Origin: an uncultured Eubacteriales bacterium
GTDB taxonomy: Bacteria > Bacillota > JAAYKD01
NCBI GenBank assembly: GCA_964425745.1
Contig: CAYRNW010000012.1
Coordinates: 250-64,249 of the forward strand
Length of the DNA stretch: 64,000 nucleotides
Direction of reading: 5' to 3'
Below, piece after piece: positions 1 through 64,000 of the stretch. The notes beneath the pieces are model-generated. The model made no database searches. It saw nothing but the letters and a program-made list of their open reading frames with translations, and was not told where the DNA came from. A program made the position numbers and the translations under genes. Numbering within the stretch: the stretch's first letter is position 1; each line of letters opens with the position of its first letter.

Positions 1-3000
1 CTTCTAAAAGTCCCATCGTTTCTTAACGTTGGTGGAGAAAGCCAAGCAATAGTCGCAATATATTGATCTGTTTCATTCACTGTAGAATCTGGTGTGTTCT
101 TCCATGACGGAGCCGTTATTCCGCTAATTGCTGCAATGTCGATCGTCTGCAAGATTGTTGTCGTGGGACTGCTCAGAACGGCTGATCCTGGGGTGATTCC
201 GGCACTTGCAACAGGTGTTACTTGGAATCTAATGGTTTTTCCGCGTTCATTCGTTGTTAAGGTATAGGTTGTTGAAGTAGCTCCCGGTATTGCTTCATCA
301 TCAGCATACCATTGATATGAGGTGGCGCCTTCGCCATCTAAATCATCATCACTGTACTCATAACTGCCATCAAGACGTTGACCTACCCGTAAGGTTCCCG
401 AAATGCTTACATTGCTTGCCACCGGTGCGTGTTGTTCGGTTACGGTTAAAGTGGCAGTCTCAGTCGTCTGCAAAGTAGCATCATGAGTTATCGTGACTGG
501 TTGCCCATTATGCAAGGCCGCTGTTAAGGTAGAACCGTTCGCCGGGGAAGCATTGAAACCAATTGCGACACCGTCGATGAATTCCACTACCACTGTACTA
601 CCATCGTTATAGGTTTCCGTAATGACCAGACCAACTAATGATAAAATCTCAGTCATCTCTTTGTAAACCAGTTTACTTGGTTGTGTGGTTGCTTCAATTG
701 AAACCAGTTGCAATGCGACAGTTGCTGGGAACTCCGCTAAAAAGGTCACAGTATTGCCCGCTCCATTACCACTCCGTACCGTGTTCGAAATCGTTGAAGC
801 ACCAACAATACTAGGTCTAAACGGAGTCGCAGAAAATGCTGTTCCGTTCTTAGAAGTTAGGGTAATCGTTGCTGTGTAAGCCGTATCAGCAGCGTACTTT
901 CCGCCTGTTGTCAGAGCAGGACTCCAACTTAAGGATGATACTGTAAAGTTCGGATCAGAGGTTAACGTTTCCACATCCCCCGAATTCTCCGGCGTTGCAC
1001 CAACTACAGGAGTGGTCATGTTAACTGTCGCAGCTGAGAGCGCGGAGGTTGCAACAGGCAAGGATTCTGCACTACTTACAACAGACCCCGTCAAAGTACC
1101 ACGTTCTGCTACAGGAGTAACTTTGAAGAAAACTGTTTTACCGGCATTGGCAGCAGTTAACAAATAAGTCAAGTAGCTGCTACCGGCCCCAGAGGATACC
1201 GATACTGAATCGACAATCCATTCATAATACGTAGAATCCGTATCTACTTCATCGCCATTGACATCAGAATAAACATAGTAACCGGTGAGGGTTTCACCTT
1301 TGACAAGTTCACCTAATATACTTACATTGGTTGCTTTCGGTGGCGCTTCTACTGAGAGCGGAGCGGTTCCAATTGTTACATTGCTATCAGTATGTGTAAT
1401 GCTAACTTCGTAAAGGTGATTATCACCTGTTAAAGCGCTTCCATTCATTGGCGAAGTTTCGTATCCTGCTGGTGTTCCAGAAGCAAAACTAACTGTGGCT
1501 GTACTGCCATCGTTGTAAAGCTCAGTGAATTCTAAGCCAGACAAATCTAAGACATCATCGGACCCTTCGGTATAGCTGAGCTTCGTTGGCTGACTCAGTA
1601 TTGTTAGACTTGACACTTTCAAAGGTTCAGTAGCATCATAGTTTACGGTAAACTCAACCGTATTCCCTACTACACCAGTATCAGACACTGTTATGTCGGA
1701 TATTGAAGAGGAACCTGAAACAATCGGTGCAAAACTTGGCACAAAGGTTTTCATGTTCTTGGATTCCATGGTTACCGTAGCAGAGTAGCTTGTATCAGTG
1801 TTAAATTTTCCTAAAGGTGTCATGGGTTCGTTCCAGACCACATTGGTAACCACAAAATCAACCGAGGAATTCACCCCTTCAACTTGAGAAGTAGTCTGTG
1901 GTGTAGCTCCTACCACAGGAGCAACCATACTGATGACAGGAGACTCGATCAGTCCAATCACAACTGTATCGGTTTGAGCTGAGACCTGACCGGTATACGC
2001 TCCGCTTCCAGTTGCAATGACTTTCATATAGTAATTGTATTGATTCGGTTGAAGCGCATACGAGGACGAAGTAGCTCCCGGAATATCGGCATAAACTCCA
2101 TCTGCTGCGGTGAAAACTTGCCACTGGTAGGTTGCCGTTGCTCCTTCAGGCAAGAGGTTTGCTGCCGTAAGTGTTTCTCCTACCTGAATGATGCCACCAA
2201 TATCGACATGGGTCAGCGCGGTCGGTGACAAAGTGACTGGACCGGTATAATTACTCATGATTGTACCGGAATAGCTTTCCGAGCCAGTGACCTCCACCTT
2301 GAAATAGTAATCTTCTGCTTCACTATCAGCAAAGGTGTAGGCATTTGATGTAGCTCCTTCAATAGCAGTATACTCTCCTGTTGGAATTGTTGTGTTCGAC
2401 TTATACCACTGATAGGTCACCTCTGCACCGAGCGGCGTTACAACACCCGCTGTTAACGTAATATTTGAAGCCTTAGTAGTATAAAGAATATCAGAAATCG
2501 CTAAAATTGGAATGGCTTCCCCAAAACCTACAACCGGTCCTTTCACACTTGATGTCACAGTTCCTGAATAAGAACCACTCCCTGTAGCAACAACCTTGAA
2601 ATACATACCTAAGTCGCTTTCTTGAACCATATATTGATTGTTGGTAGCTCCGGCTATGTTTTCAAAAGTATCTTGTGGATTCATTGCTCTTTGCCACTGA
2701 TATGTTACAGTTGCTCCTAATGGCAATACAGTCCCTGCAGTTAAGGTTTGCCCAGGTGACGTAGTTCCTTGGATAGCGCCAATGGAAGTTAAAGGGTTCA
2801 CCGGCTCTTCCTCAAGAATGTAGCCAATTGTTTTTTGTTGGCTACCACTATAAGCCCCTGTTCCGGTAATGGTTACACGAATTTGACGGTTTACGGTTTT
2901 CCAATTCAATAAACCAAGTTTTTCTGGAATTAAAACTGAATTCGTTGTAATTCCTGTATCTGTCCAACCAAGAATCGCAATATTAATCTCCCATTTGTAG

Positions 3001-6000
3001 GACACTGTGGCATCTGCCGGGATGGGAACACCAGCAACAAGAGATTGGCCGATTCTAAGTGAACCGCTCCACTCACCAATTCCTGTAATGATGCATGGCT
3101 GTATTGGTCCCTGAACTCCACTATAGACTTCTTTTGAATATGCTCCTGCACCTACCGCTTTTACACGGATATATTGTAAATAATCATCAACAGTCAAAGT
3201 GTATGATGTTTCAGTAGCTCCTGGAATATCTTGGAATGGCCCATCCTCCTCAACTCCGCGTTGCCATTGAATCGTTGCCTGTGCACCAGCGGGTGACAGA
3301 GTGTCCTTATTAACTGTTAATGGAGAATTGACTCTCAGGGTTCCAGTAAATGCGCCAATCGAAGTCAGCTCTATTGCAGAACTCTCAACCACCGGTCCAA
3401 CTGAATCACTAAGCCGCGAACCAGTATAAGCTCCAACGCCTGTTACCTGTACTTTGAAAGAGCAATTCAAATCATCCTCTGTTAGGGTAATAGCAGCTTT
3501 GGTAGCACCTGACACTTCAACAAAGTCGGTGCCTGAAGTATTAGATTTCAGCCATTGATAATTCACTGTTGCGCCTAGCGGAATTACTGTACCTGCATGC
3601 AAGGATTGACTGACTACAGTTGTTCCAACAATGGAAGAGATCGAGGATAAATTGCTTGGCTGAATCTGTGATGTAGGTGCACTTTCGACCCAACCTGTAT
3701 ACCCACCTGACCCTGTTGCAACAACTTTTAAAATTGAATTGTAATCTGAAGCTTGAAGCAAATAGGTTTTTGAAGTTGCACCTGGAATTTCACTATAGGT
3801 TTCTGCACCCGGCGATTTTCTTAACCACTGATAGGTTATTGAAGCCCCATATGGAGTTGTATTACCCGCGGTTAACAAACTTCCGACTCTTGTACTTCCA
3901 GTAATATCGGCGATAGCAACAACTTTATAAGGTGACGAATTAATCTCCCCAAATTTCTGACTCGTAGCACCCCCACTATAAGCAGACCCAGATGCTGCTG
4001 AGACTATTACATCGATAAAATGATCCTGATCATCCTCTGTTGTCGTATAATAATAGCTATTTGCATCATCTATTGTTTCAATTTGCCAGCCTAACAAAGG
4101 ACTATATTTATGTCTTCTCCATTGGTACGTGACGTTTGCTCCTTCAGGAACAACGGGTCCACTCGTAACAGTTCCACCAACATTGGTGCTACCTGTGATG
4201 TTGCCAACCGAAACAATGCTTTGACGGCCGGTGACCAAGAGATTTGACCCCGTCTTCGTATCAGTATAAATTCCCGTTCCGGTGACGACAGGGCGAACAT
4301 AAAAGTTATAATCGGCTGCTGTCAACGTGTAAGTCGAGGAAGTGGCTCCCGGTATATTCGTGTAATTCGTCCCAGCAGAATCGGATCTTTGCCACTGAAC
4401 AGTATAGGTCGCTGCTCCTGGATCCACTGATCCAATCGTCAAATTCTGACCGACCGTGGCAGTTCCGGTCGTGTTTGTAATCGAGTTCAGTGCAATTAGA
4501 GTTGTTCCACTGGCAGAGATGATGTTGGTGGCAGGGCTCTCGTACGAACCTTCATACGACCCTGTGCCTGTAACAACCAAGCGAATTGTTTTTCCTTCAT
4601 CTGTGGTCGTTAAAAGGTAGCTATTCAATGTGGCACTAGGGATATCTTGGAATCCGCTGCCATCGTTGCGTTGCCACTGATAACTCACAGAGGCCCCTAC
4701 GGGTGTAATGCTTCCCGCCACCAATGTTTGGTTGACAATGGTTTGACCTTGAGGTGCTAAAACCTGGCTAATGATTCCTTTAGAGATGAAATCCGTAGGG
4801 CTACTGATGACTTCACCAAAATACGTTCCAAACCCTGTTGCAATAACTTTCATGTATTTGGCTTGGTCATTTTCAGTTAACGTATACTGGCTGTATGTGG
4901 CTCCAACAATTGCCTCGTAAGTGCCATCTACTTCTGCCGATCGTAGCCACTGGTAAGAAATCGTAGAACCATGAGGTAATACCACCCCAGCGGATAAGGT
5001 TTGTCCTACTCGAGTCACACCGGTGATATCGCTAATGGAAGAGATGGCGTTGGGGCTTCCAACCGGACCGGTGTTGTTGCTATATAAGGTGTCAGAATAA
5101 CCATTTTTGCCGGTAACAGAAACACGAATAAATCGATTGTTCACATCGGTTGAAATCATATAGGTATTGGATGTTTCACCAACAATATTCACGTAGGTTG
5201 TTCCGTTATAGTATTGCCATTGGTAATTCACTTCCGCCCCAACCGGTAAAACAGTGCCTGCCGTGAGAACCTGGCCTACCTGTGCTTTACCAATCACATT
5301 AGATATGGACGTAATGGGTCTCGTTACAATAGGACCAAATGGAGGACTCGATACACCCCCTATATTAGTGTAATACGTTCCTGCTCCATATACTGTTAGA
5401 ATTAAGTGCTTGTTTAAGTCTTGATAAGTAGTTGTATACGATGAAGTGGTTGCTCCACTTATTGAAGTATACGGTCCAACAGCGAAATCCGCACGCTTCC
5501 ACTGATAGGTTACGGTTGCACCAATGGGGTTTGTCACTCCTGCTTGTATAGTTTGACCAATTTGTGGGTACCCGTTTATAGCCCCAATCGCTGTCACTTC
5601 TACGGGTTGTGCCAGAACTGGGCCGGAGAATGTGCTTAGTCGGATCCCACTGTATAAATTTGTTCCTGTGACTTGAACTTTTATAAATCTCCCAATATCG
5701 TCATTGCTGACTACATAGATATCTGATGTTGCACCGGCAATGGGTAAGTAATTCTCTCCGTTGGTATCTGAGATCAGCCACTGATATATCACAGTGGCAT
5801 CTGCTGGGGTCACAGCCCCGGCTGTTAAGACAGAAGTCACGGAAGCGGTACCACTAATCGTACCAATGGCAGTAAGGGGAGCCGTTGCAATCGGCCCAGC
5901 AAATCGACTAGTAACGGAACCCGTATAGGATCCGGAACCGGTAGCAATCACTTTAAAGAAATAACCTTTATCTGCCCCGGTGAGCACCAACGTTTTTGCA

Positions 6001-7742
6001 GTAGCTCCATTTATGGGAAGGTATGACCCATTCAGGGTCTCGCTACGAGTCCACTGATACGTAACCGATGCGCCATACGGTGAAACGGTTCCGGCTGTCA
6101 GGGTTTGGAACACCTGGGTAATTCCAATGCTGTCAGCAATGGAAGTAAGAGAGGTTAAGGGCTCTGTATCGGATACAGGCACTACATAACTGCTGTTTAC
6201 CGTTCCGGTATAAGCCCCGGTGCCTGAGACAGAAACTCGAACATACTTGTTAACGTCGGTCGCAGTCAAATCGTAAGTAGAAGTTGTAACACCCAGATTA
6301 CTATAGGGACCATTTGGCGAAGTTGCTCTCTGCCATGAATATACCACGGTCGCTCCTGCTGGTAAAACACTACCGGCTGTTATGGTTCGCCCTTCTACAG
6401 CAGAACCACTAATGTTCCCAATCGATTGCAGTGATCTTGGAGCAATGGGTCCATGAGCATCGCTTTCTTTGCTACCGGAATACGACCCGGAACCAACGGC
6501 AATTACCTTTAAATAATCTCCGACATCATCAGGAGCAATGGTATAGGTTTGGTTCGCAGCTCCACTGATGAGGTTCCATGGCTCATTACCATCTTCCGAT
6601 TGATACCACTGATACGATGCAGTAGCTCCAACGGGTTCTAAAACACCTGCTGTGACTGTTTGCCCCACTTGAGCACTTCCTACGATGGTGCCAATAGATT
6701 GTAAAGATATACCTGCCGCTGCAGCTACAACCCGTCCACTACGAACTGAAGTCACGCTCCCGGAATATTCCCCGGTAGCCGTTGCCACCACACGTAAATG
6801 ACGATTGAGATCATTTAATTCAGCCGGTTCATCATCTGGAACGTAAGTAGGCGAATTAGCACCAAGAATATCTGTATAGATACTTCCTGAAAGGTCGGAG
6901 CGCTGCCATTGATACGTTACTGTTGACCCCAAAGGGGTTACAGTTCCCGCAGTAAGGGTTGTCCCAATTGTGGTCGTTCCCATAATGGCACCTATACTGG
7001 TAATTGGTGTCTTACTGCTTCGTATAGGGCCCAATTCTGCATAGACCGTATTACTGTAGGTATTGGAGCCGGTGGCATAGACTCGAACAAACTTATCCAC
7101 CATGCTTTCTGTTAGTGATAAGCTGTTCGTGGCTGCACTGCTAATATTGCTGTAATCTCCATTCATAGAATCGGCTATTTTCCACTGATAGGTTGCTGTT
7201 GCTACAGAAGGAGTTAACGCCCCTGCAAAAAGTGTTTGACCGGTTATGGGTTCTCCAACTATATTGGCGATGCCTGTAATGGGTGTCGCAGCAACAACAA
7301 CGGGACCTGCCTCAGCACTATAGATGGTGTTGATGTAATCACCGGTACCTTTTGCTGCAACGCGAATGTATCTGTTGTTATCATCGAAAACCAAGGTGTA
7401 TTTTTCCTGATTCGCTCCGGGGATGTCAATAAATACACCAGTTCGCGAATTCGCTCTTTGCCACTGGTAAGTAAAAGTCGCTCCACTTGGCAACACAACC
7501 CCAGCTGTTAGTTCTTCGTATTGTTTGGTTGTTCCGGAGATGTTCCCAACCGATTCCAATCGAAGCCCCATATTTCCAGAGACAAAGGACAATTCGGTCT
7601 GAATCGTATCGAGGACATACTTCGAAGCTGTAGGGCTCGAGGCAATGATTGCCGTAACTAATACTGTAGCAAGTAAGATTAATGCGAATAAATTATTAAG
7701 AGGTATAGAAGATTGTTGAACGTTCTTTCGTTTAAGTCTCAC
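1..7742 (-). CDS. Giant secreted Ig-like repeat protein B (putative adhesin), partial: 3' end lies beyond the left window edge; at least 2580 aa
   Basis: Not in the ORF track because it has no stop inside the window. GTG at 7742 follows SD GGGAGG. N-terminus reads MRLKRKNVQQSSIPLNNLFALILLATVLVTAIIASSPTASKYVLDTIQTELSFVSGN. Manual translation at ~7500, ~2050 and 3-120 stays in one frame and is paralogous to 8049..15695. About 20 YQW-type repeats are followed by APV/Big/AIR9-like modules. Confidence 0.92.
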   Translation of the reverse strand, partial: MRLKRKNVQQSSIPLNNLFALILLATVLVTAIIASSPTASKYVLDTIQTELSFVSGNMGLRLESVGNISGTTKQYEELTAGVVLPSGATFTYQWQRANSRTGVFIDIPGANQEKYTLVFDDNNRYIRVAAKGTGDYINTIYSAEAGPVVVAATPITGIANIVGEPITGQTLFAGALTPSVATATYQWKIADSMNGDYSNISSAATNSLSLTESMVDKFVRVYATGSNTYSNTVYAELGPIRSSKTPITSIGAIMGTTTIGTTLTAGTVTPLGSTVTYQWQRSDLSGSIYTDILGANSPTYVPDDEPAELNDLNRHLRVVATATGEYSGSVTSVRSGRVVAAAAGISLQSIGTIVGSAQVGQTVTAGVLEPVGATASYQWYQSEDGNEPWNLISGAANQTYTIAPDDVGDYLKVIAVGSGSYSGSKESDAHGPIAPRSLQSIGNISGSAVEGRTITAGSVLPAGATVVYSWQRATSPNGPYSNLGVTTSTYDLTATDVNKYVRVSVSGTGAYTGTVNSSYVVPVSDTEPLTSLTSIADSIGITQVFQTLTAGTVSPYGASVTYQWTRSETLNGSYLPINGATAKTLVLTGADKGYFFKVIATGSGSYTGSVTSRFAGPIATAPLTAIGTISGTASVTSVLTAGAVTPADATVIYQWLISDTNGENYLPIAGATSDIYVVSNDDIGRFIKVQVTGTNLYSGIRLSTFSGPVLAQPVEVTAIGAINGYPQIGQTIQAGVTNPIGATVTYQWKRADFAVGPYTSISGATTSSYTTTYQDLNKHLILTVYGAGTYYTNIGGVSSPPFGPIVTRPITSISNVIGKAQVGQVLTAGTVLPVGAEVNYQWQYYNGTTYVNIVGETSNTYMISTDVNNRFIRVSVTGKNGYSDTLYSNNTGPVGSPNAISSISDITGVTRVGQTLSAGVVLPHGSTISYQWLRSAEVDGTYEAIVGATYSQYTLTENDQAKYMKVIATGFGTYFGEVISSPTDFISKGIISQVLAPQGQTIVNQTLVAGSITPVGASVSYQWQRNDGSGFQDIPSATLNSYLLTTTDEGKTIRLVVTGTGSYEGSYESPATNIISASGTTLIALNSITNTTGTATVGQNLTIGSVDPGAATYTVQWQRSDSAGTNYTNIPGATSSTYTLTAADYNFYVRPVVTGTGIYTDTKTGSNLLVTGRQSIVSVGNITGSTNVGGTVTSGPVVPEGANVTYQWRRHKYSPLLGWQIETIDDANSYYYTTTEDDQDHFIDVIVSAASGSAYSGGATSQKFGEINSSPYKVVAIADITGSTRVGSLLTAGNTTPYGASITYQWLRKSPGAETYSEIPGATSKTYLLQASDYNSILKVVATGSGGYTGWVESAPTSQIQPSNLSSISSIVGTTVVSQSLHAGTVIPLGATVNYQWLKSNTSGTDFVEVSGATKAAITLTEDDLNCSFKVQVTGVGAYTGSRLSDSVGPVVESSAIELTSIGAFTGTLRVNSPLTVNKDTLSPAGAQATIQWQRGVEEDGPFQDIPGATETSYTLTVDDYLQYIRVKAVGAGAYSKEVYSGVQGPIQPCIITGIGEWSGSLRIGQSLVAGVPIPADATVSYKWEINIAILGWTDTGITTNSVLIPEKLGLLNWKTVNRQIRVTITGTGAYSGSQQKTIGYILEEEPVNPLTSIGAIQGTTSPGQTLTAGTVLPLGATVTYQWQRAMNPQDTFENIAGATNNQYMVQESDLGMYFKVVATGSGSYSGTVTSSVKGPVVGFGEAIPILAISDILYTTKASNITLTAGVVTPLGAEVTYQWYKSNTTIPTGEYTAIEGATSNAYTFADSEAEDYYFKVEVTGSESYSGTIMSNYTGPVTLSPTALTHVDIGGIIQVGETLTAANLLPEGATATYQWQVFTAADGVYADIPGATSSSYALQPNQYNYYMKVIATGSGAYTGQVSAQTDTVVIGLIESPVISMVAPVVGATPQTTSQVEGVNSSVDFVVTNVVWNEPMTPLGKFNTDTSYSATVTMESKNMKTFVPSFAPIVSGSSSISDITVSDTGVVGNTVEFTVNYDATEPLKVSSLTILSQPTKLSYTEGSDDVLDLSGLEFTELYNDGSTATVSFASGTPAGYETSPMNGSALTGDNHLYEVSITHTDSNVTIGTAPLSVEAPPKATNVSILGELVKGETLTGYYVYSDVNGDEVDTDSTYYEWIVDSVSVSSGAGSSYLTYLLTAANAGKTVFFKVTPVAERGTLTGSVVSSAESLPVATSALSAATVNMTTPVVGATPENSGDVETLTSDPNFTVSSLSWSPALTTGGKYAADTAYTATITLTSKNGTAFSATPFRPSIVGASTISNTVRSGNGAGNTVTFLAEFPATVALQLVSIEATTQPSKLVYKEMTEILSLVGLVITETYNDGSTVVVEFIDGVAIGFNASPANGSTLTAALHNGQPVTITHDATLQTTETATLTVTEQHAPVASNVSISGTLRVGQRLDGSYEYSDDDLDGEGATSYQWYADDEAIPGATSTTYTLTTNERGKTIRFQVTPVASAGITPGSAVLSSPTTTILQTIDIAAISGITAPSWKNTPDSTVNETDQYIATIAWLSPPTLRNDGTFR

Positions 7743-7808
7743 ACATCCTACCTCCCGACGTCAGCACACATTTAGCTTGAATGCATAAATTTCTATAGGC
7801 GGAACAAT

Positions 7809-7912
7809 AAAAAAACCGACCGCATTCCTGCGGTCGGACGGTCATCACTTCAACAGTGTTCAGACTCCAGACTTTGCGTCCTACTCTTTCAAGTAGTTTG
7901 CCAATAAACATC
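7809..7912 (-). ncRNA. c-di-GMP-I (GEMM) riboswitch with overlapping intrinsic terminator
   Basis: Minus strand reads GGCAAACTACTT-GAAA-GAGTAG-GACGCAAAGTCTGGAGTCTGA...ATGACCGTCCGACCGCA-GGAA-TGCGGTCGG-T7. It has the GGCAAAC, GAAA tetraloop, GACGCAAA and tetraloop-receptor motifs of class I. Confidence 0.9.
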
Positions 7913-7939
7913 ATAATTTGTCAAATTTAATCTGCCGAT

Positions 7940-7968
7940 ATTGTAACTTCTATTCAGACATATGTCAA
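7940..7968 (-). promoter_or_regulatory. Sigma-A promoter for giant protein B
   Basis: TTGACA (7968-7963), 17 nt spacer, TACAAT (7945-7940), directly upstream of the riboswitch. Confidence 0.8.
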
Positions 7969-8002
7969 GTATAATTTTTCACAAATTTCGAATTTTGCAA
8001 AC

Positions 8003-8035
8003 AAAAAGCCATCTCTTGATTTGAGATGACTTTTT
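8003..8035. terminator. Intrinsic terminator after giant protein A
   Basis: AAAAAGCCATCTC...GAGATGACTTTTT hairpin with A/T tracts on both sides, 14 nt past the stop at 8049. Confidence 0.75.
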
Positions 8036-8048
8036 ATTTTTTACTTAC

Positions 8049-11000
8049 TTAATTAGGAACCACTGCTTCAGTCGGATCACTCTGAACGGGATTACCTGGT
8101 GTTAGTCCAGTTGCTGCAAACGGTGTAACTTCAAAGCGAATCACCTTTCCTACATCACCGGCTTGCACCACATAGGTAGTTGTCGTTGCACTTGGTATTT
8201 CAACTGCATCTGCGTACCATTTGAAGGTGGATGTTCCTTGTGAATCACTGTTGGCGTCATAATATTCGTAAGACCCATTCAAGGGTTGTCCTACTTGAGC
8301 CGTTCCGCTGATGCTTACAGAACTTGCTACCGGTGCCACCTGCGCTTGTACCGCAAGGTTGCTGGTCGTAGCTGTTTTGGATGAGTCTGTGTGGGTGATT
8401 GTTATTGGTTGCCCATCATGATCTGCATTCGTCAATACAGTTCCATGAGCCGGATCAGCGGTATACCCTGCTGCTACTCCATCGGTAAAGGGGACTTGAA
8501 TTTGTGACCCATCGTTATGAGTAGCGGTAACAACTAAACCGTTAAGGGATAAGGTTGCATCCGTCATTTCAACATAGCTCATATCGGAGGGAGGTGCTTG
8601 AATGCTTAAACTATCAACCGCCAAAGCTCCGGTTTGCGGAAAGGAAACTGTGAAGGTAACCGTATTACCAATACCCAATCCGCTGGTGGTTGTAGTTCCT
8701 ACTGAACTCGCAGTTGTCACCGTGGGTGTAAAGAAAGTCCATTGGAACGTAGAATCATTCTTAGATGTCAAGGTGACCGTCGCTGTATACACCGTGTCCG
8801 CTTTGAATTTTCCAGCCGCAGTCAACGCTTCGTTCCAGGTAAGACCCGTTACCGTATAATCGTCATTTGCAGTTTGGGTTTCTACATTTTCTAGAGTATC
8901 GGGTGTAGTACCTAAGACCGGAGCAACAATGTTTACCGAAGCACTGGTGATGGTATTCGTTGCAACCGGTAAGGTTGTAGTGCTTGTAACCGCAGCACCG
9001 GTTGAACTTCCGCTTGCCGCAGCAGGGGTGACTTCTAAGAGAACCGTTTTACCGATATCGGCTGCTGTCAATGTATAGCTTAAATAACTACTTCCCGCAC
9101 CAGCAGAAACCGATACTGAGTCGATAAACCATTCATAATATGTAGTATCCGTATCTTCTGCATCACCGTTGACATCATAGTAGGAGTAGTTTCCTGTTAG
9201 TGCCGAATTTGCCGCTGCAGTCCCTGTTATAGTAACATTGCTCGCACTGGGTGGAGCTTCTACGAAGAGGTTGGCGGTAGTTGCTGTTTTCCCCGAAGCC
9301 GTATGAGTGATAGTCACGGAGCTATCGTGCTGAGCTCCCGTGAGGGTAGATCCATCTTCTGGAGAAGCGGTATATCCTGCTGCAGTGCCATCGGTGAAAA
9401 TTGTTGTGGTAATAGTACCATCATTGTTGGTTTCAGTAACCACCATTCCATCGAGTGCCAAAACACCATCGGTAGTTTCTACATAGACTAATTTGGTCGG
9501 TTGGGTTGTTACAGAGATAGAGGTTGGCATGAGAGCCCCGGTTGGTGCAAAGGTAGCAGTGAAGGAGACTGTATTTCCCACATCGCTACCGGAGGTGGTG
9601 GTCGTGCCAACCGAAGCTGCACTGGCTACCATGGGTGTAAAGGGAGTTGAAACAAAAATCTTGGTATTCTTGGAGGTCAAGGTCACGGTGGCAGTATACG
9701 CGGTTCCTGCTTTGAATTTTCCAAGGGGAGTTAATGCTTCGTTCCACACGAGGCCCGTCACTTCATAATCCGGATGATTGGTAGTGCTTTGCACCTGAGC
9801 TGCTGTTTGAGGAGTGGCCCCCAAAACTGGAGAAGCCATCGTAACTTGAGCCGAACTCAACAAGCCAATAATCTTGGATGTGGTATCTGCAAATTTAGAC
9901 CCCGTATATGCTCCACTACCGGTTGCAATCACCCGAACATAGTAGTTATATTGAGCTGGTTGCAGTGTATAGGTAGAGCCTGTTGCACCCGGTATGTCGG
10001 CGAAAACTCCTCCGGGACCGGTAAAGACTTGCCATTGGTAGGTTGCAGTTGGGTATGTGTCACCTGGCCATAAATTCTCAGCGGTTAAATTCACTGCGGA
10101 TAACGTCTCTCCCACTTTGTTAATCCCACTTACTTGGACACTAGTTAACTCTTCAGGTGTAACTACTACCGGTCCGGTTGCATTGCTTAAAGCCGTTCCG
10201 GAATAGCTACCTGAGCCGGTAACTTCTACTTTGAAGTAAGATCCCAAAGCTTGGTTCACCGGGATTGTATAAACACTGGATGTGGCTCCTGAAATGTTCG
10301 AGTAGGTTCCACCGAGTGAAGATGCAACCTTCCACTGATAAGTTACCGTTGCTCCCATGGGAGATACTGTTCCGGCAGTCAAAGTTAATTGCGGGACCGT
10401 TGTGTATAAGATATCCGATATAGAAGCAATTTGTATAAATGAACCGGAGGAAATAACCGGTCCGGTGGATGCTGAAGTCAATACCCCTGAATAATTTCCT
10501 GTTCCAGTAGCAACAACCCTCAAGTAGTAGTTCAAGTCCCCCGCTGGAATGGTATAACTGTTCGTTGTAGCACCCGCTATGTTCTGGAATGTTCCACTTG
10601 GAGTTAAACTTCTTTGCCATTGGTAATCTACAAATGCTGAAGCTCCGCTTGGTGTTATTGCACCGGCTGTTAAGGTTTGACCAACTGCTGAAGTACCAAC
10701 AATTGAGCCCATGGCTTCCAGCGTTTCTAAGGAACTATATGCTACGATATCTACGGTAGTTCCAGTCGTTCCTAGCGTTCCGGTATAAGCTCCCGTTCCG
10801 GTGATAATGACACGAATATCCCGTCCCACCGTGGAAGCATTATTTCCGGGTTGCCTGTCTGGAATCAATACCGACTGTGTTGAAACACCGATATTGTTCC
10901 AGCCTCCGCCTCCGCCTCCGCCTTGAGAAATCTCCCATTGGTAAGTCACCGTTGCTTCTGCAGGGTCAATGGAGAACGCAACCAAGGATTGATTGACTGA

Positions 11001-14000
11001 TTGCTCCCCTGCCGGGGTATATTCTCCAACTCTTGTTATGGGCCTTTTCCCAATCTGAGCGGTGGCATTTGATCTGAATACTCCACCAAAATTCCCGGTA
11101 CCAGCAATCTCGACCTTAATATACTTTAGATAATCTTCTACCGTTGTATAATATGTAGAAGCTGTAGCTCCGGGTATGGGGATATAAGTACCCCCAGAGG
11201 TATTTGATCTATACCATTGGTACGTCACAGTTGCTCCGCTTGGCGAGACCGACGTGGCGTTCAACGTCCGATTCACTTGGAATCGATTTCCGGATTCGGT
11301 TATCACCACATTCGTAACACTCGTCAGAGGGGTGTCTATCACTGGACCAATAGCACTACTTGTGATGGTGCCGGTATAGAAACCCGTTCCTTCTACCTTC
11401 ACTTTGATATAAGAAGTTAGATCCTCGGTTGTTAAGGTATACGTTTCTGTATTGGCTCCATCAATGGCTGAATAACTACCTTCCAGAGTCGAAGCTCTCA
11501 TCCATGTATAGGTTGCAGTTGCCGATACAGGGGTAATCGCTCCCGCCGTTACAACTGAGCCAACCGTTCTACTCCCACTTATAGAAGACAACGCAGCTAA
11601 AGCTCCCTTACCGATGAGTGAAGTCGGTTCACTCTCGGCCCAGCCATAATACCCTCCCGAACCTGTAATTACGACCTTTAAATAATGGTTAAAATCTTGA
11701 TCCGTCAAACGATACGTTGAAGCAGTCGCACCTAAGATTGCTGAATACGTCTCGGCATTGGCTGCGCGACGATACCATTGATATGTTACCGAAGCACCAA
11801 AAGGAGTGGTTGTTCCTGCGCTCAATAAGTTGCTTACGGTTGGATCTCCTACGATAGGACTAATCGCCGTGATTTTGCTTGGGTCTTCTTTCAGGGGACC
11901 GAAGAAATAACTATCGACTGAACCAGTGAATCCTTTCGATTCATCCCCACTGACTCTGACTTTGTAATAATATTTCTCTTGACCTGTAGGAGTTGTGAAC
12001 TCGTCTGGAAATTTGTAATAATAGTCTGTTGCTCCGGTTATATCGTAAAAGGTAGCTGTTAATGGAGTTCTAGAACTGGTATACATCCACTGATAGGTAA
12101 CAGCGGCACCAGCAGGAGTTACTTCTCCGGCGAGCACTAACTCACTTAGAGCCGGTGTACCAATAATGTTTGCAACAGCTGTTATGGTTTGCATTCCCGT
12201 TACTAGCCTGCCTGTTACGGTTACGACACCTGTATAAGCTCCTGTTCCGGTTACCACGGGTCGAACGTACTTCTCAAAGTCATTTGCTGTTAAAACGTAG
12301 GAAGTATTAATGGCACCGCTGATGTTGCTAAAGTTGATATTATCTTCCGATCGTTGCCATTGAACACTATAGGTTGCACCGCTCGGTCCTACGGTACCGA
12401 TTGTAACCGTATCCCCTACCGATAAGGTTCCACTTGGAGTGAATCCTCCCATGGTGATCGTTTGCGGGACTGTACCACTGGGTTGAATCGCAAGAGTTGG
12501 TTGACTTTCAGCGGTTCCTTCATAGGAGCCGGTTCCGGTCACAAATAACTTAATTGTTTTCCCTAAATCATCTTCCGTCAGTAAATAACTACTCAGCGTT
12601 GCTCCGGGAATGTTGGTATAAGAAACCCCATCACTGCTTCGCTTCCATTGATATGTTACCGTGGCACCCACCGGAAGAATCCCACCGGAAGAAAGGGGTT
12701 GACCAACAATTGTTTGTCCCAAAATATTGCCCACAGAATCCACGGTTCCCAACATGATTTTATCGGTTGCATTACTTCTGACTTCATCGTAATACAACCC
12801 AAATCCGGTTGCTATAACTCTCATGTACTTGTTGTGGTCTGCACCGGTCAATGTATACGTCTTTTGAGTAGCTCCCGAAATCGCCTCGTAAGTACCATCG
12901 ATTTCTCCCGAACGTAACCATTGATAAGAAACCGTTGCTCCATAGGGGAAGACGACCCCGGCGGTTAAGATTTGACCCACTTGGGTTATACCGGTGATAT
13001 CACCTATGCCTTGAATCAAATTAGGATCTCCGGTTACGACCGGTCCTGTACTAATACTCGAAACGGTGTCAAAATAACCCTGATTACCCGTGACTGAAAC
13101 TTTGATACTCTTACCAAGATCAGCAGAGGTTATGATATATGTATTTGAAGTCTCTCCAACAATACTCGTATTATCGCTATACTTCCATTGATACGAAACA
13201 TTTGCACCGATTGGAAGTACTGTTCCTGCGGTTAACACTTGGCCCACTTGCGTCTTACCGATGACATTCGATATAGATTCGAGTGGTCGAGCCAGAACAG
13301 GACCAAAGAAAGCACTCGTAATTCCGCTTGGGGGGGTTGCATAAACTCCGGATCCCCAAACCGTCACTTTAAAGTACTTGTTTAAGTCCGCTGCTGTTGT
13401 GGTGTAAGTAGCTGAATTCGCACCACTAATTGCTGTATACGGTCCTCCGCTTACGTCGGCTCGTGACCATTGGTAGGTTACTGTTGCACCTAAAGGTGTC
13501 GTGTTTCCGGCTGTTAACATTTGACCCACTTGAGCGGTTCCACTAATAGTACCTACTGCAGTGATATTGGTAGGGGTAAGAACCACCGGACCAGAATATT
13601 GGCTTGTGACAGTTCCACTGTATAAATTGATTCCCGTGGCTTGAACTTTAATGAATAAACCGATGTCCGTCTCTGTCACTTGATACGTATTCGAATTTGC
13701 TCCTGCAATCGGGATATAGTTTTCACCATTGATATCTGATCGTAACCACTGGAAGTTCACAGTTGCTCCCGAAGGTAATACGGTGCCAGCAGTCAGAAGC
13801 TGACCGTTCGTTGCTGTTCCACTAATATTGCTAATGGACATCAAAGGAGCCGCAGTAATCGGTCCGGCATATCTACTTGTGACGGATCCGGTATATAATC
13901 CTGAACCTGTAGCGGTAACTTTGAAGTAAAATCCTTTGTCTGCTCCTGTTAGTACCAATGTTTGAGAGGTTGCACCTGAAATAGGTAAGTATATCCCATC

Positions 14001-15695
14001 CATCGAACTACTCTTCAACCATTGATATGTTACAGTTGCACCATAAGGGGAAACCGTTCCTGCTGTCAAAGTTTGAAATACCTGAGTTAAGCCAATACTA
14101 TCTGCAATTGAAGATAGATGGGTAAGTGTAGTCCCAGCGGCTGAGGGAACAATGTATTGACTTAGCACTGTACCATTATAAGCACCGGTTCCGATTGCTG
14201 CCACACGAATATAGGTATTGACATCGGAAGCACTCAAGGTATAGGTACTACTATTTGCTCCAATAACGGTGTATGATCCACTAGGATTCGTCGTGCTATA
14301 TCTTCTCCACTGATAATCTACCGTCGCTCCACTCGGTAAAACGGTACCGGCTGTTACAACTTGCCCTTGTATTGCGGAACCACTAATATTTCCAATGGAT
14401 TGTAATGGCATAGCAGCCACAGGTCCGAGAGCATTGCTGTCTAACGTGCCGGTGTAAGATCCGGAACCCGTCACAGTAACTCTAAGATGCTTTCCAAAAT
14501 AACTAGCTGCTATGGTATAGGTATTACCGGTTGCACCAGATATTATGTTCCATGGAGCACTTCCGTTATCGGAAAAATACCATTGATACGAGGCAGTTGC
14601 TCCACTAGGAGCAAGCGCTTCTACCGTAAGAGTCTGTCCTACTTGTGCCGTGCCGGTTATCGTTACAGGTGCCGTTAGAGAAATACCTGCTGTTACTACC
14701 GGTCCACTTCGTACCGAAGTGACCGTTCCAGAATAATCCCCGGTTCCGGTAGCAACGACTCGTACATATCGGTTTAGGTCTTCTGGATTCACTGGCACAT
14801 AGGTGGAACTCGTTGCACCTTCAATGTTGCTAAAAATACTACCACTGGTATCGGATCGTTGCCACTGATAGGTCACCTCTGCTCCTGAGGGAGTCAAAGG
14901 TCCCGCAGTTAAAGTATTCCCAATGGTGGTGGTTCCAACAATGGGGTCAAGATCGGTGATTTGAATTTTATCGCTGATAATAGGACCCATGCTGGCAAAT
15001 TCAGTTCCACTATAGGTGTTTGACCCGGTTGCATAGACACGCACAAATTTATCGATCATGGATTCGGTTAACAAGAGCGTGATATTGGTCGCTCCACTTA
15101 TATTGACGTAAGTCCCATTGAGAGTATCGGCAATCTTCCATTGGTAGGTAGCGGTGGCACCGGTGGGAAGCAAGCTGCCCGCAGTGACCGTTTGTCCTAC
15201 TACCGCATTGCCCTGGATAGCACCCATGGACTCCAAATCTATGGCGGCAACGACAACCGGGCCAACTGTAGAACTGTAAACAGTGCCGGAATACTCTCCG
15301 GTTCCTTTGACTGCGACTCGAATGTAATGATTATTGTTCTCAATATCCAAGTAGAACGTTTCTAACGTCGCATCAGGAATATCAATAAATTCTCCCTCCA
15401 GAGAATTGGCTCGTTGCCACTGTATCGTATAAGTGGATTCTTCATCCGTTACTACAGTGGCAGTCAATGTCTCATACTGGCGGGTTGTGCCTAATATGCT
15501 AATCTCCGCAACAAGTTCTTGTGCAAAATCAGCGGAGAAGAATGTCAAATCTGCCCCAACCGAATCCAAAACATATTTCGACAAAGAGGGACTGGAAGCA
15601 ACAAAAGAAACGATGAGTACAGTAGAAGTAAGCAGAAGCCCTAAAGCTCTGCCAAGTTTTGAAGAATGGTTGATCACCGTTCTACGTAACCTCAT
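8049..15695 (-). CDS. Giant secreted Ig-like repeat protein A (putative adhesin), 2548 aa
   Basis: SD AAGGAGG then ATG; hydrophobic signal ending SLS|KY. Twenty ~90-aa repeats (G-x-L-T-A-G...P-x-G-A-T-V-x-Y-Q-W...I-x-G-A-T...Y...D...Y-x-x-V...G-T-G-x-Y-x-G) resemble AIR9/A9-type Ig folds. Then 2x [APVLGATP domain + bacterial Ig group-3-like domain + AIR9-like domain]. No C-terminal LPXTG, SLH or TM segment. Confidence 0.92.
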   Translation of the reverse strand: MRLRRTVINHSSKLGRALGLLLTSTVLIVSFVASSPSLSKYVLDSVGADLTFFSADFAQELVAEISILGTTRQYETLTATVVTDEESTYTIQWQRANSLEGEFIDIPDATLETFYLDIENNNHYIRVAVKGTGEYSGTVYSSTVGPVVVAAIDLESMGAIQGNAVVGQTVTAGSLLPTGATATYQWKIADTLNGTYVNISGATNITLLLTESMIDKFVRVYATGSNTYSGTEFASMGPIISDKIQITDLDPIVGTTTIGNTLTAGPLTPSGAEVTYQWQRSDTSGSIFSNIEGATSSTYVPVNPEDLNRYVRVVATGTGDYSGTVTSVRSGPVVTAGISLTAPVTITGTAQVGQTLTVEALAPSGATASYQWYFSDNGSAPWNIISGATGNTYTIAASYFGKHLRVTVTGSGSYTGTLDSNALGPVAAMPLQSIGNISGSAIQGQVVTAGTVLPSGATVDYQWRRYSTTNPSGSYTVIGANSSTYTLSASDVNTYIRVAAIGTGAYNGTVLSQYIVPSAAGTTLTHLSSIADSIGLTQVFQTLTAGTVSPYGATVTYQWLKSSSMDGIYLPISGATSQTLVLTGADKGFYFKVTATGSGLYTGSVTSRYAGPITAAPLMSISNISGTATNGQLLTAGTVLPSGATVNFQWLRSDINGENYIPIAGANSNTYQVTETDIGLFIKVQATGINLYSGTVTSQYSGPVVLTPTNITAVGTISGTAQVGQMLTAGNTTPLGATVTYQWSRADVSGGPYTAISGANSATYTTTAADLNKYFKVTVWGSGVYATPPSGITSAFFGPVLARPLESISNVIGKTQVGQVLTAGTVLPIGANVSYQWKYSDNTSIVGETSNTYIITSADLGKSIKVSVTGNQGYFDTVSSISTGPVVTGDPNLIQGIGDITGITQVGQILTAGVVFPYGATVSYQWLRSGEIDGTYEAISGATQKTYTLTGADHNKYMRVIATGFGLYYDEVRSNATDKIMLGTVDSVGNILGQTIVGQPLSSGGILPVGATVTYQWKRSSDGVSYTNIPGATLSSYLLTEDDLGKTIKLFVTGTGSYEGTAESQPTLAIQPSGTVPQTITMGGFTPSGTLSVGDTVTIGTVGPSGATYSVQWQRSEDNINFSNISGAINTSYVLTANDFEKYVRPVVTGTGAYTGVVTVTGRLVTGMQTITAVANIIGTPALSELVLAGEVTPAGAAVTYQWMYTSSRTPLTATFYDITGATDYYYKFPDEFTTPTGQEKYYYKVRVSGDESKGFTGSVDSYFFGPLKEDPSKITAISPIVGDPTVSNLLSAGTTTPFGASVTYQWYRRAANAETYSAILGATASTYRLTDQDFNHYLKVVITGSGGYYGWAESEPTSLIGKGALAALSSISGSRTVGSVVTAGAITPVSATATYTWMRASTLEGSYSAIDGANTETYTLTTEDLTSYIKVKVEGTGFYTGTITSSAIGPVIDTPLTSVTNVVITESGNRFQVNRTLNATSVSPSGATVTYQWYRSNTSGGTYIPIPGATASTYYTTVEDYLKYIKVEIAGTGNFGGVFRSNATAQIGKRPITRVGEYTPAGEQSVNQSLVAFSIDPAEATVTYQWEISQGGGGGGGWNNIGVSTQSVLIPDRQPGNNASTVGRDIRVIITGTGAYTGTLGTTGTTVDIVAYSSLETLEAMGSIVGTSAVGQTLTAGAITPSGASAFVDYQWQRSLTPSGTFQNIAGATTNSYTIPAGDLNYYLRVVATGTGNYSGVLTSASTGPVISSGSFIQIASISDILYTTVPQLTLTAGTVSPMGATVTYQWKVASSLGGTYSNISGATSSVYTIPVNQALGSYFKVEVTGSGSYSGTALSNATGPVVVTPEELTSVQVSGINKVGETLSAVNLTAENLWPGDTYPTATYQWQVFTGPGGVFADIPGATGSTYTLQPAQYNYYVRVIATGSGAYTGSKFADTTSKIIGLLSSAQVTMASPVLGATPQTAAQVQSTTNHPDYEVTGLVWNEALTPLGKFKAGTAYTATVTLTSKNTKIFVSTPFTPMVASAASVGTTTTSGSDVGNTVSFTATFAPTGALMPTSISVTTQPTKLVYVETTDGVLALDGMVVTETNNDGTITTTIFTDGTAAGYTASPEDGSTLTGAQHDSSVTITHTASGKTATTANLFVEAPPSASNVTITGTAAANSALTGNYSYYDVNGDAEDTDTTYYEWFIDSVSVSAGAGSSYLSYTLTAADIGKTVLLEVTPAAASGSSTGAAVTSTTTLPVATNTITSASVNIVAPVLGTTPDTLENVETQTANDDYTVTGLTWNEALTAAGKFKADTVYTATVTLTSKNDSTFQWTFFTPTVTTASSVGTTTTSGLGIGNTVTFTVSFPQTGALAVDSLSIQAPPSDMSYVEMTDATLSLNGLVVTATHNDGSQIQVPFTDGVAAGYTADPAHGTVLTNADHDGQPITITHTDSSKTATTSNLAVQAQVAPVASSVSISGTAQVGQPLNGSYEYYDANSDSQGTSTFKWYADAVEIPSATTTTYVVQAGDVGKVIRFEVTPFAATGLTPGNPVQSDPTEAVVPN

Positions 15696-15745
15696 CGGTG
15701 CCCCTCCTTTCTTTGTTTTGTTAGGCCGATTGACTGCGGAAGAAG

Positions 15746-16261
15746 CTAATCGATTTGTTCCGCGTTAATGGTAATACGAATGGTCTGAGTTTTATTTGCA
15801 TATTCACTTCCTGTTTCTAATTCGTTCCAAACGATATTGAGCGTGTAGCTGTGAGTGATGTTTTCACCCATTCCTAAAATTGTCCAACCGTCTCCATCAG
15901 AAGGATACGATCCTACTAAGTTCTTAGTTAATGGTAGCACGTTTTCTGGCTCAACACTCACTTCAATCTTATATCTCAACAGAACCTCGTTCCTTATCTC
16001 GATCAAGTCCTCATTCTTAAAGTTACGAATTTGAAATTGATAAGCTACGGCATCCCCCGGCTTCACATTTTCAAAAGAAAGGCTTTCTTGCTGTAACCCA
16101 TTATACGTAGCTATCCCCGGAACATACTCCAGTACAGGCTTTGCAACCCTAGCCGTATCGGTTCCGTCGACTATGGTTCCATATTTCGAAAAGGATACGC
16201 CTGTCACCACGAGAGTGACAATAATTAGATAGACTAAATATAAAGGTAGCATTCGCCTCAT
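15746..16261 (-). CDS. SipW-cognate exported protein, TasA/camelysin-like minor subunit (putative)
   Basis: Signal ...VTGVSFS|KYGTIVDGTDTARVAK shares GTDTARVAK exactly with 18407..19234. It has VKPGD-x-x-x-Y-x-F and a C-terminal IRITINAEQ strand, and lies next to sipW. Confidence 0.75.
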   Translation of the reverse strand: MRRMLPLYLVYLIIVTLVVTGVSFSKYGTIVDGTDTARVAKPVLEYVPGIATYNGLQQESLSFENVKPGDAVAYQFQIRNFKNEDLIEIRNEVLLRYKIEVSVEPENVLPLTKNLVGSYPSDGDGWTILGMGENITHSYTLNIVWNELETGSEYANKTQTIRITINAEQID

Positions 16262-16285
16262 TTATCACAACCACATTTCTATTGC

Positions 16286-16789
16286 TTAAGAGTTTGATTT
16301 TCGTTTGTTGAGAAGATTGGGGACTTCCACCAGTGCAATCGCCGTTAGGGCAATCAATAGCAACCCGAAGGGAGTCTTCAAAAATAGTATAAAATTACCA
16401 AATCCCGGTATGGTGAAAACCACTTTCCCGTTAATTAGAGCTAATGGTGTTGGCTCATCGGTCGTATTGTTAGCATCGCCCTTGGTAATCATCTGGTCTC
16501 CTTCTATGGAAACGATACGATGTGTACAAAGACTGTTACCCCATTCATAGGTGACGATGTCACTGACCTGGTATTGGTTTTGCTCACGGATGATCAGCAA
16601 ATCACCTGCTGAAATCGTCGGTTCCATGCTTCCGGAGATGACAATGACTTGGCCGAATCCAAAAATGGTGGGCAACTCTTGTTTGAAAACTAACTGCATA
16701 GTAAGTAGATAAAGGTTACCGATCAAGATTATCGCAAGCATAGCTACTACAATTTTCTGACCGATACTTAAGATTTTATTCAAATTCAT
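16286..16789 (-). CDS. sipW: Signal peptidase I, SipW (S26B, ER-type)
   Basis: ISGSMEP (catalytic Ser), THRIV (His general base rather than Lys), TKGDANN; N- and C-terminal TM segments. Confidence 0.92.
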   Translation of the reverse strand: MNLNKILSIGQKIVVAMLAIILIGNLYLLTMQLVFKQELPTIFGFGQVIVISGSMEPTISAGDLLIIREQNQYQVSDIVTYEWGNSLCTHRIVSIEGDQMITKGDANNTTDEPTPLALINGKVVFTIPGFGNFILFLKTPFGLLLIALTAIALVEVPNLLNKRKSNS

Positions 16790-16804
16790 CGCATTCCTTA
16801 CCCG

Positions 16805-18265
16805 TTATTGTCCCGTAATCAAGATTTCTAAAATATACATGGGCGGATCGATTTGATTGCCTATGGCGGTATCGAGGGTGTTATTGGAAGCATCCCACTC
16901 CCACTCCAAGGTATAATACACCGAAGAGCTACGGGGTAATTGTGCAAACTCTACGATCTCAGATGCGGTTCTCCAAGCATTCCCACCTACATAATCATCG
17001 CCCACGATTCCTCGTTTTAATCGGTAAATCATGGGAATATTGGGCACGTTTGCATCGGAATCCTGAAGATCTATGGTGATATCTACATCAAACATTTGCG
17101 GATTACGGATTTTGAAAATAAATTTCCCATTGGATCCTGGAGCAATGACATTCTTTCCGTCAATACTCTGAACACCGTTGTTTCCTGCTCTCGGTGCAAA
17201 GATATCGACCGAGGTTACTTTCTGCCAAGTGCGACCGATCATGGTGTAATCATCGGAAACATAAATCCGAGGAGTCGTATCTTCTGGTGGATCCGGAGGT
17301 GGAGGCGGAGGTGGAGGCGGAGGGGGCGGATCAACTGGATCCGTTGGATTTGTTGGATCAGTGGGGTCTTCCGGATCTGTCGGGTCGGTTGGATCCGTTG
17401 GGTCCGTAGGATCTGTAGGATTGGTTGGATCTTCTGGTTCAATGGAACCACCTGGATTATCTGGATCGACCGGATCTTCAGGCTCTACAGGTTCTTCCGG
17501 ATCTGTCGGGTCCGTTGGATTGGTAGGATCAGTGGGGTCGGTCGGGTCTTCAGGTTCAATGGAGCCCCCAGGTTGATCCGGATCGTCTGGGTCTGCAGGG
17601 TTTACAGGATCCGTTGGACTAGTAGGTGTTTCAAAATCATTATCGAAGTCAAACTTGATAACTAAATCATCTCTGTTCTCTTCCCCTATACTAGTTCCGT
17701 TTTCTCTATTTGGGTCGATTTCTAAAATCACATTCAGAACTTGGACCTCTAAGGGGATTCGAATTAAATAACCACCGGCATCGAGCTTAATAATTTGTTT
17801 TACATTAATGAAGGCATCGAGAAGGAAGTTCACTTTGGTTGTTGCAAGAACAACACCATCGCTCACAACGCTAATCGTATGACTACCTTCTTCAACATCT
17901 AAAAATTCGAAACGACCAAGGGAGTCTGTTTCGGTGTAGCGAGGTTCACTACGCAACTCAATTGTGCCGTTGGCATAAGGTGTTCCATCTGTATATTGAA
18001 CGATTCCCACAACGTTAATCTGATAAATCGGCGTTGGATCTGGGGTTACCGTAGGTTGGCCAAAGTCAATGGTGATGGTATCGATAATCTGACCGGTGTA
18101 GTAGTCTCTATAGACGATTCGTCCGATTAAGTAACCAATCATGGAGGAGGTTAACATTAAAGAGAAAACGAGTAAGAGGATGAATCTGCGAAGCCTTCTG
18201 CGACGAATCTGTCCTGTCGTCTCTTCGGCTTCTTCATAGAGCGCTTCTTCCCAAAAAAACCTCAT
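16805..18265 (-). CDS. Membrane-anchored protein: N-terminal TM, carboxypeptidase-regulatory/prealbumin-like domain, Pro/Asp/Thr stalk, C-terminal TasA-like domain
   Basis: RRRRLRR followed by a TM helix; GxVxYTDGTP..RYTETDxxGxFxFxxVxxGxHxI motif; PTD repeats; C-terminal NVIAPGSNGKFIF, YTLEWEW and DTAIG match motifs of the 18407..19234 protein. Confidence 0.75.
   Translation of the reverse strand: MRFFWEEALYEEAEETTGQIRRRRLRRFILLLVFSLMLTSSMIGYLIGRIVYRDYYTGQIIDTITIDFGQPTVTPDPTPIYQINVVGIVQYTDGTPYANGTIELRSEPRYTETDSLGRFEFLDVEEGSHTISVVSDGVVLATTKVNFLLDAFINVKQIIKLDAGGYLIRIPLEVQVLNVILEIDPNRENGTSIGEENRDDLVIKFDFDNDFETPTSPTDPVNPADPDDPDQPGGSIEPEDPTDPTDPTNPTDPTDPEEPVEPEDPVDPDNPGGSIEPEDPTNPTDPTDPTDPTDPTDPEDPTDPTNPTDPVDPPPPPPPPPPPPDPPEDTTPRIYVSDDYTMIGRTWQKVTSVDIFAPRAGNNGVQSIDGKNVIAPGSNGKFIFKIRNPQMFDVDITIDLQDSDANVPNIPMIYRLKRGIVGDDYVGGNAWRTASEIVEFAQLPRSSSVYYTLEWEWDASNNTLDTAIGNQIDPPMYILEILITGQ
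17294..17630 (-). repeat. Imperfect 9-bp (Pro-Thr-Asp) tandem repeats, two GGSIEPEDPT modules and a 12-Pro run within the anchor gene
   Basis: Repeating gga-tc/ggg-tc units are visible in the DNA; the 12 consecutive Pro codons lie at 17294-17329. Confidence 0.9.
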
Positions 18266-18303
18266 ACAGATTCACCTCTCTTCTCGTGCCTTATGTAGAA
18301 TGA

Positions 18304-18339
18304 AACCCCGGCAGCTGGTTATAAACCTTTGCCGGGGTT
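18304..18339 (-). terminator. Intergenic stem-loop after the major subunit gene (partial terminator or mRNA stabiliser)
   Basis: 10-bp stem AACCCCGGCA/TGCCGGGGTT with only a short U tract on the minus strand. Confidence 0.55.
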
Positions 18340-18406
18340 ATTTGTTCCAGCTTCTTAATAACTCACCTGCATAGGGCTCGTTATAGGGGAGCTTAGTTTT
18401 GTTTAG

Positions 18407-19234
18407 TTAGTTGATTTGAGTAGCGGTGATTCGTAAATTCAAGGTCAATGACGGTGCATCATCAGTTAGGAACAAATCTCCCAAATCAGTATCTGCTTTG
18501 TCATAAGCAGCCAACTTAATTGTAGAATGTGGTACAACTACAGTCGCTGCAGAATCAGAATAGTATGTAGTTGCTGGGTTGTAAGGATTAGTGGCCAAAG
18601 TGGCTGGAGCAGTATAATACATAGCCACATTTGCTTTTGCAACTTCAACTTCTGACCAAGCTAAATATGTGCTGGACCATTCAAAAGGCCATTCCCAACC
18701 AATCGTGTAAGTTGTAGCAATCGATGCGTTAGCAATATAATCAACAGTTAATGAACTTAATTCTGATTCTAAGTCTGCCAAAGTGAAATATGTTTTCGCT
18801 CCCCATGCTGAACCAGTCCAGTAATTAGTCCCATTATAAATAGTCCAATTGAGCGGTTCATAAGCCTTAGTTGATACGAGCCAGTTATCCTTTATAGAGG
18901 AAGCTCCAAAAGAAACTCTTACGGCTACTTCAGGAATACCAGCTAAAGTAAAGGTATAACTCCCAGAAGTTCCTGGGGCTACTACATTCTCTGTTGATAT
19001 CACGGAATTTGGACCAAGCATGAAGGTTGCATCATCCTTGACATAAGTTAAGTCAAACATACCATCACCAGCAGAGTCAGCAGTAATGGTCACTCCCCAC
19101 TTCGCCACTCTGGCAGTATCTGTTCCGGTTGCTTCCGTCACATACTTAGCATAAGTGCTGGAAACCATAGGCATCGTCACTAAGGTCAATACCATAGCGA
19201 GTAAGCCTAATCTTAAAACCCAATTTTTTTTCAT
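18407..19234 (-). CDS. SipW-cognate exported protein, TasA/camelysin-like major fibre subunit (putative)
   Basis: SD GGAGGT then ATG at 19234 (ORF track starts at 19249). Signal ...VSSTYA|KYVTEATGTDTARVAKW resembles TasA TWA|AF and CalY TFA|FF. NVVAPGTSGSYTF, YTIGWEW and terminal LRITATQ motifs; directly follows sipW. Confidence 0.8.
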   Translation of the reverse strand: MKKNWVLRLGLLAMVLTLVTMPMVSSTYAKYVTEATGTDTARVAKWGVTITADSAGDGMFDLTYVKDDATFMLGPNSVISTENVVAPGTSGSYTFTLAGIPEVAVRVSFGASSIKDNWLVSTKAYEPLNWTIYNGTNYWTGSAWGAKTYFTLADLESELSSLTVDYIANASIATTYTIGWEWPFEWSSTYLAWSEVEVAKANVAMYYTAPATLATNPYNPATTYYSDSAATVVVPHSTIKLAAYDKADTDLGDLFLTDDAPSLTLNLRITATQIN

Positions 19235-19302
19235 TTTTCTTACCTCCATCTAATTTTTCTATTTGGAGACCGAATTATCGGTCAAATCCCCATGTGTCTT
19301 GT

Positions 19303-19950
19303 TTATTCTTGTTTGGTTGAATCTTCTTTGATAGAATTAGCTTCCAATTGTTGGCGCATGCTTTCCAATTCGGCTTCCAGTTCTTTTGTGCGTTGGGCCT
19401 TCTTGCGTTCAAACAGGGTTCGTCTCAAAATGTCATAAAGGATGAATGATAACAAGGGTAATGCGATGAAGAGTGCCATGCCGACCGGGGTTTGCATAAA
19501 CATGGCAAAGTTGCCCAGTTTTGAGATACGATATAAGTAGACACCTTCGAGTTGTTCTACTGTTACCGGTCTGCGGTCGTTCACGTTGTTGTTATCACCT
19601 TTGGTGATGAAGCGAAGTTCTTGATCTGCTCCCTCAACTTGAACGATTCTGTGTGTAATCACTGCGGTGCCTTCTCTGAATGCAATCACATCGCCGACCT
19701 GAAGGCTATCTGCCTCTACCTCCTTCACCATGACTAAATCGCCTGAATAAAATACCGGTTCCATGGACCCTGTTAAGACAATGAAGGGTTTGTAGCCCAT
19801 GAAGCTGGGCACTTCCTCCGGGTAGAGAAACGACTTTACGATGAGAGTAATGTTTACAACTAAGGCAGGGATGAGAATGATGCAGAGGATGATCCCGAAG
19901 ATGGTTCCGATTCCCACCCTGCTCTTCTTATTGCTCTCCGTTTCACTCAC
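19303..19950 (-). CDS. sipW: Signal peptidase I, SipW (S26B), with C-terminal coiled coil
   Basis: LTGSMEP, ITHRIV, TKGDNN; TM segments; tail KELEAELESMRQQLE. GTG at 19950 follows SD GGGGG (ORF track uses TTG at 19971). Confidence 0.9.
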   Translation of the reverse strand: MSETESNKKSRVGIGTIFGIILCIILIPALVVNITLIVKSFLYPEEVPSFMGYKPFIVLTGSMEPVFYSGDLVMVKEVEADSLQVGDVIAFREGTAVITHRIVQVEGADQELRFITKGDNNNVNDRRPVTVEQLEGVYLYRISKLGNFAMFMQTPVGMALFIALPLLSFILYDILRRTLFERKKAQRTKELEAELESMRQQLEANSIKEDSTKQE

Positions 19951-20001
19951 ATATAAAACCCCCTGTTCCAAAGTTTGTTTTGAATACTCCGGCAGCTAAT
20001 T

Positions 20002-20112
20002 AAAAAAAGTCCGACCGCAAGAAGATTGCGGTCGGACGATCATGACACAATTTTGTGCTTTAGATTCCAGACTTTGCGTCCTATTTTTTCAAATAGTTTG
20101 CCAAAAGTTAAA
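20002..20112 (-). ncRNA. c-di-GMP-I riboswitch with overlapping terminator, upstream of the sipW operon
   Basis: Minus strand reads GGCAAACTATTT-GAAA-AAATAG-GACGCAAAGTCTGGAATCTAA...ATGATCGTCCGACCGCAA-TCTTC-TTGCGGTCGGAC-T7; nearly identical to the copy at 7809. Confidence 0.9.
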
Positions 20113-20150
20113 TTCAATTTTGATTCTATGACGTTTAGTTCCTTACTGAG

Positions 20151-20179
20151 ATTGTATATCAGTTGAGAATAAAAGTCAA
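20151..20179 (-). promoter_or_regulatory. Sigma-A promoter for the sipW operon
   Basis: TTGACT, 17 nt spacer, TACAAT. Confidence 0.7.
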
Positions 20180-20330
20180 TAGAATCTTGTGTAAAGTTCT
20201 AGAAAAATTTTCTGCATCCCCTGCTTTTTTTGTAACCTACTCTCAATAGGCCTTTTTGTATAACTCCCTACAAATTCTCCAGTGAATTGGTATTTCCTTC
20301 CTCAATTTTTGAAAATTTTGAAAATATTTT

Positions 20331-21035
20331 TCAAATCGTACTTTGCTGATCTTTACGAAATGTAGCTGGCGGTTGCCCTACCGTTTGAGCAAAAGCACGG
20401 GTAAACGCAGCCGGGTTCTGATACCCCACTTGTAAAGCAATTTCGAGCATGGAATACTGCGTTGTCAGCAACAATTCCTTGGCTTTTTCCATGCGGACTT
20501 TGCGAATGTATTGTCCCGGACTAATTCCGGTTTGATGTTTGAACCATTCATTATAATAAGAAAGATTATAATTTTCCAATTTCGCCAGCTGGGAAACGCT
20601 AATATTTTCATCGTAATGCTCCCTTATATAACGAAGGGAGTCGGGTCTGTGGTATTCTACGAGTTTATCGTACAAATAGTAAAACAAATAGCGAATTGTG
20701 TTGCCGGTTGGACCGTTAGAAATCTCGTCCTTGATCAGTTCAATTAAATTTACGAGCGGTCCTAAGACCGGGAAAACGATTTGATTGGTCAAACTCTGCA
20801 TGTCTTCTTTCTTGATCATATCGGGCGGGATGTTGATAATCAAGACTCGATTTTTACACAAACACAAATGTTCGATGTTCGGTGGAATAAAAGCAAGTTC
20901 ATTCGTACGAATCATATGGGTAGAACCATTGCAATAAAGTTCTAACGTATCATTCAAGGGCAAGAAGATCTGAGCATGTTCATGTTTGTGACGTTCCGAA
21001 GAGTCACTTAAAATGTAACAATCAAGCTTTGTCAT
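20331..21035 (-). CDS. AraC-family transcriptional regulator
   Basis: Cupin-like N-terminus (HKHEHAQ); C-terminal double HTH with YIRKVRMEKAKELL and IALQVGYQNPAAFTRAF. Confidence 0.92.
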   Translation of the reverse strand: MTKLDCYILSDSSERHKHEHAQIFLPLNDTLELYCNGSTHMIRTNELAFIPPNIEHLCLCKNRVLIINIPPDMIKKEDMQSLTNQIVFPVLGPLVNLIELIKDEISNGPTGNTIRYLFYYLYDKLVEYHRPDSLRYIREHYDENISVSQLAKLENYNLSYYNEWFKHQTGISPGQYIRKVRMEKAKELLLTTQYSMLEIALQVGYQNPAAFTRAFAQTVGQPPATFRKDQQSTI

Positions 21036-21049
21036 GCCCTCACCTCACA

Positions 21050-22102
21050 CTACCCCAAATACTGCTCTAAATCCTTTTTATTGGTCGCTGCAGCATACGC
21101 GCTGTTGCGGCTAATAATCCCTTCACGCACCAAACGTGCTAAATCGCTGTTCAGCGTATGCATCCCTAAAGCAGCCCCACTTTGCATTTGCGAATCCAAT
21201 TGATGAATTTTATTTTCTCGAATCATGTGGGCAACTCCTTCGTTCACCACCAAAATTTCAGTAGCCACGACACGACCATTGCCATCTTGACGCGGAATGA
21301 GCTGTTGGGTAATCACGCCCTTTAAGATTCCCGACATTTGGGTTCGGATTTGCGATTGAGCCGCCGGGGGGCAAGCGTCGATTACACGATCAATGGTTTG
21401 GGCAGCACCAATGGTATGCAAGGTGCTCAGTACGAGATGCCCGGTTTCGGCAGCGGTAACAGCCGCCGAGATGGTCTCATAATCGCGCATTTCTCCTACC
21501 AACATGGCATCCGGATCTTCCCGCAAGGCAGAACGCAGGGCTTTCGCAAAGGAAGGGACGTCTTTGCCCACTTCGCGTTGGTGGATCAAACTCCTTTTGG
21601 GTTCATAGACATATTCAATGGGGTCTTCTACGGTTAAGACATGGTGGCTTTTGTTTTGGTTCAGAAATTCAATCATGGCAGCTAAGGTTGTTGATTTACC
21701 ACTTCCGGTGGGTCCGGTCACCAAAATCAGCCCTCTTGGTTCTTCTACCAGAGTTTGTAAAACATTTGGTAAGCCAAGGGCTGTTAATGAAGGAATCTTT
21801 TGATTGAGCAAACGGATCGCCGTGGTCGCTCTCCCCTGCTGCTTGTAGACATTGGCGCGGTGTCTAAATTCGCCTAAGGTAAAAGCAAAATCATGGTCGG
21901 TCAAATTCTCTAAGGCTTCTTGGGTATCGAATTGCAACATCTCACGGATCATGGCTTCGCTTTCGGCAGAAGTCACTTCAAAAGGGGCCGGTTGTAATTG
22001 ACCGTTGATTCGATACACCACCGGTAACCCTACCGAAATATGAACATCGGAGCTGCCCATTTGGCGTGCTACCGAAATAACATGAGCTAAATTAACAGAC
22101 AT
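21050..22102 (-). CDS. pilT: Type IV pilus retraction ATPase PilT
   Basis: [48 protein letters not shown]; full length (350 aa). Confidence 0.93.
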   Translation of the reverse strand: MSVNLAHVISVARQMGSSDVHISVGLPVVYRINGQLQPAPFEVTSAESEAMIREMLQFDTQEALENLTDHDFAFTLGEFRHRANVYKQQGRATTAIRLLNQKIPSLTALGLPNVLQTLVEEPRGLILVTGPTGSGKSTTLAAMIEFLNQNKSHHVLTVEDPIEYVYEPKRSLIHQREVGKDVPSFAKALRSALREDPDAMLVGEMRDYETISAAVTAAETGHLVLSTLHTIGAAQTIDRVIDACPPAAQSQIRTQMSGILKGVITQQLIPRQDGNGRVVATEILVVNEGVAHMIRENKIHQLDSQMQSGAALGMHTLNSDLARLVREGIISRNSAYAAATNKKDLEQYLG

Positions 22103-22114
22103 GGTTTCTCCCCC

Positions 22115-23602
22115 TTAGACATAGTAGATCAGTTTCAGCACTTCTTCATAGGGAATAATCCCTTGACGTAAGAGATCCAAGCCTTGTTCCAACAAGGTTT
22201 TCATTCCCTGAACGTTGCGGGCGTAGGCGTCCACTTCATCCATGGGGGCATTGCGAGCGATCATCCCGCGTAATTCTTTGTCAATTCCCACCACTTCGTG
22301 CACGGCAATGCGTCCGGAAAAGCCTGTGTTTTTACAGCTGGGGCAGCCTTTGCTGCGGTAGGTGTGTTGAATTCCGGGAGGCAACCATTTGCGCTCCAGC
22401 GGGGTTACTTCGAATTCCTCTCTGCACTGCACACAGTTTTTTCGCATTAAGCGCTGCGCCACTAAGCCAACCAATGAGTTTGCAATCAGATAGTTTTCTA
22501 AGCCCATATCACGCAACCGCACGATGGAGGAGGTGGCATTGTTGGTATGCAAGGTTGAAAAGACAACGTGACCGGTAATGGCCGCTCGGACCGAAATTGA
22601 AGCCGTTTCAGCGTCTCGAGTCTCCCCAACCATGATGATATCGGGGTCTTGCCGCAGTAAAGCTCGCAACCCGGTTTCAAAGGTCAGTCCTGCTACAGGA
22701 TTGGTTTGAGTTTGGTTGATGCCCCTAATGTTCTTCTCTACCGGGTCCTCTATGGTAGAAATATTCACATTACGGCGCGATAAATATTCCAATACCATAT
22801 AAAGCGTCGTGGATTTACCCGAACCGGTGGGTTCGGAAATGTCCGTCTTGAGGCAGGCGCTTTTCGGTGATATCTAAATTGGCCATAATTTTTATGCGTG
22901 CCATGAGGGAGGGGTGAAGGGATTTCTGCAAGTTCATGTATTCAATCATCACGCCATCGACCCTCATACGCACAGCCGTTTCTTCCTCAAAAGGCTCAAT
23001 GTGAATATCACTGGCCTGCATGGTGTAAGCACGTTGGATGAGGCTGTCAATCAGGCGAATGGTGGGAGCATCGCTGGTTTCAGCATCGGTAATGACCATG
23101 GCTTCCGATAAAAATTTACCGGCATCCACCACCGTGGTTTGGTTCGCCGTTTGCATGGCTCTCCGGGCGTAACTTCTGAATAGTAATATTCAATGGATTT
23201 TTTCAAAGGAGCGCTTTCACCAATTTGCACATCCAGCGTTTTTTCAGTGATTTGACGAATATCTTCTAAGGCATAGAAGTTCAAAGGATCACTGGTGACA
23301 ATGGTCAAGACATTGGCGTTGACCTTCACGCCTAAAATAACGTATTTCTCTGCCAATTGGCGGGGGATAAGTTGCACTGCCTCAATATCGATGCTTAAGC
23401 GTTCCACCTCGGCAACTTTGAGCTCTAATTGTTGTGCCAATGTTTGCATTAATTGCTTTTCAGTAATAAAGCCCAATTCAATTAGGGCAGCACCAATGCG
23501 CAAGTGAGTATGGACCTTTTGGTATTCTAGGACCTCACGCAACTGATATTCCGAGATATACCCTAAATTCTTCAGTAATTCTCCTAAGGGTAAATTTTTC
23601 AT
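22115..23602 (-). pseudogene. pilB: Type IV pilus assembly ATPase PilB, disrupted
   Basis: Three fragments. A frameshift near 23165 (EVT then out-of-frame RRAMQ). A frame-shifting deletion near 22830 joins PQDGHFRT directly to PTGSGKSTT, removing the segment normally between them. C-terminal TIEDPVE and [12 protein letters not shown] are intact. Confidence 0.88.
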
Positions 23603-23617
23603 AAAAACCTCTTCTCG

Positions 23618-24232
23618 CTACTTACGAAACATATAAATTGCAAACGACCCTTGAATAGTGCCAATAAAGTCGGGGTCAAAGCTTGCGTTATTGGTTAAAT
23701 CTTCTTGAAAGCTATAGTGTAGGACTCGCAAATATTTATGATTTTGTTCAATCCCTTGTAGCATATCAAAGAAATTTCGGGCAGAACCTTCACAAACAAA
23801 ACGCACTTCGGCCATGGGCAACGTTCCTTTGTTGGCAGCAGTTGCTGCTTCGGAGAACTGGTAGGCAACCACCGGCTTTTCAACAGCTTCTGTTAGAATA
23901 AGGTTTTGAGGAGTTAAGCCATATTGTTGAAGCAACGTTGTTACTAAATGATCCATTTGATCGGTGCTCATGGGGTCGGGCAAATCAGCTCGGAATGCGG
24001 CTAATTTTTCCTGGACTTTTTCTAATTGCACTGGTACATCTTTACCACTGTTAATCGTCAATTCCATTTGACGCACGCTGGCTTGGGCGCTGCCAAGCTC
24101 ATCTTTGAGCTCCTGATTTCGATTCAAAAAGGGTAAAAGAACAAAATTCGTCCAAGCCGCTAAGATTAAAACTGCGAGTAGCAAGGCCAACATAATTTTG
24201 TCACGAGAAGTGATGCGAAGATCAATCTTCAT
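23618..24232 (-). CDS. PilO-like type IV pilus assembly protein
   Basis: N-terminal TM, coiled coil, then a ferredoxin-like domain; position between a pilN-like gene and pilB. Confidence 0.65.
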   Translation of the reverse strand: MKIDLRITSRDKIMLALLLAVLILAAWTNFVLLPFLNRNQELKDELGSAQASVRQMELTINSGKDVPVQLEKVQEKLAAFRADLPDPMSTDQMDHLVTTLLQQYGLTPQNLILTEAVEKPVVAYQFSEAATAANKGTLPMAEVRFVCEGSARNFFDMLQGIEQNHKYLRVLHYSFQEDLTNNASFDPDFIGTIQGSFAIYMFRK

Positions 24233-24256
24233 TCCAGCACCTCCTTGCCTGCGTTG

Positions 24257-24625
24257 CTACGCAAGACACACTGAAAAAATCTGCTGTAGTAGATACCAGT
24301 TAGCTCTTGGATAGGACTCCATGGCGGAAAATGCATCCATAAGATTGGTTACCTGGATATTGGCCTCTTGCAGTTGCTCTCTATTGCGAACTACTTCACT
24401 TTGCGTTGCCACTAGGGTCGGATTTTCCAAATATCCTTGAACCAATGCGTTTAATTCGAGTTCTAGAGCTTGATTCTGAGTGTAAAGCCAATAGCTGACA
24501 CCGCTGGCGACAATGACAAATAAAACCATAAGCAAGGAGTAAATGGGCCAAAAGCCCCATTTCTTTGCTGGTTTTTGTTGGTATCGTTGATAAAAATTAA
24601 AATCCTTTTTCTGCAAGGTAGCCAT
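24257..24625 (-). pseudogene. PilN-like protein, apparently C-terminally truncated
   Basis: K-D-F-N-F N-terminus, TM and coiled coil typical of PilN, but it ends at 122 aa just where the PilN core domain should begin. Confidence 0.55.
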
Positions 24626-24629
24626 GGCT

Positions 24630-25418
24630 TCACCTCCTCATGAAATCTCCAACCAGATAAACAATATCGCTGAAGCGCTTGCCGTAGGTATTTTTTTTGA
24701 ATTGTATTCGCGGATCTTCCGGGAGAAGCTGAGCATTCAAGCCAAGATTCTGAACTCCTGGTCTGCAGAAATCCACTACTTCCTCGCTACAACCGCAAAA
24801 ATAAGCGTCGGTAATGGTAAAGCCATTGCTGTCAACCGCTTAGAATTGCTGAATCGATGAAACGGCGCGCTGAATGGCGGTGGCAAATTCATCGTTATTG
24901 GGTTGAGCCAACAGCCTTGTTCGGCTTGAATATTTGTAAAATCCATTCTCCAATAAGATGGTAAGCAGATTATCGCCATTAAAAATCAACAAAAGGCATG
25001 TTCTTTTCTGAAAAATGGGCAGAAAGCTGATCAGTTTCAAAATTCCCCCAAGGGCGGTATCGATACTTCTCACTTGCAGCTTTGCTTGACGGAACAGTTC
25101 TACATAGCTGTGAATAAAGCTACGCTCGACACCACAGCACAAAATATCTTGCATTTTCGGGTTTGAGGGAGTATCGCGCAAAACCATATAATCAAAAATT
25201 GGCTCGTTATACCGTTCGTTTCCGGAAAACTCATTTTTTACCAACGCCTGCATGGCTGTATCTCTCAGTTTTGGTAATTGTGCATTTTTCAGCTGAAACT
25301 GAGTGCTATCGATCACAATTTGGAGTTTCCCACGAGACAAATGATGATTATCCCAAAGATGCTTTAGACTTTCTAAAACCATCATCCGTTGATTCGACAT
25401 AAATAAGACCGTACTCAC
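24630..25418 (-). pseudogene. pilM: PilM-like protein with in-frame stop
   Basis: In-frame TAA at 24840-24842. The same frame continues AVDSNGFTITDAYFCGC...GDFMRR to TGA at 24630-24632. The N-terminus also looks shortened. Confidence 0.7.
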
Positions 25419-25435
25419 TTGATCACTTCCTTTTG

Positions 25436-26576
25436 CTATTGAATACTACCATACATCTGAAAGATCGGCATCATGACAGCCAACATGACAAAGCCAATGA
25501 TTACCGCCATTATGATTAACATAATCGGTTCAACCATGGTCGTCATTTTAGATAACGAAATCTCACTTTCGTAATCTAAACTTGCTGAAATCACATTCAG
25601 CATATGTTCTAAATTTCCGGTTTCTTCTCCTACAAAAATTGTGGAGGTCAGTTTTTGCACAAATCCATCGATTTTTCCTACCGCGTCCGCTAGAGTTCCT
25701 CCGCGTCGTACCGCAATAATTACATCTTCAAATTGAGCCGAAATGAAACGGTTTCCCACCGTTGTTTTGCCTACTTGTAAACACAACAATACCGGCATCC
25801 CACTGGAATAGAGCGAACTCAAAGTTCTGGCAAAACGGGCGGTATAGATCGTGCGCATTAAACGACGAATCGGTTTGAACCGAATCTTGAATTCGTCCAT
25901 TTCATATGCCACTTGCGGTAACCGCATGAAGGCTTGAAATAAGAAGACAAAAACTGCAGAAGCTGCAATGGCGATATACCAGTAATGACTCATAAACTCA
26001 CTAGCATTCATGACCACGCGGGTGGGCAAAGGTAACAATGATCACCACGGCAGCCAAGGTCAATAAGCCTAAAATCATGGGGTAGGTCATAGCACCACTG
26101 ATTTTTTGATTCATGCGATGATCTTTTTCAAAATATTCCCCCATGCGAGCAAGGGTTTGATCGAGGCTGCCGCTGATTTCCGCAGCTGCGACCATTTGCA
26201 CCAGCAGTTCCGGAAAAGCCGGAGCTTAGGAGCCCATGGCAACCGATAAAGCAACGCCCTGGCGAATTTGTACCTGCAGTTCATCATAGACTGCACGGGT
26301 TGATTCGGGTAGCTCTTCTTCCAACGATAAAATGTTTAAAGCACGCACTAAGGATACACCTGCGTGGAGCAAGGTTCCCATTTGCGTGCAAAAAGAGACC
26401 ACCGCCGGAAGCTTAAGTCGCTGATGACCGCTTCGCTGTTGGACCGGTTCGATGGACGTTGCAAAGATGCCTGTTTCTTGCAATTTTAAATAAAGTTGGT
26501 GGTCGTCCATGGCGTCCGCGGTGCCTTTAAGGGCTTTGCCAGCGGAGTTATAGCCATTGTACTGAAATTTCGGCAT
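25436..26576 (-). pseudogene. pilC: Type IV pilus platform protein PilC (GspF family), disrupted
   Basis: In-frame TAA at 26226-26228 (AMGS*APAFPELLVQM) and a frame-shifting deletion near 26030. The motifs GEISGSL-type, YPMIL, LPLPTR and GEETGNL are present. Confidence 0.88.
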
Positions 26577-26611
26577 GACGTCTCCCTACTTTGCTGGAGT
26601 ACTCTCCCGCC

Positions 26612-26674
26612 GCAAAAAGATCCTTCCGGGCACTCATGACCAAGGTCAAAGGTGCCCTTCAGGAAGCTTTTTGC
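26612..26674. repeat. Dispersed ~65-bp palindromic element, copy 1 (in the pil operon leader)
   Basis: GCAAAAAG-ATC-CTTCC-GGGCAC-TCA-TGACC-AA-GGTCA-AAG-GTGCCC-TTCA-GGAAG-CTTTTTGC; colinear with the reverse complement of 63716-63783. Confidence 0.7.
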
Positions 26675-26738
26675 TTATTTAGCTTTCTAATTAATTTTCT
26701 TCCTTTTAATGACAGGGAATTTTATCCTCGTACAATGA

Positions 26739-26767
26739 GTTATACAAGCATAATTGTATGCTGTCAA
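26739..26767 (-). promoter_or_regulatory. Sigma-A promoter for the pil operon
   Basis: TTGACA, 17 nt spacer, TATAAC. Confidence 0.65.
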
Positions 26768-26900
26768 CGTTTTTTTTGATAATTGAGAAGGATTTTCGGA
26801 TTTTATTGAGTAAATTTAGCTAATAGTAGTCATTCCTATTTATGGTAATTGAAATTAAAATAACATTAATGTAACTTGTAAAGTAACTAATTTTGTACAC

Positions 26901-26927
26901 AAAAAAACCACCGCACTTCTGCAGTGG
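26901..26927 (-). terminator. Terminator of the tRNA-Met operon
   Basis: CCACTGCA-GAAG-TGCGGTGG followed by T7 on the minus strand. Confidence 0.8.
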
Positions 26928-26940
26928 AACGTATGTCGTT

Positions 26941-27016
26941 TGGTAGCGGAGGTCGGATTTGAACCAACGACACAGCGGGTATGAACCGCTTGCTCTGCCA
27001 GCTGAGCTACTCCGCC
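26941..27016 (-). tRNA. tRNA-Met(CAT), elongator type
   Basis: GGCGGAGTAGCTCAGCTGG...CGGTTCATACCCG...GGTTCAAATCC...CTACCA cloverleaf. Confidence 0.92.
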
Positions 27017-27026
27017 AAGAGTAAGA

Positions 27027-27103
<77 letters not shown>

Positions 27104-27121
27104 ATTTCTACTGGCCTGTGT

Positions 27122-27150
27122 ATTATACGATAAGTTGGTTACGATGTCAA
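27122..27150 (-). promoter_or_regulatory. Sigma-A promoter of the tRNA-Met pair
   Basis: Consensus TTGACA, 17 nt spacer, TATAAT. Confidence 0.8.
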
Positions 27151-27241
27151 GTGTGAGCACAAATTTCTTTTACTATGAAAAAATACGATTCCCTCTCTTT
27201 ACAAGGGCGGTTGATTGTGCTAAAATACTCCTTGTTCTCAC

Positions 27242-27317
27242 GGGTCATTAGCTCAGCTGGTAGAGCAGCTGACTCTTAATCAGCCTGTCCGGGGTTCGAA
27301 TCCCTGATGGCCCACCA
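27242..27317 (+). tRNA. tRNA-Lys(CTT)
   Basis: GGGTCATTAGCTCAGCTGGTAGAGCAGCTGACTCTTAATCAGC...GGTTCGAATCCCTGATGGCCCACCA; preceded by TTTACA-17-TAAAAT and followed by a hairpin plus T tract. Confidence 0.95.
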
Positions 27318-27369
27318 AAACTCTCTTTGCACATGCAGAGAGAGTTTTCCTTTTTTTTGAAATTTCCTC

Positions 27370-27398
27370 TTGACAAATGAAATCGTTGCCTTTATACT
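27370..27398 (+). promoter_or_regulatory. Sigma-A promoter of the ABC importer operon
   Basis: TTGACA, 17 nt spacer, TATACT. Confidence 0.8.
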
Positions 27399-27430
27399 GA
27401 CACAAACACTAAGGCAAGGGGGAAACCACA

Positions 27431-27538
27431 ATGAGTAAGAATTTACAAAATTCTTCTTTCGCAGGTTTCTATTCCTATGCCTATTTTTATTATTTTAGCA
27501 GCACCGGGCGGAATCGACGGATCCAGCCTGTTCGTTGA
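27431..27538 (+). CDS. Tyr/Phe-rich attenuator leader peptide (35 aa)
   Basis: SD GGGGGA; MSKNLQNSSFAGFYSYAYFYYFSSTGRNRRIQPVR*; 5 Tyr and 4 Phe within residues 10-22; lies between the promoter and a terminator. Confidence 0.8.
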   Translation: MSKNLQNSSFAGFYSYAYFYYFSSTGRNRRIQPVR

Positions 27539-27559
27539 GCTACCTAAAAAGGAGCTAAC

Positions 27560-27594
27560 AACAGCCTCGTCGGTTTCGACGGGGCTGTTTTTTT
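27560..27594 (+). terminator. Attenuator terminator
   Basis: AACAGCCTCGTCG-GTTT-CGACGGGGCTGTT followed by a T run, upstream of the first structural gene. Confidence 0.85.
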
Positions 27595-27675
27595 ATACTT
27601 TTTTAGACGTTGTTACCTGATCCGGTCTGGCCAGACGGATTTAGATAAAAAAATTAATGAGGAGACGATTTTATC

Positions 27676-28659
27676 ATGACTCAAAAGAAAAATCTTGTTT
27701 TAGCAATGCTTGCTCTCATCCTCGTATTCATGCTCAGTGGTTGTAACACCCCGGCACCCGCCCCTACTCCGACCCCCGAGCCCAAAACCGTATTTAAAAT
27801 TGGCATTGTACAGTTAGCAGAATTTCCGGCTTTAGATGCTGCCACCCAAGGATTTCAAGATGCCTTGACCGAGAAACTCCCGGATCAGGTAGAATTCGAT
27901 CTGCAGAATGCTCAAGGGGAGCAAACCAATGCCACGACCATTGTCAACAAGTTTGTCAATGATAAAGTCTCTCTAATCATGGCCAATGCTACCAATTCCG
28001 TAAAAGCGGCTCGCGAAGCCACTTCTACCATTCCCATTGTCGGCACTTCCGTAACCGATTATGTAAAAAGTGGCTTAGTGGAATCCAATGAAGCCCCCGG
28101 GGGTAATGTTACCGGCGCTTCCGATAACAATCCGGTCGATGTCCAGGTTGAACTCTTGGCGGCCTTGGTTCCCGATGCCGAAGTAGTTGGCATTGTCTTC
28201 TCTTCTGCCGAAGAAAATTCCGAGATCCAAGCCGTTGAAGCCAAAGCTGCATTAGAAGCAAAAGGGTATGAGGTAAAAATCTACACCGTTGCTGACTCCA
28301 ATGAGATTCAAACCGTAGTTACCAAAGCTTGCACCGAAGTCGATGCTTTCTATGAGCCCAGTGATAACTTAATTGCCTCCAATGTTCCCACCATGGCGAA
28401 CATCACCACAGCTGCCGGAATCCCGGTCATTACCGCCGAATCCAGCATGTGTGAAGCCGGTTTCTTGGCGACCTACTCGATTAGCTACTACGATTTAGGA
28501 CACAAGGCTGGAGAAATGGCCTTCGAAATTTTAGTCAATGGTGCAGATCCTGCAACAACCCCAATTTTCACCTTTGATACTTCCAATTTGACATTATTCA
28601 TCAATCAAGAAGTTGCCGATGCTTTGGGCATTGTCATCCCTGAAGGTCTTCTAAAATGA
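27676..28659 (+). CDS. ABC transporter substrate-binding lipoprotein (ABC_sub_bind/TrpX-like; likely aromatic amino acid)
   Basis: Lipobox LSGC; KIGIVQLAEFPALD, QNAQGE, PIVGTSVTD, VTGASD, PSDN motifs. Confidence 0.88.
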   Translation: MTQKKNLVLAMLALILVFMLSGCNTPAPAPTPTPEPKTVFKIGIVQLAEFPALDAATQGFQDALTEKLPDQVEFDLQNAQGEQTNATTIVNKFVNDKVSLIMANATNSVKAAREATSTIPIVGTSVTDYVKSGLVESNEAPGGNVTGASDNNPVDVQVELLAALVPDAEVVGIVFSSAEENSEIQAVEAKAALEAKGYEVKIYTVADSNEIQTVVTKACTEVDAFYEPSDNLIASNVPTMANITTAAGIPVITAESSMCEAGFLATYSISYYDLGHKAGEMAFEILVNGADPATTPIFTFDTSNLTLFINQEVADALGIVIPEGLLK

Positions 28660-29522
28660 TCATCTCATTTCTCAACGCACTGCCCGGATCCGTTGCGCAG
28701 GGTCTAATATGGGGGATCTTGGGCTTAGGGGTTGCTGTTTCCTACCAGATCATGGACTATGCAGATCTCACCGTCGATGGCAGTTTTGCTACCGGCGGTG
28801 CGGTTTGTGCCGTTAGTATCGCCGCGGGCTATTCGGCGGGTTTTTCTTTAGTCTTTGCAGCTTTGGCCGGTATGCTGGCGGGATTCGTGACTGGAACCTT
28901 GCACACTCGTTTAAAGATTCCTGCAATCCTCGCCGGTATCTTGAGCCAGCTCGCTTTATATTCAATCAACATGCGTATCATGGGCAAATCGAATATTACG
29001 ATTAGCCGCACCAAATACGCTTTATTGCTGAGCAGCGCCAACATCAGCCATGCACTCGTTGTAGCAGTGGCCATCACCATCGTTTTGGTGTTAACGTTGG
29101 TTTGGTTTTTTCGTACGGAAATCGGATATGCCGTGCGGGCAACCGGTAATAATGAAAAAATGGCCCGAGCACAAGGGATTGATACCGATGCCATGAAACG
29201 CTTAGGCTTAATAATATCGAACGGACTGGTCGGGATTTCGGGGGCTTTGTTAGCGCAATTTCAGGGAAATGCCGATATCAATATGGGCCGTGGCGCCATT
29301 GTCATTGGCTTAGCAGCGGTGGTCATTGGCAGCCGACTCATGCGTCATCATGAGCGTTTCGTTTTGCGCTTTTCCGGTACTTTATTGGGATCGATTTCAT
29401 ACTATGTGGTTTTGTCGGTCGTAATTTACTTAGGTCTTTCCACCGTTGATCTAAAACTATTCACGGCCTGTCTGGTCGCGCTCTTTTTAGCCAGACCCGG
29501 ACAAAAAAGGAGGGCTGCCTGA
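28656..29522 (+). CDS. ABC transporter permease
   Basis: QGLIWG, ADLTVDGSF, ILAGIL, GYAVRATGNN, ADINMGRGAIVIGLA. Confidence 0.9.
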   Translation: MIISFLNALPGSVAQGLIWGILGLGVAVSYQIMDYADLTVDGSFATGGAVCAVSIAAGYSAGFSLVFAALAGMLAGFVTGTLHTRLKIPAILAGILSQLALYSINMRIMGKSNITISRTKYALLLSSANISHALVVAVAITIVLVLTLVWFFRTEIGYAVRATGNNEKMARAQGIDTDAMKRLGLIISNGLVGISGALLAQFQGNADINMGRGAIVIGLAAVVIGSRLMRHHERFVLRFSGTLLGSISYYVVLSVVIYLGLSTVDLKLFTACLVALFLARPGQKRRAA

Positions 29523-30295
29523 TGCTAAAAATTGAAGATGTTACATTGCGTTTTTTTCATGGTACTGTTAACGAAAAAACTGCTTTAGATCAGATTTCTC
29601 TGCATATTCCCAAAGGGGAATTTGTGACTGTCATTGGCGGAAACGGTGCCGGAAAGTCCTCTTTATTGCAATTGGTGGCAGGCACTTGCCTACCGGATCA
29701 GGGAAAGATTAGTCTGAGTGGTCAAGATCTGCTCTCCATGCCGGAACATAGAAGAGCTTCGTTGTTAGGGCGAGTTTTTCAAGACCCCATGCAGGGAACC
29801 GCCTCGGAGTTGACTTTGGAAGAAAACTTAGCTTTAGCGGGGCGACGAGGGGAAAAGCACCGGTATCGTCGTGCTCTTTCCGGAGAAGATCGCCAGCGTT
29901 TTCGTCAGATTTTAAGCCGCCTAGAGTTGGGATTAGAAGATCGTTTGACGGTAAAAGTGGGCTTACTTTCAGGAGGTCAACGTCAAGCTCTCACCTTGCT
30001 GATGGCGGTCATGAAAGAACCTCAGCTCTTGTTGCTGGATGAACACACGGCTGCTTTGGATCCTAAAACAGCAGCTACCGTGATGAAGATTACGGAAGAG
30101 TTTGTTAAAAACAGCCAATTCAGCACTTTAATGATTACTCACAATATGCGTGATGCGATTCGCTATGGGGATCGCCTGATCATGATGAGTTGCGGTAAAA
30201 TCATTTTAGATGTAAAGGGCGAAGCAAAGCGCAACCTGACGGTGGAGCAATTGCTAAAAGAGTTTGAAAAAAACATCGGATTTCCAAGTTTCTAA
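29522..30295 (+). CDS. ABC transporter ATP-binding protein
   Basis: Walker A GGNGAGKS, LSGGQRQ signature, LLDEH, THN. Confidence 0.93.
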   Translation: MLKIEDVTLRFFHGTVNEKTALDQISLHIPKGEFVTVIGGNGAGKSSLLQLVAGTCLPDQGKISLSGQDLLSMPEHRRASLLGRVFQDPMQGTASELTLEENLALAGRRGEKHRYRRALSGEDRQRFRQILSRLELGLEDRLTVKVGLLSGGQRQALTLLMAVMKEPQLLLLDEHTAALDPKTAATVMKITEEFVKNSQFSTLMITHNMRDAIRYGDRLIMMSCGKIILDVKGEAKRNLTVEQLLKEFEKNIGFPSF

Positions 30296-30318
30296 TCTTG
30301 GAGATCCGATGTTTTATT

Positions 30319-30654
30319 TTATCGTTTGACGAACATGATTTCATTGGGAAGTAGCATCCCTAATTTGGAGCGGGCCATTTCGCGAATGTAAATGTCACTT
30401 TTCACAAACGTAAGCTCCTCTTTCAAGGCCTGTTGCTCATTCACTAATTGTTCTTTTTGATACAGCGCACTTCGGTAGGTTTGTTCGGTGCGTTTGATGC
30501 GTAATTCCATGTGCACAATCTGCCAAGACATCCAAACAATGACCAGGAGCAAGAGTACAATTGCTGCAATTTTCAAATACTGCTTTGATTTCGCTTCTTT
30601 GGAATCAGCATTGCCTAAAATTAACGATAATTTCAAGTTTCTTCTCAATTGCAT
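30319..30654 (-). CDS. divIC: Septum formation initiator, DivIC/FtsB family
   Basis: TM, coiled coil, YIREMARSKLGMLLPNE; ATG 30654 follows AGGAG. Confidence 0.85.
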   Translation of the reverse strand: MQLRRNLKLSLILGNADSKEAKSKQYLKIAAIVLLLLVIVWMSWQIVHMELRIKRTEQTYRSALYQKEQLVNEQQALKEELTFVKSDIYIREMARSKLGMLLPNEIMFVKR

Positions 30655-30722
30655 TGGCCTCACTCCTTCCTACTGAAAGTACTATTATCTTATCACGAAC
30701 TTCTATAGAAATCAATCCCTGT

Positions 30723-30995
30723 TTACCAATCAAAGGTCATCTCTTCCCGTGTTTCAGAAATCACTTTATACATTTCCGCTGCATCTTCCTTGCGATTCGA
30801 GGTCGTGATACTCAAGACCTCAACAGTAAGGGTTCGGCTGCCAAAGTGCAAAGCAATCGTATCACCGACTTTGACTTCGGCTGCCGGTTTTGCAACTCGG
30901 CCGTTCAACTCAATACGCTGCCCTTCTGCCACTTCTTTGGCCAGAGTGCGGCGCTTGATCAGGCGCGATACTTTTAAATATTTATCGAGACGCAT
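30723..30995 (-). CDS. yabO: S4-domain RNA-binding protein (YabO/RqcP family)
   Basis: MRLDKYLKVSRLIKRRTLAKE...KVGD. Confidence 0.92.
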   Translation of the reverse strand: MRLDKYLKVSRLIKRRTLAKEVAEGQRIELNGRVAKPAAEVKVGDTIALHFGSRTLTVEVLSITTSNRKEDAAEMYKVISETREEMTFDW

Positions 30996-31010
30996 AACGT
31001 TCTTCCCTTC

Positions 31011-31787
31011 TTAATGCTTTTTTACCTGTTGCCATAGGGCTTCTTGTTGCTCCAAGTTCAACTTGGAAAAATCCATCTGATTTTGCTTGGCGAGCTTTTC
31101 CATGGCAATGAATCGGGATTTAAATTTTTGATTGGCTTTCAAGAGTGCACTTTCCGGTTCTACATGGAGGAACCGGGCAAGATTCACTGCAGCAAAGAGA
31201 AAATCACCGACTTCTTCTTCCACTGCTTCTTGTTGCTCGGCTTGAAGCGCTTCTAAAATTTCTGCTTTTTCCTCTTCAAGTTTATCCCAGACGCCTTGAA
31301 CGGTAGGCCAATCAAAGCCGACTTTGGCTGCTTTGCTCTGGAGTTTATTGGCAGCCATGAGTGCCGGTAGATTCTTAGTCACACCATCTAAGGCGCTCTC
31401 TTTGGGTTTGTCTTTCCGTTCCAGTGCTTTAATGGCTTCCCATTGCGCCAGAACTTGAGCGCTGTTGTCGACATGGGTTTCAGCAAAGACATGCGGATGC
31501 CTGCGTTGCATCTTGGTGCAGACGGCAGCAACGACATCTTCCATGCTGAACTCCGCGTTTTCTTCACCGATAACTGCGTGGAAGACGACTTGTAATAACA
31601 AGTCGCCCAATTCATCGACCAGTGCCGAAAGATCGTGGTTGTCTACCGCTTCGGCAACTTCATATGATTCTTCTATGGCAAAGGGGCGAAGACTTTCATG
31701 CGTTTGCTCTCTGTCCCAGGGGCATCCTTCTGCGGAGCGCAGTTGATGCATGATATCGAGTAATGGTTTTAAGGTATCGTGATTCAT
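31011..31787 (-). CDS. mazG: Nucleoside triphosphate pyrophosphohydrolase MazG
   Basis: GCPWDREQTHESL, EESYE, ELGDLL, RRHPHVF, EEVGD; lacks the N-terminal methylase domain of YabN. Confidence 0.92.
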   Translation of the reverse strand: MNHDTLKPLLDIMHQLRSAEGCPWDREQTHESLRPFAIEESYEVAEAVDNHDLSALVDELGDLLLQVVFHAVIGEENAEFSMEDVVAAVCTKMQRRHPHVFAETHVDNSAQVLAQWEAIKALERKDKPKESALDGVTKNLPALMAANKLQSKAAKVGFDWPTVQGVWDKLEEEKAEILEALQAEQQEAVEEEVGDFLFAAVNLARFLHVEPESALLKANQKFKSRFIAMEKLAKQNQMDFSKLNLEQQEALWQQVKKH

Positions 31788-31796
31788 GGGATCCTC

Positions 31797-33401
31797 CTAT
31801 TTTATCCATCGTCCGGTAATTTTTAAGATCAATGGCCCGATTTTGGGAATTGCCTGTAATTCATCTTTTCTCAAACCTCCACTCAATAGGAGCACAAGGC
31901 CATATACAAAGATTCCCAACAGCACACTGATTGCAGTCGCTACCAGCATGGAAATGCGACCCGTCATACCATGATATGCCAGATATACGACCAGTCCCAT
32001 GAGTGAGGCGCTGATGATGGGCGAAATTACCAAGCCTTGCATGTCCACCGTCATTTCGGTGAACTGATACACTTTGTACAAATTATAACCAACGGCCACG
32101 GCGAAGCCCAACCCGGTAGCAATGGCTGCACCAAAGATATTCACATTGGGAATGGCGCACAAGACATAGGTCAACACCGTTTTGATGCCAATGCCAATCA
32201 ACATACTGACCACCGGCACTTGAATCTTGTTGATCCCCTGTAGAATACTGGCCGTTGTTTGGTACAACAACAAGAAGAGAATCACCCAGGAGTAGACTGC
32301 TATGATATTAGCTGCATCGGCAGAACCGTAAAGAATCTGGGCAACCGGTTGGCTTAAAAGATTTAATCCCAACGCTGCAGGTAGGGCGATTAGAGTGCTG
32401 ACCTTCAAAGCCAAATTGGCACGGCTGCGCATGGTTTCGACATCGTTTCTAGACATGGCATCGGTTATCGATGGAATCAACGACGCCGCCACCGCAACGG
32501 TGAGGATACTGGGCATGTTAACCAAAGGTCCGGCTTGCCCGGAATAGCGGCCAAACAATGCGGTAGCCTCTTCTACGGCGAATCCTGCCGTTTGTAATCT
32601 ACCACTGATAATCAGAGCATCGACAAATTGCATCAGTGGCCAGATCAATGAGCCCAAGGTAACGGGAATGGCCAACAAAACGATTCGTTTCAGAACCGTC
32701 ATACTGCTTTCTTCTTTCACACCCAAATCACCAATTACGGCAACTTGTTTGTGCTGGGTTCGTAAATACAGCATCAGCAAATAGATGAATGCAGCCATGG
32801 AACCCAAGGTCACTCCCAACGCTGCTCCGGTGGCCGCCGCTTCTAAGCCCCTGCCTAAGAGGATCATAGCAAGCGTTAAGATCATGATGACGCGCACCAA
32901 TTGCTCCATGGCATCGGAAATAGCACGGGGAATCATCTCTTGTCGGCCTTGAAAATAGCCGCGAAAGGGTGCCATGAGAAAGACAAAGAGCACCGCCGGT
33001 GAAATCGCGCGCAATGGCATAAGAGCACGCGGTTCTTTCAAGTTGGTTTCAACCCAAAAATTTGCCCCCAAGCCTAACATGGCCATGAGCAATAACCCTA
33101 AGGTGCCGGATAAGAGTAAAGAAAGCAATAAAACTTTGCGGGTGCTGCGTTCATCCTGAGCAGCTGTTTTCTCTGCTACCAATTTTGAAATGGATAACGG
33201 CAACCCGGTCATGCCCACCGTCATAAAGAGTAGGGCCAGATTATATGCCATTTGGTAAAGACCAATTCCCTCATCGCCGATGATTCGGGTTAAAAAGATA
33301 CGATACACAGCCCCCAAAACACGAGCAAAGGCTCCGGCCAAGGTTAAAATCATTGTATTCAACAAAAAAGACTTTTTGGTCTCTTGATTCATCGTAATCA
33401 C
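31797..33401 (-). CDS. yabM: Polysaccharide/lipid II flippase family protein (SpoVB/YabM, MOP superfamily)
   Basis: About 14 TM segments; IGDEGIGLYQMAY, RGYFQG, EQLVRV; conserved position before mazG. Confidence 0.85.
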   Translation of the reverse strand: MITMNQETKKSFLLNTMILTLAGAFARVLGAVYRIFLTRIIGDEGIGLYQMAYNLALLFMTVGMTGLPLSISKLVAEKTAAQDERSTRKVLLLSLLLSGTLGLLLMAMLGLGANFWVETNLKEPRALMPLRAISPAVLFVFLMAPFRGYFQGRQEMIPRAISDAMEQLVRVIMILTLAMILLGRGLEAAATGAALGVTLGSMAAFIYLLMLYLRTQHKQVAVIGDLGVKEESSMTVLKRIVLLAIPVTLGSLIWPLMQFVDALIISGRLQTAGFAVEEATALFGRYSGQAGPLVNMPSILTVAVAASLIPSITDAMSRNDVETMRSRANLALKVSTLIALPAALGLNLLSQPVAQILYGSADAANIIAVYSWVILFLLLYQTTASILQGINKIQVPVVSMLIGIGIKTVLTYVLCAIPNVNIFGAAIATGLGFAVAVGYNLYKVYQFTEMTVDMQGLVISPIISASLMGLVVYLAYHGMTGRISMLVATAISVLLGIFVYGLVLLLSGGLRKDELQAIPKIGPLILKITGRWIK

Positions 33402-33513
33402 CTTTTCTTTCCTTAAGGTTCAAACCCCGGGAAGTTTACAATTCTATACTGTTCTCTTTTGTGAATGCATTTCCCTTCAAAGCAGAACTCTTCTGTAAAT
33501 TTTCAAAGAAGGG

Positions 33514-33542
33514 TTGACATTGATTTCCACCTATGTTAGAAT
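33514..33542 (+). promoter_or_regulatory. Sigma-A promoter of the his operon
   Basis: TTGACA, 17 nt spacer, extended TGn-TAGAAT. Confidence 0.8.
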
Positions 33543-33573
33543 CCGTTTCAAAATCTATGAGGAGGATGCAACC

Positions 33574-33858
33574 ATGTTGACGACAACCCTTTTTAACGTC
33601 ATCACCACCGAAGCGATCATCATCGCCGCGGTTCTTTTGGCTTGCATCTCTTTCTTTGCGACCAATTTCAACACGTCCTTCAAGGCTATAGCTTCGGCTG
33701 TAGCCTTCTTTTTTATGCATCAACCCGTGGCATTGCATCTGCATCACCATCTTCATCATCACCATTGTGGTCATGAAATGGTTGCTTTGCCTACGGTTTT
33801 TGCATCAAAACACCCCGAAAGGTTACAATACCCTATTTTTAGAAGAAGCGTATTGTAA
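33574..33858 (+). CDS. His-rich leader ORF of the his operon (94 aa)
   Basis: SD GAGGAGG then ATG 33574; hydrophobic N-half, then MHQPVALHLHHHLHHHHCGHE (10 His in 21 codons); ends 28 nt before a terminator. Confidence 0.75.
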   Translation: MLTTTLFNVITTEAIIIAAVLLACISFFATNFNTSFKAIASAVAFFFMHQPVALHLHHHLHHHHCGHEMVALPTVFASKHPERLQYPIFRRSVL

Positions 33859-33885
33859 TGAACTAGATCCCTAAAAGGGTTCTTC

Positions 33886-33927
33886 GCGGAGTGGTTTTGC
33901 AAAAAGCAAAACCACTCCGCTTTTTTT
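33886..33927 (+). terminator. Attenuator terminator before hisZ
   Basis: Perfect 15-bp stem GCGGAGTGGTTTTGC-AAAAA-GCAAAACCACTCCGC plus T7. Confidence 0.9.
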
Positions 33928-33947
33928 ATTGAATAGGAGGGTTTCCC

Positions 33948-34442
33948 ATGGCTATCGACGGTTCGCTGCTCAGTTCTCGTGAAAAGGCAATTTTGGCATT
34001 ACGTCACGTGTTTCACCAATACGAATATCATCCATATTCGAAACTGCGCTGGGAAGATTATGATTTTTATGCTCAACATAAAGCGTTCTTACAAAACACT
34101 CCGATTTTGAGTTTCCACGATTACGACGGGCGGTTGTTAGCCCTCAGACCCGATGTGACGTTATCGTTGATGCGACGTTATCAGCCCGATGGTCTGATTC
34201 AAAAATGGTCGTACGAAGAAACGGTGTATCGCGTTCCGGAAGGGGCTCATGGATTTCAAGAGATGCTGCAAATGGGCGTGGAATGTTTAGGACCCCTGAC
34301 CGACAAAGAAGAGCTTGACTTGATTTGCATGGCGGGCGACACTTTAAAAGTTTTGAATGATGCTTTTCTGCTCGATATATCTCACACCACGCTTCTACCC
34401 GGTCTCCTGCTAAGCTTACAGCGGCTTCCATCGCTGGAGTAA
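33948..34442 (+). pseudogene. hisZ: ATP phosphoribosyltransferase regulatory subunit HisZ, 3'-truncated by deletion
   Basis: LLALRPDVTLS and EMLQMGVECLG motifs; homology stops near 34415 and an out-of-frame stop follows at 34440-34442. Confidence 0.8.
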
Positions 34443-35200
34443 CTCGGGTTTTTAAAGTTGGCGGGGCACAAGCCATTGCTGCTTTAGCCTATGGTACCGA
34501 AACGATCCCTAAGGTTGATAAAATCGTCGGCCCAGGCAATTGGTATGTTTCGGAAGCCAAGCGACAAGTCTTTGGGGATGTTGCGATCGATATGATTGCA
34601 GGTCCGAGTGAAATTGTGATCGTGGCAGATGAAACTTGCCCGGTTTCGCATATTGCGGCAGATTTACTTTCTCAGGCAGAACATGACCCGGCGGCGATGG
34701 CTGTTTTGATTACAGATTCCCCCACTCTAGCAGAACAGGTAAACCAAGAATTGCAGGTGCAATTAGAAGCGTTGCCCCGAAAAGAGATTGCCTCACAAGC
34801 AATGGAACGCTTCGGCAAGATTGTGGTCGTAACAGATCTTACCCAAGCAATGCAAGTGGCCAATCGTTTTGCACCAGAACATTTAGAGTTATGTGTCTCA
34901 AATCCCTGGCAAGCATTGGAGCAGGTTCGTCATGCGGGTTCAGTCTTCTTAGGAGCTTATACTCCGGAGCCGGTAGGCGATTACTGGGCGGGTGCCAATC
35001 ACACCTTGCCCACCGCCGGCAGTGCTCGCTTTTCCAGTCCTCTTTCCGTCGATGATTTTCTGAAGAAAACCCAATTCATGTATTATACGCAAAATCAACT
35101 AGCCCAGGTAGCTGAGAAAATATCCCGCTTTGCTGAATTTGAGGGCTTAGACGCCCACAGTCGCAGCATTCGAATCCGTAGCCATGGAGGACCAAAATGA
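34415..35200 (+). pseudogene. hisD: Histidinol dehydrogenase HisD, 5'-truncated
   Basis: The frame from 34415 reads [42 protein letters not shown]...DMIAGPSE...QAEHD...APEHLEL. The N-terminal part and start codon are missing. Confidence 0.88.
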
Positions 35201-36273
35201 GCCGTTATTTAAATGCGAACTATCAATCGTTGCGTCCTTATACCCCCGGCGAACAAGGGGTGCAAGGCATCCGCATTAAATTGAATACCAATGAAGCTCC
35301 CTTTGCTCCCTCACTTCATGTTCAGCAGGCGGTCGCAAAAGCTGCTGCCCAACTGCAAAGGTATTCCGACCCTGAAGGCAAGCGCTTGCGCTTGGCATTG
35401 GCGAAACGCTATGGGATTACTCCGGAGCAAATCATGTTGGGTAACGGTTCCGATGAACTTCTGTTCTTAGCCTTTTTAGCGTTCTGTTCTGCAGAATCCG
35501 GGGTGGCATGCCCCGCTGTCAGCTACGGATTTTATCCGGTCTATGCGCAAATGGCCGGTGCCCCCTACCATGGTATTGCTTTGACCTCTGATTTACAGAT
35601 TAATGGCAAGGACTTTTGCTCCCTGAATCAGCCCATTGTCTTAGCCAACCCGAACGCGCCAACCGGAACGCTTTTGAGTGTAGAAGAAATAGAACGCATC
35701 CTACAGACCAACCCCAACCATGTTGTATTAGTCGATGAAGCTTATGTTGATTTTGGTGGCGAGAGTTGCGTGCCACTCCTGGAGCGCTATGATAATTTGT
35801 TGATTTTACAAACCTTTTCTAAGTCGCGTTGTTTGGCCGGTGGCAGGCTTGGTTTCGCCATGGGAGGTGCAGGTCTCATCGCTGATTTGCAACGCTTACG
35901 CTACAGCCTCAACCCTTACAACGTCAACAGTATGACCTTGGCAGCCGCCGAAGCTGCCTTAGACGAAGAAAATCTCTTCCAGGAGCGCTGTTCTGAGATC
36001 ATCCGGGTTCGAGAATGGATACAAACACAATTGCTGGATCTCGATTTCCGTGTGATTCCGAGCAAGGGTAATTTCGTTTTTGTCTCTCCTCCCGGTGGTG
36101 ATGCGGCGGATTATGCTACTTACCTCAAGAGTAACGGGGTTTTGATCCGCTATTTTTCGCTCGACCCAATTTCCGAGTTTGTTCGAATCAGCATCGGCAA
36201 TCAAGAAGAGATGGAAATTCTGCTTGCTCTGACAGCTGAACGTTACCCAAAAATGAGGGAGGAAAAATCATGA
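35197..36273 (+). CDS. hisC: Histidinol-phosphate aminotransferase
   Basis: KLNTNE, NPNAPTG, DEAY, TFSK (PLP Lys). Confidence 0.93.
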
Positions 36274-36863
36274 TGACGCGTCAAGCATTCATAACCCGCG
36301 AAACCCGCGAAACCACGATTTCATTGAATGTCGAGCTTGATCAGAGCAACTCATCTGAGATTCAAACCGGAATCGGCTTTTTAGACCACATGCTGAGTTT
36401 ACTTGCCTTTCATGCTGGAGTTCGGCTCGAACTGCGCTGCTCCGGTGATTTACAGGTTGATGCTCATCACACAACTGAAGACCTTGGGTTGAGCTTAGGC
36501 ACGGCTTTGCGAACGGCCTTAGGCAACGCCAAGGGAATTCGTCGCTACGGTCAATCGCTGTTGCCCATGGACGAAGCCTTAGTTTTAGTTGCTCTCGATA
36601 TCTCGGGTCGGACCGGGTGTTACTGCAATCTGCAGATTCCATCTCCTCGCCTTGGCGATTTCGACACCGAATTGGTCGAAGAGTTTTTTCAGGCACTCTG
36701 CCGGGGAGGGCAGTTCACCCTTCATCTGCAGCAATTGGCGGGACGCAACAGCCACCACCTCTGCGAAGCCTGTTTCAAAGGGTTTGGCAGAGCTTTAAGG
36801 GAAGCCGTTGCCATCACGGAAAGCTCAGAGCAAATCCCTTCTAGTAAAGGAGTCTTGCTATGA
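36270..36863 (+). CDS. hisB: Imidazoleglycerol-phosphate dehydratase
   Basis: GFLDHML, VDAHHTTED, PMDEAL, NSHHLCEA. Confidence 0.95.
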   Translation: MMTRQAFITRETRETTISLNVELDQSNSSEIQTGIGFLDHMLSLLAFHAGVRLELRCSGDLQVDAHHTTEDLGLSLGTALRTALGNAKGIRRYGQSLLPMDEALVLVALDISGRTGCYCNLQIPSPRLGDFDTELVEEFFQALCRGGQFTLHLQQLAGRNSHHLCEACFKGFGRALREAVAITESSEQIPSSKGVLL

Positions 36864-37492
36864 TTGGCATAGTAGATTATGGGGTTGGCAATCTTTTTTC
36901 GTTACAATCTTCTTTGCAGCATTGTGGTATCGAACACCGTTTAGTACGAGATAAGAAAGAGATTCAGGCGTGTCAAGGGTTGATACTACCGGGTGTTGGA
37001 GCCTTCGCAGCGGCGATGAATTCGTTGCGCTCTCGCAATCTTGTTGAGGTGATTCAATCGGTAGCCCAACAGGGTATGCCACTTCTGGGCATCTGTTTGG
37101 GCATGCAGGTATTGCTGGAAACCGGTTATGAGTACGGCACACACGAAGGGTTGGGTTTAATCCCGGGAGAAATCCGCGCCTTGCAAGATTTGATACCGCA
37201 GCCGATGACCATTCCCCACATGGGATGGAACCAACTGCGCTTCCCTGCAGTTCAGCCAAAACATCCCCTTTTTCAAGATTTGGAACCCGGAGTCTGGGTC
37301 TATTTTGTTCACTCCTATGCGGCTACTCAAACCGGGAACCAAACCATTGCCACCTGTGAATACGGGACCTCGATTAGCGCTGCTGTTGCAAGAGAAAACG
37401 TAGCAGGAGTTCAGTTTCACCCGGAAAAAAGTGGGGCGACTGGCTTAAAGATTTTACGCAATTTTGCAGCTTGGACGGAGGTCTTACCATGA
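36860..37492 (+). CDS. hisH: Imidazole glycerol phosphate synthase, glutaminase subunit
   Basis: VDYGVGN, LPGVG, GICLGMQ, QFHPEKSG. Confidence 0.95.
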   Translation: MIGIVDYGVGNLFSLQSSLQHCGIEHRLVRDKKEIQACQGLILPGVGAFAAAMNSLRSRNLVEVIQSVAQQGMPLLGICLGMQVLLETGYEYGTHEGLGLIPGEIRALQDLIPQPMTIPHMGWNQLRFPAVQPKHPLFQDLEPGVWVYFVHSYAATQTGNQTIATCEYGTSISAAVARENVAGVQFHPEKSGATGLKILRNFAAWTEVLP

Positions 37493-38217
37493 AAATCTTT
37501 CCCGCTATTGATCTTTGGGAAGGTCAGGTTGTTCGCCTGACACAAGGAGATTTTACACAACAAACCATCTATGATGCCGATCCCCTTCGTGTTGCTCAAC
37601 GGTTCTTAGATTCCGGTGCAGAATATTTGCATGTGGTTGATTTACAAGGAGCCCGTCAAGGGAGCTCGGTGCAGCGAGAGTTGATCCAAAAACTAATCCA
37701 AGCAACCCCTTTGAAAATTCAAGTGGGTGGGGGCTTACGTAGCGATGAAGCCGTGGAAGAATTATTGCAGGCTGGAGCCTTTCGGGTGGTGCTGGGAACA
37801 GCTGCCGCACAAGATCCGAGTTTCTTAACGCGACTTGTGACTCGATTCGGGGCAAAGATTACGGTCGGTATGGATTTGAGTTTTGATAAAATCATGCTCG
37901 AAGGCTGGACGAAAGTTGCCGAGGAAAGTCCAATGAATTATTTGAAACGATTGCACGAGCTGGGGGTGCAAAGTATTCTTTGTAGCGATGTACAGCGAGA
38001 CGGCTTATTGCAAGGTTCGAACCGAGCGCTCTATGAAACATTGAGTTCACTCTACCCGAATACGATTGTCGCCAGCGGTGGTATTCACAATGAAGACGAT
38101 GTCAAAGCGCTACTAAAGCTTCCCCTAGAAGGCATGATTATTGGCAAAGCTCTCTACAGCGGGGCTTTAGATTTGAAGAGAGTCTTCTGTTTACAAAAAG
38201 AGGTGAAATCATGCTAG
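37489..38217 (+). CDS. hisA: ProFAR isomerase
   Basis: IFPAIDL, VRLTQG, LHVVDL, QVGGGLR, SGGI, IIGKALY. Confidence 0.93.
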   Translation: MKIFPAIDLWEGQVVRLTQGDFTQQTIYDADPLRVAQRFLDSGAEYLHVVDLQGARQGSSVQRELIQKLIQATPLKIQVGGGLRSDEAVEELLQAGAFRVVLGTAAAQDPSFLTRLVTRFGAKITVGMDLSFDKIMLEGWTKVAEESPMNYLKRLHELGVQSILCSDVQRDGLLQGSNRALYETLSSLYPNTIVASGGIHNEDDVKALLKLPLEGMIIGKALYSGALDLKRVFCLQKEVKSC

Positions 38218-38984
38218 CCAAACGGATCATCCCCTGCCTCGATATTAAAGATGGCAAAGTGGTCAAAGGAGTTCAATTTCGAGGGTTACAGGGTATCGGC
38301 GACCCCGTGGCTTTAGCCGAGTTTTACGGTGAGCAAGGAGCGGATGAATTGGTTTTTTACGATATTACAGCTTCTGTGGAAAATCGAGGACTGTTTCTTG
38401 ATCTCTTGCGTCAAGTCGCAGCAACCCTCTTCATTCCGCTAACCGTGGGAGGAGGCATCCAACGCTTGCAAGATTTTCAGCGAGTTCTAGAAGCCGGTGC
38501 CGATAAAGTTAGTGTCAACAGTGGTGCTCTAAAGAATCCGGCATTGATTCGTGAAGCTGCTGAGCGCTACGGGAACCAATGCGTGGTTTTATCGGTTGAC
38601 GTTGGCCAAGTGGGGGAAGCGTTTCATGTTTTCACCAAAGGCGGTCAAGTGGATACCGGCCGTTTAGCCCTTCCTTGGATCCTTGAGGGAGTAGGTTCAG
38701 GTGCCGGGGAAGTTGTGGTCAATACCATTGATACCGATGGTTGCCAAAAAGGCTACCACATCGAATTTCTTAAGCAAGTTTGCGCCGCCGTTCCTGTGCC
38801 GGTGATTGCGTCCGGGGGTGCCGGTTCTGTCGATGATTTTGTTAACCTGTTCCAAGAAATTCCCGTTATGAGTGGTGCTTTAGCCGCCTCAGTCTTTCAC
38901 CGAGGTTTGGTGGAAATTGAGCAAGTCAAAAATGCATTGGCAAGCCAAGCAATCTTGGTTCGCCGAAAGGAGAAAAAATCATGA
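38211..38984 (+). CDS. hisF: Imidazole glycerol phosphate synthase, cyclase subunit
   Basis: RIIPCLD, GADELVFYDI, TVGGGI, GADKVSVNS, IASGGAG. Confidence 0.95.
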   Translation: MLAKRIIPCLDIKDGKVVKGVQFRGLQGIGDPVALAEFYGEQGADELVFYDITASVENRGLFLDLLRQVAATLFIPLTVGGGIQRLQDFQRVLEAGADKVSVNSGALKNPALIREAAERYGNQCVVLSVDVGQVGEAFHVFTKGGQVDTGRLALPWILEGVGSGAGEVVVNTIDTDGCQKGYHIEFLKQVCAAVPVPVIASGGAGSVDDFVNLFQEIPVMSGALAASVFHRGLVEIEQVKNALASQAILVRRKEKKS

Positions 38985-39610
38985 TTGATACAATTAAATT
39001 CGATGCACAAGGGTTGATTCCAGCGATTGTTCAAGATGCAGAAAGCGACCAAATCCTGACGTTAGCCTATATGAACAAAGAAAGTTTAGAAATTTCTTTA
39101 CGAGAGGGCTATACCTGCTTTTGGTCCCGTTCCAGACAGGAACTTTGGCGTAAGGGGGATATCAGCGGTAATCGGCAACAGATTCTTTCCATCACTGCCG
39201 ACTGTGATCGCGATGCACTCCTTGTTAAGGTACGTTCTTTTGGGTCTGCTTGTCACACTGGGGAAATCAGCTGTTTTCACAACTCCCTGTTAGAGCAACC
39301 CCAGTCCCAAGGATTTCGGTTGCAAGGGCTTTACGAGAAAATTCTGCAACGCAAACAAGAAATGCCGGAAGCATCTTATACCACTACACTTTTCCAAAAA
39401 GGGATTGACCAAATCCTTAAGAAAATTGGAGAAGAATCCGGAGAAGTGATTATTGCAGCCAAGAATCAACGGAAGCCGGAAGCAGTTTGGGAGATTGCCG
39501 ACCTGACCTATCATCTTTTAGTGCTCATGGCTGAACTGGAGATACAACCCAAAGATATTCTTATGGAATTAGCACAACGACAAAAAATTGACAAACCTGT
39601 CACAAAGTGA
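38981..39610 (+). CDS. hisIE: Bifunctional phosphoribosyl-AMP cyclohydrolase / phosphoribosyl-ATP pyrophosphatase
   Basis: WSRSRQELWRKG, DCDRD, ACHTG; KKIGEESGE, ADLTYHLLV. Confidence 0.95.
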   Translation: MIDTIKFDAQGLIPAIVQDAESDQILTLAYMNKESLEISLREGYTCFWSRSRQELWRKGDISGNRQQILSITADCDRDALLVKVRSFGSACHTGEISCFHNSLLEQPQSQGFRLQGLYEKILQRKQEMPEASYTTTLFQKGIDQILKKIGEESGEVIIAAKNQRKPEAVWEIADLTYHLLVLMAELEIQPKDILMELAQRQKIDKPVTK

Positions 39611-39616
39611 TATAGT
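39588..39616 (+). promoter_or_regulatory. Sigma-A promoter of the thiamine operon, overlapping the 3' end of hisIE
   Basis: TTGACA, 17 nt spacer, TATAGT. Confidence 0.7.
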
Positions 39617-39624
39617 CAAGAAAA

Positions 39625-39717
39625 CATATTCGGGGGAGCTTGTAGTAGCAGGCTGAGAGGAAGTTCTCAAAACTTCGACCCTTTAACCTGATGTGGGTAA
39701 TGCCACCGTAGGGAGTA
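39625..39717 (+). ncRNA. TPP riboswitch
   Basis: GGGGAGC...GCTGAGAG...GACCCTTTAACCTGAT-GTGGGTAATGCCAC-CGTAGGGA. Confidence 0.95.
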
Positions 39718-39737
39718 AGGAATCCTTGCTTGCAAGC

Positions 39738-39769
39738 GGAGAATGCCCAAAAGGCGTTCTCCTTTTTTT
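39738..39769 (+). terminator. TPP expression-platform terminator
   Basis: GGAGAATGCC-CAAAA-GGCGTTCTCC plus T7. Confidence 0.85.
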
Positions 39770-39795
39770 GTTGCCCTGAAAGAAAGAAGGTTGCT

Positions 39796-40980
39796 ATGGA
39801 AGAACCCAAAACTTCTACTTTTTCTCATGGATTGCTTTGGTTTGGTGCCGGAGTATCCATTGCCGAAATCCTAACCGGAACCTTGTTTGCACCGTTGGGA
39901 TTTGAAAAGGGCTTAGTCGCCATACTGTTAGGCCACATAATCGGCTGTGGACTGCTGTTTTTGGCGGGACTCATGGGTGGACGCACCGGCAAAAGCGCAA
40001 TGGAAACGGTCAAGATGTCCTTTGGCCAAAAAGGCTCCTGGTTATTTTCCGGTTTGAATGTGTTGCAGCTCCTAGGTTGGACCGCCGTCATGATCTACAG
40101 CGGGGCTGTTGCCGCTCAATCCATAGCTCCGTTTGGCGGTTTATCCTTGTGGAGTATGGTAATCGGTGCTTTGATCTTGGTGTGGATTTTGATTGGCATC
40201 ACCAACTTGGGAAAAGTTAATCTTGTTGCCATGACTGCTTTGTTTCTTCTGACCCTTGTTTTAAGTTCAGTTGTTTTTGGTCAAGGGGTGGCCACCCCCC
40301 AGAGCACCGGGTTATCTTTTGGTGCAGCGGTTGAGCTCTCAGTAGCAATGCCCCTCTCTTGGCTGCCCTTGATTTCGGATTATACCCGCAAAGCCAAAAA
40401 GCCACTAGCAGCCTCTGCTGTGAGTGCGGTGACCTACTTTGTCACCAGCACCTGGATGTATCTTATTGGTTTAGGAGCAGCACTATTTACCGGTGAAGGG
40501 GATATCGCTGCGATTATGATCAAAGCTGGATTAGGAACCTTAGCGTTGCTGATCATTGTCTTCTCAACCGTGACAACCACCTTTCTCGATGTCTACTCTG
40601 CTGGTGTTAGTGCCGAGAGCATCTCAAAAAAGCTCAAGGAAAAACCCGTTGCCCTTAGCATTTGTATCTTGGGGACGGTTCTCTCGATTATGGTTCCCAT
40701 TACCCAATTTGAACATTTTTTGTATATGATTAGCTCCGTCTTTGCTCCCATGATTGCAATCCAATTGGTGGACTTCTTCGTATTAAAACGAGATCACTCC
40801 AAGCAAGCCGTTCATGGCTTAAACCTGTTTGTTTGGCTCTGTGGATTTGTACTGTATCGATTCTTACTTTCTCAAAATACAGCAATTGGTATTACAGTCC
40901 CCGTCATGTTTCTTACGGCCTTATTTCACTGGCTGATCACAAAAATCACAAGTATTATAGGAGGTAGAGCTCATGTTTAA
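39796..40980 (+). CDS. cytX: Putative hydroxymethylpyrimidine transporter CytX (NCS1-like)
   Basis: LWFGAGVSIAEI, QLLGWTAVMI, MPLSWLPLISDYT, STVTTTFLD; first gene after the TPP switch. ATG 39796 is preferred to the ORF-track start. Confidence 0.88.
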   Translation: MEEPKTSTFSHGLLWFGAGVSIAEILTGTLFAPLGFEKGLVAILLGHIIGCGLLFLAGLMGGRTGKSAMETVKMSFGQKGSWLFSGLNVLQLLGWTAVMIYSGAVAAQSIAPFGGLSLWSMVIGALILVWILIGITNLGKVNLVAMTALFLLTLVLSSVVFGQGVATPQSTGLSFGAAVELSVAMPLSWLPLISDYTRKAKKPLAASAVSAVTYFVTSTWMYLIGLGAALFTGEGDIAAIMIKAGLGTLALLIIVFSTVTTTFLDVYSAGVSAESISKKLKEKPVALSICILGTVLSIMVPITQFEHFLYMISSVFAPMIAIQLVDFFVLKRDHSKQAVHGLNLFVWLCGFVLYRFLLSQNTAIGITVPVMFLTALFHWLITKITSIIGGRAHV

Positions 40981-41794
40981 AGAATTACTCGGTAATGTTC
41001 GTGCCAAAACCCCTTTGATTCATAACATCACTAATTACGTCACGGTCAACGATGTTGCAAATCTACTAATTGCCTGTGGGGCGGCTCCCATTATGGCCGA
41101 TGACTTAGGGGAAGCCGAGGAAATCACAAGCATTTGCGGGGGATTGAATTTGAATATCGGCACCTTGAATCAACGCACCATTCCTGCTATGTTTGCCGCC
41201 GGTAAAAAAGCGAATCAACTACAGCACCCCGTGCTTTTAGATCCAGTGGGAGCCGGAGCTTCGCGTTTGCGCACCCAGACTGCTCTCGATTTACTAAAGC
41301 AGCTTCAATTCACGGTTATCCGGGGAAACAGCTCCGAAATTAAGACTTTAGCCTTAGGCGTAGGCAATACCCGCGGAGTCGATGCCAATGCCGCCGATGC
41401 AGTCAACGAGAATACACTGGATGCTACCGTTAATTTGGCCAAACAGCTCAGCGCCAAAACCGGTGCAATTGTGGTCATCACCGGCCCCATAGATGTGGTT
41501 GCCAATGAACAGAGTGCCTACTGCATACGCAACGGTCACGCCATGATGAGCCAGATCACCGGTAGTGGTTGCCAGTTGTCTGCCTTGATCACGGCTTTCA
41601 TCACGGCGAACCCGGAGCGTTCCTTAGAAGCTGCAGCGGCTGCCGTATCTGCTATGGGTTTATGCGGAGAAATTGCCTTTGCACGCTTAACAAAAGCCGA
41701 TGGCAATTCAAGCTACCGAAATTACATCATCGATGCCATGTTCAACCTAACCGGCGAAGCATTGGAAGCGGGGGCTCGTTATGAAATTCGATAA
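40973..41794 (+). CDS. thiM: Hydroxyethylthiazole kinase
   Basis: ITNYVTVNDVAN, LNIGTL, LDPVG, IRGNSSE, ITGSGC. Confidence 0.95.
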   Translation: MFKELLGNVRAKTPLIHNITNYVTVNDVANLLIACGAAPIMADDLGEAEEITSICGGLNLNIGTLNQRTIPAMFAAGKKANQLQHPVLLDPVGAGASRLRTQTALDLLKQLQFTVIRGNSSEIKTLALGVGNTRGVDANAADAVNENTLDATVNLAKQLSAKTGAIVVITGPIDVVANEQSAYCIRNGHAMMSQITGSGCQLSALITAFITANPERSLEAAAAAVSAMGLCGEIAFARLTKADGNSSYRNYIIDAMFNLTGEALEAGARYEIR

Positions 41795-43208
41795 CTCGTC
41801 TCTTCTGCTATACGCAGTCACCGACCGAGCATGGGCTGGCGAACAAACCCTGATTGAGCAAGTGGAGGATGCTTTACGAGGCGGGGTCACCTGTTTACAA
41901 TTACGAGAAAAAAACTTAGATGCTGCTGAGTTTTTAAAGGAAGCCCGAGAAATCAAGTCCCTGTGTGAACATTTCGCCGTTCCCTTCATTATTAATGATA
42001 ACGTTGAGGTTGCTTTAGCATGCCAAGCAACCGGAATTCATATCGGTCAGGAAGATCTTCCGGTAAGACATGTTCGATCCAGGGTGGGAAAGGAGATGAT
42101 CATCGGTGTTTCAGTACAAACGGTAGCACAAGCCAAAGAAGCCGAAGCCGGTGGCGCCGACTATTTGGGGGTCGGAGCGGTCTTTCCTACCTTAACCAAG
42201 ACCGATGCCGAAGCAGTTTCGTTCGAGACCTTGAAACAAATTTGTGAGGTAACCTCGTTACCGGTCGTTGCAATTGGTGGAATTACTGCCCAAAATCTAT
42301 TGCAATTATCCGGAAGTGGGATTGCTGGGATCGCTTTGGTTTCGGCGATTTTCGCACAAAAGAACATTGAAGCCGCTTGCCGTGAGTTGAAAGTTTTAAG
42401 TGAGCTTGCAACCCGCCAAAGTTCCCTCAGAAAAGTTTTGACCATTGCCGGTTCCGATTGCAGCGGTGGGGCCGGAATCCAAGCAGATTTGAAAACGATA
42501 GCGGTGCACAAGATGTATGGGATGAGTGTGATTACCGCTTTGACCGCCCAAAATACCACCGGTGTTACTGAAATCATGGATGTAAGTGCTGACTTTGTTG
42601 GTCACCAACTCGACAGTATTTTTACCGATATCGTGCCCGATGCTGTCAAAATCGGCATGGTATCCCGCAGTGAAGTCATAGAGAAGATTGCAGAGAAACT
42701 GATTCAATATAAAGCAAGGAACATTGTCGTAGATCCGGTCATGGTATCGACCAGTGGTCACCAACTGCTTTCAGATGAAGCTCTAGACTCTTTAAAACGA
42801 AGCCTTCTCCCCTTAGGTTGTATCATTACCCCTAATCTTCTTGAAGCCCAAGTTTTGTGTGGATTTGAAATTCATAATGAAGAAGATATGAAGCAGGCTG
42901 CTCGTATCTTAAGTGAAGACTACGGTAACGCAGTGCTGATTAAAGGAGGTCACCTCAACAAGGAAGCCACCGATTGGCTGTATGATCAGGGAACGTATCA
43001 TCGTTTCACAGCTCAAAGAGTGGATAACCCCAATTCCCACGGTACTGGTTGCACCCTATCTTCAGCAATTGCCTGTAATCTGGCGAGGGGAAAGAATTTA
43101 GTAGAAAGTATTGAACTTGCCAAAACTTATCTCACCGGTGCCCTGAGAGCCCAATTAAACCTTGGCAAGGGACGTGGTCCCCTAGACCACACCTACCTCT
43201 TACCGTAG
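41781..43208 (+). CDS. thiE-thiD: Fused thiamine-phosphate synthase (ThiE, N-terminal) and HMP/HMP-P kinase (ThiD, C-terminal)
   Basis: QLREK, IINDNV, GIHIGQED, PVVAIGGI; then TIAGSDCSGGAGIQAD, VDPVMV, ITPN, HGTGC. Confidence 0.92.
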   Translation: MKFDNSSLLLYAVTDRAWAGEQTLIEQVEDALRGGVTCLQLREKNLDAAEFLKEAREIKSLCEHFAVPFIINDNVEVALACQATGIHIGQEDLPVRHVRSRVGKEMIIGVSVQTVAQAKEAEAGGADYLGVGAVFPTLTKTDAEAVSFETLKQICEVTSLPVVAIGGITAQNLLQLSGSGIAGIALVSAIFAQKNIEAACRELKVLSELATRQSSLRKVLTIAGSDCSGGAGIQADLKTIAVHKMYGMSVITALTAQNTTGVTEIMDVSADFVGHQLDSIFTDIVPDAVKIGMVSRSEVIEKIAEKLIQYKARNIVVDPVMVSTSGHQLLSDEALDSLKRSLLPLGCIITPNLLEAQVLCGFEIHNEEDMKQAARILSEDYGNAVLIKGGHLNKEATDWLYDQGTYHRFTAQRVDNPNSHGTGCTLSSAIACNLARGKNLVESIELAKTYLTGALRAQLNLGKGRGPLDHTYLLP

Positions 43209-43225
43209 AACGGGCATTGTAGTAC

Positions 43226-43265
43226 AAAAAAAGGGAACCGATGGTGCAAACCTTCGGTTCCTTTT
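43226..43265. terminator. Bidirectional terminator between the thi operon and prsA
   Basis: A-run GGAACCGA...TCGGTTCC T-run between convergent genes. Confidence 0.75.
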
Positions 43266-43275
43266 CGCAATTCTC

Positions 43276-44376
43276 TTATTCGCCTTTTGCGATTGAAATC
43301 ATGGTTGTCTTGGTGGCTTCCGGACTAATCTTTGCGGCTTCCACGACTTTAACCAGTTCGGCATTGATCTTGCTGGTTGTAATATCTTGCTTAATCTGCT
43401 CTTTTACAGCATCCAATTCAATGGTCCTTGTATCTTCCAAACGAATGATATGATACCCAAAACTGGTTTTCACCGGTTGACTGATCTGACCATTCTCAGT
43501 TAAAGCAAATGCCCCGGTAATATATTCTGTGACCAAACCACCGGTGCGGGGAAAATAGCCAATATTTCCACCGGAAGCTTTGGCCGCTTCATCGGTACTG
43601 TAAGTATCGGACATTTCTACCCAATCGGCACCGGCCATAAGTTTTGCATAGACATCATTTGCAGTCGCTTCATCTGCAACCAAAATGTGACTGGTGTCTT
43701 TTTCAATGTATTTTGCTTCGAGATTTTCATCATAATACGCTTGAATCTCTTCATCGGTGAAGACGAGACCCTCTTTCACCTTTGATTTCAAAGCTTCAAT
43801 TGTTAATGCAGAAGCCGATACTTTGGTGAAATAGTCGCGAGTCAATTGAGCAGCAGTCAGTTTTTCATCTAACATGACAGCACCGGTTTTTCCCAACGCG
43901 GTTTCAAGGCGGGTCTTCTCTTCTAATGCTTTATCTTCATCGGTACCAAATAGAGCTGCAGAATCCATTTCCATTTCAGCGGCATTGGCTGCCTCATATA
44001 AGAAGTAGACTTCCAAATATTTTAGAGTGTTCTCAGCATCTTCGGCAATAACGCTATCTTCAATGGCGATGCCTTGTTTGGCAGCTTCTTGTAATAAAAG
44101 ACGATCATAAGCAACATAAGGGGCAATGTGATCTTGATAATAGACATTATCAATTTCTACGGTATCATCGTAGAGGGAATATTGACCTAACTGTTCTTTA
44201 ACATCATCGATGGTGATTTTTTCACCGTTGACCACCGCTAAAGTGCCTTTTTGATAAAGTGCAAACATGACTACACCGGCAAGAATGGCTACTACCAAGA
44301 GTGCGGCTCCCCATTTCATCCAGGGGGCGAGCACCGGGCTTGCCATTTGATTATTTTTCTTGTTCAATCGTTCCAA
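43276..44376 (-). CDS. prsA: PrsA/SurA-like parvulin peptidyl-prolyl isomerase
   Basis: AVVNGEKIT, SHILV, YSTD...SGGNIG, SQPVKTSFGYHII; downstream of mfd. N-terminal TM without a lipobox Cys. Confidence 0.85.
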   Translation of the reverse strand: MERLNKKNNQMASPVLAPWMKWGAALLVVAILAGVVMFALYQKGTLAVVNGEKITIDDVKEQLGQYSLYDDTVEIDNVYYQDHIAPYVAYDRLLLQEAAKQGIAIEDSVIAEDAENTLKYLEVYFLYEAANAAEMEMDSAALFGTDEDKALEEKTRLETALGKTGAVMLDEKLTAAQLTRDYFTKVSASALTIEALKSKVKEGLVFTDEEIQAYYDENLEAKYIEKDTSHILVADEATANDVYAKLMAGADWVEMSDTYSTDEAAKASGGNIGYFPRTGGLVTEYITGAFALTENGQISQPVKTSFGYHIIRLEDTRTIELDAVKEQIKQDITTSKINAELVKVVEAAKISPEATKTTMISIAKGE

Positions 44377-44422
44377 CTCCCATTCTTCTTCAGTTCATAC
44401 AACCGCTATTATACGTGTTTAT

Positions 44423-47400
44423 TCAACTTTTGGCAATACGCTGAAAGCCGGCAACAAAAATTTCAATTTGCTGTAACATCGCTGACGCAGATAACCCGGA
44501 CACATCGATTAAAAACGGGGTGCTTTTTCCGGCTTGGTGCCGCAATCGTCCGTCCATGGCCATTACTAAAAGTGCAGCATCATTTAAGGAATAACTCACA
44601 CCTTCTACCCGTATTGCAACCACTTCACCAGGCTTTTGGCTGATCAGTTTAATGCCAGCAACCGATGCCTTTAGACGCAATTGCGCGATCTGTAACAGAT
44701 TACGAACCTGCAGCGGAATATCTCCGAAGCGATCGATCAATTCATCTTGTAGTTCAACCAATTCCTCTAAATCGGCTTGCTGAATGCGTCTGTAAAAATC
44801 GACTTTGTGTCCAACGTCATTGATATATTCCGATGGGATAAAGGCATCTACTTGCAATTCCAATACCGTCTCCACCTTCTTGACTTGGACAACACCTTTC
44901 AGATTTTCAACAGCCTCTTTAAGCATCATGGAATAGAGCTCAAAACCGACCGCTGCCACATTACCATGTTGCTCCGCTCCCAAAAGATTGCCGACTCCCC
45001 GCATTTCCAAGTCTCGCAATGCAATTTTGTAGCCTTCCCCCAACTGACAAAACTCTTTCAGGGCAATCAGGCGTTTTTCGGAGAGCTCGCTGAGCTGTTT
45101 ATCTCGTGTATACATAAAATAGGCATAGCCAATGCGACTACTTCGACCGATTCGCCCTCGTAATTGGTGTAATTGACTTAAGCCATAGCGGTCCGCGTCA
45201 CAAACAATCAGGGTATTGACATTGGGCATATCGATACCGGCTTCTATAATGGTGGTTGAGATGAGGACATCATACTCTCCGCTTAGGAAATCGCTCATGG
45301 TTTCTGCTAATTTACCTTCCGGCATTTGACCATGTGCAATCACAAAGCGCCCTTGCGGGACCAATTGTTCTAATTGATCGGCTAATATTGGCAAGGCGGC
45401 GATTCGATTATGCACCACGAAGACTTGTCCTTGACGTTCCAATTCTCGTTGAATCGCCTCTCGCACCAACTCCGGATTCCATTCCATGACATAGGTTTGC
45501 ACCGGGAATCGATTTTCCGGCGGGGTCTCGATCATACTCATATCGCGAATGCCAACTAAAGACATGTGTAAAGTACGAGGAATTGGTGTCGCAGAAAGCA
45601 TGAGAACGTCTACATTGGTTTTCAACCTTTTGAGCTTTTCTTTGTGCGCTACTCCAAATCGTTGTTCCTCATCGATAATCAATAACCCTAAATCTGCAAA
45701 TTCCACGTCTTTCGATAACAACCGATGCGTGCCAATCACAATATCGATTTGCTTCGCTTTCAATTTTTCAACGGTTGCCAGGTTCTCTTTATTGCTTCTG
45801 TAGCGGCTCATGAGGGCAATATTGACGGGAAAATTCGCTAACCGCTCTCGAAATGTAGCAAAATGCTGTTGTGCCAAAACGGTGGTCGGCACCAAAACCG
45901 CCACTTGTTTACCATCGGTTACTGCCTTGAACGCGGCACGAATCGCAACTTCGGTCTTGCCAAAACCCACATCACCACAGAGTAACCGTTCCATGGGCTG
46001 AGGTTGTTCCATATCTTGCTTGATTTCTTCAATACAGCGCAACTGATCTTCGGTTTCTTCATAAAAGAAGTCATCTTCCATTTCAGCTTGCCAAGCACTG
46101 TCTTTGGAAAAAGGATAGCCCAAGTTGCTCTGCCTTTGTGCATACAACTTCAACAAATCCTCGGCCATGTCTTCGACCGCTTTTTTAACTTTACCGGTAG
46201 TTCGGCTCCACTCTGTGCTGTTCAGTGAAGTCAGTCTGGTAGTCTTGTCTTCTCCACTACCAATGTATTTTTGAATATAGCCAATTTGATCAATCGGCAC
46301 ATAGAGTTTATCCTCACCGGAATATTGAATATGCAGATAATCCTTTTGCAGCCCTTCTAAAATCATGGAGGTCACGCCGACATAGCGTCCAATTCCATGG
46401 TGGATATGCACAACCAAATCGCCGGGCTTCAGCTCGCGGTAGGTTCGGAGTTTGCGACTGTCACTGCTTTTCTTAAACTTACTCTTCTTGGCTTTACTGA
46501 AAAACGTACTGTCCGGTAAAACTACAAAACGGCTGGAAGAGATCTCCAGCCCTTCACTTAAAAACCCTAAACGAATCAAAGGGTGCGCCGCAGACTCCTC
46601 TGCTTCTTCTGATTGAATCGTAGCTTCAAAGTGGTACTCTCGGAGCAACTGTTTCACCTGCTGTGCGCGTTCTTCGTCTTCTGCCATAATCAAAACTTGA
46701 ACTTTATGACTACGCCATCGCTCGAACTCTTCGATTAAAACGGGTAAAGAGCCCCGATATAAGGGCAAAGATTTCATGGGATTGTCGATAATCTCTACCG
46801 GTTTGAGCCAAACCGGACGTCGTAACACCATGGTCAGCGAAACCGAGGCTTCTTGTTGAAACAACGGCTGCAAATCGGCAAAGCCAATCGTATGCTTTTG
46901 TCTTCCTCTCAACATTTCTCCACGAGCAAAGCTTTGAATGCAGTAATCTATAACTTCACCTTGGCGATGCTCCATCGATTCCTGAATACGCGAAGGCTCA
47001 TCCAACCAAAGCAGCGGTTCTTGTTTAAAATAATCCCAAAGCGTTTTCTTTTCAGGATAAAAATAGGGCAAATAAGGGGTCCACGATTCATCGATTTGAT
47101 TGCTTTCCAAGCGTTGCATCATCTCATCAAAGCGATCTTGTAATCCTTCTGCCAAAGCAGGGGTATCGGTTGCCCGAAGTCGTTTGATGCTGTCGTTGAA
47201 ATCGGCTTGCAACGCTTTTTTTCCATGTTCCAAAGCTTCTTTAGTCAGCATGACTTCTGAGCCCGGCGACACGATATATTCCTGGATTGGATCAAACGAT
47301 CGCTGGTTGACCGGATCAAACAATCGAATTGAATCAATTTCGTCATCAAATAACTCAATGCGTACCGGTAACGGATCCATGGGGGCATACAAATCTAGAA

Positions 47401-47941
47401 TCCCGCCTCGCCGTGCAAAGGTTCCCGGTGTGTCTACTGTAGCGGTCCGTTCGTATCCTTGACGGATTAAGGAAGTCATCCACTCCTGAAGATCAAGTCG
47501 GTCGCCTAAGCGCAAAGTTTTGATTTGAGATGCGATGATTTCCGGGGGCATCACCGGCAGCATGAGCGCTTCGGCCGTTGTTACGACACCCTGTAATTTG
47601 GAGTGAAGCAGGTCCAAAAGCACTTGCAAGCGCTGGTTCGATAGCTCATCACTGGCAGCCGCTACGTCGTAAAAGGCACTTTCGTTCGCTGGGAAAAAGC
47701 CAATTTTATGATCTGGCAACAGTCCTGAAAGATCATCGAATAATTTCTGAGCTTGACTGTGCCCATAGGTGATCAACAAGAAGGGCCGTTGCTCGACTGC
47801 TGCTAATAAGGCAATATATAACGCCTTTTGGCTAGCTGAGGTCAGTCCGTACAGACAAACAGGCCCACGTCGTCCTTGAACGACCCGGGTCAGTTGTTGG
47901 ATTTGTTCAGTTTGGTAGAGGGGTACAAATCCCTTCAGCAT
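44423..47941 (-). CDS. mfd: Transcription-repair coupling factor
   Basis: RGGILD, GDLVVHIHHGIG, CGDVGFGKT, DEEQRFG, SATPIPRTL, QLRGRIGRS. Confidence 0.97.
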   Translation of the reverse strand: MLKGFVPLYQTEQIQQLTRVVQGRRGPVCLYGLTSASQKALYIALLAAVEQRPFLLITYGHSQAQKLFDDLSGLLPDHKIGFFPANESAFYDVAAASDELSNQRLQVLLDLLHSKLQGVVTTAEALMLPVMPPEIIASQIKTLRLGDRLDLQEWMTSLIRQGYERTATVDTPGTFARRGGILDLYAPMDPLPVRIELFDDEIDSIRLFDPVNQRSFDPIQEYIVSPGSEVMLTKEALEHGKKALQADFNDSIKRLRATDTPALAEGLQDRFDEMMQRLESNQIDESWTPYLPYFYPEKKTLWDYFKQEPLLWLDEPSRIQESMEHRQGEVIDYCIQSFARGEMLRGRQKHTIGFADLQPLFQQEASVSLTMVLRRPVWLKPVEIIDNPMKSLPLYRGSLPVLIEEFERWRSHKVQVLIMAEDEERAQQVKQLLREYHFEATIQSEEAEESAAHPLIRLGFLSEGLEISSSRFVVLPDSTFFSKAKKSKFKKSSDSRKLRTYRELKPGDLVVHIHHGIGRYVGVTSMILEGLQKDYLHIQYSGEDKLYVPIDQIGYIQKYIGSGEDKTTRLTSLNSTEWSRTTGKVKKAVEDMAEDLLKLYAQRQSNLGYPFSKDSAWQAEMEDDFFYEETEDQLRCIEEIKQDMEQPQPMERLLCGDVGFGKTEVAIRAAFKAVTDGKQVAVLVPTTVLAQQHFATFRERLANFPVNIALMSRYRSNKENLATVEKLKAKQIDIVIGTHRLLSKDVEFADLGLLIIDEEQRFGVAHKEKLKRLKTNVDVLMLSATPIPRTLHMSLVGIRDMSMIETPPENRFPVQTYVMEWNPELVREAIQRELERQGQVFVVHNRIAALPILADQLEQLVPQGRFVIAHGQMPEGKLAETMSDFLSGEYDVLISTTIIEAGIDMPNVNTLIVCDADRYGLSQLHQLRGRIGRSSRIGYAYFMYTRDKQLSELSEKRLIALKEFCQLGEGYKIALRDLEMRGVGNLLGAEQHGNVAAVGFELYSMMLKEAVENLKGVVQVKKVETVLELQVDAFIPSEYINDVGHKVDFYRRIQQADLEELVELQDELIDRFGDIPLQVRNLLQIAQLRLKASVAGIKLISQKPGEVVAIRVEGVSYSLNDAALLVMAMDGRLRHQAGKSTPFLIDVSGLSASAMLQQIEIFVAGFQRIAKS

Positions 47942-47961
47942 CAAAGTCCCCCTTTTATGGT

Positions 47962-48534
47962 CTATTGGCCGTTGAAACCATTATACCGGTTCATAGCAGC
48001 CACCGTTCCTTCACGGATCCAGGTTTCGGCAACATCGGGCATTTCTGCCAAAACTCGTTCCACAACTTCCCATTCTTGAGGTTTAAATGTTTTCAAGACG
48101 TGTTCTGCAGAATCCATTCCGGCCGGTTGTGGACCAACACCTAAACGGATACGGGCAAATTCTTCGCTTTGTAAATGAGCAATCATCGATTTGATGCCAT
48201 TGTGTCCACCGGCGCTGCCTTGAGGACGAATTCGAATGCGACCTACCGGTAAATCAATATCATCATAGAAAACCAGGAGATTGCTTAGAGGCAGCTGATA
48301 AAACTTCATCCAGGCACCTACGGCTCTCCCACTATCGTTCATAAAGGTCAGGGGCTTGACAAACAAAACCTTTTCTCCATGCACAATTCCTTCACCATAA
48401 ATCGAACTGAATTTCTGACCCGTCATGGTAATTTTGTACGCAGAAGCCACCCGCTCTACCGCTTTGAATCCAAAGTTGTGGCGGGTTGGCGCGTATTTGA
48501 TGCCGGGATTTCCTAATCCGACCAGCACTAACAT
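47962..48534 (-). CDS. pth: Peptidyl-tRNA hydrolase
   Basis: VGLGNPG, TRHNFG, KPLTFMNDSG, DDIDL, GGHNG. Confidence 0.97.
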   Translation of the reverse strand: MLVLVGLGNPGIKYAPTRHNFGFKAVERVASAYKITMTGQKFSSIYGEGIVHGEKVLFVKPLTFMNDSGRAVGAWMKFYQLPLSNLLVFYDDIDLPVGRIRIRPQGSAGGHNGIKSMIAHLQSEEFARIRLGVGPQPAGMDSAEHVLKTFKPQEWEVVERVLAEMPDVAETWIREGTVAAMNRYNGFNGQ

Positions 48535-48539
48535 ACGTT

Positions 48540-49172
48540 TTATTCCTTTACGATTTTCTTTTCGCGAATCATTTCCGGTTCTGCTACTACAGCAGCTTCG
48601 GCATCTTCAGCATCTTCATGTACTTCATTAATGGTGGTCAATACCAGCATTAACTCGCTGTCTAAAGTAATGTTTTCCGGTAAAACCAAGTCTCTCGCAT
48701 AAACAACATCGCCTAAGCCCTGACTGCTGATGTTATGCTCGATTTTCTCGGGCAGATCGTTCGGCAAGCAGGAAATTTCAACGTGATGGTTTTGAATTTC
48801 CAAGATGCCACCTTCTTTGACGCCAACCGGATTGCCAATGAAAACAACCGGAACACGGAAGGTTTGAACCATGTTCATTTCGATTTGATGTAAGTCAACG
48901 TTTAAGAACGTGCGTTTGACAGGATGTTTCTGGATTTCAGAAATATGCACGGTGAAAACATGCTCACCAACCGATAAGTCAAATAAGCCATCGGCAGAGT
49001 TTTTGGCGATTGCTCTTTCGAATGCATAATTATCCAATGAAATTTCCATGGAACCATTGGGAACGGCTTCGCCGTATACGACGGCCGGAATCATGCCGGT
49101 TTTGCGCAATGCGCGGGAGGCGTTACTGCCGATGTTTGATCGGACTACTGCTTCTAATTTTGCTCTTTCCAT
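48540..49172 (-). CDS. rplY: 50S ribosomal protein L25 / Ctc
   Basis: LRKTGMIPAVVYG, EIQKHPV, VGVKEGG, PNDLPE; ATG 49172 follows AAAGGAG. Confidence 0.92.
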   Translation of the reverse strand: MERAKLEAVVRSNIGSNASRALRKTGMIPAVVYGEAVPNGSMEISLDNYAFERAIAKNSADGLFDLSVGEHVFTVHISEIQKHPVKRTFLNVDLHQIEMNMVQTFRVPVVFIGNPVGVKEGGILEIQNHHVEISCLPNDLPEKIEHNISSQGLGDVVYARDLVLPENITLDSELMLVLTTINEVHEDAEDAEAAVVAEPEMIREKKIVKE

Positions 49173-49343
49173 TATAAAGAACTCCTTTCGTTTTACAGAG
49201 AGTTGTCTTTGACAAGGTGGTTTTATCACCGGACGAAAGTTTCGTCGTACCTGCAAAGCGTTGGCGTCTTTCTTGGGTATCGATAAACGCCTATGACTAA
49301 GGAATTATAGCGTACAATTCACAAAAAAGCAAGATAGGTTTTG

Positions 49344-50204
49344 CTAATCCTTTGCAGAATCTACATACTTTAGGTCTAAAATACCGCTTTCATTCACCCA
49401 ATCCCCCGGACGGATGATCAGCGTTTTACTCTCGTAATCGACTTGGTCTAAGGTCAGAAGCGAGGTGTAGGCGTCAATGGCTTTGCGGCTACTGCTATCG
49501 CTCACCAAAAAGCCCATGCCTACGCATTTTGCTTGAAACTCTTGCATCAGGTCAAGAATCCCTTTGGCGGTTCCGCCACCTCGCAAGAAGTCATCTAAGA
49601 AGAGAACCCGGGCTCCGGGTTTCACAGCCCGTTTGGGTAAGGACATGGTTGCTAATCTTCGTTGACTATTGGAAATGTAATTGATACCAATGCTGGTCCC
49701 TTCGCTAATGCGACTATCACTCCGTACAATGACTAAGGGTACATTTAACTCCCGGGCCGTCATTAACCCTATGGGAATTCCCTTGGTTTCTACTGTAGCA
49801 ATAAGATCTGGTTTGAGATTACGAAAACGCTGGGCAAAAAACAAACCCACTTGTTGCATTAAAGACGGATCCCCAATTAAATCGGTAAGGTATAAAAACC
49901 CCCCCGGTAAAATGCGTTCCGGTTGACGGATCATTGCACACAACTGATCCACCAAGGCTATCGCTTGCTCACGGCTGAAATTCGGTGTATATAACACCCC
50001 ACCGGCGGCTCCGGTTTGTGTCTCGACTGTTCCCAATTTCATGGTTTGAAAGGTTTCTTTTATTAATGTCAAATCCTCACTGATACTGGATTTGGCAGAA
50101 TTCAACAATTGGGTAAATTGAGACAATGGAATCAGTTGCCCCGGGTGGTCTAAAAGATATTTGGTGATCATCACTATACGATCATTTCTGCGGATTTTTT
50201 CCAT
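49344..50204 (-). CDS. purR: Pur operon repressor
   Basis: RNDRIV, AKSSISED, GAAGGV, RILPGG, VETKGIP, DDFLRGGGT. Confidence 0.95.
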   Translation of the reverse strand: MEKIRRNDRIVMITKYLLDHPGQLIPLSQFTQLLNSAKSSISEDLTLIKETFQTMKLGTVETQTGAAGGVLYTPNFSREQAIALVDQLCAMIRQPERILPGGFLYLTDLIGDPSLMQQVGLFFAQRFRNLKPDLIATVETKGIPIGLMTARELNVPLVIVRSDSRISEGTSIGINYISNSQRRLATMSLPKRAVKPGARVLFLDDFLRGGGTAKGILDLMQEFQAKCVGMGFLVSDSSSRKAIDAYTSLLTLDQVDYESKTLIIRPGDWVNESGILDLKYVDSAKD

Positions 50205-50256
50205 TGATATTCTTTCTCCTCTCAGGGTTTCCGTCCGTTCTTATAAATTCACTAGA

Positions 50257-50300
50257 CGAACATTCGTCTACTATTATACTAGAAATGTCCGGAAAGTCAA
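50257..50300 (-). promoter_or_regulatory. purR promoter with a flanking inverted PurBox-like pair
   Basis: TTGACT-16-TATAAT on the minus strand; CGAACATT (50257-50264) and AATGTCCG (50284-50291). Confidence 0.55.
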
Positions 50301-50306
50301 GAAAGC

Positions 50307-51473
50307 TTAGCCTTGCTTTCTAGCCTCGGCAAATTCCTTTTTTACTTGTTTCAGCAAGGATGGGTCCGTAATCAGTTGGTAAACACTGCCTGCAAGAATC
50401 TTTGCTCCCACAATGACGGCCGTTTTTGCGGCTTCACCCTTCCCCGCAGCCAAGTAGGCTTCGGAATGAGACGGAGTACCGAGGGGAACAAAATCCATGC
50501 GCAAACAACTGCCCGGTACTCGTACCATGACATTGCCAAAATCGGTCGAACCCGTTTTCTCCCGAGGTGGACAAAGGTGAGGAGCTCCAACTTCCGTCGC
50601 ATTTTGCATCAGCAAATCATTGAGTGTAATCACGGGGATTTTGGCATCGATTTCCTTTTCTGAAATGATTTCCGCTTTCGTATCCGTCATCAAACTGGCA
50701 CCCTCCATGACCTGATAAAACCTTCGTTTCAAGTCTTTGAGCGTGTGACTGTCGTAACTGCGTAAATAAAAATGACCTACTGCTCGAGCTGGAACGCTGT
50801 TGGCCGCCCCACCGGCATCAATGACTGTATAATGCATCCGCACATCATCCGCTACATGTTCACGTAAAAATTCGATTCCCTGAAAACTTAAAAGCAGACC
50901 ATCGAGCGCACTTCGTCCCGCCTCGGGTTTGACGGCAGCGTGTGAAGTAATGCCATGAAAAATCACGGTAAAGGTCGCAAGTGCCATCGATTTCACGTCC
51001 ACAGTCGTTCCCGGATTAGCGTGAATCATCAAGGCGGTGTCGAGTTCATCGAAATACCCTTGCTGTAACATAGCGATTTTTCCACTGGTGGTTTCTTCTG
51101 CCGGAGTACCATAGATCACCAGAGTATAAGGATGGTCCTTGATGTGCTCTTGGATCGCCAAAGCGCAAGCAAGAACTGCCGGTCCTTGGAGATGATGCCC
51201 ACAAGCATGACCCAGTTTTTCCAAAGCATCGTATTCGGTCAAAAGGCCAATCACTGGCCCTCCATTCCCATGGCGATATTCAGCTCGAAATGCGGTAGCT
51301 AACCCTGCAATGTTTCGTTCAATGGTAAATCCAGCTTCCTCCAATGGTTCTATGAGGCGGGAACAAGCCTGGAACTCTTGATTTCCCAATTCGGGGTGAT
51401 CAAAAATCCAATCGGCCAATTCGGTCCAACGCGTAGAACCTTGCTCTATCGTTTCCCAGATCTGTTGTTTCAT
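50307..51473 (-). CDS. M20 family amidohydrolase (ACY1L2/AbgB-like)
   Basis: HPELGNQE, EYDAL, HACGHH, GTPAEE, HAAVKP, GSTDFGNV. Confidence 0.9.
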   Translation of the reverse strand: MKQQIWETIEQGSTRWTELADWIFDHPELGNQEFQACSRLIEPLEEAGFTIERNIAGLATAFRAEYRHGNGGPVIGLLTEYDALEKLGHACGHHLQGPAVLACALAIQEHIKDHPYTLVIYGTPAEETTSGKIAMLQQGYFDELDTALMIHANPGTTVDVKSMALATFTVIFHGITSHAAVKPEAGRSALDGLLLSFQGIEFLREHVADDVRMHYTVIDAGGAANSVPARAVGHFYLRSYDSHTLKDLKRRFYQVMEGASLMTDTKAEIISEKEIDAKIPVITLNDLLMQNATEVGAPHLCPPREKTGSTDFGNVMVRVPGSCLRMDFVPLGTPSHSEAYLAAGKGEAAKTAVIVGAKILAGSVYQLITDPSLLKQVKKEFAEARKQG

Positions 51474-51543
51474 TTTCAAAACTCCTTTCAAAGAAAGAGC
51501 ATCGATGCCACACTCTTTAGAGGTTGCTGATGCTCTCTTGTTC

Positions 51544-52440
51544 TTATTCTTCGATTTCCTCTTCTACAAACTCACAACCGACAGGTGTGGTGTAACAAAC
51601 GCTACTCCACCAACCGGGGGGCGTATGCTCGGCCACCAATTGCTGTGCCACCTCTGCATCACGGGTAATTGCAAAAACGGTTGGCCCACTGCCACTCATC
51701 ATCGCTTTCTCAGCACCTGCAAAGATTAAGTTCTCTTTCAATTGCAGCAATTCCGGCATCATGGAAAAGGTTACACTTTCCAAATTATTGCCCATGAGTT
51801 CGGGGAGTTTGTTTTGATCTCCAGCTCGAATACTCCGGACCAATAACTCGGTGACCGGTGCCGGTACCTTGTTGGTTTGTAAGGAAGTATAGACTAACTT
51901 GGTTGAGATGCCTTGCGGGGGTTTAAACAGCGCTAAATGCCAGAGGCCCACAAAAGGGAGTTGCTGTATGATCTCACCACGACCACTTGCTTCGGCTGTG
52001 CCTCCTTGAATGCAAAAAGGCATATCGGAACCCAAATGGGCTGCAATCTCCATGAGGTCTTGATCACTGTAATTGAGTTGCCACATCTTGTTTAGGCCAA
52101 CCAGGGTCGCTGCACCATCGGCAGAACCTCCCCCTAATCCGGAGGCAATTGGCAATTGTTTATCTAACCAGATCGCCGCTCCGCGACGGCTGCCACTGAT
52201 TTCTTTTAGCAAACGCGCTGCCCGTAAAATATCGTTGCTTTCATCTAAAGCTAACATGGGTGGACGACTTCCCCGCGGATCCCAAATCAATTCCAAATTA
52301 TCACTGGGTTGAAACGACAAGATATCATGCAGAGAGATGCTTTGCATCACCATGGAGACTTCATGAAATCCATCGGGGCGTTTTCCCAATACATCTAAGG
52401 TAAAATTAATTTTCCCTCTGGCTCGCACCACTACAGACAT
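51544..52440 (-). CDS. ispE: 4-diphosphocytidyl-2-C-methyl-D-erythritol kinase
   Basis: KINFTL, PIASGLGGGSAD, GSDMPF, MSGSGPT. Confidence 0.95.
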   Translation of the reverse strand: MSVVVRARGKINFTLDVLGKRPDGFHEVSMVMQSISLHDILSFQPSDNLELIWDPRGSRPPMLALDESNDILRAARLLKEISGSRRGAAIWLDKQLPIASGLGGGSADGAATLVGLNKMWQLNYSDQDLMEIAAHLGSDMPFCIQGGTAEASGRGEIIQQLPFVGLWHLALFKPPQGISTKLVYTSLQTNKVPAPVTELLVRSIRAGDQNKLPELMGNNLESVTFSMMPELLQLKENLIFAGAEKAMMSGSGPTVFAITRDAEVAQQLVAEHTPPGWWSSVCYTTPVGCEFVEEEIEE

Positions 52441-52467
52441 TTCACCAGCTCCTTTGTTCTTGACTTG

Positions 52468-52704
52468 TTACTTTTTATCGTGTGAATCCGGAAAAAATTT
52501 ACGGCGTAGGGCAATGATGATGATCCCCAGCAAGAAGGGTGCAAAGGCCCCATAACGTGTTATGATGTCGTTAAAAGAGGGGCTTCCGCCATCGACTGAG
52601 GTGACTGTTTCTTGAGCCATGAGTAGCAGGCCATCCACTTGGATTAAAATCAATAGAAAAAGGGATAACCAAAGCATGGGTAGGATTCTTTTTTTTATAC
52701 TCAT
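52468..52704 (-). CDS. Small membrane protein of unknown function (start uncertain)
   Basis: MSIKKRILP signal-like N-terminus, short spacer, TM helix, RRK tail; translationally linked to ispE. Confidence 0.55.
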   Translation of the reverse strand: MSIKKRILPMLWLSLFLLILIQVDGLLLMAQETVTSVDGGSPSFNDIITRYGAFAPFLLGIIIIALRRKFFPDSHDKK

Positions 52705-52862
52705 GGGCACGATCTCCTTTACCGACTGTTTTTTGAATTTCACAGGTTCATTGTACACTTATTTTCATAGTTTCGTCAATAGCAAATACCTGAGGTTTTG
52801 ATTGCAAGAGCTGATTTTCTTTGTTATACTGACCCTATTATGGGCAATATGGAGGGATTTCT

Positions 52863-53567
52863 ATGGAGCGTTTGATCTTTGTTCTGACTGGTGTCCTCCA
52901 GGGAATCCTTTCGATTCAGTTCTTAAATTGTTTTCCAAATTCGTGGTTCACAGAATTCGATGAAGACCCTACCGATGCAGTTACATCGTACCCTCGGTGG
53001 CCGGTATTCTCATGGTCTGCTCTAAGTTGCTCTATTTTAGCCGGTGCCGCTTGGTTTAGCTCTGGCAGCACGAGCTCCACCTTTTCCATTTTGATTACAA
53101 TGCTTCTGATTCAAATCTTGTGGATGTTGGCGTTAAGCGATGCAAAATATCAGATCATTCCAGATCAATTTAGCCTGCTTCTGGGTGGAATTGGGCTACT
53201 GGCCTGGCTTTCTTACCCCTTAGGGCTGCTGACTTCAGTTCTGCCTGCAATCGCCATTACAGTAGGACTGCCTTGGTTGGTCGGTGCCCTTTGGAGTTAT
53301 TGGAGAAAGCAAGTAGCTTTAGGCATGGGAGATATCAAATTGCTGATTGCTTTTTCCATAATCTTTGGTTGGCCGAAAGCCGGATTTGTTTTATTTACCG
53401 GTATTATGCTGGCCGGTTTCTATTTTGCGATCTTGCTGTTGCTACGCAAACTCCAACTGACCGATCATTCTCCCCTGGGACCGTTCTTGAGTCTCGCTGC
53501 TGCGCTTTGGCTATTAGGAGAATCCCAGTTCATGCAAGTCGTACAATGGTATCTATCCTTGTTTTAA
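52863..53567 (+). CDS. Prepilin peptidase (A24 family)
   Basis: SDAKYQIIPD (first Asp), LGMGDIKL (second Asp), PLGPFL; promoter TTGCAA-17-TATACT at 52802-52830. Confidence 0.85.
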   Translation: MERLIFVLTGVLQGILSIQFLNCFPNSWFTEFDEDPTDAVTSYPRWPVFSWSALSCSILAGAAWFSSGSTSSTFSILITMLLIQILWMLALSDAKYQIIPDQFSLLLGGIGLLAWLSYPLGLLTSVLPAIAITVGLPWLVGALWSYWRKQVALGMGDIKLLIAFSIIFGWPKAGFVLFTGIMLAGFYFAILLLLRKLQLTDHSPLGPFLSLAAALWLLGESQFMQVVQWYLSLF

Positions 53568-53622
53568 GCAATATAATGATTCATAGAAATAACCGCTGCC
53601 TTCACAAAAAGCAGCGGTTATT

Positions 53623-54546
53623 TTATTCGGCTTTAGGAACAAAAAGAAAAACTAGATACCTCACTAGCACAGTGGTCGTAAAAACAGTTGCGATCCAAAA
53701 TGTCGCTTGTTGAAGTGTAGCAAAGAGCACATGCTCTATCCCCTGCGCTTTAAGCCATATCACACTGCTCTTTGCAGCGATGGCTGAAATCACAAAGGGA
53801 AAGGTGTACGCAGAAAAAGCCGGGCTAAAGGTTCCACGAAACAAGCGCAAAGACCTCGGTAAGACAAACAAATAGCATAACAAAGATGTGATTTGTAGCC
53901 CGAAAATCAAAATCGGATGCGGATTTGTAATACTCGCCAGAGCACCTGCTAAGCATAAAGAAGCAGGAGCTGCGAAAATCATGACAGTGGGTTGCAATGG
54001 CTCCGGTAGAGGTTTCCCCTTCAATACCCGCACGATCATCAGCGGTAGTAATACCGTTAGTGCAGCCGTGGCGAAATAGACAGCAATCGTTCCAATCGCT
54101 TTCTGGCCTACAGTAGGCGCTGTGACTCCAGCGCAAGCGATGCCCACATAGAGCACAAACCAAGTAGGAGATAAATTTTCGATTTTCAGAGGGGCTGCAT
54201 GTTTTAATCTGAACCACAAAATCCAAAAAACATGCAATAGAAAGCCGCTCCACCACCAAATCGTGGCGAGAGACGGAAGCCACTGTTTAAAATAAGTAGC
54301 GAAGATCATCATACTCATGGGCAATGCTGCAAAAATGGTGGCCATGACCGAATGATCCATTTCTTTCAATGCTTTCTTTGGATCAAACAGTAATCGAAGG
54401 ATGTAGGCAAGAAAAAGGGTGAAGGCTAATCCACCGAAGATCGTTCTTATAAGAGGTGATGTTGTTGTCCAGAGGTTACCCAAAGCAGCAAGGCCCAAAA
54501 TCAAAGCTGCCATGGGGATAGGTATTTTTTGCAGAAATGTTTTCAT
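53623..54546 (-). CDS. TDT family (tellurite-resistance/dicarboxylate) transporter
   Basis: KIPIPMAALILGLAALGN, PTWFVLYVGI, IFAAPASL, FSAYTFP. Confidence 0.85.
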   Translation of the reverse strand: MKTFLQKIPIPMAALILGLAALGNLWTTTSPLIRTIFGGLAFTLFLAYILRLLFDPKKALKEMDHSVMATIFAALPMSMMIFATYFKQWLPSLATIWWWSGFLLHVFWILWFRLKHAAPLKIENLSPTWFVLYVGIACAGVTAPTVGQKAIGTIAVYFATAALTVLLPLMIVRVLKGKPLPEPLQPTVMIFAAPASLCLAGALASITNPHPILIFGLQITSLLCYLFVLPRSLRLFRGTFSPAFSAYTFPFVISAIAAKSSVIWLKAQGIEHVLFATLQQATFWIATVFTTTVLVRYLVFLFVPKAE

Positions 54547-54556
54547 TGTTGCCTAC

Positions 54557-55033
54557 TTACTCTGCTGTAACGATAGTCCATCCCTTTTCACGGGCGACCA
54601 TTTCAGCAACTTTTCGTGCGACTTCTCCGGTGAAAGAAATGCATTGGCTTTTATGTTCTCCGGAAGCCATATCCATACCCCGAGTCAATATACGACAGCA
54701 GAGCACCCCATGTTGAGTCTGAAAGAAGTCGTGTAATTCTTTGGTTAGCGTAAAGGTTTTTTGGACTTCATCAGCTCCGGGAGTAGAGGGGCCACGACGT
54801 CCAAAGAAGTAACCCAAGACCATAACTCCACCTGAAACAGCCCCACAGAGGCATTTGGCACGGCCAATACCAATGGGAAAACCTGCTGCCATAGAAACCA
54901 TTTCTTCCGGCATGGGCAAGCTTAGCGTATTGCGAAAGGCTGCGACCACGGCTTCCGAGCAGTAATATCCTCCCGAACGAAATAATTCTTCTGCAGCAAG
55001 GCCGATTTTTTCAATATCGATGCTTGTATTCAT
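54557..55033 (-). CDS. C_GCAxxG_C_C family putative redox protein
   Basis: YYCSE, CLCGAVSG, LCCR and QC motifs. Confidence 0.88.
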   Translation of the reverse strand: MNTSIDIEKIGLAAEELFRSGGYYCSEAVVAAFRNTLSLPMPEEMVSMAAGFPIGIGRAKCLCGAVSGGVMVLGYFFGRRGPSTPGADEVQKTFTLTKELHDFFQTQHGVLCCRILTRGMDMASGEHKSQCISFTGEVARKVAEMVAREKGWTIVTAE

Positions 55034-55215
55034 AAAAAAATTCCTCCCAAACGTTTTGTCATCAAGATACTAACAACTTGAGCAAAATCGGTCAAGGGAG
55101 GAAATGTAGGTTCGCGTCACTTGATTGCTTTATGAAAAAACTTCATAGTGTCAATATTTTTCATAACGAAATCCTATAAAGCAAGACGGAGATTCCTTCT
55201 CGGTTCTCCTTTGAA

Positions 55216-56178
55216 TTATCTCTCTTCGCGGTCGTAGTTAATCCCACAGCCACTGGGTTGTTGGATTTCCTTCGAGTTATAAACGGATGTGAGAATGATG
55301 ACCAAAGCAGTAACCACAAACGGTAATGCTCCGTAGAGCGAATTGGGAATGTCGACAACCTGCTTCGGAATATAGAAACGCAGTACGCGCAATGCACCAA
55401 AGATTACGGAGCCCATAATGGCTTTGTAAGGATTCCAACCGGCAAAGATGACCAATGCGACAGCGATCCAACCTAAGCCGCTGACCGAATTTGCGGTCCA
55501 GGTTCCACCAGCTGTAATTACAGCAATGTAAGCCCCAGCCAATCCACTCATTGCTCCCCCGAAGCCAATGGCCAAATATTTGGTTCGAGCAACGTTGATG
55601 CCTGAAGCATCGGCTGCAGCGGCGTTTTCACCAACCGCACGTAAGTTCAACCCATGGATATTGCGGTAAAGAAACCAGCCGGCAGTGATTGAAATCAGCA
55701 ACGACGCATACACAAAGCCATTGTATTGAAACAGGAGCTTGCCCAGAATTGGTATACTGCTTAAACCGGGAATTGAAGCGGGCTTGAAGAAAGACATGAA
55801 CTGCGCGTCCAAAACTGCGGTGCGGGTCGGAGAATTGGTGGTAATCGTTTCTCCAACAAAGTTGGCAAAGCCAGTACCAAAAATCGTTAAGGCAAGGCCA
55901 GTCACCGTTTGGTTCGCTTTTAACGTTACGGTGAGGAGTGCATAAATCATGGAAGCTAATACCCCGGAACCTACGGCTGCCAGTATGAATAAAATGGGGT
56001 TCTTCGTGTAGTAGGCTACTGTAAAGCCACTGGCAACTCCGATATACATCATACCTTCGACCCCTAAATTTAAGTTTCCACCTTTTTGGGTGATAATTTC
56101 TCCCAGAGTCGCAAACAAAAGCGGAGTTCCGGCCACAACAACGGCAAAAATAAAACTGGAAATGTAATTGATATCCAT
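55216..56178 (-). CDS. Nucleoside ABC transporter permease
   Basis: GTPLLFATLGE, NLGVEG, LRAVGEN, GLGWIAVAL. Confidence 0.9.
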   Translation of the reverse strand: MDINYISSFIFAVVVAGTPLLFATLGEIITQKGGNLNLGVEGMMYIGVASGFTVAYYTKNPILFILAAVGSGVLASMIYALLTVTLKANQTVTGLALTIFGTGFANFVGETITTNSPTRTAVLDAQFMSFFKPASIPGLSSIPILGKLLFQYNGFVYASLLISITAGWFLYRNIHGLNLRAVGENAAAADASGINVARTKYLAIGFGGAMSGLAGAYIAVITAGGTWTANSVSGLGWIAVALVIFAGWNPYKAIMGSVIFGALRVLRFYIPKQVVDIPNSLYGALPFVVTALVIILTSVYNSKEIQQPSGCGINYDREER

Positions 56179-56181
56179 TGT

Positions 56182-57279
56182 TTACTCCCCTCTGTTCCGC
56201 AAAACAATTCGATATCGAATGAAGAATTCAAACCCTAAAACGAAGAAGAGGATAATCCCCTGCAGGACATCTGCGGCGCTGGCCGAGATCTTGAACATCG
56301 ATTGAATATAGCCGCCGCCCTTTTCCAAAACAGCAAAAATCATGGATACCATTAAGATCACCGGTGAACTCAAATTTGCCAACCAAGCCACAATAATTGC
56401 GGTAAAGCCAACGCCTCCGGCAACGGTATCGGTTAGAGTCCGATCGGCTCCGGTCGCCTGTAGCATACCGGCTAAGCCAGCCAACCCACCGCTGATAAAC
56501 ATGGTGCGCATAATAATCTTTCGCACATTCATTCCGGCATATGTTGCAGTTTTTTCGCTTTCACCAACGACGGCGATTTCGTATCCGTGTTTACTGTATT
56601 TCATATACACATAAACGGCAGGAATCAACAAAAGAGCAATAATCCAACCAAAATGAACTCCCAAAGGTAAGCTCAAACGAGCATTGGCGGCAAAACGTGC
56701 AATCTGCGGGAAACCTTTGGCACCCGGATCTTTCCAAGCACCCTCTCGCAAGAATTGCACCACATAGAGCGCGATGTAATTGGCCATTAAGGTCAAAAGT
56801 GTTTCATTGGTTGAAAATCGTGCTTTGAAGAAAGCGGGGATCAACCCATATAATCCTCCCGCGACGATGCCGGCAACGGCCATGACACCAAGTAACACAA
56901 AATGCGGCCAGTCGGAATGAAACAAGGCGAAATATGAGGCAGCAACTGCACCTACGATCATTTGCCCTTCGGTTCCGATGTTCCAGAATTTCATCTTAAA
57001 AGCCAAACTGACAGCCAAGGCGTTGATTAACAATGGAATGGCGATTTTAACGGTCCCTTGGGTACTCATCACCGAACCGAAGCTACCTTTCCACATGGCA
57101 GCATAGACTTCAAGGGGTTGATGCCCTAAAGCCCAGAGGAAGATTCCTCCCGCCAACAATGCTGCTACGACTGCCAAGATTCGTAAAAGAATGCCTCTGG
57201 TTTCGTTCTCTTCTCGAATTCGGACGATTCTTAATAGGGGTTCTCTTCCCCCAACATTGTTAGGACTTCGTCGAAGCAT
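56182..57279 (-). CDS. Nucleoside ABC transporter permease
   Basis: WNIGTEGQ, NETLLTLM, GYEIAVVGES, GVGFTAII. Confidence 0.9.
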   Translation of the reverse strand: MLRRSPNNVGGREPLLRIVRIREENETRGILLRILAVVAALLAGGIFLWALGHQPLEVYAAMWKGSFGSVMSTQGTVKIAIPLLINALAVSLAFKMKFWNIGTEGQMIVGAVAASYFALFHSDWPHFVLLGVMAVAGIVAGGLYGLIPAFFKARFSTNETLLTLMANYIALYVVQFLREGAWKDPGAKGFPQIARFAANARLSLPLGVHFGWIIALLLIPAVYVYMKYSKHGYEIAVVGESEKTATYAGMNVRKIIMRTMFISGGLAGLAGMLQATGADRTLTDTVAGGVGFTAIIVAWLANLSSPVILMVSMIFAVLEKGGGYIQSMFKISASAADVLQGIILFFVLGFEFFIRYRIVLRNRGE

Positions 57280-58816
57280 GTTGGTCCCCCCTTACTTGGT
57301 CAAGTTTCTGTCCGGTCATCAGTAACCCCAGCATCTCTTTGGTGGCTTCCTCAGCGGGTAAAACGGCTTGAACTTTGCCGTCAAATAACACCATGATGCG
57401 GTCACACAATTCCAACAAGACATCTAAATCTTCCCCGATGAATAGCACTGCTACCCCGCGGGCTTTTTGTTCGTTCAGCAAATGATAAATCGTGTAGGAG
57501 GAATTGATGTCCAACCCTCGCACCGGGTAAGCGGTAATCAATACATTGGGTTGGGATTCGATTTCTCTACCCAGTAAAACTTTTTGTACATTACCGCCCG
57601 AAAGTTTTCGCACGGGGGTCTCGGTATCGGGAGTAATAATCCCTAGGCGTTGAATCAAGGACAGCGCTTGATCTTTGGCGGGTTTGCGATTCACAATTGG
57701 TCCTTTGGCATCACGATACGTTTTGAGCAGCATATTATCGGTCATGCCCATGGAAGCGACCAAACCCATGCCAAGGCGATCTTCCGGAACAAAACTCATA
57801 CTGATACCCAAGCGTATGATTTCATCGGGAGTTTTACCAACGATATTTTGCTTGTAGTAAAGAATCGCACCCTTTTCCACCTTGTGTAATCCGGCCATGG
57901 CTTCGCAGAGCTCTTTTTGTCCGCTTCCAGCAATCCCAGCAACGCCTAAGATCTCGCCTTTGCGCAAATCAAAATTGACGTCTTTCAACGCCTCAATCCC
58001 TTCCGCATTGCGCACTCCCAAATGTACGATTTCAAGAATCGGTTCCGATTTCTCGGTAACCGGTCGTTCAATCGATAAATCTACTGCGCGACCGACCATG
58101 AGTTCCGTCAACTCGGCCGCGGTTGTTTCCGATGTTATGACCGTGGCTACGCTTTCACCTTTACGCAAAACAGCCACCCGGTCGCTGACTTCCATAACTT
58201 CATTCAGCTTATGGGTAATGATGATAATCGAATTCCCTTCGTCACGCATACGACGAATAATCGCGAATAGCTTCTGACTCTCTTGGGGGGTAAGAACCGC
58301 TGTTGGTTCATCCAAGACCAGAACTTTTGCTCCGCGATATAAAACTTTGACGATTTCTACCGTCTGCTTCTCGCTGACGGACATGTCATATACTTTTTTA
58401 TTGGGGTCTACTTCTAACCCGAAGTGTTCACTGATGCTTCGTACCTTTTCTGCGAGGACTTTGGTACTTTGTCCTTGTGTGCGGGTCCCTAAAACAATAT
58501 TTTCGGTAGCTGTTAAATTCTCCACCAGTTTGTAATGTTGGTGGATCATACCGATGCCCAATGATAAGGCATCTTGGGGGGAAACGATATGCACCTCTTG
58601 TCCATAAACAAAAACAGAACCGCTGTCGGGGTGATAAATCCCCGACAGCATGTTCATGAGCGTGGTTTTGCCCGAGCCGTTTTCTCCCAGTAGCGCAAGT
58701 ATCTCGCCCGGCCTTACGGTTAGGTCTATATTTTTGTTTGCGACAACGGTGCCGAAGGATTTGTTAATACCTTTGAGTTCAATTGCATTAACAAGCTTGG
58801 CCTGCCCTTTCTCCAT
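57260..58816 (-). CDS. Nucleoside/sugar ABC transporter ATP-binding protein (two ABC domains)
   Basis: GENGSGKT, LDEPTAVL, VPEDR, LSGGNVQK. Confidence 0.93.
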   Translation of the reverse strand: MEKGQAKLVNAIELKGINKSFGTVVANKNIDLTVRPGEILALLGENGSGKTTLMNMLSGIYHPDSGSVFVYGQEVHIVSPQDALSLGIGMIHQHYKLVENLTATENIVLGTRTQGQSTKVLAEKVRSISEHFGLEVDPNKKVYDMSVSEKQTVEIVKVLYRGAKVLVLDEPTAVLTPQESQKLFAIIRRMRDEGNSIIIITHKLNEVMEVSDRVAVLRKGESVATVITSETTAAELTELMVGRAVDLSIERPVTEKSEPILEIVHLGVRNAEGIEALKDVNFDLRKGEILGVAGIAGSGQKELCEAMAGLHKVEKGAILYYKQNIVGKTPDEIIRLGISMSFVPEDRLGMGLVASMGMTDNMLLKTYRDAKGPIVNRKPAKDQALSLIQRLGIITPDTETPVRKLSGGNVQKVLLGREIESQPNVLITAYPVRGLDINSSYTIYHLLNEQKARGVAVLFIGEDLDVLLELCDRIMVLFDGKVQAVLPAEEATKEMLGLLMTGQKLDQVRGDQHASTKS

Positions 58817-58832
58817 CACGCACTTCCTTTTC

Positions 58833-58870
58833 TATAACTCTTATTGAACAATATAACTCTTATTGAACAA
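58833..58870. repeat. Perfect 19-bp tandem duplication spanning the BMP gene stop codon
   Basis: TATAACTCTTATTGAACAA occurs twice, head to tail. Confidence 0.9.
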
Positions 58871-60002
58871 TGATATTGGATACAAACCACATCATGGAGT
58901 CAACGCCTTCGCGGTCCAGAACTTCGCCTTCGGCTACAGCAACGTTTCCTTCGTTATCGGTAATCGGGCCGGAGAAAACAACCAAAGAGCCGTCTAAAAT
59001 CGCCTCTTTGGCGGCATTGACTTGTTCTTCGGTACCTTCGGCACAATTTTCGGTTAAGGGAGAAAGATTGACTAAGCCATCTTTCATGTTGCCAAAGTAG
59101 TTATCGGGAGCCCAAGTGCCATCGATAACCGCTTGCACGGAATCGGTATAGAAACCACTCCAGTCCCAAACCGGTGCGGTCATATGGGCTGCAGGAGCAT
59201 CTTCGGTCATATCAACATGGTAACCAATGCTGAATACACCGCGTTCTTGAGCGGCAATTTGCGGCATGGTGGTATCTTGATGTTGAGCAATGACATCGCA
59301 ACCCTTGTCTAACAAGGAGATGGCAGCCGATTTTTCAAGATCCGGGTTGAACCAAGTTTGAGTTTCGGTGAAGAGGATCTCAGCATCCGGGTTCACAGAA
59401 GCTACACCTAAAGCAAAGGCATTGGCGCCGGAAATAACTTCAGGATTTTTGTATGCGCCGACATAACCAATTTTGTTGGTTTCGGTTTTCAAACCGGCAG
59501 CAATACCGGAAAGGTAACGGGCGTCATTGATTGCGCCGAAATAGTTATTGAAATTGATACCGTTGTTTTTGTAACCGGAGCAATGAGAGAAGATGATTTC
59601 CGGATATTCTTCTGCCATTTCTTCCATATAATCCATGTAACCCCAACTGTTTGCGAAGATGATTTGGCAACCGGCTTCAACGAGTTCACGTAAAGCGGTT
59701 TCGCAGGCACTGTCTTCGGTGATGAATTCTTTTTTGATAACCTGGCTATCGTCCAATTCCAAGGTTGCTTGCATAGCCAGCATTCCTTGATCATGAGAAT
59801 AGGTCCAGCCTTTATCGGTAGCAGAACCAATGTAGATGATACCAACTTTTAAGTCTTCTTTGGCGACCGGGGCAAATCCGGTTTCTTCCGGTTGCGGATC
59901 GGGAGTCGGAGTTGGTGTCGGAGCAGGTTGGTTACAGCCGGTTAAGGCTAAGACCGTCATCAACGCCAGGGCAAGAATCAGTAATTTGGATAATTTTTTC
60001 AT
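58860..60002 (-). CDS. BMP family ABC substrate-binding lipoprotein (purine nucleoside, PnrA-like)
   Basis: Lipobox LTGC; DKGWTYSHDQG, FANSWG, KIGYVG, DVIAQH. Confidence 0.9.
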   Translation of the reverse strand: MKKLSKLLILALALMTVLALTGCNQPAPTPTPTPDPQPEETGFAPVAKEDLKVGIIYIGSATDKGWTYSHDQGMLAMQATLELDDSQVIKKEFITEDSACETALRELVEAGCQIIFANSWGYMDYMEEMAEEYPEIIFSHCSGYKNNGINFNNYFGAINDARYLSGIAAGLKTETNKIGYVGAYKNPEVISGANAFALGVASVNPDAEILFTETQTWFNPDLEKSAAISLLDKGCDVIAQHQDTTMPQIAAQERGVFSIGYHVDMTEDAPAAHMTAPVWDWSGFYTDSVQAVIDGTWAPDNYFGNMKDGLVNLSPLTENCAEGTEEQVNAAKEAILDGSLVVFSGPITDNEGNVAVAEGEVLDREGVDSMMWFVSNIIVQ

Positions 60003-60051
60003 TCTTTGAGTTCCTCCTTCGAAATGTTGGCTTTGGGGTGGATTAGATTTT

Positions 60052-60639
60052 CTATTTCACAGCATTATCTTGGTGAAAGAGAACGCTACCGTTCTCAATT
60101 GCCGCAATAATGGCTAATGAACAAAGGGGTATGCCCATTTCTCTTAATTTTTTTCCACCGTCTTGGAATCCTTTTTCAATCGCGATACCGACTCCCACCA
60201 GTTGGGCCCCGGCTTGATCCACTAAATCTTTGAGTCCTAAGACGGCGTTTCCCGATGCCAGGAAATCATCGATGATTAAAATTCGATCATCTGCCTGCAA
60301 AAAATCTTTGGAAACACTGATCTCAGTAGATTTGCCACGCGTATAAGAGAAAATTTCGCTCCGGTAGACGTTACTTCCTTGGGTCCGGACTTGACCTTTT
60401 TTGGCATAGACGACCGGCACTCGGAAGACCAAGGCAGCCATACAAGCAAGAGCGATACCCGAGGCTTCCGCTGTGAGAATTCTCGTTACTTGTTTGTCAC
60501 CAAAATACCGATAAAACTCTTCTCCCAATTGGGCTAAAAGTCCCACATCGATTTGATGATTTAAAAACATATCTACCTTGACAATGTCATGATCTACCAC
60601 CTGCGCACTGTGGCGAATGCGTTCCTCCAGAAGTTTCAT
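60052..60639 (-). CDS. xpt: Xanthine phosphoribosyltransferase
   Basis: KVDMFLNHQ, TAEASGIA, YSYT, IIDDFLASG. Confidence 0.95.
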   Translation of the reverse strand: MKLLEERIRHSAQVVDHDIVKVDMFLNHQIDVGLLAQLGEEFYRYFGDKQVTRILTAEASGIALACMAALVFRVPVVYAKKGQVRTQGSNVYRSEIFSYTRGKSTEISVSKDFLQADDRILIIDDFLASGNAVLGLKDLVDQAGAQLVGVGIAIEKGFQDGGKKLREMGIPLCSLAIIAAIENGSVLFHQDNAVK

Positions 60640-60679
60640 ACGTCAGCTTCCCTTTCTTGTTGGCAAGAATCTACTTTTT

Positions 60680-60759
60680 ATTGTAACAGATAAACCAAAA
60701 ATTTCAAGTATCTTGGTAATTTTTCCGAATGTTTTTTTGCTTTCTAACGAAAATGTTCG
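60680..60759 (-). promoter_or_regulatory. xpt promoter with an upstream PurBox-like inverted pair
   Basis: TTGAAA-16-TGnTACAAT on the minus strand; CCGAATGTT (60725-) and AATGTTCG (60752-60759). Confidence 0.55.
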
Positions 60760-60824
60760 CGAAAAAGCGCCCTCCTACCAAAGGCGGCAAAAGGGCGCCT
60801 TATTCCTTGAGAAAGATTGGCAAA

Positions 60825-62168
60825 TTAGAAGGTTGTATTACCGGTAAAGGTGAAGTCACGAATCTTCATAGCCGGGACCAACATGGTGAAGGTAAACCAC
60901 CAGTCCTTGACCAGATACTGCTGTTTACTCAAACTGTCAACATTGGCAAAGACGCGGATCATGCTGTCGGTGTAGCGTAAGTTTTTCAAACGAGCCACGA
61001 TTTCACCATTTTCAATCAAGAAGGTGCCGTCGCGGGTGGTTCCGGTTGCAATAACCTGCATCGGTTCTGGGCAGTGGGTATAATGGAACCGAGTTACGTA
61101 GACGCCTCGTTTGGTATTGCGAATCATCTCTTCAATAGAAGATTGTCCGGGAGCGATGATCAAATGGCTGGGATTCGGTCCACCACGACGGCCTTGGGTT
61201 GCATGTCCGGTGCTTTCTTTACCGGCTCGCACTGCTGTGGCGTGGTCGAATACCACTCCTTTAGCAATCCCGTTTTCAATAATCATCACTTTTTGCTTTG
61301 GCATGCCTTCGGCATCCATTGGCATAGGAATATGTCTAGCATCATAGGCATCATCGTATACCGTAACTTTTTCGTCGAAAACCTGTTGACCCATGGATTT
61401 CGCCATAAAGGAACGGCCATCGAGGAACGATTGACCTTGGAAAGCGATATAGCCCGGGAAACGAATCAAGTCTGCGACCGCTTGCGGTTCAAAAATAGTA
61501 TCATAACTGCCGAGCTCTAACGTAAGACTTTCTTCGGCTTTGAGTTTGGATTTCCATAATGCATCTTTGGCGACTGCAACAAAATCGATGTCACGAACAT
61601 CGGTTGCCATCGCTTCGGAATATCCGGTTTGTAAACCATTGGCCATAATGCTACGGATACGCAGGTTATTGCCGGCATGATATGCCATAACCCCTTTGGA
61701 GTTGGCCACTGCAATACTTCTCAATTCATTGGAGAAGGAACCCGATGCATCGACATGATTGACTTTGGCGACATCAATCATGGAAGCGACTAAATCAGCG
61801 CGGTCCATGTCACTCAAGTTTAAGGTGTTCAAATTGATACCATCAATTTCGCGAATCGGTTTCGGATCCGGCAACGAGACCAAATTAGGATTCGGCTTAA
61901 CAAAACTAGCATTATGCATCGCATCGGCTACACCTTTGCGTAAAGAGGCTTCGTCCAAGCTATTGACAGTTGCGATACCGACTCGATTCTGATGAATGAC
62001 TTTGATCTCAACAGAATAGGTCTCGCGGAACAAATGCTGGTGAATCCAGTTATTGTTGAACCGGGTTTGGCATAAATCTTCGCTTTGCAAAACAACTTGA
62101 GTCTCATCGGCAGTTGAAGCCTGTAAGACGGTTTTTAGAATTTTCTCTGCTTGTTCTCGTTGAATCAT
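60825..62168 (-). CDS. pmbA: TldD/PmbA family protein, PmbA(TldE)-like partner
   Basis: TRFNNNWIHQ, FEPQAV, DAEGMPK, TGHA, TRDGTFLIENGEI; lacks the HExxxH motif. Confidence 0.85.
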   Translation of the reverse strand: MIQREQAEKILKTVLQASTADETQVVLQSEDLCQTRFNNNWIHQHLFRETYSVEIKVIHQNRVGIATVNSLDEASLRKGVADAMHNASFVKPNPNLVSLPDPKPIREIDGINLNTLNLSDMDRADLVASMIDVAKVNHVDASGSFSNELRSIAVANSKGVMAYHAGNNLRIRSIMANGLQTGYSEAMATDVRDIDFVAVAKDALWKSKLKAEESLTLELGSYDTIFEPQAVADLIRFPGYIAFQGQSFLDGRSFMAKSMGQQVFDEKVTVYDDAYDARHIPMPMDAEGMPKQKVMIIENGIAKGVVFDHATAVRAGKESTGHATQGRRGGPNPSHLIIAPGQSSIEEMIRNTKRGVYVTRFHYTHCPEPMQVIATGTTRDGTFLIENGEIVARLKNLRYTDSMIRVFANVDSLSKQQYLVKDWWFTFTMLVPAMKIRDFTFTGNTTF

Positions 62169-63601
62169 TCACCAACACCTACCTTTACATTACGGAATCG
62201 AACTTGGGCTGCACCATGACCGGGATGAACCACTTGCACCGGTTCCCCTTTCGCACAATTGGTATTCCCCCAGACTTCCCATTCACCTTTCTCTTTTCCG
62301 GCTACAGCATCACAAGAGCCCCAGAATTCGGGAGTGATGGCTGTATAGGCTGGGTTTTTGACCATGCGGACGATTTCGCCATCTTTGATTTCATAGGCGA
62401 TCTCACCACCGAAGTGGAAGTTGACTCGTTTATCATCCAGAGACCAACTCTTGGGTGTGTCTACCAAAACACCTTCTTTGGTGTCGCGGATCATTTCTTC
62501 TTCAGACCAATCTCCGGGTTCTAAATTGATGTTGGTCATTCGAATCAAGGGGATGTTGGCCCAATTCATAGCAATATTGGTACCGTTGGAGGTGAGTCCA
62601 AAATTGCCGGCGGTCTCGCGGGAGGTCAAATAATTCTTAAAGATGCCCTTATCTACAATGGTTGTGCGTTGAGCAGGAACACCATCGTCATCGTAGAAAA
62701 ACGAGCCATTTCCACCTTCGATCGTGGCATCAGCAGTCATGTTGACCACGTCGGAACCATAGCGATATCCTTTTCCATAGAGGTCGGGTGTCAAAAAGCT
62801 CTTTCCGGCATAGGTATCTTCCGAACCCAAAACGCGGTCCAGTTCAATGGGATGGCCACAGGATTCGTGCACTTGCAGCTGGGCAATGTCCCCACCCAAG
62901 ATGAGGGTGGTTCGGCCTTTGGGGCATTCGGGAGCTTTCAACAACTCGGCTGCTTCTTTCGCCAGCTTAGACGCCCTTGGCACTAAATCCAGCATTTCAA
63001 TGGTTTCGTATCCGGCTGAGCGGCCGTTGGCATAGGAGCGACGTTGAACATCGCCTTCACCTCTGGCATACGCTTCAATATTGGCACCGGTGCGAGTGAT
63101 TTCCTGTTCAATCCAGGAGCCTTCGCTGCTGGCAAAAGTCTTTTCCATATTCTGCATGGTGATCATCCCGGATGTGACTTTGATTTCCGGAACTTGGACC
63201 ATGGCATCGTGGCATTGACGCAATAAAGCACTCATGTCGTCGACCGAAACCTTGAAAGGATCTTGCACGACTTTGACTTTTTTGCAATCTTCTACCGGGG
63301 TCAAGGGGGTTAACTCAATATCTCTGATTTTACAACGAGCACTGGCTTTGGCAATGGAGATGGCTCTCTTGACCGCAACCTCTAAGTCCTTGGGATCATG
63401 GCTGGGCGTTGAAGCAAAGCCCCAGCCTCCGTCCACAATCACGCGAATCCCATAACCCTTGTCCTCGCTGACCGTAAAGTGGTCCACTTGTCCGTTGCGC
63501 ATGACCAAGGGGCGACTCATCTGCTTGGTATACCGAACATCGGCATACGTAGCACCCAGTCGCTTGGCCAGCGCCAGAATCTCTTGAATTTGATCTTTCA
63601 T
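62165..63601 (-). CDS. tldD: TldD family metalloprotease
   Basis: YADVR, GYGIRV..GGWGFAS, HESCGHPIELDR (HExxxH), RMTN, CAKGEP; ATG 63601 follows GGAGG. Confidence 0.92.
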   Translation of the reverse strand: MKDQIQEILALAKRLGATYADVRYTKQMSRPLVMRNGQVDHFTVSEDKGYGIRVIVDGGWGFASTPSHDPKDLEVAVKRAISIAKASARCKIRDIELTPLTPVEDCKKVKVVQDPFKVSVDDMSALLRQCHDAMVQVPEIKVTSGMITMQNMEKTFASSEGSWIEQEITRTGANIEAYARGEGDVQRRSYANGRSAGYETIEMLDLVPRASKLAKEAAELLKAPECPKGRTTLILGGDIAQLQVHESCGHPIELDRVLGSEDTYAGKSFLTPDLYGKGYRYGSDVVNMTADATIEGGNGSFFYDDDGVPAQRTTIVDKGIFKNYLTSRETAGNFGLTSNGTNIAMNWANIPLIRMTNINLEPGDWSEEEMIRDTKEGVLVDTPKSWSLDDKRVNFHFGGEIAYEIKDGEIVRMVKNPAYTAITPEFWGSCDAVAGKEKGEWEVWGNTNCAKGEPVQVVHPGHGAAQVRFRNVKVGVGE

Positions 63602-63715
63602 CCTCTTCCTCCCTTTCATTTTATCTACTTCCAAATATTATGCGGTCTTTTGCTCACCCACCCGCGATTTTTCAAGGTAGGGACAGTCCCCTCCTTGAAA
63701 AATCCCAGCAGAAGA

Positions 63716-63783
63716 GCGAAAAGTTTCCTGCAGGGCGACTTTTGACCGAAGGTCAACTTGAGCCCGAAAGGATCTTTGAGCGC
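63716..63783. repeat. Dispersed ~65-bp palindromic element, copy 2
   Basis: GCGAAAAG-TTTCC-TGCA-GGGCGA-CTTT-TGACC-GAA-GGTCA-ACT-TGAGCCC-GAAAG-GAT-CTTT; colinear with the minus strand of 26612-26674. Confidence 0.7.
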
Positions 63784-64000
63784 TTACTCTCCTACACCAA
63801 TTTTAATGTTGCGGAAACGAGCCGGAGCAACGCCGTGACCGGGACCAATGGATTGAATTGGTTCTCCTTTGGCACAGCTGATACTACCCCAGATATCCCA
63901 TTCACCTTTGGCTTTACCCGCAACCGCGTCACAGGATCCCCAGAATTCAGGAGTCAATGCGGTGTAGGCTGCATTTTTCAAGGGTCTGGTAATCTCTCCA
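63784..64000 (-). CDS. tldD: Second TldD family protein, C-terminal fragment (gene starts beyond the right edge)
   Basis: GEITRPLKNAAYTALTPEFWGSCDAV...CAKGEP...GHG...RFRNIKIGVGE, paralogous to the C-terminus of 62165..63601. Confidence 0.88.
   Translation of the reverse strand, partial: GEITRPLKNAAYTALTPEFWGSCDAVAGKAKGEWDIWGSISCAKGEPIQSIGPGHGVAPARFRNIKIGVGE

Follow-up and report, generated by a model that had tools for sequence, protein, structure and literature searches.

Does a gene cluster that encodes two SipW-type signal peptidases, three small related proteins and two giant Ig-repeat proteins specify a single surface fibre? The cluster is located in a 64,000-nt stretch of DNA from an uncultured Eubacteriales bacterium, the whole of which is referred to here as the window. 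The original prediction was of a c-di-GMP-induced, polar fibre, with a membrane base, shaft subunits and the giant proteins as tip adhesins. The gene cluster is intact, and the sequence features on which that prediction was built are real: the riboswitches, both sipW genes, the 275-, 171- and 486-aa proteins, both giants and the KY-type signals. As a whole the earlier interpretation is partly supported. With some reserve, we lean towards two c-di-GMP-induced units whose products would be two giant Ig-repeat adhesins and, through SipW, a surface fibre of the TasA/BsaA superfamily.

Results

Gene organization and regulation

The minus strand carries all parts, and their order is the one originally described, from a riboswitch and sipW1 through to the gene for giant 2. 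The first unit begins with a sigma-70-like promoter (TTGACT-17-TACAAT, 20151-20179, 10/12 matches) located 39 nt 5' of a c-di-GMP-I riboswitch aptamer (20024-20112), which matches the full RF01051 model (1-87) with 63.4 bits; the gathering score is 35 bits. A terminator-like hairpin 3' of giant 1 (CATCTC..GAGATG plus a T-run, 8008-8032; palindrome 8010-8028) precedes the second unit, which has the best promoter of the region (TTGACA-17-TACAAT, 7940-7968, 11/12 matches) and a second aptamer (7826-7912; RF01051, 61.5 bits). Aptamer 1 scores 94.5 bits with model R1, and aptamer 2 scores 84 bits.

In both units a promoter is followed by a c-di-GMP-I aptamer, which competes with an intrinsic terminator for GTCCGACC. 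Expression platform 1 (20000-20037) is a 12-bp terminator hairpin (20009-20037) with a T-run, and the 5' arm of the terminator, GTCCGACCGCAA, is also the 3' end of aptamer 1. Without ligand, the minimum-energy fold (-36.6 kcal/mol, z -5.2) contains the terminator. Expression platform 2 (7808-7837) has a 9-bp terminator, CCGACCGCA/TGCGGTCGG (hairpin 7816-7837), with a T-run, and overlaps the 3' end of aptamer 2. From these overlaps we infer that both riboswitches are ON switches, in agreement with the induction by c-di-GMP that had been proposed: bound c-di-GMP would keep the aptamer closed, block the terminator and allow transcriptional read-through. Riboswitches of the c-di-GMP-I class are also found directly 5' of operon genes in 12 other loci.

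Signal peptidases and subunit candidates

The sipW1 gene (19303-19971) encodes an ER/archaeal-type signal peptidase I with a charged C-terminal tail (TIGR02228, 2.7e-32; SipW model NF046067, 7e-29) and the motifs GSMEP, THRIV and KGDNN. Its ribosome-binding site indicates that translation probably starts at GTG 19950 rather than TTG 19971. The sipW2 gene (16286-16789) encodes a second SipW-type signal peptidase of 167 aa (TIGR02228, 1.3e-21). Both products retain the Ser, His and Asp motifs and are of the SipW/archaeal type, as originally predicted. Reading of the sequences places the end of the signal in four exported proteins at small-x-[AS] before KY (TYA/KY, SFS/KY, SLS/KY and TAS/KY), a type that resembles the SipW-cognate class, GT[WFY]A followed by x-aromatic.

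The major subunit candidate is encoded by a 280-aa ORF (18407-19249). Its homologs use MKKNW as the start, which corresponds to 275 aa from 19234, and its signal ends with ...SSTYA before KYVTEATGTDTARVAKWGV. None of its 2137 homolog clusters has a Pfam domain. Invariant positions are K35, Y36, A46, R47, A49, G52, V53, APGT, E107, W185, W187, D253, T254 and Q278, and AlphaFold2 predicts a beta-sandwich (pLDDT 81). The signal of the minor subunit candidate (171 aa, 15746-16261) ends with ...GVSFS before KYGTIVDGTDTARVAKPV; AlphaFold2 modelled the mature protein at pLDDT 86.5, with residues 1-8 below 50. The donor segment of BsaA is likewise a low-confidence N-terminus in monomer models (PMC11580942). 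The N-terminal segment is extremely conserved and common to the major and minor classes. The monomer models give ARVAK of this putative donor segment a fairly high pLDDT (88 and 74), and ARVAK may therefore be part of the subunit's own fold.

Core motifs are common to these two proteins and the 486-aa protein (NVVAPGTSG, NVIAPGSNG and NVKPGD; YTIGWEW, YTLEWEW and YTLNIVW), as are C-terminal strand motifs (ITATQIN, ILITGQ and INAEQID). BLASTP aligned the 280-aa protein with the 171-aa protein at E 3e-7 and with the C-terminus of the 486-aa protein at E 4e-4, and hhalign gave 99.5% (E 2.5e-22) for the major against the middle class and 99.1% (E 1e-18) for the major against the minor class. By sequence comparison, the similarity of the three small proteins (275/280, 171 and 486 aa) is beyond chance and identifies them as paralogs, confirming the shared subunit-like core.

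The anchored paralog and the operon family

The 486-aa protein (16805-18265) consists, from N- to C-terminus, of a basic cytoplasmic N-terminus, one membrane helix, a CarboxypepD_reg-like domain, a Pro/Thr/Asp-rich linker of ~130 aa and a subunit-like domain (residues ~335-486) that lacks the KY..ARVAK segment. In 46 of 66 relatives, this middle paralog bears an LPXTG-type sorting signal, xPxTG(D) followed by a hydrophobic segment and basic tail (two examples score above the TIGR01167 curated cut-off), and in a further 8 it has a membrane segment at the C-terminus. In the window and loci L001, L081 and L083, a membrane helix at the N-terminus and a PT linker take the place of the sorting signal. 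The middle paralog is envelope-tethered in nearly every relative, which, together with the absence of KY..ARVAK, supports a base role; the comparative support for the proposed fibre base is strong. The description of the system as sortase-independent holds for the window but not for the family. No pilus-specific sortase was found within the operon, and a TLxTC motif is located within 10 kb of the operon in only 7 of 80 loci.

A search of gene neighbourhoods in other Clostridia, as originally suggested, found the cassette of sipW1, major subunit, anchored paralog, sipW2, minor subunit(s) and large protein in 67 of 80 fetched genomes, so that at least 67 other genomes harbor it. Relatives of the major subunit are encoded at 553 genome loci. 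The order is fixed across the cassette genomes, with two separate SipW groups: sipW1 orthologs form one group across the 80 loci, and sipW2, always 3' of the anchored paralog, forms the other. Judged from genome sequences, the operon family is widespread in anaerobic Clostridia and is so far uncharacterised.

The giant proteins

Giant 1 (2548 aa, 8049-15695) has a leader ending in ...SSPSLS before KYVLDSVGADLTFFS, and giant 2 (1-7742), with a leader ending in ...SSPTAS before KYVLDTIQTELSFVS, extends from a GTG start at 7742 for 2580 codons to the window edge. They are 53% identical over 2546 aa. Each contains ~20 repeats of ~93 aa (Pfam IG_AIR9, 1e-58 and 2e-56); those of giant 1 are of the A9-type Ig class, and its C-terminal region is composed of two ~330-aa modules. 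Neither an LPXTG motif, a C-terminal membrane segment nor a recognised wall-binding module was found in the giants; lacking an anchor of recognised type, they would need another means of attachment if they act as adhesins.

L081 and L083 encode one giant each, orthologous to giant 1, with a near-identical leader and a diverged remainder; conservation is far higher in the leader and the ~16 residues that open the mature protein than in the rest. Among 1.84 billion representatives, the KY-type leader of the giants occurs in only one other 50%-identity cluster. In most related operons the large protein carries an ordinary signal peptide, and its conserved C-terminus is a different one. Attachment to a tip through the KY leader, which is confined to a small clade, can therefore not be general in the family. 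The claim that the giants are fibre tips goes beyond its basis, a leader in common and a short beta-like N-terminal peptide.

Relation to TasA and BsaA

A Foldseek search with the 171-aa model placed donor-strand pilins on top (FimF, FimG, CfaB, PapA and PapK) and matched the TasA fibre 8aur with a probability of 0.99, the highest TMq of the list (0.47) and E 0.016, and AbpA 7ueg with a probability of 0.87 and TMq 0.40. No Foldseek match had E 1e-3 or better, and TasA was not among the top 50 matches of the 280-aa model. The models weakly support a TasA-like fold of the small proteins.

In hhalign comparisons with a TasA profile, 72% (E 3.5e-5) was reached only by a merged minor and tail profile, whose alignment runs collinearly from the signal through to the ATQ-type strand at the C-terminus; with the major class, the signal peptide alone aligned. 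The window proteins had no matches to Pfam PF12389, TIGR04088 or TIGR04090. Tail paralogs of related operons match the BsaA model TIGR04090 (6.6e-12 and 7.3e-8), and profile-profile comparison gives 94.5% for their homology with the minor class. Sequence homology of the small proteins to TasA is likewise weakly supported. Fold search, profile comparison and the BsaA-model matches of the paralogs consistently point to a link with TasA/BsaA, albeit a remote one.

Discussion

A fibre could be assembled from these parts as follows. SipW would cleave before KY and free the conserved N-terminal segment KYVT..GTDTARVAK, which would insert into the following subunit as its donor strand, in the manner of TasA and BsaA. 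The 275-aa protein would form the shaft, and the 171-aa protein may be an adaptor or initiator. The 486-aa protein, with an acceptor domain but no donor segment at the tip of a wall-spanning PT-rich linker, would be the fixed, cell-proximal end. Most speculatively, the short KYVLD..[DE]L[ST]F peptide of the giants could plug a subunit groove and cap the distal end.

The giants need not be joined to the fibre. TasA and BsaA form matrix fibres (PMC9674648, PMC11580942), and the locus might specify a biofilm-matrix scaffold, not a polar pilus, with fibres partly cell-bound via the anchored paralog and giants that are independent, SipW-processed adhesins having only promoter logic and signal type in common with the fibre. 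This is a serious possibility, though clearly less probable than the favoured reading. It accommodates the separate promoter, riboswitch and terminator of giant 2, the single giant in L081 and L083 and the ordinary signals of large proteins in most operons, and KY may be a mere P1'-P2' preference of the SipWs. It leaves unexplained how giants without a recognised anchor are retained and why their leader and adjoining residues are so much more conserved than the remainder.

That there is no fibre is improbable. The small Ig-like proteins would then be present at the surface as monomers or oligomers, or would help the large adhesins in export, folding or wall passage in a chaperone-like way, with the SipWs as dedicated processing enzymes. 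A large surface protein is located 3' of the cassette in 43 loci, the E-values of the fold search are weak, and TasA operons also encode chaperone-like partners, TapA and B. cereus CapP (PMC10151520; 10.1101/2024.02.27.582368). However, a multi-subunit polymer fits better because there are up to five paralogs with a pilin-like fold per operon, one of them is anchored to the wall, major and minor classes share an extremely conserved N-terminal segment, and paralogs match the BsaA model. It is very unlikely that the proteins belong to the neighbouring type IV pilus (T4P) machinery, as its substrates or components, in pseudopilus-type secretion. Immediately upstream, both in the window and in L081 and L083, lie a T4P cluster (pilC, pilM, pilN/O-like, pilB and pilT) and an AraC regulator, and T4P-dependent secretion of Bsa proteins was reported in C. 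perfringens (PMC11580942). Yet none of the proteins has a prepilin (G/F..E) signal, T4P genes were not found beside the operon in the other 80 loci, and in the window three T4P genes (pilM, pilN-like and pilB) are disrupted and a fourth, pilC, is broken into two ORFs, whereas the sipW operon is intact.

The favoured fibre has partial counterparts among known systems. Chaperone-usher pili (Fim, Pap and CFA/I), which provided the top Foldseek matches, are donor-strand polymers of several subunits that bear an adhesin at the tip, an architecture proposed here from genes and models. They are Gram-negative and depend on a chaperone in the periplasm and an usher in the outer membrane, neither of which is present in the window, and their tip adhesin acts only as a strand acceptor, contrary to the proposal for the giants. 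SpaA-type sortase pili follow the same overall logic of envelope-anchored base, shaft, minor subunits and large adhesin, and LPXTG is present on the base paralog in most relatives of the window operon. Unlike SpaA-type pili, the shaft and minor subunits lack LPXTG and pilin motifs, the operon has no pilus-specific sortase, and subunit linkage is presumably non-covalent strand exchange. Leaders with c-di-GMP ON riboswitches precede large adhesin or pilus genes in Bacillota, including B. thuringiensis Bc2-cap and C. difficile CD2831/CD3246 and pilA1, whose products are sortase-anchored or type IV pilins; to our knowledge none is tied to a SipW/TasA-like cassette. The B. subtilis tapA-sipW-tasA operon is regulated by SinR/Spo0A, not by a riboswitch.

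The window has in common with that operon (8aur; PMC9674648, PMC10151520) a dedicated SipW, a signal of the GT[WFY]A type and a subunit of jelly-roll or Ig-like fold, for which TasA gave the best TM-score. The PGD...N.G and C-terminal ATQ motifs are also collinear in the two, although Pfam PF12389 is unmatched. Accessory TapA donates a strand to TasA (PMC9674648, PMC10151520), whereas the anchored protein here appears acceptor-only, so the polarity would be opposite. The archaeal AbpA/AbpB bundling pili (7ueg; PMC9245690) also show TasA-superfamily kinship by profile or structure only, AbpA forms a donor-strand filament, and a TapA-like partner encoded in the operon is proposed to bear adhesin-like distal domains; unlike the window, they lack a dedicated signal peptidase, giant adhesins and a riboswitch.

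Among the closest systems is the sipW-bsaA-bsaB-bsaC operon of C. perfringens (Obana 2020, PMC7395162; Kivimaki 2025 preprint, PMC11580942). The window differs in having two SipW paralogs, proteins below the BsaA/TasA models, a KY..ARVAK N-terminus in which the BsaA N-E-K isopeptide triad is not evident, a membrane-anchored base with a PT linker, c-di-GMP riboswitch control, and ~250-kDa Ig-repeat partners with the same leader in place of the VWA protein BsaC. Both are clostridial operons with sipW first and T4P genes nearby, and tail paralogs of the present family match TIGR04090. BsaA polymerises as a TasA-like subunit whose N-terminal donor segment is free; the counterpart here is putative, from genes and models. 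The bsa oligomers are cell-bound, and a paralog that carries LPXTG in many strains is proposed as anchor, the role suggested here for the 486-aa protein. The statement that no such system had been described was too strong, since heteropolymers from multi-paralog operons were already proposed for C. perfringens bsa (PMC11580942).

Results

All elements of the fibre cluster lie on the minus strand of the window. The first transcription unit encodes, in order, sipW1, a 280-aa ORF (the major subunit; 275 aa counted from MKKNW, the start common to all homologs), a 486-aa protein (the middle paralog), sipW2, a 171-aa protein (the minor subunit) and a 2548-aa protein (giant 1). The intergenic gaps are 15-141 nt, and a terminator hairpin with a T-run near 8020 (minus strand) closes the unit. 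Giant 2, a paralog of giant 1, forms a separate transcription unit on the same strand; it starts with GTG at 7742, and the window ends after 2580 of its codons. Giants 1 and 2 share 53% identity over 2546 residues. Both contain repeats of ~93 aa, about 20 per protein, with matches to Pfam IG_AIR9 (1e-58 and 2e-56).

Both peptidases exceed the cut-off of 51.85 bits for TIGR02228: sipW1 (19971-19303, minus strand) with 111.8 bits (2.7e-32) and sipW2 (minus strand) with 77.1 bits (1.3e-21). The GSMEP, THRIV and KGD(N/A)N motifs (Ser/His/Asp) are kept in both. By this match and these motifs, the products are identified as ER/archaeal-type signal peptidase I. Both resemble Bacillus SipW despite scores (100.7 and 60.9) that miss the Bacillus SipW equivalog cut-off of 190. 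The listed TTG start of sipW1 (19971) is probably too early and GTG 19950 is favoured; this GTG sits a normal distance 3' of an AGGGGG ribosome-binding site.

Each unit is preceded by a c-di-GMP-I aptamer on the coding (minus) strand, at 20112-20024 and 7912-7826. In a covariance-model search of the window with RF01051 they scored 63.4 and 61.5 bits, respectively, against a gathering score of 35, and both span model positions 1-87 of 87. The two best-scoring sigma-70-like promoters of the region, TTGACT-17-TACAAT (20179-20151, minus) and TTGACA-17-TACAAT (7968-7940, minus), lie directly 5' of the first and second aptamer, and intrinsic terminators follow at 20037-20009 and 7837-7816 (both minus). 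In both leaders the 5' arm of the terminator (GTCCGACCGCA) doubles as the 3' end of the aptamer, and the computed ligand-free fold of the first leader is the terminator (-36.6 kcal/mol, z -5.2). Bound c-di-GMP would sequester this arm and permit read-through. From this overlapping architecture we infer that both riboswitches are ON switches.

A covariance model built from seven aptamers placed coding-strand c-di-GMP-I riboswitches directly 5' of operon genes in twelve relatives (loci L001, L003, L005, L009, L031, L039, L044, L045, L063, L075, L081 and L083), with two in tandem in L001, three in L044 and two in L075. Control by c-di-GMP riboswitches is frequent in the operon family, not universal. 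Some relatives have tandem riboswitches, or separate ones before single genes such as those for the major subunit and the membrane base (L001 9265-9564; L044 208-300, 2149-2246 and 8771-8873; L075 7641-8353; L083 6838-6926). In L083 the riboswitch lies between sipW1 and the major subunit, not 5' of sipW1.

Directly 5' of the operon, also on the minus strand, the region 20331-26576 carries a gene for an AraC-type regulator (20331-21035) and an intact one for a PilT-like ATPase (21050-22102), alongside a type IV pilus cluster that appears decayed. Compared with the intact cluster of the close relative L081, pilB is spread over three frames, with residues ~259-319 unmatched; a frameshift interrupts the pilN-like gene, an in-frame stop near 24840 interrupts pilM, and pilC is broken into two ORFs. 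The giant genes, 15 kb in all, are intact. Three tRNA genes and a TPP riboswitch (68.3 bits) 5' of a 416-aa ORF, at 26944-27314 and 39622-39731, are unrelated to the fibre cluster.

The signal sequences of the four exported proteins end in TYA↓KY, SFS↓KY, SLS↓KY and TAS↓KY. These signals, like the riboswitches, gene order and repeats listed in the original prediction, were all confirmed. The three small proteins are paralogs, as judged by sequence comparison. BLASTP aligned the 280-aa protein with the 171-aa protein (E 3e-7) and with the C-terminus of the 486-aa protein (E 4e-4), and hhalign of family profiles built from related loci aligned the major class with the middle class (99.5%, E 2.5e-22, 191 columns) and with the minor class (99.1%, E 1e-18). 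The best-conserved stretch of the major family is the mature N-terminus, KYVT..GTDTARVAK, in which K35, Y36, A46, R47, A49, G52 and V53 are invariant among 38 sequences; K50, E107 and D253 are also invariant. This KY..ARVAK segment is almost identical in the 280-aa and 171-aa proteins, the remainder of which has diverged. The middle family lacks it and is alignable from the W..V..F strand on.

The operon family is widespread. For the major subunit, homology searching at E<=1e-3 gave 2137 clusters, none with a Pfam domain and every named one called hypothetical. When one genome per GTDB species was scanned, a relative of the major subunit was encoded at 553 loci, mostly in MAGs of Acutalibacteraceae, Oscillospiraceae, Ruminococcus, Lachnospiraceae and Christensenellaceae, plus one Coprobacillus; family members are mostly uncultured organisms from guts and digesters. 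A neighbourhood search, as proposed with the original prediction, showed that the cassette recurs in related clostridial loci. Among 80 fetched loci the order is fixed: sipW1, major subunit, middle paralog, sipW2, minor subunit, often a second minor subunit, a large protein (1100-2300 aa) and a tail protein (about 180 aa). The signals are T[FY]A↓KY in the major, [AS][KR][YF] in the minor and AKY in the second minor subunit. The minor, second-minor and tail classes are mutually homologous at 94-95% (hhalign); therefore, up to five paralogs of one fold are possible per operon. Across the same 80 loci, orthologs of sipW1 and sipW2 always score better against their own type, from which it follows that the pair is old and that the two paralogs are presumably functionally specialised.

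The tail protein, found 3' of the large protein in 29 loci in all (e.g., L007 10268-10795 and L041 17641-18207), has a signal of the type GVTLA[FY]MF[KR]xxE and the C-terminal motif VFAEAIQ. No tail-protein gene was seen in the window subclade. The large proteins of typical operons (e.g., L003 13667-17953, L007 3491-10264 and L041 12850-17637, among others) have ordinary signal peptides, Listeria-Bacteroides repeats and DUF7601/SpaA-like domains, and share a conserved C-terminus (..DWSWRY..WLNGNS..) without LPXTG. No subunit-like domain was found in the large proteins of related loci, whose C-termini scored 0.1-0.6% against all subunit classes in hhalign.

By sequence, the middle paralog is an envelope anchor. 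Of 66 loci, 46 encode a form whose C-terminus consists of xPxTG(D), a hydrophobic stretch and a basic tail, and eight more encode one with a C-terminal membrane segment; two examples score above the curated cut-off of TIGR01167, a model for LPXTG anchors. An inverted topology is found in the window, L001, L081 and L083: here a basic N-terminus is followed by a single membrane helix, a CarboxypepD_reg-like domain, ~130 aa of linker rich in Pro, Thr and Asp, and the subunit-like domain at the C-terminus. With LPXTG in most relatives and an N-terminal helix in the window subclade, the tether has therefore been swapped and the tethered domain kept. This exchange lends the strongest comparative support to the role of fibre base that had been proposed for the 486-aa protein. 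The accompanying proposal of sortase independence holds for the window subclade, but not for a family in which most middle paralogs are of LPXTG type. Overall, the original interpretation is supported in part. A 189-aa plus-strand ORF (17096-17665) with many Arg, Trp and Ile residues is antisense to the linker-encoding part of the 486-aa gene; it was rejected as a gene and is a shadow of the repetitive linker.

Direct sequence searches did not place the subunits in a curated family. No window protein matched PF12389 (TasA/CalY, Peptidase_M73) at E<=0.1, nor did any of 38 major-family members at E<=1; TIGR04088 and TIGR04090 (BsaA) had no HMMER-level match to any window protein, Pfam and NCBIfam searches of the window subunits returned nothing, and searches of PDB sequences with the 280-aa protein, the 171-aa protein and the A1 profile (the major-subunit family) gave nothing below E 0.3. 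AlphaFold2 predicted confident beta-sandwiches for the 280-aa protein (pLDDT 81) and the mature 171-aa protein (pLDDT 86.5, pTM 0.78). Foldseek with the full-length 280-aa model gave weak, mixed beta-sandwich matches with TasA not among the top 50, a search probably hurt by the signal helix and a low-confidence insertion (residues 190-265). The trimmed 171-aa model was more informative. It had no match below E 1e-3, and donor-strand pilins dominated its list: FimF (E 2.6e-3), FimG, CfaB, PapA, PapK and CupB6. The TasA fibre (8aur_A) matched with probability 0.99, E 0.016 and the highest TMq in the list (0.47), and archaeal AbpA (7ueg_A) with probability 0.87.

Profile comparison used a TasA query checked against 8aur (504 bits) and a TasA profile of 111 family members. 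The A1 profile aligned with the single TasA sequence in the signal peptide only. Against the TasA profile, the major class reached 62% through the signal peptide only and the minor class 33%, while a merged minor and tail profile reached 72% (E 3.5e-5) over 181 collinear columns, which begin at GGTWA↓AF, include PGD..N.G and end at the C-terminal ATQ-type strand. Tail paralogs matched the BsaA model TIGR04090 at 6.6e-12 and 7.3e-8, below its 60-bit cut-off, a match that reaches the window proteins transitively, via minor-tail homology. Taken together, the fold search, the merged profile and the tail-paralog matches suggest a place for the family on a remote branch of the TasA/BsaA superfamily, outside the curated families.

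Discussion

The results make an anchored, SipW-processed, TasA-like fibre likely. We infer from sequence and models that polymerisation would proceed by donor strand through the mature N-terminus. The first eight residues of the mature 171-aa protein are disordered in the AlphaFold2 monomer, as is the donor segment of BsaA in monomer models (PMC11580942). Both subunit models, however, place the ARVAK part with fair confidence, so that it may belong to the subunit's own fold.

Two other pilus types were considered. Type IV prepilins carry a class III signal (a short basic leader, G↓F, Glu5 and a hydrophobic helix), which was not found in the window's exported proteins; their signals are ordinary n-h-c signals ending small-x-small, which rules out a prepilin reading. 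A sortase-assembled pilus is ruled out by the sorting motifs: LPXTG is absent from the giants and, on reading the translations, from the small window proteins, and in relatives this signal is limited to the anchored paralog.

Attachment of the giants to the SipW-processed fibre by their N-terminal peptide is doubtful. No LPXTG motif was found in either giant, nor a C-terminal membrane segment in giant 1. From the cleavage site to the first Ig repeat are ~25 residues with a beta-like alternation, KYVLD....[DE]L[ST]F.S, and, read from the sequence, the mature N-terminus aligns with the subunit KYVT...G.D..... position by position. This leader is nearly unchanged in L081 and L083, where the proteins have diverged elsewhere. 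Such conservation would fit a donor peptide and a SipW recognition element equally well. A phmmer search of the 80 loci with the giant N-terminus found no subunit and no other giant. A search of 1.84 billion representatives found the leader in a single other 50% cluster, giving no support for a portable module on diverse cargo. Because the large proteins of most related operons have conventional signals and a conserved C-terminus of another kind (DWSWRY...WLNGNS), the leader is rare, and giant 2 is a separate unit, general tip attachment via the leader is disfavoured.

The close relatives L081 (1-18155) and L083 (1-18456), on JGI metagenome contigs, share the order type IV pilus cluster, AraC, sipW1, major subunit, membrane base, sipW2, minor subunit and giant. 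Each has one giant, followed by ftsH on the opposite strand; therefore, the riboswitch-led second giant is a duplication specific to the window lineage.

Overall, we lean modestly toward the view that the c-di-GMP-induced units build a SipW-dependent fibre of the TasA/BsaA superfamily together with two giant adhesins. A fuller scheme would add a third way of making Gram-positive pili to the sortase-assembled and type IV kinds. In it, the fibre would be a polar heteropolymer growing from its base, with an uncleaved signal peptide tethering each new subunit as that subunit's groove takes up the N-terminal strand just freed by SipW on the previous one. The SipW paralogs would share the labour, one serving the shaft and the other adaptor and cargo. 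An uncleavable, envelope-anchored, acceptor-only paralog would end growth and fix the fibre, the ~250-kDa adhesins, with a donor peptide only, would take the tip position by being secreted first, and c-di-GMP would gate the whole process. That all these steps hold jointly is improbable.

If the cassette does make anchored donor-strand fibres, these would be a major means of attachment for gut Clostridia and would take TasA/BsaA biology beyond a loose biofilm matrix, to an ordered appendage of several subunits on a defined base. The cassette is common, yet no member has a functional name or annotation. The fixed SipW pair offers a clean genetic handle on substrate specificity in this peptidase class. 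The window variant would add a TasA-like system under direct c-di-GMP control, a membrane anchor replacing the sortase signal, and giant adhesins with an acquired subunit-type leader.

A full-text literature search found no paper on a KY-type, dual-SipW cassette. The nearest described system is the sipW-bsaA-bsaB-bsaC operon of C. perfringens (PMC11580942). BsaA polymerises, with a modelled donor-strand exchange locked by an isopeptide bond, and its oligomers are cell-bound; a BsaB homolog with LPXTG was suggested as the anchor, and heteropolymers were suggested for operons that combine several paralogs with LPXTG proteins, signal peptidases and SpaA-domain proteins (PMC11580942). The intermolecular bond of the BsaA family involves an Asn-Glu-Lys triad; invariant residues of the major family that might play a comparable part are K35, K50, E107 and D253. 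TasA fibres and strand complementation by TapA have been described (PMC9674648, PMC10151520), and AbpA/AbpB pili are also known (PMC9245690). Sortase-assembled pili have LPXTG on shaft and tip and a pilus sortase in the locus, a combination that the window does not present. Compared with the described systems, the conserved dual peptidases, the exchangeable anchor and the riboswitch control are undescribed, as are, in the window subclade only, giant adhesins with a subunit-type leader.

Follow-up and report, generated by a model that had tools for sequence, protein, structure and literature searches.

The locus studied here raises a simple question: how might two giant repeat proteins be retained at a bacterial surface when neither carries a recognisable anchor? 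Both are encoded in a 64,000-nucleotide stretch of contig CAYRNW010000012.1 from an uncultured Eubacteriales bacterium, referred to below as the window, and all features described lie on its minus strand unless otherwise stated. Gene A (8049-15695) encodes a protein of 2548 amino acids that comprises a signal peptide, a short N-terminal tag and Ig-like repeats. Gene B (1-7742), which opens with a GTG codon at 7742 preceded 8 nt upstream by GGGAGG, has 2580 of its 2632 codons inside the window. The body of the gene A product consists of about 20 Ig-like repeats of the AIR9/ZirU type, each about 92 amino acids long, followed by other Ig-like C-terminal modules; its Pfam families are IG_AIR9 and SCAB-Ig only, and it matches PF23197 at 1.2e-58 and NF040485 at 3.6e-124, in 15 stretches. 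The gene B product, which is 53% identical to it along its whole length, also matches the AIR9 A9/ZirU-type Ig-like repeat models (PF23197 / NF040485; 3e-56). Both bodies are made up of AIR9/ZirU-type Ig repeats only, with no subunit-like (acceptor) domain. A terminator-like hairpin with T-rich flanks follows directly after the gene A stop codon (8010-8028, no strand assigned).

A sequence-only reading of this DNA had claimed that gene A ends without an anchor, and this proved correct: its product terminates in ...DPTEAVVPN, with no LPXTG-like motif near the C-terminus and no transmembrane (TM) segment, the sole hydrophobic window being the N-terminal signal peptide. Metagenome contigs L001-L003, which carry an identical gene A, supplied the 3' end of gene B, and the complete protein of 2632 amino acids ends in ...VVTATFPRTN. 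A scan of its full length returned no TM segment, LPXTG, SLH or choline-binding domain or other anchor, and a search of both giant proteins for a C-terminal sorting signal or wall-binding domain found none. The N-terminal hydrophobic segment could itself hold the proteins in the membrane if it remained uncleaved as a signal anchor, in which case a C-terminal anchor would be unnecessary. Neither giant protein has another hydrophobic segment, and the n-region of this one is long and basic. However, small residues occupy positions -3 and -1 (S-L-S and T-A-S), the junction matches that of the small secreted subunits described below and of TasA, SKYVL follows invariantly right after the h/c-region, and the locus encodes two dedicated signal peptidases; we therefore regard membrane retention by this segment as very improbable. 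In gene A the signal peptide (15579-15695, residues 1-39) has typical n-, h- and c-regions and ends in SSPSLS.

The genes upstream of gene A point to another answer. They encode SipW1 (19303-19971), a 222-aa SipW-type (archaeal/ER-type) signal peptidase I; a putative major fibre subunit (18407-19249) of 280 aa, or 275 aa from the second ATG; a 486-aa putative anchor (16805-18265); a second SipW-type signal peptidase, SipW2 (16286-16789; 167 aa, TIGR02228 at 1.3e-21); and a putative minor subunit of 171 aa (15746-16261). SipW1 matches TIGR02228 at 2.7e-32 and the SipW model NF046067 at 7e-29, which is under the cut-off of that model, and it contains the motifs SGSMEP, THRIV and GDNN. The gene order SipW, major subunit, anchor, SipW, minor subunit and a 'KY' cargo protein is conserved, and the core formed by the major subunit, the anchor and SipW2 is kept in 75 of the 89 loci examined. 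A relative of the major subunit is encoded in 553 species genomes. This is a widespread and so far undescribed fibre operon of anaerobic Clostridia, and the evidence supports the assignment of the giant proteins to this SipW-dependent fibre locus. A dedicated SipW-type signal peptidase is likewise part of the B. subtilis tapA-sipW-tasA operon.

Several properties of the two subunits are reminiscent of fibre proteins that polymerise by donor-strand exchange. The major subunit has 2137 homologues and no Pfam family, and its N-terminal extension, which would be exposed by the predicted cleavage STYA↓KYVTEATGTDTARVAKWGV (the arrow marks the cleavage site), is the most conserved part of the family, with invariant positions A34 K35 Y36 and A46 R47 V48 A49 K50 G52 V53. 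In the AF2 model, residues 35-47 have pLDDT values <50 and precede a beta-sandwich; the donor strands of TasA and BsaA are likewise conserved yet unstructured in the monomer (PMC9674648; PMC11580942). The minor subunit (predicted cleavage VSFS↓KYGTIVDGTDTARVAKPVL) aligns with the major-subunit profile at 93.8% probability in hhalign, and its AF2 model has a pLDDT of 87, with residues 1-19 lacking secondary structure. When this model was compared with known structures by Foldseek, the top match was the TasA fibre (8aur_A; E 2.8e-3, probability 1.00, TMq 0.47), and nearly all of the next 30 matches were donor-strand-complemented fibre subunits, including FimF/G, AbpA, CfaB, PapA/E, CS20, Saci_0406 and CsuA/B. 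No E-value in this search was below 1e-3 and the best TM-score was 0.47, and the model thus weakly suggests a pilin/TasA-like fold. With the full-length major-subunit model, in which the signal peptide and an insert of 60 aa are retained, no match fell below E 5e-3; the weak matches were of the same kind, with TasA outside the top 50. The BsaA 'exchange-and-lock' subfamily has an N-E-K isopeptide triad, in which the Asn comes from the donor. In many minor subunits the +1 Lys is replaced by Arg, and this frequent replacement makes it unlikely that the residue serves as an isopeptide lock.

At the sequence level, the locus proteins have no link to TasA or camelysin that our comparisons could detect. 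The Pfam family PF12389 (Peptidase_M73, the TasA/camelysin family) matched neither the 171-aa and 280-aa proteins nor the giant N-terminus, even at E <= 10, and matched 0 of 30 members of the present family; no NCBIfam model matched the tags or the subunits, and a profile search of PDB sequences did not return TasA. In an hhalign comparison with B. subtilis TasA, only the signal peptide and its junction align, with a probability of 7.7%, the [AS]↓KY junction of the locus falling onto GGTWA↓AF of TasA. TIGR04088 is the model of SipW-cognate signal peptides; when four N-termini from the locus were compared with NCBIfam at E <= 10, no SipW-related family was found, a negative that weighs little because the HMMER filters drop most matches above E ~0.1.

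The 486-aa protein combines, in order, a TM helix, a CarboxypepD_reg-like domain, a Pro/Thr/Asp-rich stalk of about 125 aa (~17231-17653) and a subunit-like domain. This C-terminal domain (residues 369-484) aligns with the subunit profile in hhalign at 91.5% probability (E 8.7e-7), and the homology to the subunit core begins only at the APG motif, the donor segment being absent. With a presumed groove and no donor strand, the domain should be acceptor-only, and by these sequence criteria the protein is a subunit-like, acceptor-only anchor. In 51 of 85 anchor homologues, the protein ends in an xPxTG[D] and TM sorting signal. An acceptor-only anchor would leave the opposite end of a fibre free for a donor-only protein, and the giant proteins, which have no subunit-like domain, would be donor-only.

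What such a donor would consist of can be seen at the N-termini of the giant proteins. The mature N-termini proposed in the sequence-only reading were located at 15531-15578 in gene A (residues 40-55, KYVLDSVGADLTFFSA) and at 7575-7622 in gene B (residues 41-56, KYVLDTIQTELSFVSG). The whole gene A tag (15519-15578, residues 40-59, KYVLDSVGADLTFFSADFAQ) lies ahead of the first Ig repeat, which according to the repeat register begins at about residue 60; the gene B tag (7563-7622) spans residues 41-60 (KYVLDTIQTELSFVSGNMGL). In both proteins the predicted mature part starts S↓KYVL after the signal peptide. Among 12 giant-type N-termini from orthologues and paralogues, S-x-S↓K-Y-V-L is conserved together with a Ser at +15, while in the variable stretch between them +11 and +13 are mostly hydrophobic and +12 is Ser/Thr. 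The giant proteins share with the fibre subunits the predicted signal-peptide junction [AS]↓KY. Compared with the subunits of the same locus, K-Y at +1/+2 is common to all, V at +3 matches the major subunit only, and the gene A tag additionally matches the subunits in G at +8 and D at +10; the ARVAK segment, a hallmark of the subunit extensions, is absent from the giant tags.

The same reading had called these tags TasA-like. Its description of TasA was accurate, as the chain in PDB 8AUR begins AFNDIKSKDATFASG and residues 28-38 form the donor strand (PMC9674648). The likeness itself did not hold up. When each tag was locally aligned to the first 20 mature residues of TasA, with all 20-mers from the window open reading frames and shuffles of the tag itself as null sets, the score of the gene A tag was reached by 5.5% of the window 20-mers and 24% of the shuffles, and that of the gene B tag by 0.75% and 1.3%, respectively. 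For the tags of orthologues, the fraction of window 20-mers reaching the score ranged from 0.07% to 73%. Judged by these alignments, the literal resemblance to AFNDIKSKDATFASG is no better than chance in gene A and is not conserved in orthologues, and homology between the giant tag and the TasA donor strand is not supported. A relationship to the small class-3 tags of the form 'KYIKSV..GNVTFSA.LA' was also considered. An ungapped PSSM indicated a modest likeness of the gene A tag beyond KYV (p ~0.004) and none for gene B and the orthologues, and an HMM built from nine small class-3 tags and run on all window open reading frames missed the giant proteins. Because the HMM missed them and the PSSM signal was confined to gene A, this proposal was dropped.

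These comparisons bear on one objection to a role of the tags in fibre attachment, namely that K/R-Y at +1/+2 could merely reflect the substrate specificity of SipW. The giant proteins would then be SipW substrates that are not inserted into the fibre, KYVL representing the P1'-P4' preference of the dedicated peptidase; they could be freed as matrix proteins, or their Ig-like repeats could stick to fibres, glycans or other cells. The sole element common to all tag classes is indeed [KR][YF] right after the cleavage site, ARVAK is absent from the giant tags, the HMM and PSSM comparisons link these only weakly to other tags, and the motif may belong to the signal because the junction of TasA itself aligns here. 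Moreover, BsaC of C. perfringens, which is large and operon-encoded, is secreted free (PMC11580942). On the other hand, conservation extends past P2' (V, L, Ser at +15 and mostly hydrophobic +11/+13), SKYVL being invariant in the giant-protein clade although the signal peptides diverge; the last operon position is kept in 35 loci despite very different protein bodies; and an acceptor-only anchor leaves a distal groove in need of a filler. We consider free SipW substrates rather unlikely, yet the most credible of the alternatives.

Our preferred reading, to which we give a probability of about one half, is that genes A and B supply the cargo ('tip') of a TasA-like, SipW-dependent donor-strand fibre made at high c-di-GMP. 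From the context of the locus, we infer where the proteins are cleaved, that the subunits polymerise by strand exchange, how the fibre is oriented and that the giant tag inserts; most likely, the giant proteins hang on the fibre by their short N-terminal strand. The components would be expressed from two transcription units, sipW1-major-anchor-sipW2-minor-geneA and gene B alone, and the secreted ones would be exported by Sec and cut by SipW at [AS]↓KY, exposing an N-terminal extension of 16-20 residues. The 486-aa protein would be held in the membrane by its N-terminal helix, its proline-rich stalk lifting the subunit-like domain through the wall. Major subunits would polymerise as the extension (KYVT..ARVAKWG) of one inserts into the next, and the anchor would capture the fibre end that bears a free strand. 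At the other end, the minor subunit would occupy the free groove, followed by the giant-protein tag (KYVLD....LSF.S); a repeat protein of about 2,500 residues, itself without an anchor motif, would thereby be displayed at the far end of a fibre anchored in the wall.

A shorter arrangement is conceivable, in which the giant tag inserts straight into the C-terminal acceptor domain of the 486-aa protein with no shaft between them. The latter would be a dedicated non-covalent anchor, and the major/minor fibres would sit on other anchor copies. An anchor of the TM-plus-stalk form, which has the acceptor at its extreme C-terminus, is found mainly in loci that encode giant proteins (the window, L004, L006, L093 and L094), and the stalk length estimated from the sequence would put the acceptor outside the wall. 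The same form is present in L090, whose contig stops within the cargo gene, and in L053, which has no giant protein within the stretch available. However, the giant proteins are also accompanied by the minor subunit, whose gene adjoins theirs, and across the wider family the anchor accompanies ARVAK-type strands. Direct docking on the anchor therefore appears improbable, more so than free secretion.

The proteins in the last operon position are diverse. In 35 of the 89 loci examined, this position is occupied by a 'KY-other' protein; these span a continuous range of 180-2632 aa, with one at 5218 aa, and one carries DUF285/LRR cargo. The place of the giant proteins at the end of the operon is taken in other species by smaller 'KY' proteins whose bodies differ. 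The sequence-only reading had proposed that the tag is portable, and this holds for the wider KY class and not for the giant tag variant, which among 1.84 billion representative proteins was found only on AIR9-type repeat proteins. A homology search with residues 1-150 of gene A found one protein, and the profile search of the 1.84 billion representatives returned six; apart from P0146, which we rejected as a spurious repeat protein, all were AIR9-type. More generally, we tentatively propose that anaerobic Clostridia possess a general four-part pilus, made up of two SipW peptidases, the major and minor subunits, and a base that is acceptor-only and anchored by sortase or a TM helix. The distal end of this pilus would take any protein bearing a short 'KY' donor strand processed by SipW. 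If this is true, the socket would be used to mount cargo of 180 to >5,000 residues, the polarity would be the reverse of that in chaperone-usher pili and in the TapA model, and the tag, some 20 residues long, would be a naturally occurring display handle that can be transferred. If the fibre-tip reading holds, it would explain how huge adhesins of gut and digester Clostridia arrive and are retained at the surface without a recognisable anchor, define a widespread fibre system of >2,000 protein clusters without a Pfam family, widen Gram-positive donor-strand assembly from homopolymers (TasA, BsaA) to ordered heteropolymers with base and tip, and offer a short peptide-and-socket pair as a candidate display tag.

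The proposed fibre has parallels in several known systems. TasA is a secreted beta-sandwich subunit whose N-terminal extension is the donor strand, and the donor-like N-terminus of TapA, which is not a shaft subunit, complements it (PMC9674648, PMC10151520). The giant proteins resemble TapA in being encoded with the subunits and SipW and in lacking an acceptor domain of their own. In contrast to TapA, which is small and thought to be located near the cell, the donor-only proteins described here have 2,500-5,200 aa and would, from the position of the anchor, occupy the distal end. The present system also differs from that of TasA in that its structural proteins fall into four classes rather than two and in that it has a pair of SipW genes along with an explicit acceptor-only anchor; no sequence homology is detectable outside the signal peptide. 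The BsaA/BsaB/BsaC-SipW operon of C. perfringens is likewise a clostridial SipW operon with TasA-like paralogues, for which donor-strand exchange was modelled and a large accessory protein, LPXTG-bearing paralogues in some strains, possible heteropolymers and a link to type IV pilus genes were described (PMC11580942). A donor tag has not been reported for BsaC, a vWA protein. The F-ENA fibres have a three-part logic identical to that proposed here: a long stalk in F-Anchor bears a subunit-like domain, the shaft subunits have an N-terminal hook, and the F-BclA tip fibrillum docks by an N-terminal motif that mimics this hook, so that both tip and anchor mimic the F-ENA subunit (PMC11844507). However, F-ENA has an unrelated subunit fold (DUF4183 trimers) and collagen-like stalks, occurs on spores rather than vegetative cells and involves no SipW.

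Chaperone-usher pili (FimH-FimG-FimF-FimA, Pap, CFA/I, Csu) share with both subunit models the Ig-like pilin fold seen in the Foldseek matches, and their order of adhesin, adaptor, shaft and terminator and their donor-strand complementation correspond to what we propose. Their polarity is reversed, as their tip adhesin only accepts a strand, which is donated by the subunit beneath it, and the present locus is Gram-positive with no chaperone or usher. The tip, shaft and base organisation of sortase-assembled Gram-positive pili is also similar, and in most loci of the fibre family the base component terminates in a sorting signal of the form xPxTG. Unlike in sortase pili, pilin motifs and sorting signals are absent from the remaining components, LPXTG is missing from the giant proteins, and the linkage would be by strand insertion, not transpeptidation.

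In contrast to the link reported for Bsa, the type IV pilus genes adjacent to the fibre locus in the window's genome are decayed, with PilB, PilC and PilN broken. The fibre system could be non-functional here if export needed these genes, but such a dependence is unlikely in this genome because they are broken.

The regulatory sequences would tie the fibre to c-di-GMP. A promoter-like site ahead of the operon (20151-20179, TTGACT-17-TACAAT) is followed in the sipW1 leader by a full-length c-di-GMP-I riboswitch aptamer (20024-20112; RF01051, 63.4 bits against an Rfam gathering score of 35) and an intrinsic terminator (20009-20037) with a 12-pair stem and a T-run, the 5' arm of which overlaps the 3' end of the aptamer as an expression platform. 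Gene B has its own promoter-like site (7940-7968, TTGACA-17-TACAAT, 11/12 matches), a second full-length aptamer (7826-7912; RF01051, 61.5 bits) and an intrinsic terminator (7816-7837) whose 5' arm CCGACCGC overlaps the 3' strand of the closing helix of the aptamer. Both aptamer-terminator pairs are predicted to be ON switches, in which binding of c-di-GMP would allow transcription to read through, and c-di-GMP-I riboswitches fit an adhesion or biofilm role. An RF01051 element is also present ahead of the operon in L006, L093, L094, L012 and L004, the last of which has two in tandem.

The genes in the left 26 kb of the window are read from the minus strand, among them those of two giant repeat proteins, gene A (8049-15695, 2548 aa) and gene B, which begins with a GTG at 7742, has GGGAGG 8 nt before its start, and leaves the window at its edge. 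The missing end of gene B was taken from three metagenome contigs, each with an identical gene A, and completes a protein of 2632 aa. The two giants share 53% identity from end to end and contain Ig-like repeats of about 92 aa with a YxW motif. Ig-like IG_AIR9 and SCAB-Ig are the only Pfam families above threshold in both proteins; gene B has one additional, sub-threshold PKD-like match, and gene A is ZirU-type by NCBIfam. By the repeat register, the first Ig-like domain starts near residue 60, so the approximately 20 residues past the predicted cleavage site, referred to here as the tag, lie outside the repeats.

The N-terminus of both giants has a basic n-region, then a hydrophobic core and a c-region of small residues (SSPSLS in gene A and SSPTAS in gene B), followed by KYVLDSVGADLTFFSA (15531-15578) and KYVLDTIQTELSFVSG (7575-7622), respectively, as a sequence-only reading had correctly reported. 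Its statement that gene A ends without an anchor also holds, as the protein terminates in ...DPTEAVVPN before the stop codon, and the 3' end of gene B, which it had asked to see, likewise carries no anchor (...VVTATFPRTN, then the stop). A full-length scan of both giants detected no hydrophobic window beyond the signal peptide and no LPXTG-like motif near the C-terminus. An uncleaved signal peptide, the sole hydrophobic window in either giant, could itself act as membrane anchor, but the predicted cleavage junction of the giants is shared with the subunits encoded next to them, and we regard this explanation as very improbable.

Five genes precede gene A on its strand, encoding a SipW-type signal peptidase (SipW1, 19303-19971), a secreted 280-aa protein (the major subunit, 18407-19249), a 486-aa protein (the anchor, 16805-18265), a second SipW-type peptidase (SipW2, 16286-16789), and a secreted 171-aa protein (the minor subunit, 15746-16261). 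The junction common to the giants and both subunits reads STYA|KYVTEATGTDTARVAKWGV in the 280-aa protein and VSFS|KYGTIVDGTDTARVAKPVL in the 171-aa protein. We consider it likely, with a probability of roughly 0.75, that the giants belong to this fibre system and are processed by SipW.

The 280-aa protein has 2137 homologues and matches no Pfam family. The best-conserved stretch of its family is the N-terminal extension, with invariant AKY and ARVAK.GV, and in the AlphaFold model residues 35-47 are unstructured, with a beta-sandwich behind them. In the model of the 171-aa protein, a shorter paralogue (pLDDT 87 overall), the first 19 mature residues are without secondary structure. The donor strands of TasA and BsaA, which complete the fold of the next subunit, are likewise conserved yet unstructured in the monomer. 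The top Foldseek match of the 171-aa model is the fibre form of TasA (8aur_A, E 2.8e-3, probability 1.0, TMq 0.47), followed by FimF/FimG, the archaeal TasA-like AbpA, CfaB, the PapG pilin domain, and PapA/E, and further by CS20, the Sulfolobus thread, and CsuA/B. None of these matches has an E-value below 1e-3, and nearly all of the top ones are donor-strand-complemented fibre subunits. The 280-aa model, of poorer quality, points in the same direction.

At the sequence level, the subunit family has no link to TasA. The hhalign alignment with TasA is limited to the signal peptide and junction (GGTWA|AF with SGTYA|KY), and lends support only to the predicted cleavage site. The sequence-only reading had described TasA itself accurately, in that the 8AUR chain starts with AFNDIKSKDATFASG and residues 28-38 form the donor strand (PMC9674648). 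Its description of the tags as TasA-like fared less well: an equal score is reached by 5.5% of window 20-mers and 24% of shuffles for gene A, which is not above chance, and by 0.75% and 1.3%, respectively, for gene B, which is marginal. For the orthologue tags, the fraction of window 20-mers scoring as well ranges from 0.07% to 73%. The argument for the tag is carried by its surroundings.

Pfam and NCBIfam scans of the N-termini reported no TasA- or SipW-related family. Twelve giant-type N-termini from related contigs have divergent signal peptides and keep the junction motif, in which S-x-S|K-Y-V-L and the Ser at position +15 are conserved; the stretch between them varies, with +11 and +13 mostly hydrophobic and +12 a Ser/Thr position. 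The motif might be a SipW cleavage determinant only, with the giants being released, a reading we find unlikely. Searched against 1.84 billion representatives, the profile of these N-termini recovered only giants with bodies of AIR9-type Ig-like repeats, apart from one spurious match. This was P0146 (501 aa), an unrelated protein with nine tandem SSKYVLDAVGDAS copies, whose match is due to chance or low complexity and which is not a fibre component.

The 486-aa anchor comprises an arginine run, an N-terminal TM helix, a CarboxypepD_reg-like domain, a Pro/Thr/Asp-rich stretch, and a C-terminal domain. The low-complexity stalk of about 125 aa (~17231-17653, minus strand), with DPT/NPT repeats, two GGSIEPEDP units, and 12 consecutive prolines, probably has the length needed to span a Gram-positive wall. 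The C-terminal domain shares homology with the subunit core, beginning at the APG motif and reaching the last strand (hhalign 91.5%, E 8.7e-7), and is without the KY...ARVAK extension. A subunit-like protein holds the anchor position in other species. An xPxTG[D] motif (SPKTGD, SPITGD, PPQTGD, and others) followed by a TM segment and a basic tail ends 51 of 85 anchor homologues (L007 10832-11716, L008 10831-11601, L009 6808-7248, and 48 other loci), and another 13 have a C-terminal TM segment. Judged by its sequence, this ending is a predicted sortase-type sorting signal, and we take its xPxTGD to resemble the (S/P)PxTG motif of clostridial sortase B substrates.

Because it combines a subunit-like domain lacking the extension with a membrane or sorting signal, the anchor is best read as the base of the structure, which takes a strand but gives none. 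Such an acceptor-only base would fix the polarity of a linear strand-exchange polymer, with a free donor strand at the cell-proximal end of the fibre and a free groove at the distal end. That the first 16-20 mature residues of the giants insert as a donor strand into this distal groove has, in our view, about an even chance. Their partner would most likely be the minor subunit, as its gene is adjacent and co-occurs with the giants. The tag could instead plug straight into the subunit-like domain of the anchor, which we hold to be rather improbable.

The principle of such attachment is already known. The N-terminus of TapA complements TasA (PMC9674648, PMC10151520); the F-ENA fibres of spores have an anchor whose stalk bears a subunit-like domain, and the docking motif of the tip fibrillum mimics the hook of the subunit (PMC11844507); and BsaA of C. 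perfringens forms a clostridial SipW-dependent strand-exchange polymer tied to type IV pilus genes (PMC11580942). In contrast to these systems, the one proposed here has two SipW genes and would assemble as a heteropolymer of four classes on an explicit acceptor-only base, carry donor-tagged cargo that can reach thousands of residues, and be under riboswitch control. Its polarity would be opposite to that of chaperone-usher pili and of the usual TapA picture. A literature search found no published description of this fibre system.

Both sipW1 and gene B have a full-length c-di-GMP-I riboswitch aptamer in front of them (20024-20112 and 7826-7912, respectively, minus strand). Each aptamer has a near-consensus promoter upstream and overlaps the 5' arm of a strong intrinsic terminator, a layout that would be expected of an ON switch. 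Riboswitches of this class also precede the operon in L004 (9265-9351 and 9478-9564, in tandem), L006 (9116-9204), L093 (6838-6926), L094 (6079-6167), and the distant locus L012 (8872-8964), and in L004 a GGDEF and HD-domain gene (13589-14698) lies inside the operon, between the minor subunit and a giant of 5218 aa. The riboswitches, their recurrence, and this gene place the locus in a c-di-GMP-controlled sessile programme. A type IV pilus cluster adjoining the operon (21050-26576, minus strand) is decayed: two frame changes affect PilB, which also lacks about 60 residues, PilC has a frameshift near 26016-26023, PilN is disrupted, and an internal stop interrupts PilM, with PilT and an AraC-type regulator intact. 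L006, L093, and L094 have an intact copy of this cluster. The window also holds a TPP riboswitch (39622-39731, plus strand) and three tRNA genes (26944-27016 and 27030-27103, minus strand; 27242-27314, plus strand).

The operon is old and widespread, and its last slot is variable. When one genome per species was scanned with a sequence pattern, 553 genomes proved to encode a relative, mostly those of Oscillospiraceae, Acutalibacteraceae, Ruminococcus, Lachnospiraceae, and other uncultured Clostridia. The order major subunit-anchor-SipW2 is kept in 75 of 89 non-redundant loci, and at least 35 of the 89 have a minor subunit after SipW2. A protein with an [AS]|KY junction and without ARVAK comes last in 35 of the 89; the sizes of these proteins form a gapless range of 180-2632 aa, plus the one of 5218 aa in L004. 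One of them has DUF285/LRR repeats, and the others match no Pfam family. Only a small clade has AIR9-type giants (the window, L004, L006, L093, and L094); L090-L092 contain cut cargo genes of this type. The anchor with TM helix and stalk is found in all complete giant-bearing loci and in L090, and also in L053, though no giant was seen there. L061 has two minor-subunit/cargo pairs, and the DUF285/LRR protein, a KY protein of 577 aa (13596-15329) with BspA-like leucine-rich repeats, occupies a cargo slot there. In L009, a 175-aa protein (15250-15777) behind a large SpaA/DUF7601 protein has an N-terminus of camelysin/TasA-type appearance (...CGTTFA|LMYRQTQSVNNQLEAAY), and this locus may therefore have SipW substrates of two kinds side by side.

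Follow-up and report, generated by a model that had tools for sequence, protein, structure and literature searches.

Among the described riboswitches closest to those presented here is Bc2 of Bacillus thuringiensis BMB171, a c-di-GMP-I ON switch upstream of cap, the gene for a collagen adhesion protein (PMC4933901); the control of CbpA is related to this case (PMC7423583). The pilM switch of Geobacter metallireducens is a cGAMP ON switch of the GEMM-Ib type, and its terminator sequesters C75, the equivalent of C92 in the Vc2 riboswitch (PMC9262584). In Clostridioides difficile, class I switches (Cd1 and others) are OFF and have a separate terminator and antiterminator, and it is class II switches that turn on adhesins and pilA1 (PMC6200980, PMC9262584). 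Since the C. difficile class I switches act OFF (PMC6200980), aptamer class alone does not predict ON control.

We analyzed a stretch of 64,000 nucleotides from an uncultured Clostridia-type bacterium, referred to below as the window, in which two c-di-GMP-I switches, A and B, lie 12 kb apart and head different transcription units. For this clostridial lineage we predict ON wiring of adhesion genes by class I switches, and not only by class II switches as in C. difficile. Using Rfam, we found aptamer B at 20024..20112 (RF01051, 63.4 bits, E 4.5e-10) and aptamer A at 7826..7912 (61.5 bits, E 1.3e-9); the two share the minus strand. RF01051 has a gathering score of 35, so both aptamers stand 26 to 28 bits over it, and their alignments cover the model end to end (positions 1-87 of 87), which confirms them as genuine c-di-GMP-I (GEMM-I) aptamers. 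No class II match (c-di-GMP-II) reached the Rfam gathering threshold in the whole window. A sequence-only reading of this DNA had proposed two c-di-GMP-I riboswitches and asked for a search with the Rfam model, which both have now passed. The elements that it placed at 7809-7912 and 20002-20112 are real, with the strand corrected to minus. Its description of the copies as near-identical was overstated, as 69 of the 94 aligned columns are alike (73%) and identity is confined to the core. The two agree in the junction, the P2 frame, the base of P3, and the terminator arms, and differ in the flanking sequence and in the hairpin at the distal end of P3.

The nucleotides that contact the ligand are intact in both copies. 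Alignment to RF01051 places a G at the equivalent of Vc2 G20 (7902 in A, 20102 in B), as previously claimed, an A at the equivalent of A47 (7875 and 20075), which is an intercalating ligand-contact nucleotide, and a C at the equivalent of C92 (7830 and 20028). In the ligand complex, G20 pairs with G-alpha, and C92 forms a Watson-Crick pair with G-beta (PMC6140456, PMC11705072). The inter-helix C44-G83 pair has its equivalents in both aptamers, with the C located in GGACGC and the G in the CG bulge. P2 is a 6-bp stem with a GAAA tetraloop in each, and the tetraloop receptor region in P3 is CUAAA for B; that of A, CUGAA, deviates by one base. The GUC..GAC helix noted earlier does pair in both copies (G50-U51-C52 with G87-A88-C89), but as the base of P3, not as a closing P1. 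P1 consists of about two A-U pairs at most (the Rfam model has no P1), and position 90 is C, not U, in all nine leaders compared, which gives a non-standard A49/C90 pair. Because binding by Vc2 depends on the length of P1 (PMC11705072), a P1 of about two pairs, together with C90, means that the affinity of A and B for c-di-GMP could be low.

A sigma-70-like promoter stands separately in front of each aptamer, on the same minus strand. The promoter of switch B (20151..20179; TTGACT-17-TACAAT, 10 of 12 matches in a promoter scan) has a predicted start near 20144, and that of switch A (7940..7968; TTGACA-17-TACAAT, 11 of 12 matches), the best promoter-like site of the scanned region, has one near 7933. 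The leaders are short, with about 20 to 30 nt before the aptamer and about 125 to 145 nt from the start to the U-tract. Each ends in an intrinsic terminator on the minus strand. Terminator B (20002..20037) has a 12-bp stem with 8 G-C pairs, a 5-nt loop, and U7 (−23.0 kcal/mol), reading GUCCGACCGCAA-UCUUC-UUGCGGUCGGAC from 20037 to 20009 with the U7 running to 20002. Terminator A (7809..7837) has a 9-bp stem with 7 G-C pairs, a GGAA loop, and U7 (−17.8 kcal/mol), reading CCGACCGCA-GGAA-UGCGGUCGG from 7837 to 7816 with the U7 running to 7809. In a terminator scan these were the two top-scoring sites within 7000-21000, exactly at the aptamer 3′ ends. Matches to sRNA families (Hrs13 and others) at the terminator region were all far below gathering and were discarded as terminator look-alikes.

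The terminator 5′ arms lie inside the aptamer 3′ ends, at 7837-7829 in A and 20037-20026 in B. The arm common to both, CCGACCGCA, covers Vc2-equivalent positions 85-93 in each copy, that is, the 3′ strand of P3, G91, C92, and A93, which bears out the earlier observation that the 5′ arm of the terminator is the 3′ end of the aptamer. Computed folding gave the terminator as the minimum-energy fold of the ligand-free full leader for both switches. Transcripts lacking the terminator 3′ arm fold as P2 and P3, and the switchover from aptamer to terminator comes with the last 3 to 5 nt of that arm. The aptamer-constrained fold is less stable than the terminator fold by 5.5 kcal/mol in A and 12.6 kcal/mol in B, a difference that a tightly bound ligand could plausibly make up. 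Fewer than 25 nt separate completion of the aptamer from completion of the terminator; with this decision window and the very stable terminator B (−23 kcal/mol), the efficiency of switching is uncertain.

Because the terminator stem takes the 3′ strand of P3 and the ligand-pairing C92, a leader can form either it or the ligand-bound aptamer, never both. From this anatomy, in which one strand is common to the terminator and the ligand-competent aptamer, comes the ON logic. The experimentally characterized ON switch pilM is laid out in this way (PMC9262584), and the predicted behavior is that demonstrated for Bc2 (PMC4933901). We consider it probable that c-di-GMP blocks early termination and so turns on the operon behind B and the second adhesin behind A; ligand binding, the threshold, and the direction of the response, the last from structure alone, are what we infer here. 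The predicted ON wiring, which the sequence-only reading had also favored, is supported by the shared-strand anatomy, the computed folds, and seven homologous leaders. Each unit, with its sigma-70-type promoter, c-di-GMP-I aptamer, and intrinsic terminator, would serve as a self-contained head of a transcription unit. At low c-di-GMP, the 3′ arm would invade P3 once transcribed, and the G+C-rich hairpin with U7 would end the transcript some 120 to 140 nt from its start. At high c-di-GMP, the ligand would lock G20, A47, C92, and the base of P3 before the 3′ arm is made, leaving the terminator unable to nucleate and RNA polymerase free to read on. Switch B would thereby turn on a six-gene operon that encodes an Ig-repeat adhesin of 2548 aa, a pair of SipW-type signal peptidases, and three further secreted or membrane proteins, and switch A a second, divergent adhesin of 2632 aa.

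The terminators differ (9 bp and −17.8 kcal/mol in A against 12 bp and −23.0 kcal/mol in B), as do the gaps to the aptamer fold (5.5 against 12.6 kcal/mol), and on this basis we propose, as a rather doubtful suggestion, that the promoter-aptamer-terminator unit is a copyable regulatory cassette whose two copies set two c-di-GMP thresholds, with less c-di-GMP needed for the free-standing adhesin than for the assembly operon and its adhesin. If true, this would amount to a graded, two-step attachment program.

The operon under switch B lies on the minus strand throughout. Its first gene (19303..19971) encodes a signal peptidase I of the SipW/archaeal type (TIGR02228, 111.8 bits; cut-off 51.85), with a likely GTG start at 19950 and a GGGGG ribosome-binding site ahead of it. 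Next come P0001 (18407..19249), a 280-aa secreted protein and candidate major fiber subunit with 2137 homologues and no Pfam family; a 486-aa membrane-anchored protein (16805..18265) with a CarboxypepD_reg-like domain and a long Pro/Asp/Thr spacer; a second SipW/archaeal-type signal peptidase I (16286..16789; TIGR02228, 77.1 bits); and P0002 (15746..16261), a 171-aa secreted protein that has the N-terminal motif KY..GTDTARVAK in common with P0001. The last gene (8049..15695) encodes giant Ig-repeat adhesin 1, of 2548 aa (ZirU_fam, 412.8 bits; AIR9/SCAB-Ig repeats), whose nearest relatives are the adhesins of locus L004 and of the L043 contig. A weak hairpin with a T-run marks the operon end (8008..8040, minus strand, from the sequence; the terminator scan reports this same hairpin on the plus strand at 8010-8028). 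Both peptidases fall below the cut-off of the strict SipW equivalog NF046067 (100.7 and 60.9 against 190). P0001 has no Pfam or NCBIfam match, including none to Peptidase_M73/TasA in Pfam, a PDB profile search with its family gave nothing significant, and a search of genome contigs returned only a spurious 31-residue match in an archaeal MAG. Its AlphaFold model has a mean pLDDT of 74.9, and the top Foldseek match is the TasA fiber 8aur, a weak one (E 2.8e-3, TM 0.25-0.29). The labels "assembly operon" and "appendage" carry the caveat that their basis is the SipW-type peptidases and this weak TasA-like fold signal only.

Adhesin 2, also of the giant Ig-repeat kind, forms a separate transcription unit under switch A. 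Its gene (3..7742, minus strand) runs off the window, and cluster P0134 gives the length of the full protein as 2632 aa. Adhesin 2 shares 53% identity with adhesin 1 and 78% with the operon adhesin of locus L002.

A 953-nt metatranscriptome contig corresponds to 20127-19176 and runs from leader B through the terminator and sipW into the beginning of P0001; its 5′ end at 20127 compares with a predicted start near 20144. RNA contigs of P0001 have depths of 15 to 56. For leader A there was no RNA contig in four metatranscriptomes, and contigs cannot reveal short terminated leaders. Read-through RNA at switch B is seen in situ. Strain-level variants in four DNA metagenomes affect the flanks, the U-tract, and the loop of P3, and one changes a G-C pair to G-U in P3. 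None falls in the shared arm in these metagenomes, so they provide no covariation test of the terminator.

Seven homologous leaders, found at five further metagenomic loci that carry this operon, keep the overlap of terminator and aptamer. RF01051 matches show one switch each in L002, L004, and L011 and tandem switches in L005 and L007. These syntenic operons have subunit identities of 38-45%, the CGUCCGACCGCAA...UUGCGGUCGG+U-run overlap is present in all, and the promoter hexamers of their leaders are placed similarly to those of switch B. Across nine leaders, 92.7% of cells in the aptamer helices are paired, against 14.5-43.8% with partners slid by 1 to 3 columns, and P2 and P3 hold compensatory changes (three pairs altered on both sides, 10 cells). 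The terminator is paired in 95.4% of cells with an invariant 5′ arm; it shows no covariation across the nine leaders, only conservation. Scanning metagenomes with an aptamer-only 20-mer gave 61 matches, 22 of which have a terminator beginning in the aptamer 3′ strand, and the genes downstream in this set include type IV pilins and SipW peptidases.

The promoter-aptamer-terminator unit occurs singly, in tandem, in triplicate, and after sipW instead of before it. The tandem units of L005 (two), L007 (two), and metagenome contig L040 (three) are all full aptamer-terminator units of the same leader type as A and B. The association with GEMM-I is not universal in the wider family, since two Ruminococcus/Acutalibacteraceae-type loci with shorter subunits (L008 and L010) have no GEMM-I match at the gathering threshold. 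Only in this lineage does a dispersed unit stand in front of another adhesin gene, one that differs in allelic type. A second switch is absent downstream in three syntenic relatives: L068 and L069 have a single adhesin followed by ftsH, and L070 has a second giant gene preceded by a 557-nt gap with no Rfam match. Copy A, in its dispersed position, is thus not conserved.

Three other readings of the leaders were weighed. In the first, the aptamers are degenerate or too weak to act, the leaders are constitutive attenuators, and control is exerted at promoters, for instance by the AraC-family regulator encoded just upstream of the operon (20331-21035). The nearly absent P1, the C at position 90, and a terminator B that outweighs the aptamer fold by 12.6 kcal/mol fit such a view, as does an AraC-type gene conserved beside the operon in L002, L004, and L011; in V. 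cholerae, moreover, c-di-GMP acts also via the promoters that precede Vc1 and Vc2 (see the discussion in PMC6200980). We nevertheless regard this reading as unlikely. Every ligand-contact nucleotide and the tetraloop are intact, the scores are well over gathering, distant relatives keep the helices paired through compensatory changes, and strain-level variants spare the core, all of which points to selection on a working aptamer.

A different ligand, either 3′,3′-cGAMP or another such cyclic dinucleotide, or a response to both, seems very unlikely for the ON switches that we predict. The G20 of both window copies argues for c-di-GMP rather than cGAMP (PMC6140456), as natural cGAMP switches have an A at position 20 and Vc2, with G20, binds cGAMP at about 10 uM and c-di-GMP in the picomolar range (PMC6140456); the adenine that defines GEMM-Ib is in neither copy. 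Position 20 is no absolute rule, as Bc2 has an A there yet answers c-di-GMP (PMC4933901), and the first aptamer of the L007 tandem also has an A. The homologous operons of L005 and L007 encode a GGDEF/HD-GYP protein, which speaks for c-di-GMP. In the window itself, a motif scan found no GGDEF motif.

That the leaders work as OFF switches, or that their target is translation or the stability of the mRNA instead of termination, is extremely improbable in spite of the uniformly OFF behavior of C. difficile class I switches in reporter assays, where RNA-seq showed one class I-linked gene only (CD630_19900) to rise with c-di-GMP (PMC6200980), and of other metagenomic members of the same aptamer group, among them L031, L054, and L055, whose hairpins adjoin the Shine-Dalgarno sequence and lack a U-run: OFF control needs a terminator that forms alongside the bound aptamer, the terminator here uses C92 and the 3′ strand of P3, no second terminator or helix masking the ribosome-binding site lies between U7 and the start codons, and the ribosome-binding sites are 40 to 50 nt past the U-tract. 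The OFF reading was rejected because no terminator is compatible with the bound aptamer.

Switches A and B are a new example of a known switch type and leave knowledge of the mechanism unchanged. They offer a testable prediction of c-di-GMP targets in an uncultured Clostridia lineage of anaerobic digesters, namely a SipW-dependent secreted-protein operon and two Ig-repeat adhesins of about 2,500 aa, likely factors in sludge attachment or granulation. One leader design is kept across an operon family that is widespread and unannotated (2137 homologues for the subunit family alone), and the short, self-contained leaders would be convenient parts for c-di-GMP reporters.

In arrangement, B. thuringiensis has a triple tandem of c-di-GMP-I aptamers and the relatives L005, L007, and L040 are tandem as well; the units in the window are instead dispersed. 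To our knowledge, no riboswitch control of the B. subtilis tapA-sipW-tasA operon, which serves a biofilm fiber, is known, and our literature search found no paper tying SipW-type operons to a c-di-GMP riboswitch. The operon resembles tapA-sipW-tasA in encoding a dedicated SipW-type signal peptidase with secreted beta-rich substrates and in the weak TasA-fiber fold match of P0001. It differs from tapA-sipW-tasA and CoCoPALM loci (PMC11090510) in that the window has no McrBC pair and does have giant Ig-repeat adhesins.

C. difficile shares the aptamer class within the Clostridia and a regulon that includes adhesins, pili, and flagella. With pilM, the window switches have in common a mutually exclusive aptamer and terminator, a ligand-pairing C within the terminator, a very short decision window, and a surface appendage as the putative target; pilM differs in its A at position 20, its sensing of cGAMP, and its proteobacterial host, whereas the window switches have G20. 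Bc2 has an A at the G20 equivalent, 76 nt of leader ahead of the aptamer, and one target gene; the window switches have G20, leaders of about 20 to 30 nt, and, as targets in an uncultured Clostridia-type bacterium, a SipW-type multi-gene operon and a separate adhesin. Bc2 and the window switches are alike in having an intrinsic terminator behind a class I aptamer, in transcriptional ON control by repression and de-repression (predicted for the window), and in a large Gram-positive surface adhesin as the product controlled.

A scan of the whole window with Rfam returned two full-length matches to the c-di-GMP-I model (RF01051, gathering score 35), both on the minus strand. Aptamer B (20112-20024; 63.4 bits, E = 4.5e-10) heads a six-gene operon, and aptamer A (7912-7826; 61.5 bits, E = 1.3e-9) lies ahead of the gene for adhesin 2. 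The scores are far above the gathering score. The presence of two c-di-GMP-I aptamers with overlapping terminators is confirmed. A sequence-only reading had placed them correctly, though the minus strand must be stated with its positions. It had also called the copies near-identical, which holds for the core but not for the whole aptamers, where just 69 of 94 columns (73%) are identical and the distal P3 hairpin is the main site of differences. Identity is ~70% when the two whole units, -35 hexamer through U-tract, are aligned.

Nucleotides were numbered as in Vc2 by alignment to the model, with a cross-check against residues G20/G21, G42, C44-G83, C52/U53/G87, U90, and C92 (PMC11705072). On the minus strand, the equivalents in copies A and B are 7902 and 20102 for G20, which is G in both as had been claimed, 7875 and 20075 for A47, and 7830 and 20028 for C92. 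Both copies have a 6-bp P2 with a GAAA cap and retain the C44/G83 pair. They depart from the consensus at position 90, which is C instead of U (a non-standard pair flagged in both alignments), and in P1, which is limited to about two A-U pairs. The GUC..GAC closing helix proposed from the sequence is a real pairing, but it forms the base of P3 and not P1.

G20 contacts the Hoogsteen face of G-alpha, and Vc2 with G20 binds c-di-GMP at picomolar concentrations versus ~10 uM for cGAMP; A occupies this position in natural cGAMP switches, and changing G20 to A makes Vc2 bispecific (PMC6140456). Because both window copies carry G at position 20, c-di-GMP would be their expected ligand, judging from sequence. 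The rule does not hold strictly the other way round, since Bc2 has A at position 20 and yet responds to c-di-GMP (PMC4933901).

Sigma-70-like promoters sit ~30-40 nt upstream of each aptamer in the window (A, TTGACA-17-TACAAT, 7968-7940; B, TTGACT-17-TACAAT, 20179-20151; both minus). A consensus scan of 7000-21000 found nine terminator-like sites (chance expectation, 12.6), and the strongest two coincide exactly with the 3' ends of the aptamers. Terminator A (7837-7816, minus) has 9 bp, 7 of them G-C, and terminator B (20037-20009, minus) has 12 bp, 8 of them G-C; each is followed by U7. The claim that the terminator 5' arm is the 3' end of the aptamer was borne out: the arm CCGACCGCA, longer in copy B (GUCCGACCGCAA), spans aptamer positions 85-93 in both copies, comprising the 3' strand of the P3 base, G91, C92, and A93. 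Neither leader has a second terminator or an RBS-masking helix in the stretch from its U7 tract to the start codon.

The terminator stem takes in C92 and the P3 strand, so it cannot form while the aptamer is ligand-bound. In folding without a ligand term, both full leaders have a minimum-energy structure that includes the terminator (hairpin, -17.8 kcal/mol in A and -23.0 kcal/mol in B), with fold energies of -32.2 and -37.7 kcal/mol versus -26.7 and -25.1 kcal/mol when constrained to the aptamer. Transcripts ending before the 3' arm are predicted to fold into P2 and P3, and to flip from P3 to the terminator once the last 3-5 nt of that arm are added. A ligand would be able to act in one direction alone, against termination. 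The ON reading of switches A and B is the best-supported interpretation, and we consider it quite probable.

One wastewater metatranscriptome contained a 953-nt contig (~98.7% identity) that covers 20127-19176, spanning aptamer B, its terminator, and sipW and continuing into P0001, a secreted protein gene of the operon. As it passes through terminator B, read-through transcripts exist in situ, and its 5' end, ~17 nt past the predicted start, makes the promoter B call plausible. P0001 contig depth was higher in three runs, although such depth is an unreliable guide to expression. No leader A contig was found in the four metatranscriptomes.

The six genes downstream of switch B, all on the minus strand, encode a signal peptidase I of the SipW/archaeal type (111.8 bits to TIGR02228); P0001 (18407-19249), 280 aa, secreted and without known family; a membrane protein of 486 aa (16805-18265) that carries a CarboxypepD_reg-like domain and an extended Pro/Asp/Thr spacer; a second SipW-type peptidase; P0002 (15746-16261), 171 aa, secreted and sharing a KY..GTDTARVAK motif with P0001; and adhesin 1, an Ig-repeat protein of 2548 aa whose repeats are of the ZirU/AIR9 type. 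The operon ends at a weak hairpin (~8040-8008, minus), beyond which lie promoter A, switch A, and a second giant protein, 53% identical to the first. P0001 has 2137 database homologues and no Pfam domain. For its AlphaFold model (mean pLDDT 74.9), the best PDB fold match is the TasA fibre, but the match is weak (E = 2.8e-3, TM 0.25-0.29), so “fibre assembly operon” is a reasonable but unproven name.

The spacer of the 486-aa protein consists of ~130 residues of DPT/NPT/EPE repeats, ends in 12 consecutive prolines, and separates the CarboxypepD_reg-like domain from a C-terminal beta-rich domain. All four secreted proteins share (S/A)-K-Y-(V/G) just past the signal-peptide hydrophobic core (15746-16261, 18407-19249, 7600-7742, and 15550-15695, minus), continued by GTDTARVAK in P0001 and P0002 and by SKYVLD in both adhesins. 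K35, Y36, and D44-K50 are invariant among 21 family members. The motif may be a recognition site for the two SipW-type peptidases.

Upstream, a PilB-like ATPase gene (22118-23602, minus) is broken up, its three pieces lying in different frames (residues 1-145, 146-258, and 320-560, with ~60 residues unmatched), and is either a pseudogene or an assembly error; it is intact in the relatives L002, L004, and L011 (MshEN + T2SSE, 560 aa). MshEN domains are known c-di-GMP receptors. The window also holds a TPP riboswitch (39622-39731, plus; 68.3 bits) ahead of a gene starting at 39730, and tRNA genes at 26944-27016 (minus), 27030-27103 (minus), and 27242-27314 (plus).

Metagenome contigs with P0001 homologues (38-45% identity) keep the gene order of the window, with c-di-GMP-I aptamers at operon heads by Rfam: single switches in L002/L003 and L004, tandem pairs in L005 and L007, and in L011 a switch between sipW and the P0001 homologue. 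Rfam found none at the gathering threshold in L008 and L010. The overlap, CGUCCGACCGCAA-loop-UUGCGGUCGG-U-run, is kept in all seven relative leaders (L002, L004, L005, L007, L011), with the stem weakened by a single mismatch in L005b, L007a, and L007b. Across these seven and the two window copies, 92.7% of aptamer cells were paired versus 14.5-43.8% with partners slid, with compensatory changes at three pairs in P2 and P3. Terminator cells were 95.4% paired by conservation alone, without covariation, the pattern to be expected where one strand is doubly constrained. An Acutalibacteraceae contig, L009, has a divergent c-di-GMP-I aptamer (3872-3964, 49.9 bits), again with an overlapping terminator; it has UGUAAAG and GGCACAAUG instead of GGCAAAC and GACGCAAAG, and its binding-site nucleotides may be those of an altered variant.

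In L007, both tandem units (4102-4188 and 4308-4394) are complete, with A at the G20 position of the first (UUUAGCAAAC) and G in the second; the two units might sense different cyclic dinucleotides, or one might be bispecific and the other specific. L005 (9589-10698) and L007 (8545-9624) carry a GGDEF + HD-GYP (HD_5/HD) gene, absent from the window operon, flanked by the genes for the small secreted protein and the giant adhesin. Lying within a switch-headed operon, this c-di-GMP enzyme is itself under a c-di-GMP switch, and a feedback loop is possible. The L011 promoter-aptamer-terminator unit (4612-4700) lies past the first sipW, ~300 nt ahead of the P0001 homologue, so the peptidase there is outside riboswitch control.

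Relatives have one adhesin after the operon, of either of two types: one unites window adhesin 2 with those of L002 and L011 (69-78% identity), the other window adhesin 1 with those of L004 and the L043 contig (60-65%). The window's genome has both types, the extra adhesin with its own cassette. In L068 and L069 a single giant gene is followed by ftsH, and Rfam found no riboswitch in the 557-nt gap ahead of L070's second giant gene. Switch A is lineage-specific; other metagenomes (sludge, bioreactor, landfill, wastewater, and groundwater) contain closely related strains that also carry copy A.

So as not to select loci by terminator, we also searched metagenome contigs for a 20-mer taken from the aptamer 5' half. 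There were 61 matches at 56 loci; five of the matches are non-aptamers. A hairpin of at least 8 bp with a U-run, starting in the aptamer 3' strand, was present in 22 of the 61; others had hairpins adjoining a Shine-Dalgarno sequence, without a U-run. Genes following the overlapping-terminator units encode type IV pilins (L019, L030, L035), SipW peptidases (L040, L043, L065), and other secreted proteins, which fits an ON role for surface structures. On the short contig L040 (888-1363, minus), three successive aptamer-terminator units with this leader type precede a SipW-like gene. Five loci (L027, L046, L048, L050, L063) have the common core but AAACGCAAAC, giving C at the G20 position; these aptamers are often tandem, with overlapping terminators and secreted-protein genes downstream.

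The aptamer class, the ON mechanism, and c-di-GMP control of adhesin genes are already known; the novelty lies in an unannotated clostridial operon family whose leaders share one conserved design, and in a second copy, specific to this lineage, ahead of a second adhesin. The window switches are alike in logic to the pilM ON switch, in which aptamer and terminator exclude each other and terminator G102 pairs with C75, the counterpart of C92 (PMC9262584); here too, the terminator takes up the C92 equivalent. They are unlike the Cd1 OFF switch, whose separate terminator coexists with the aptamer (PMC9262584), as their terminators share an aptamer strand. Experiments on Bc2 of B. thuringiensis, a class I aptamer next to a terminator, have shown that adding c-di-GMP increases read-through of an adhesin gene (PMC4933901).
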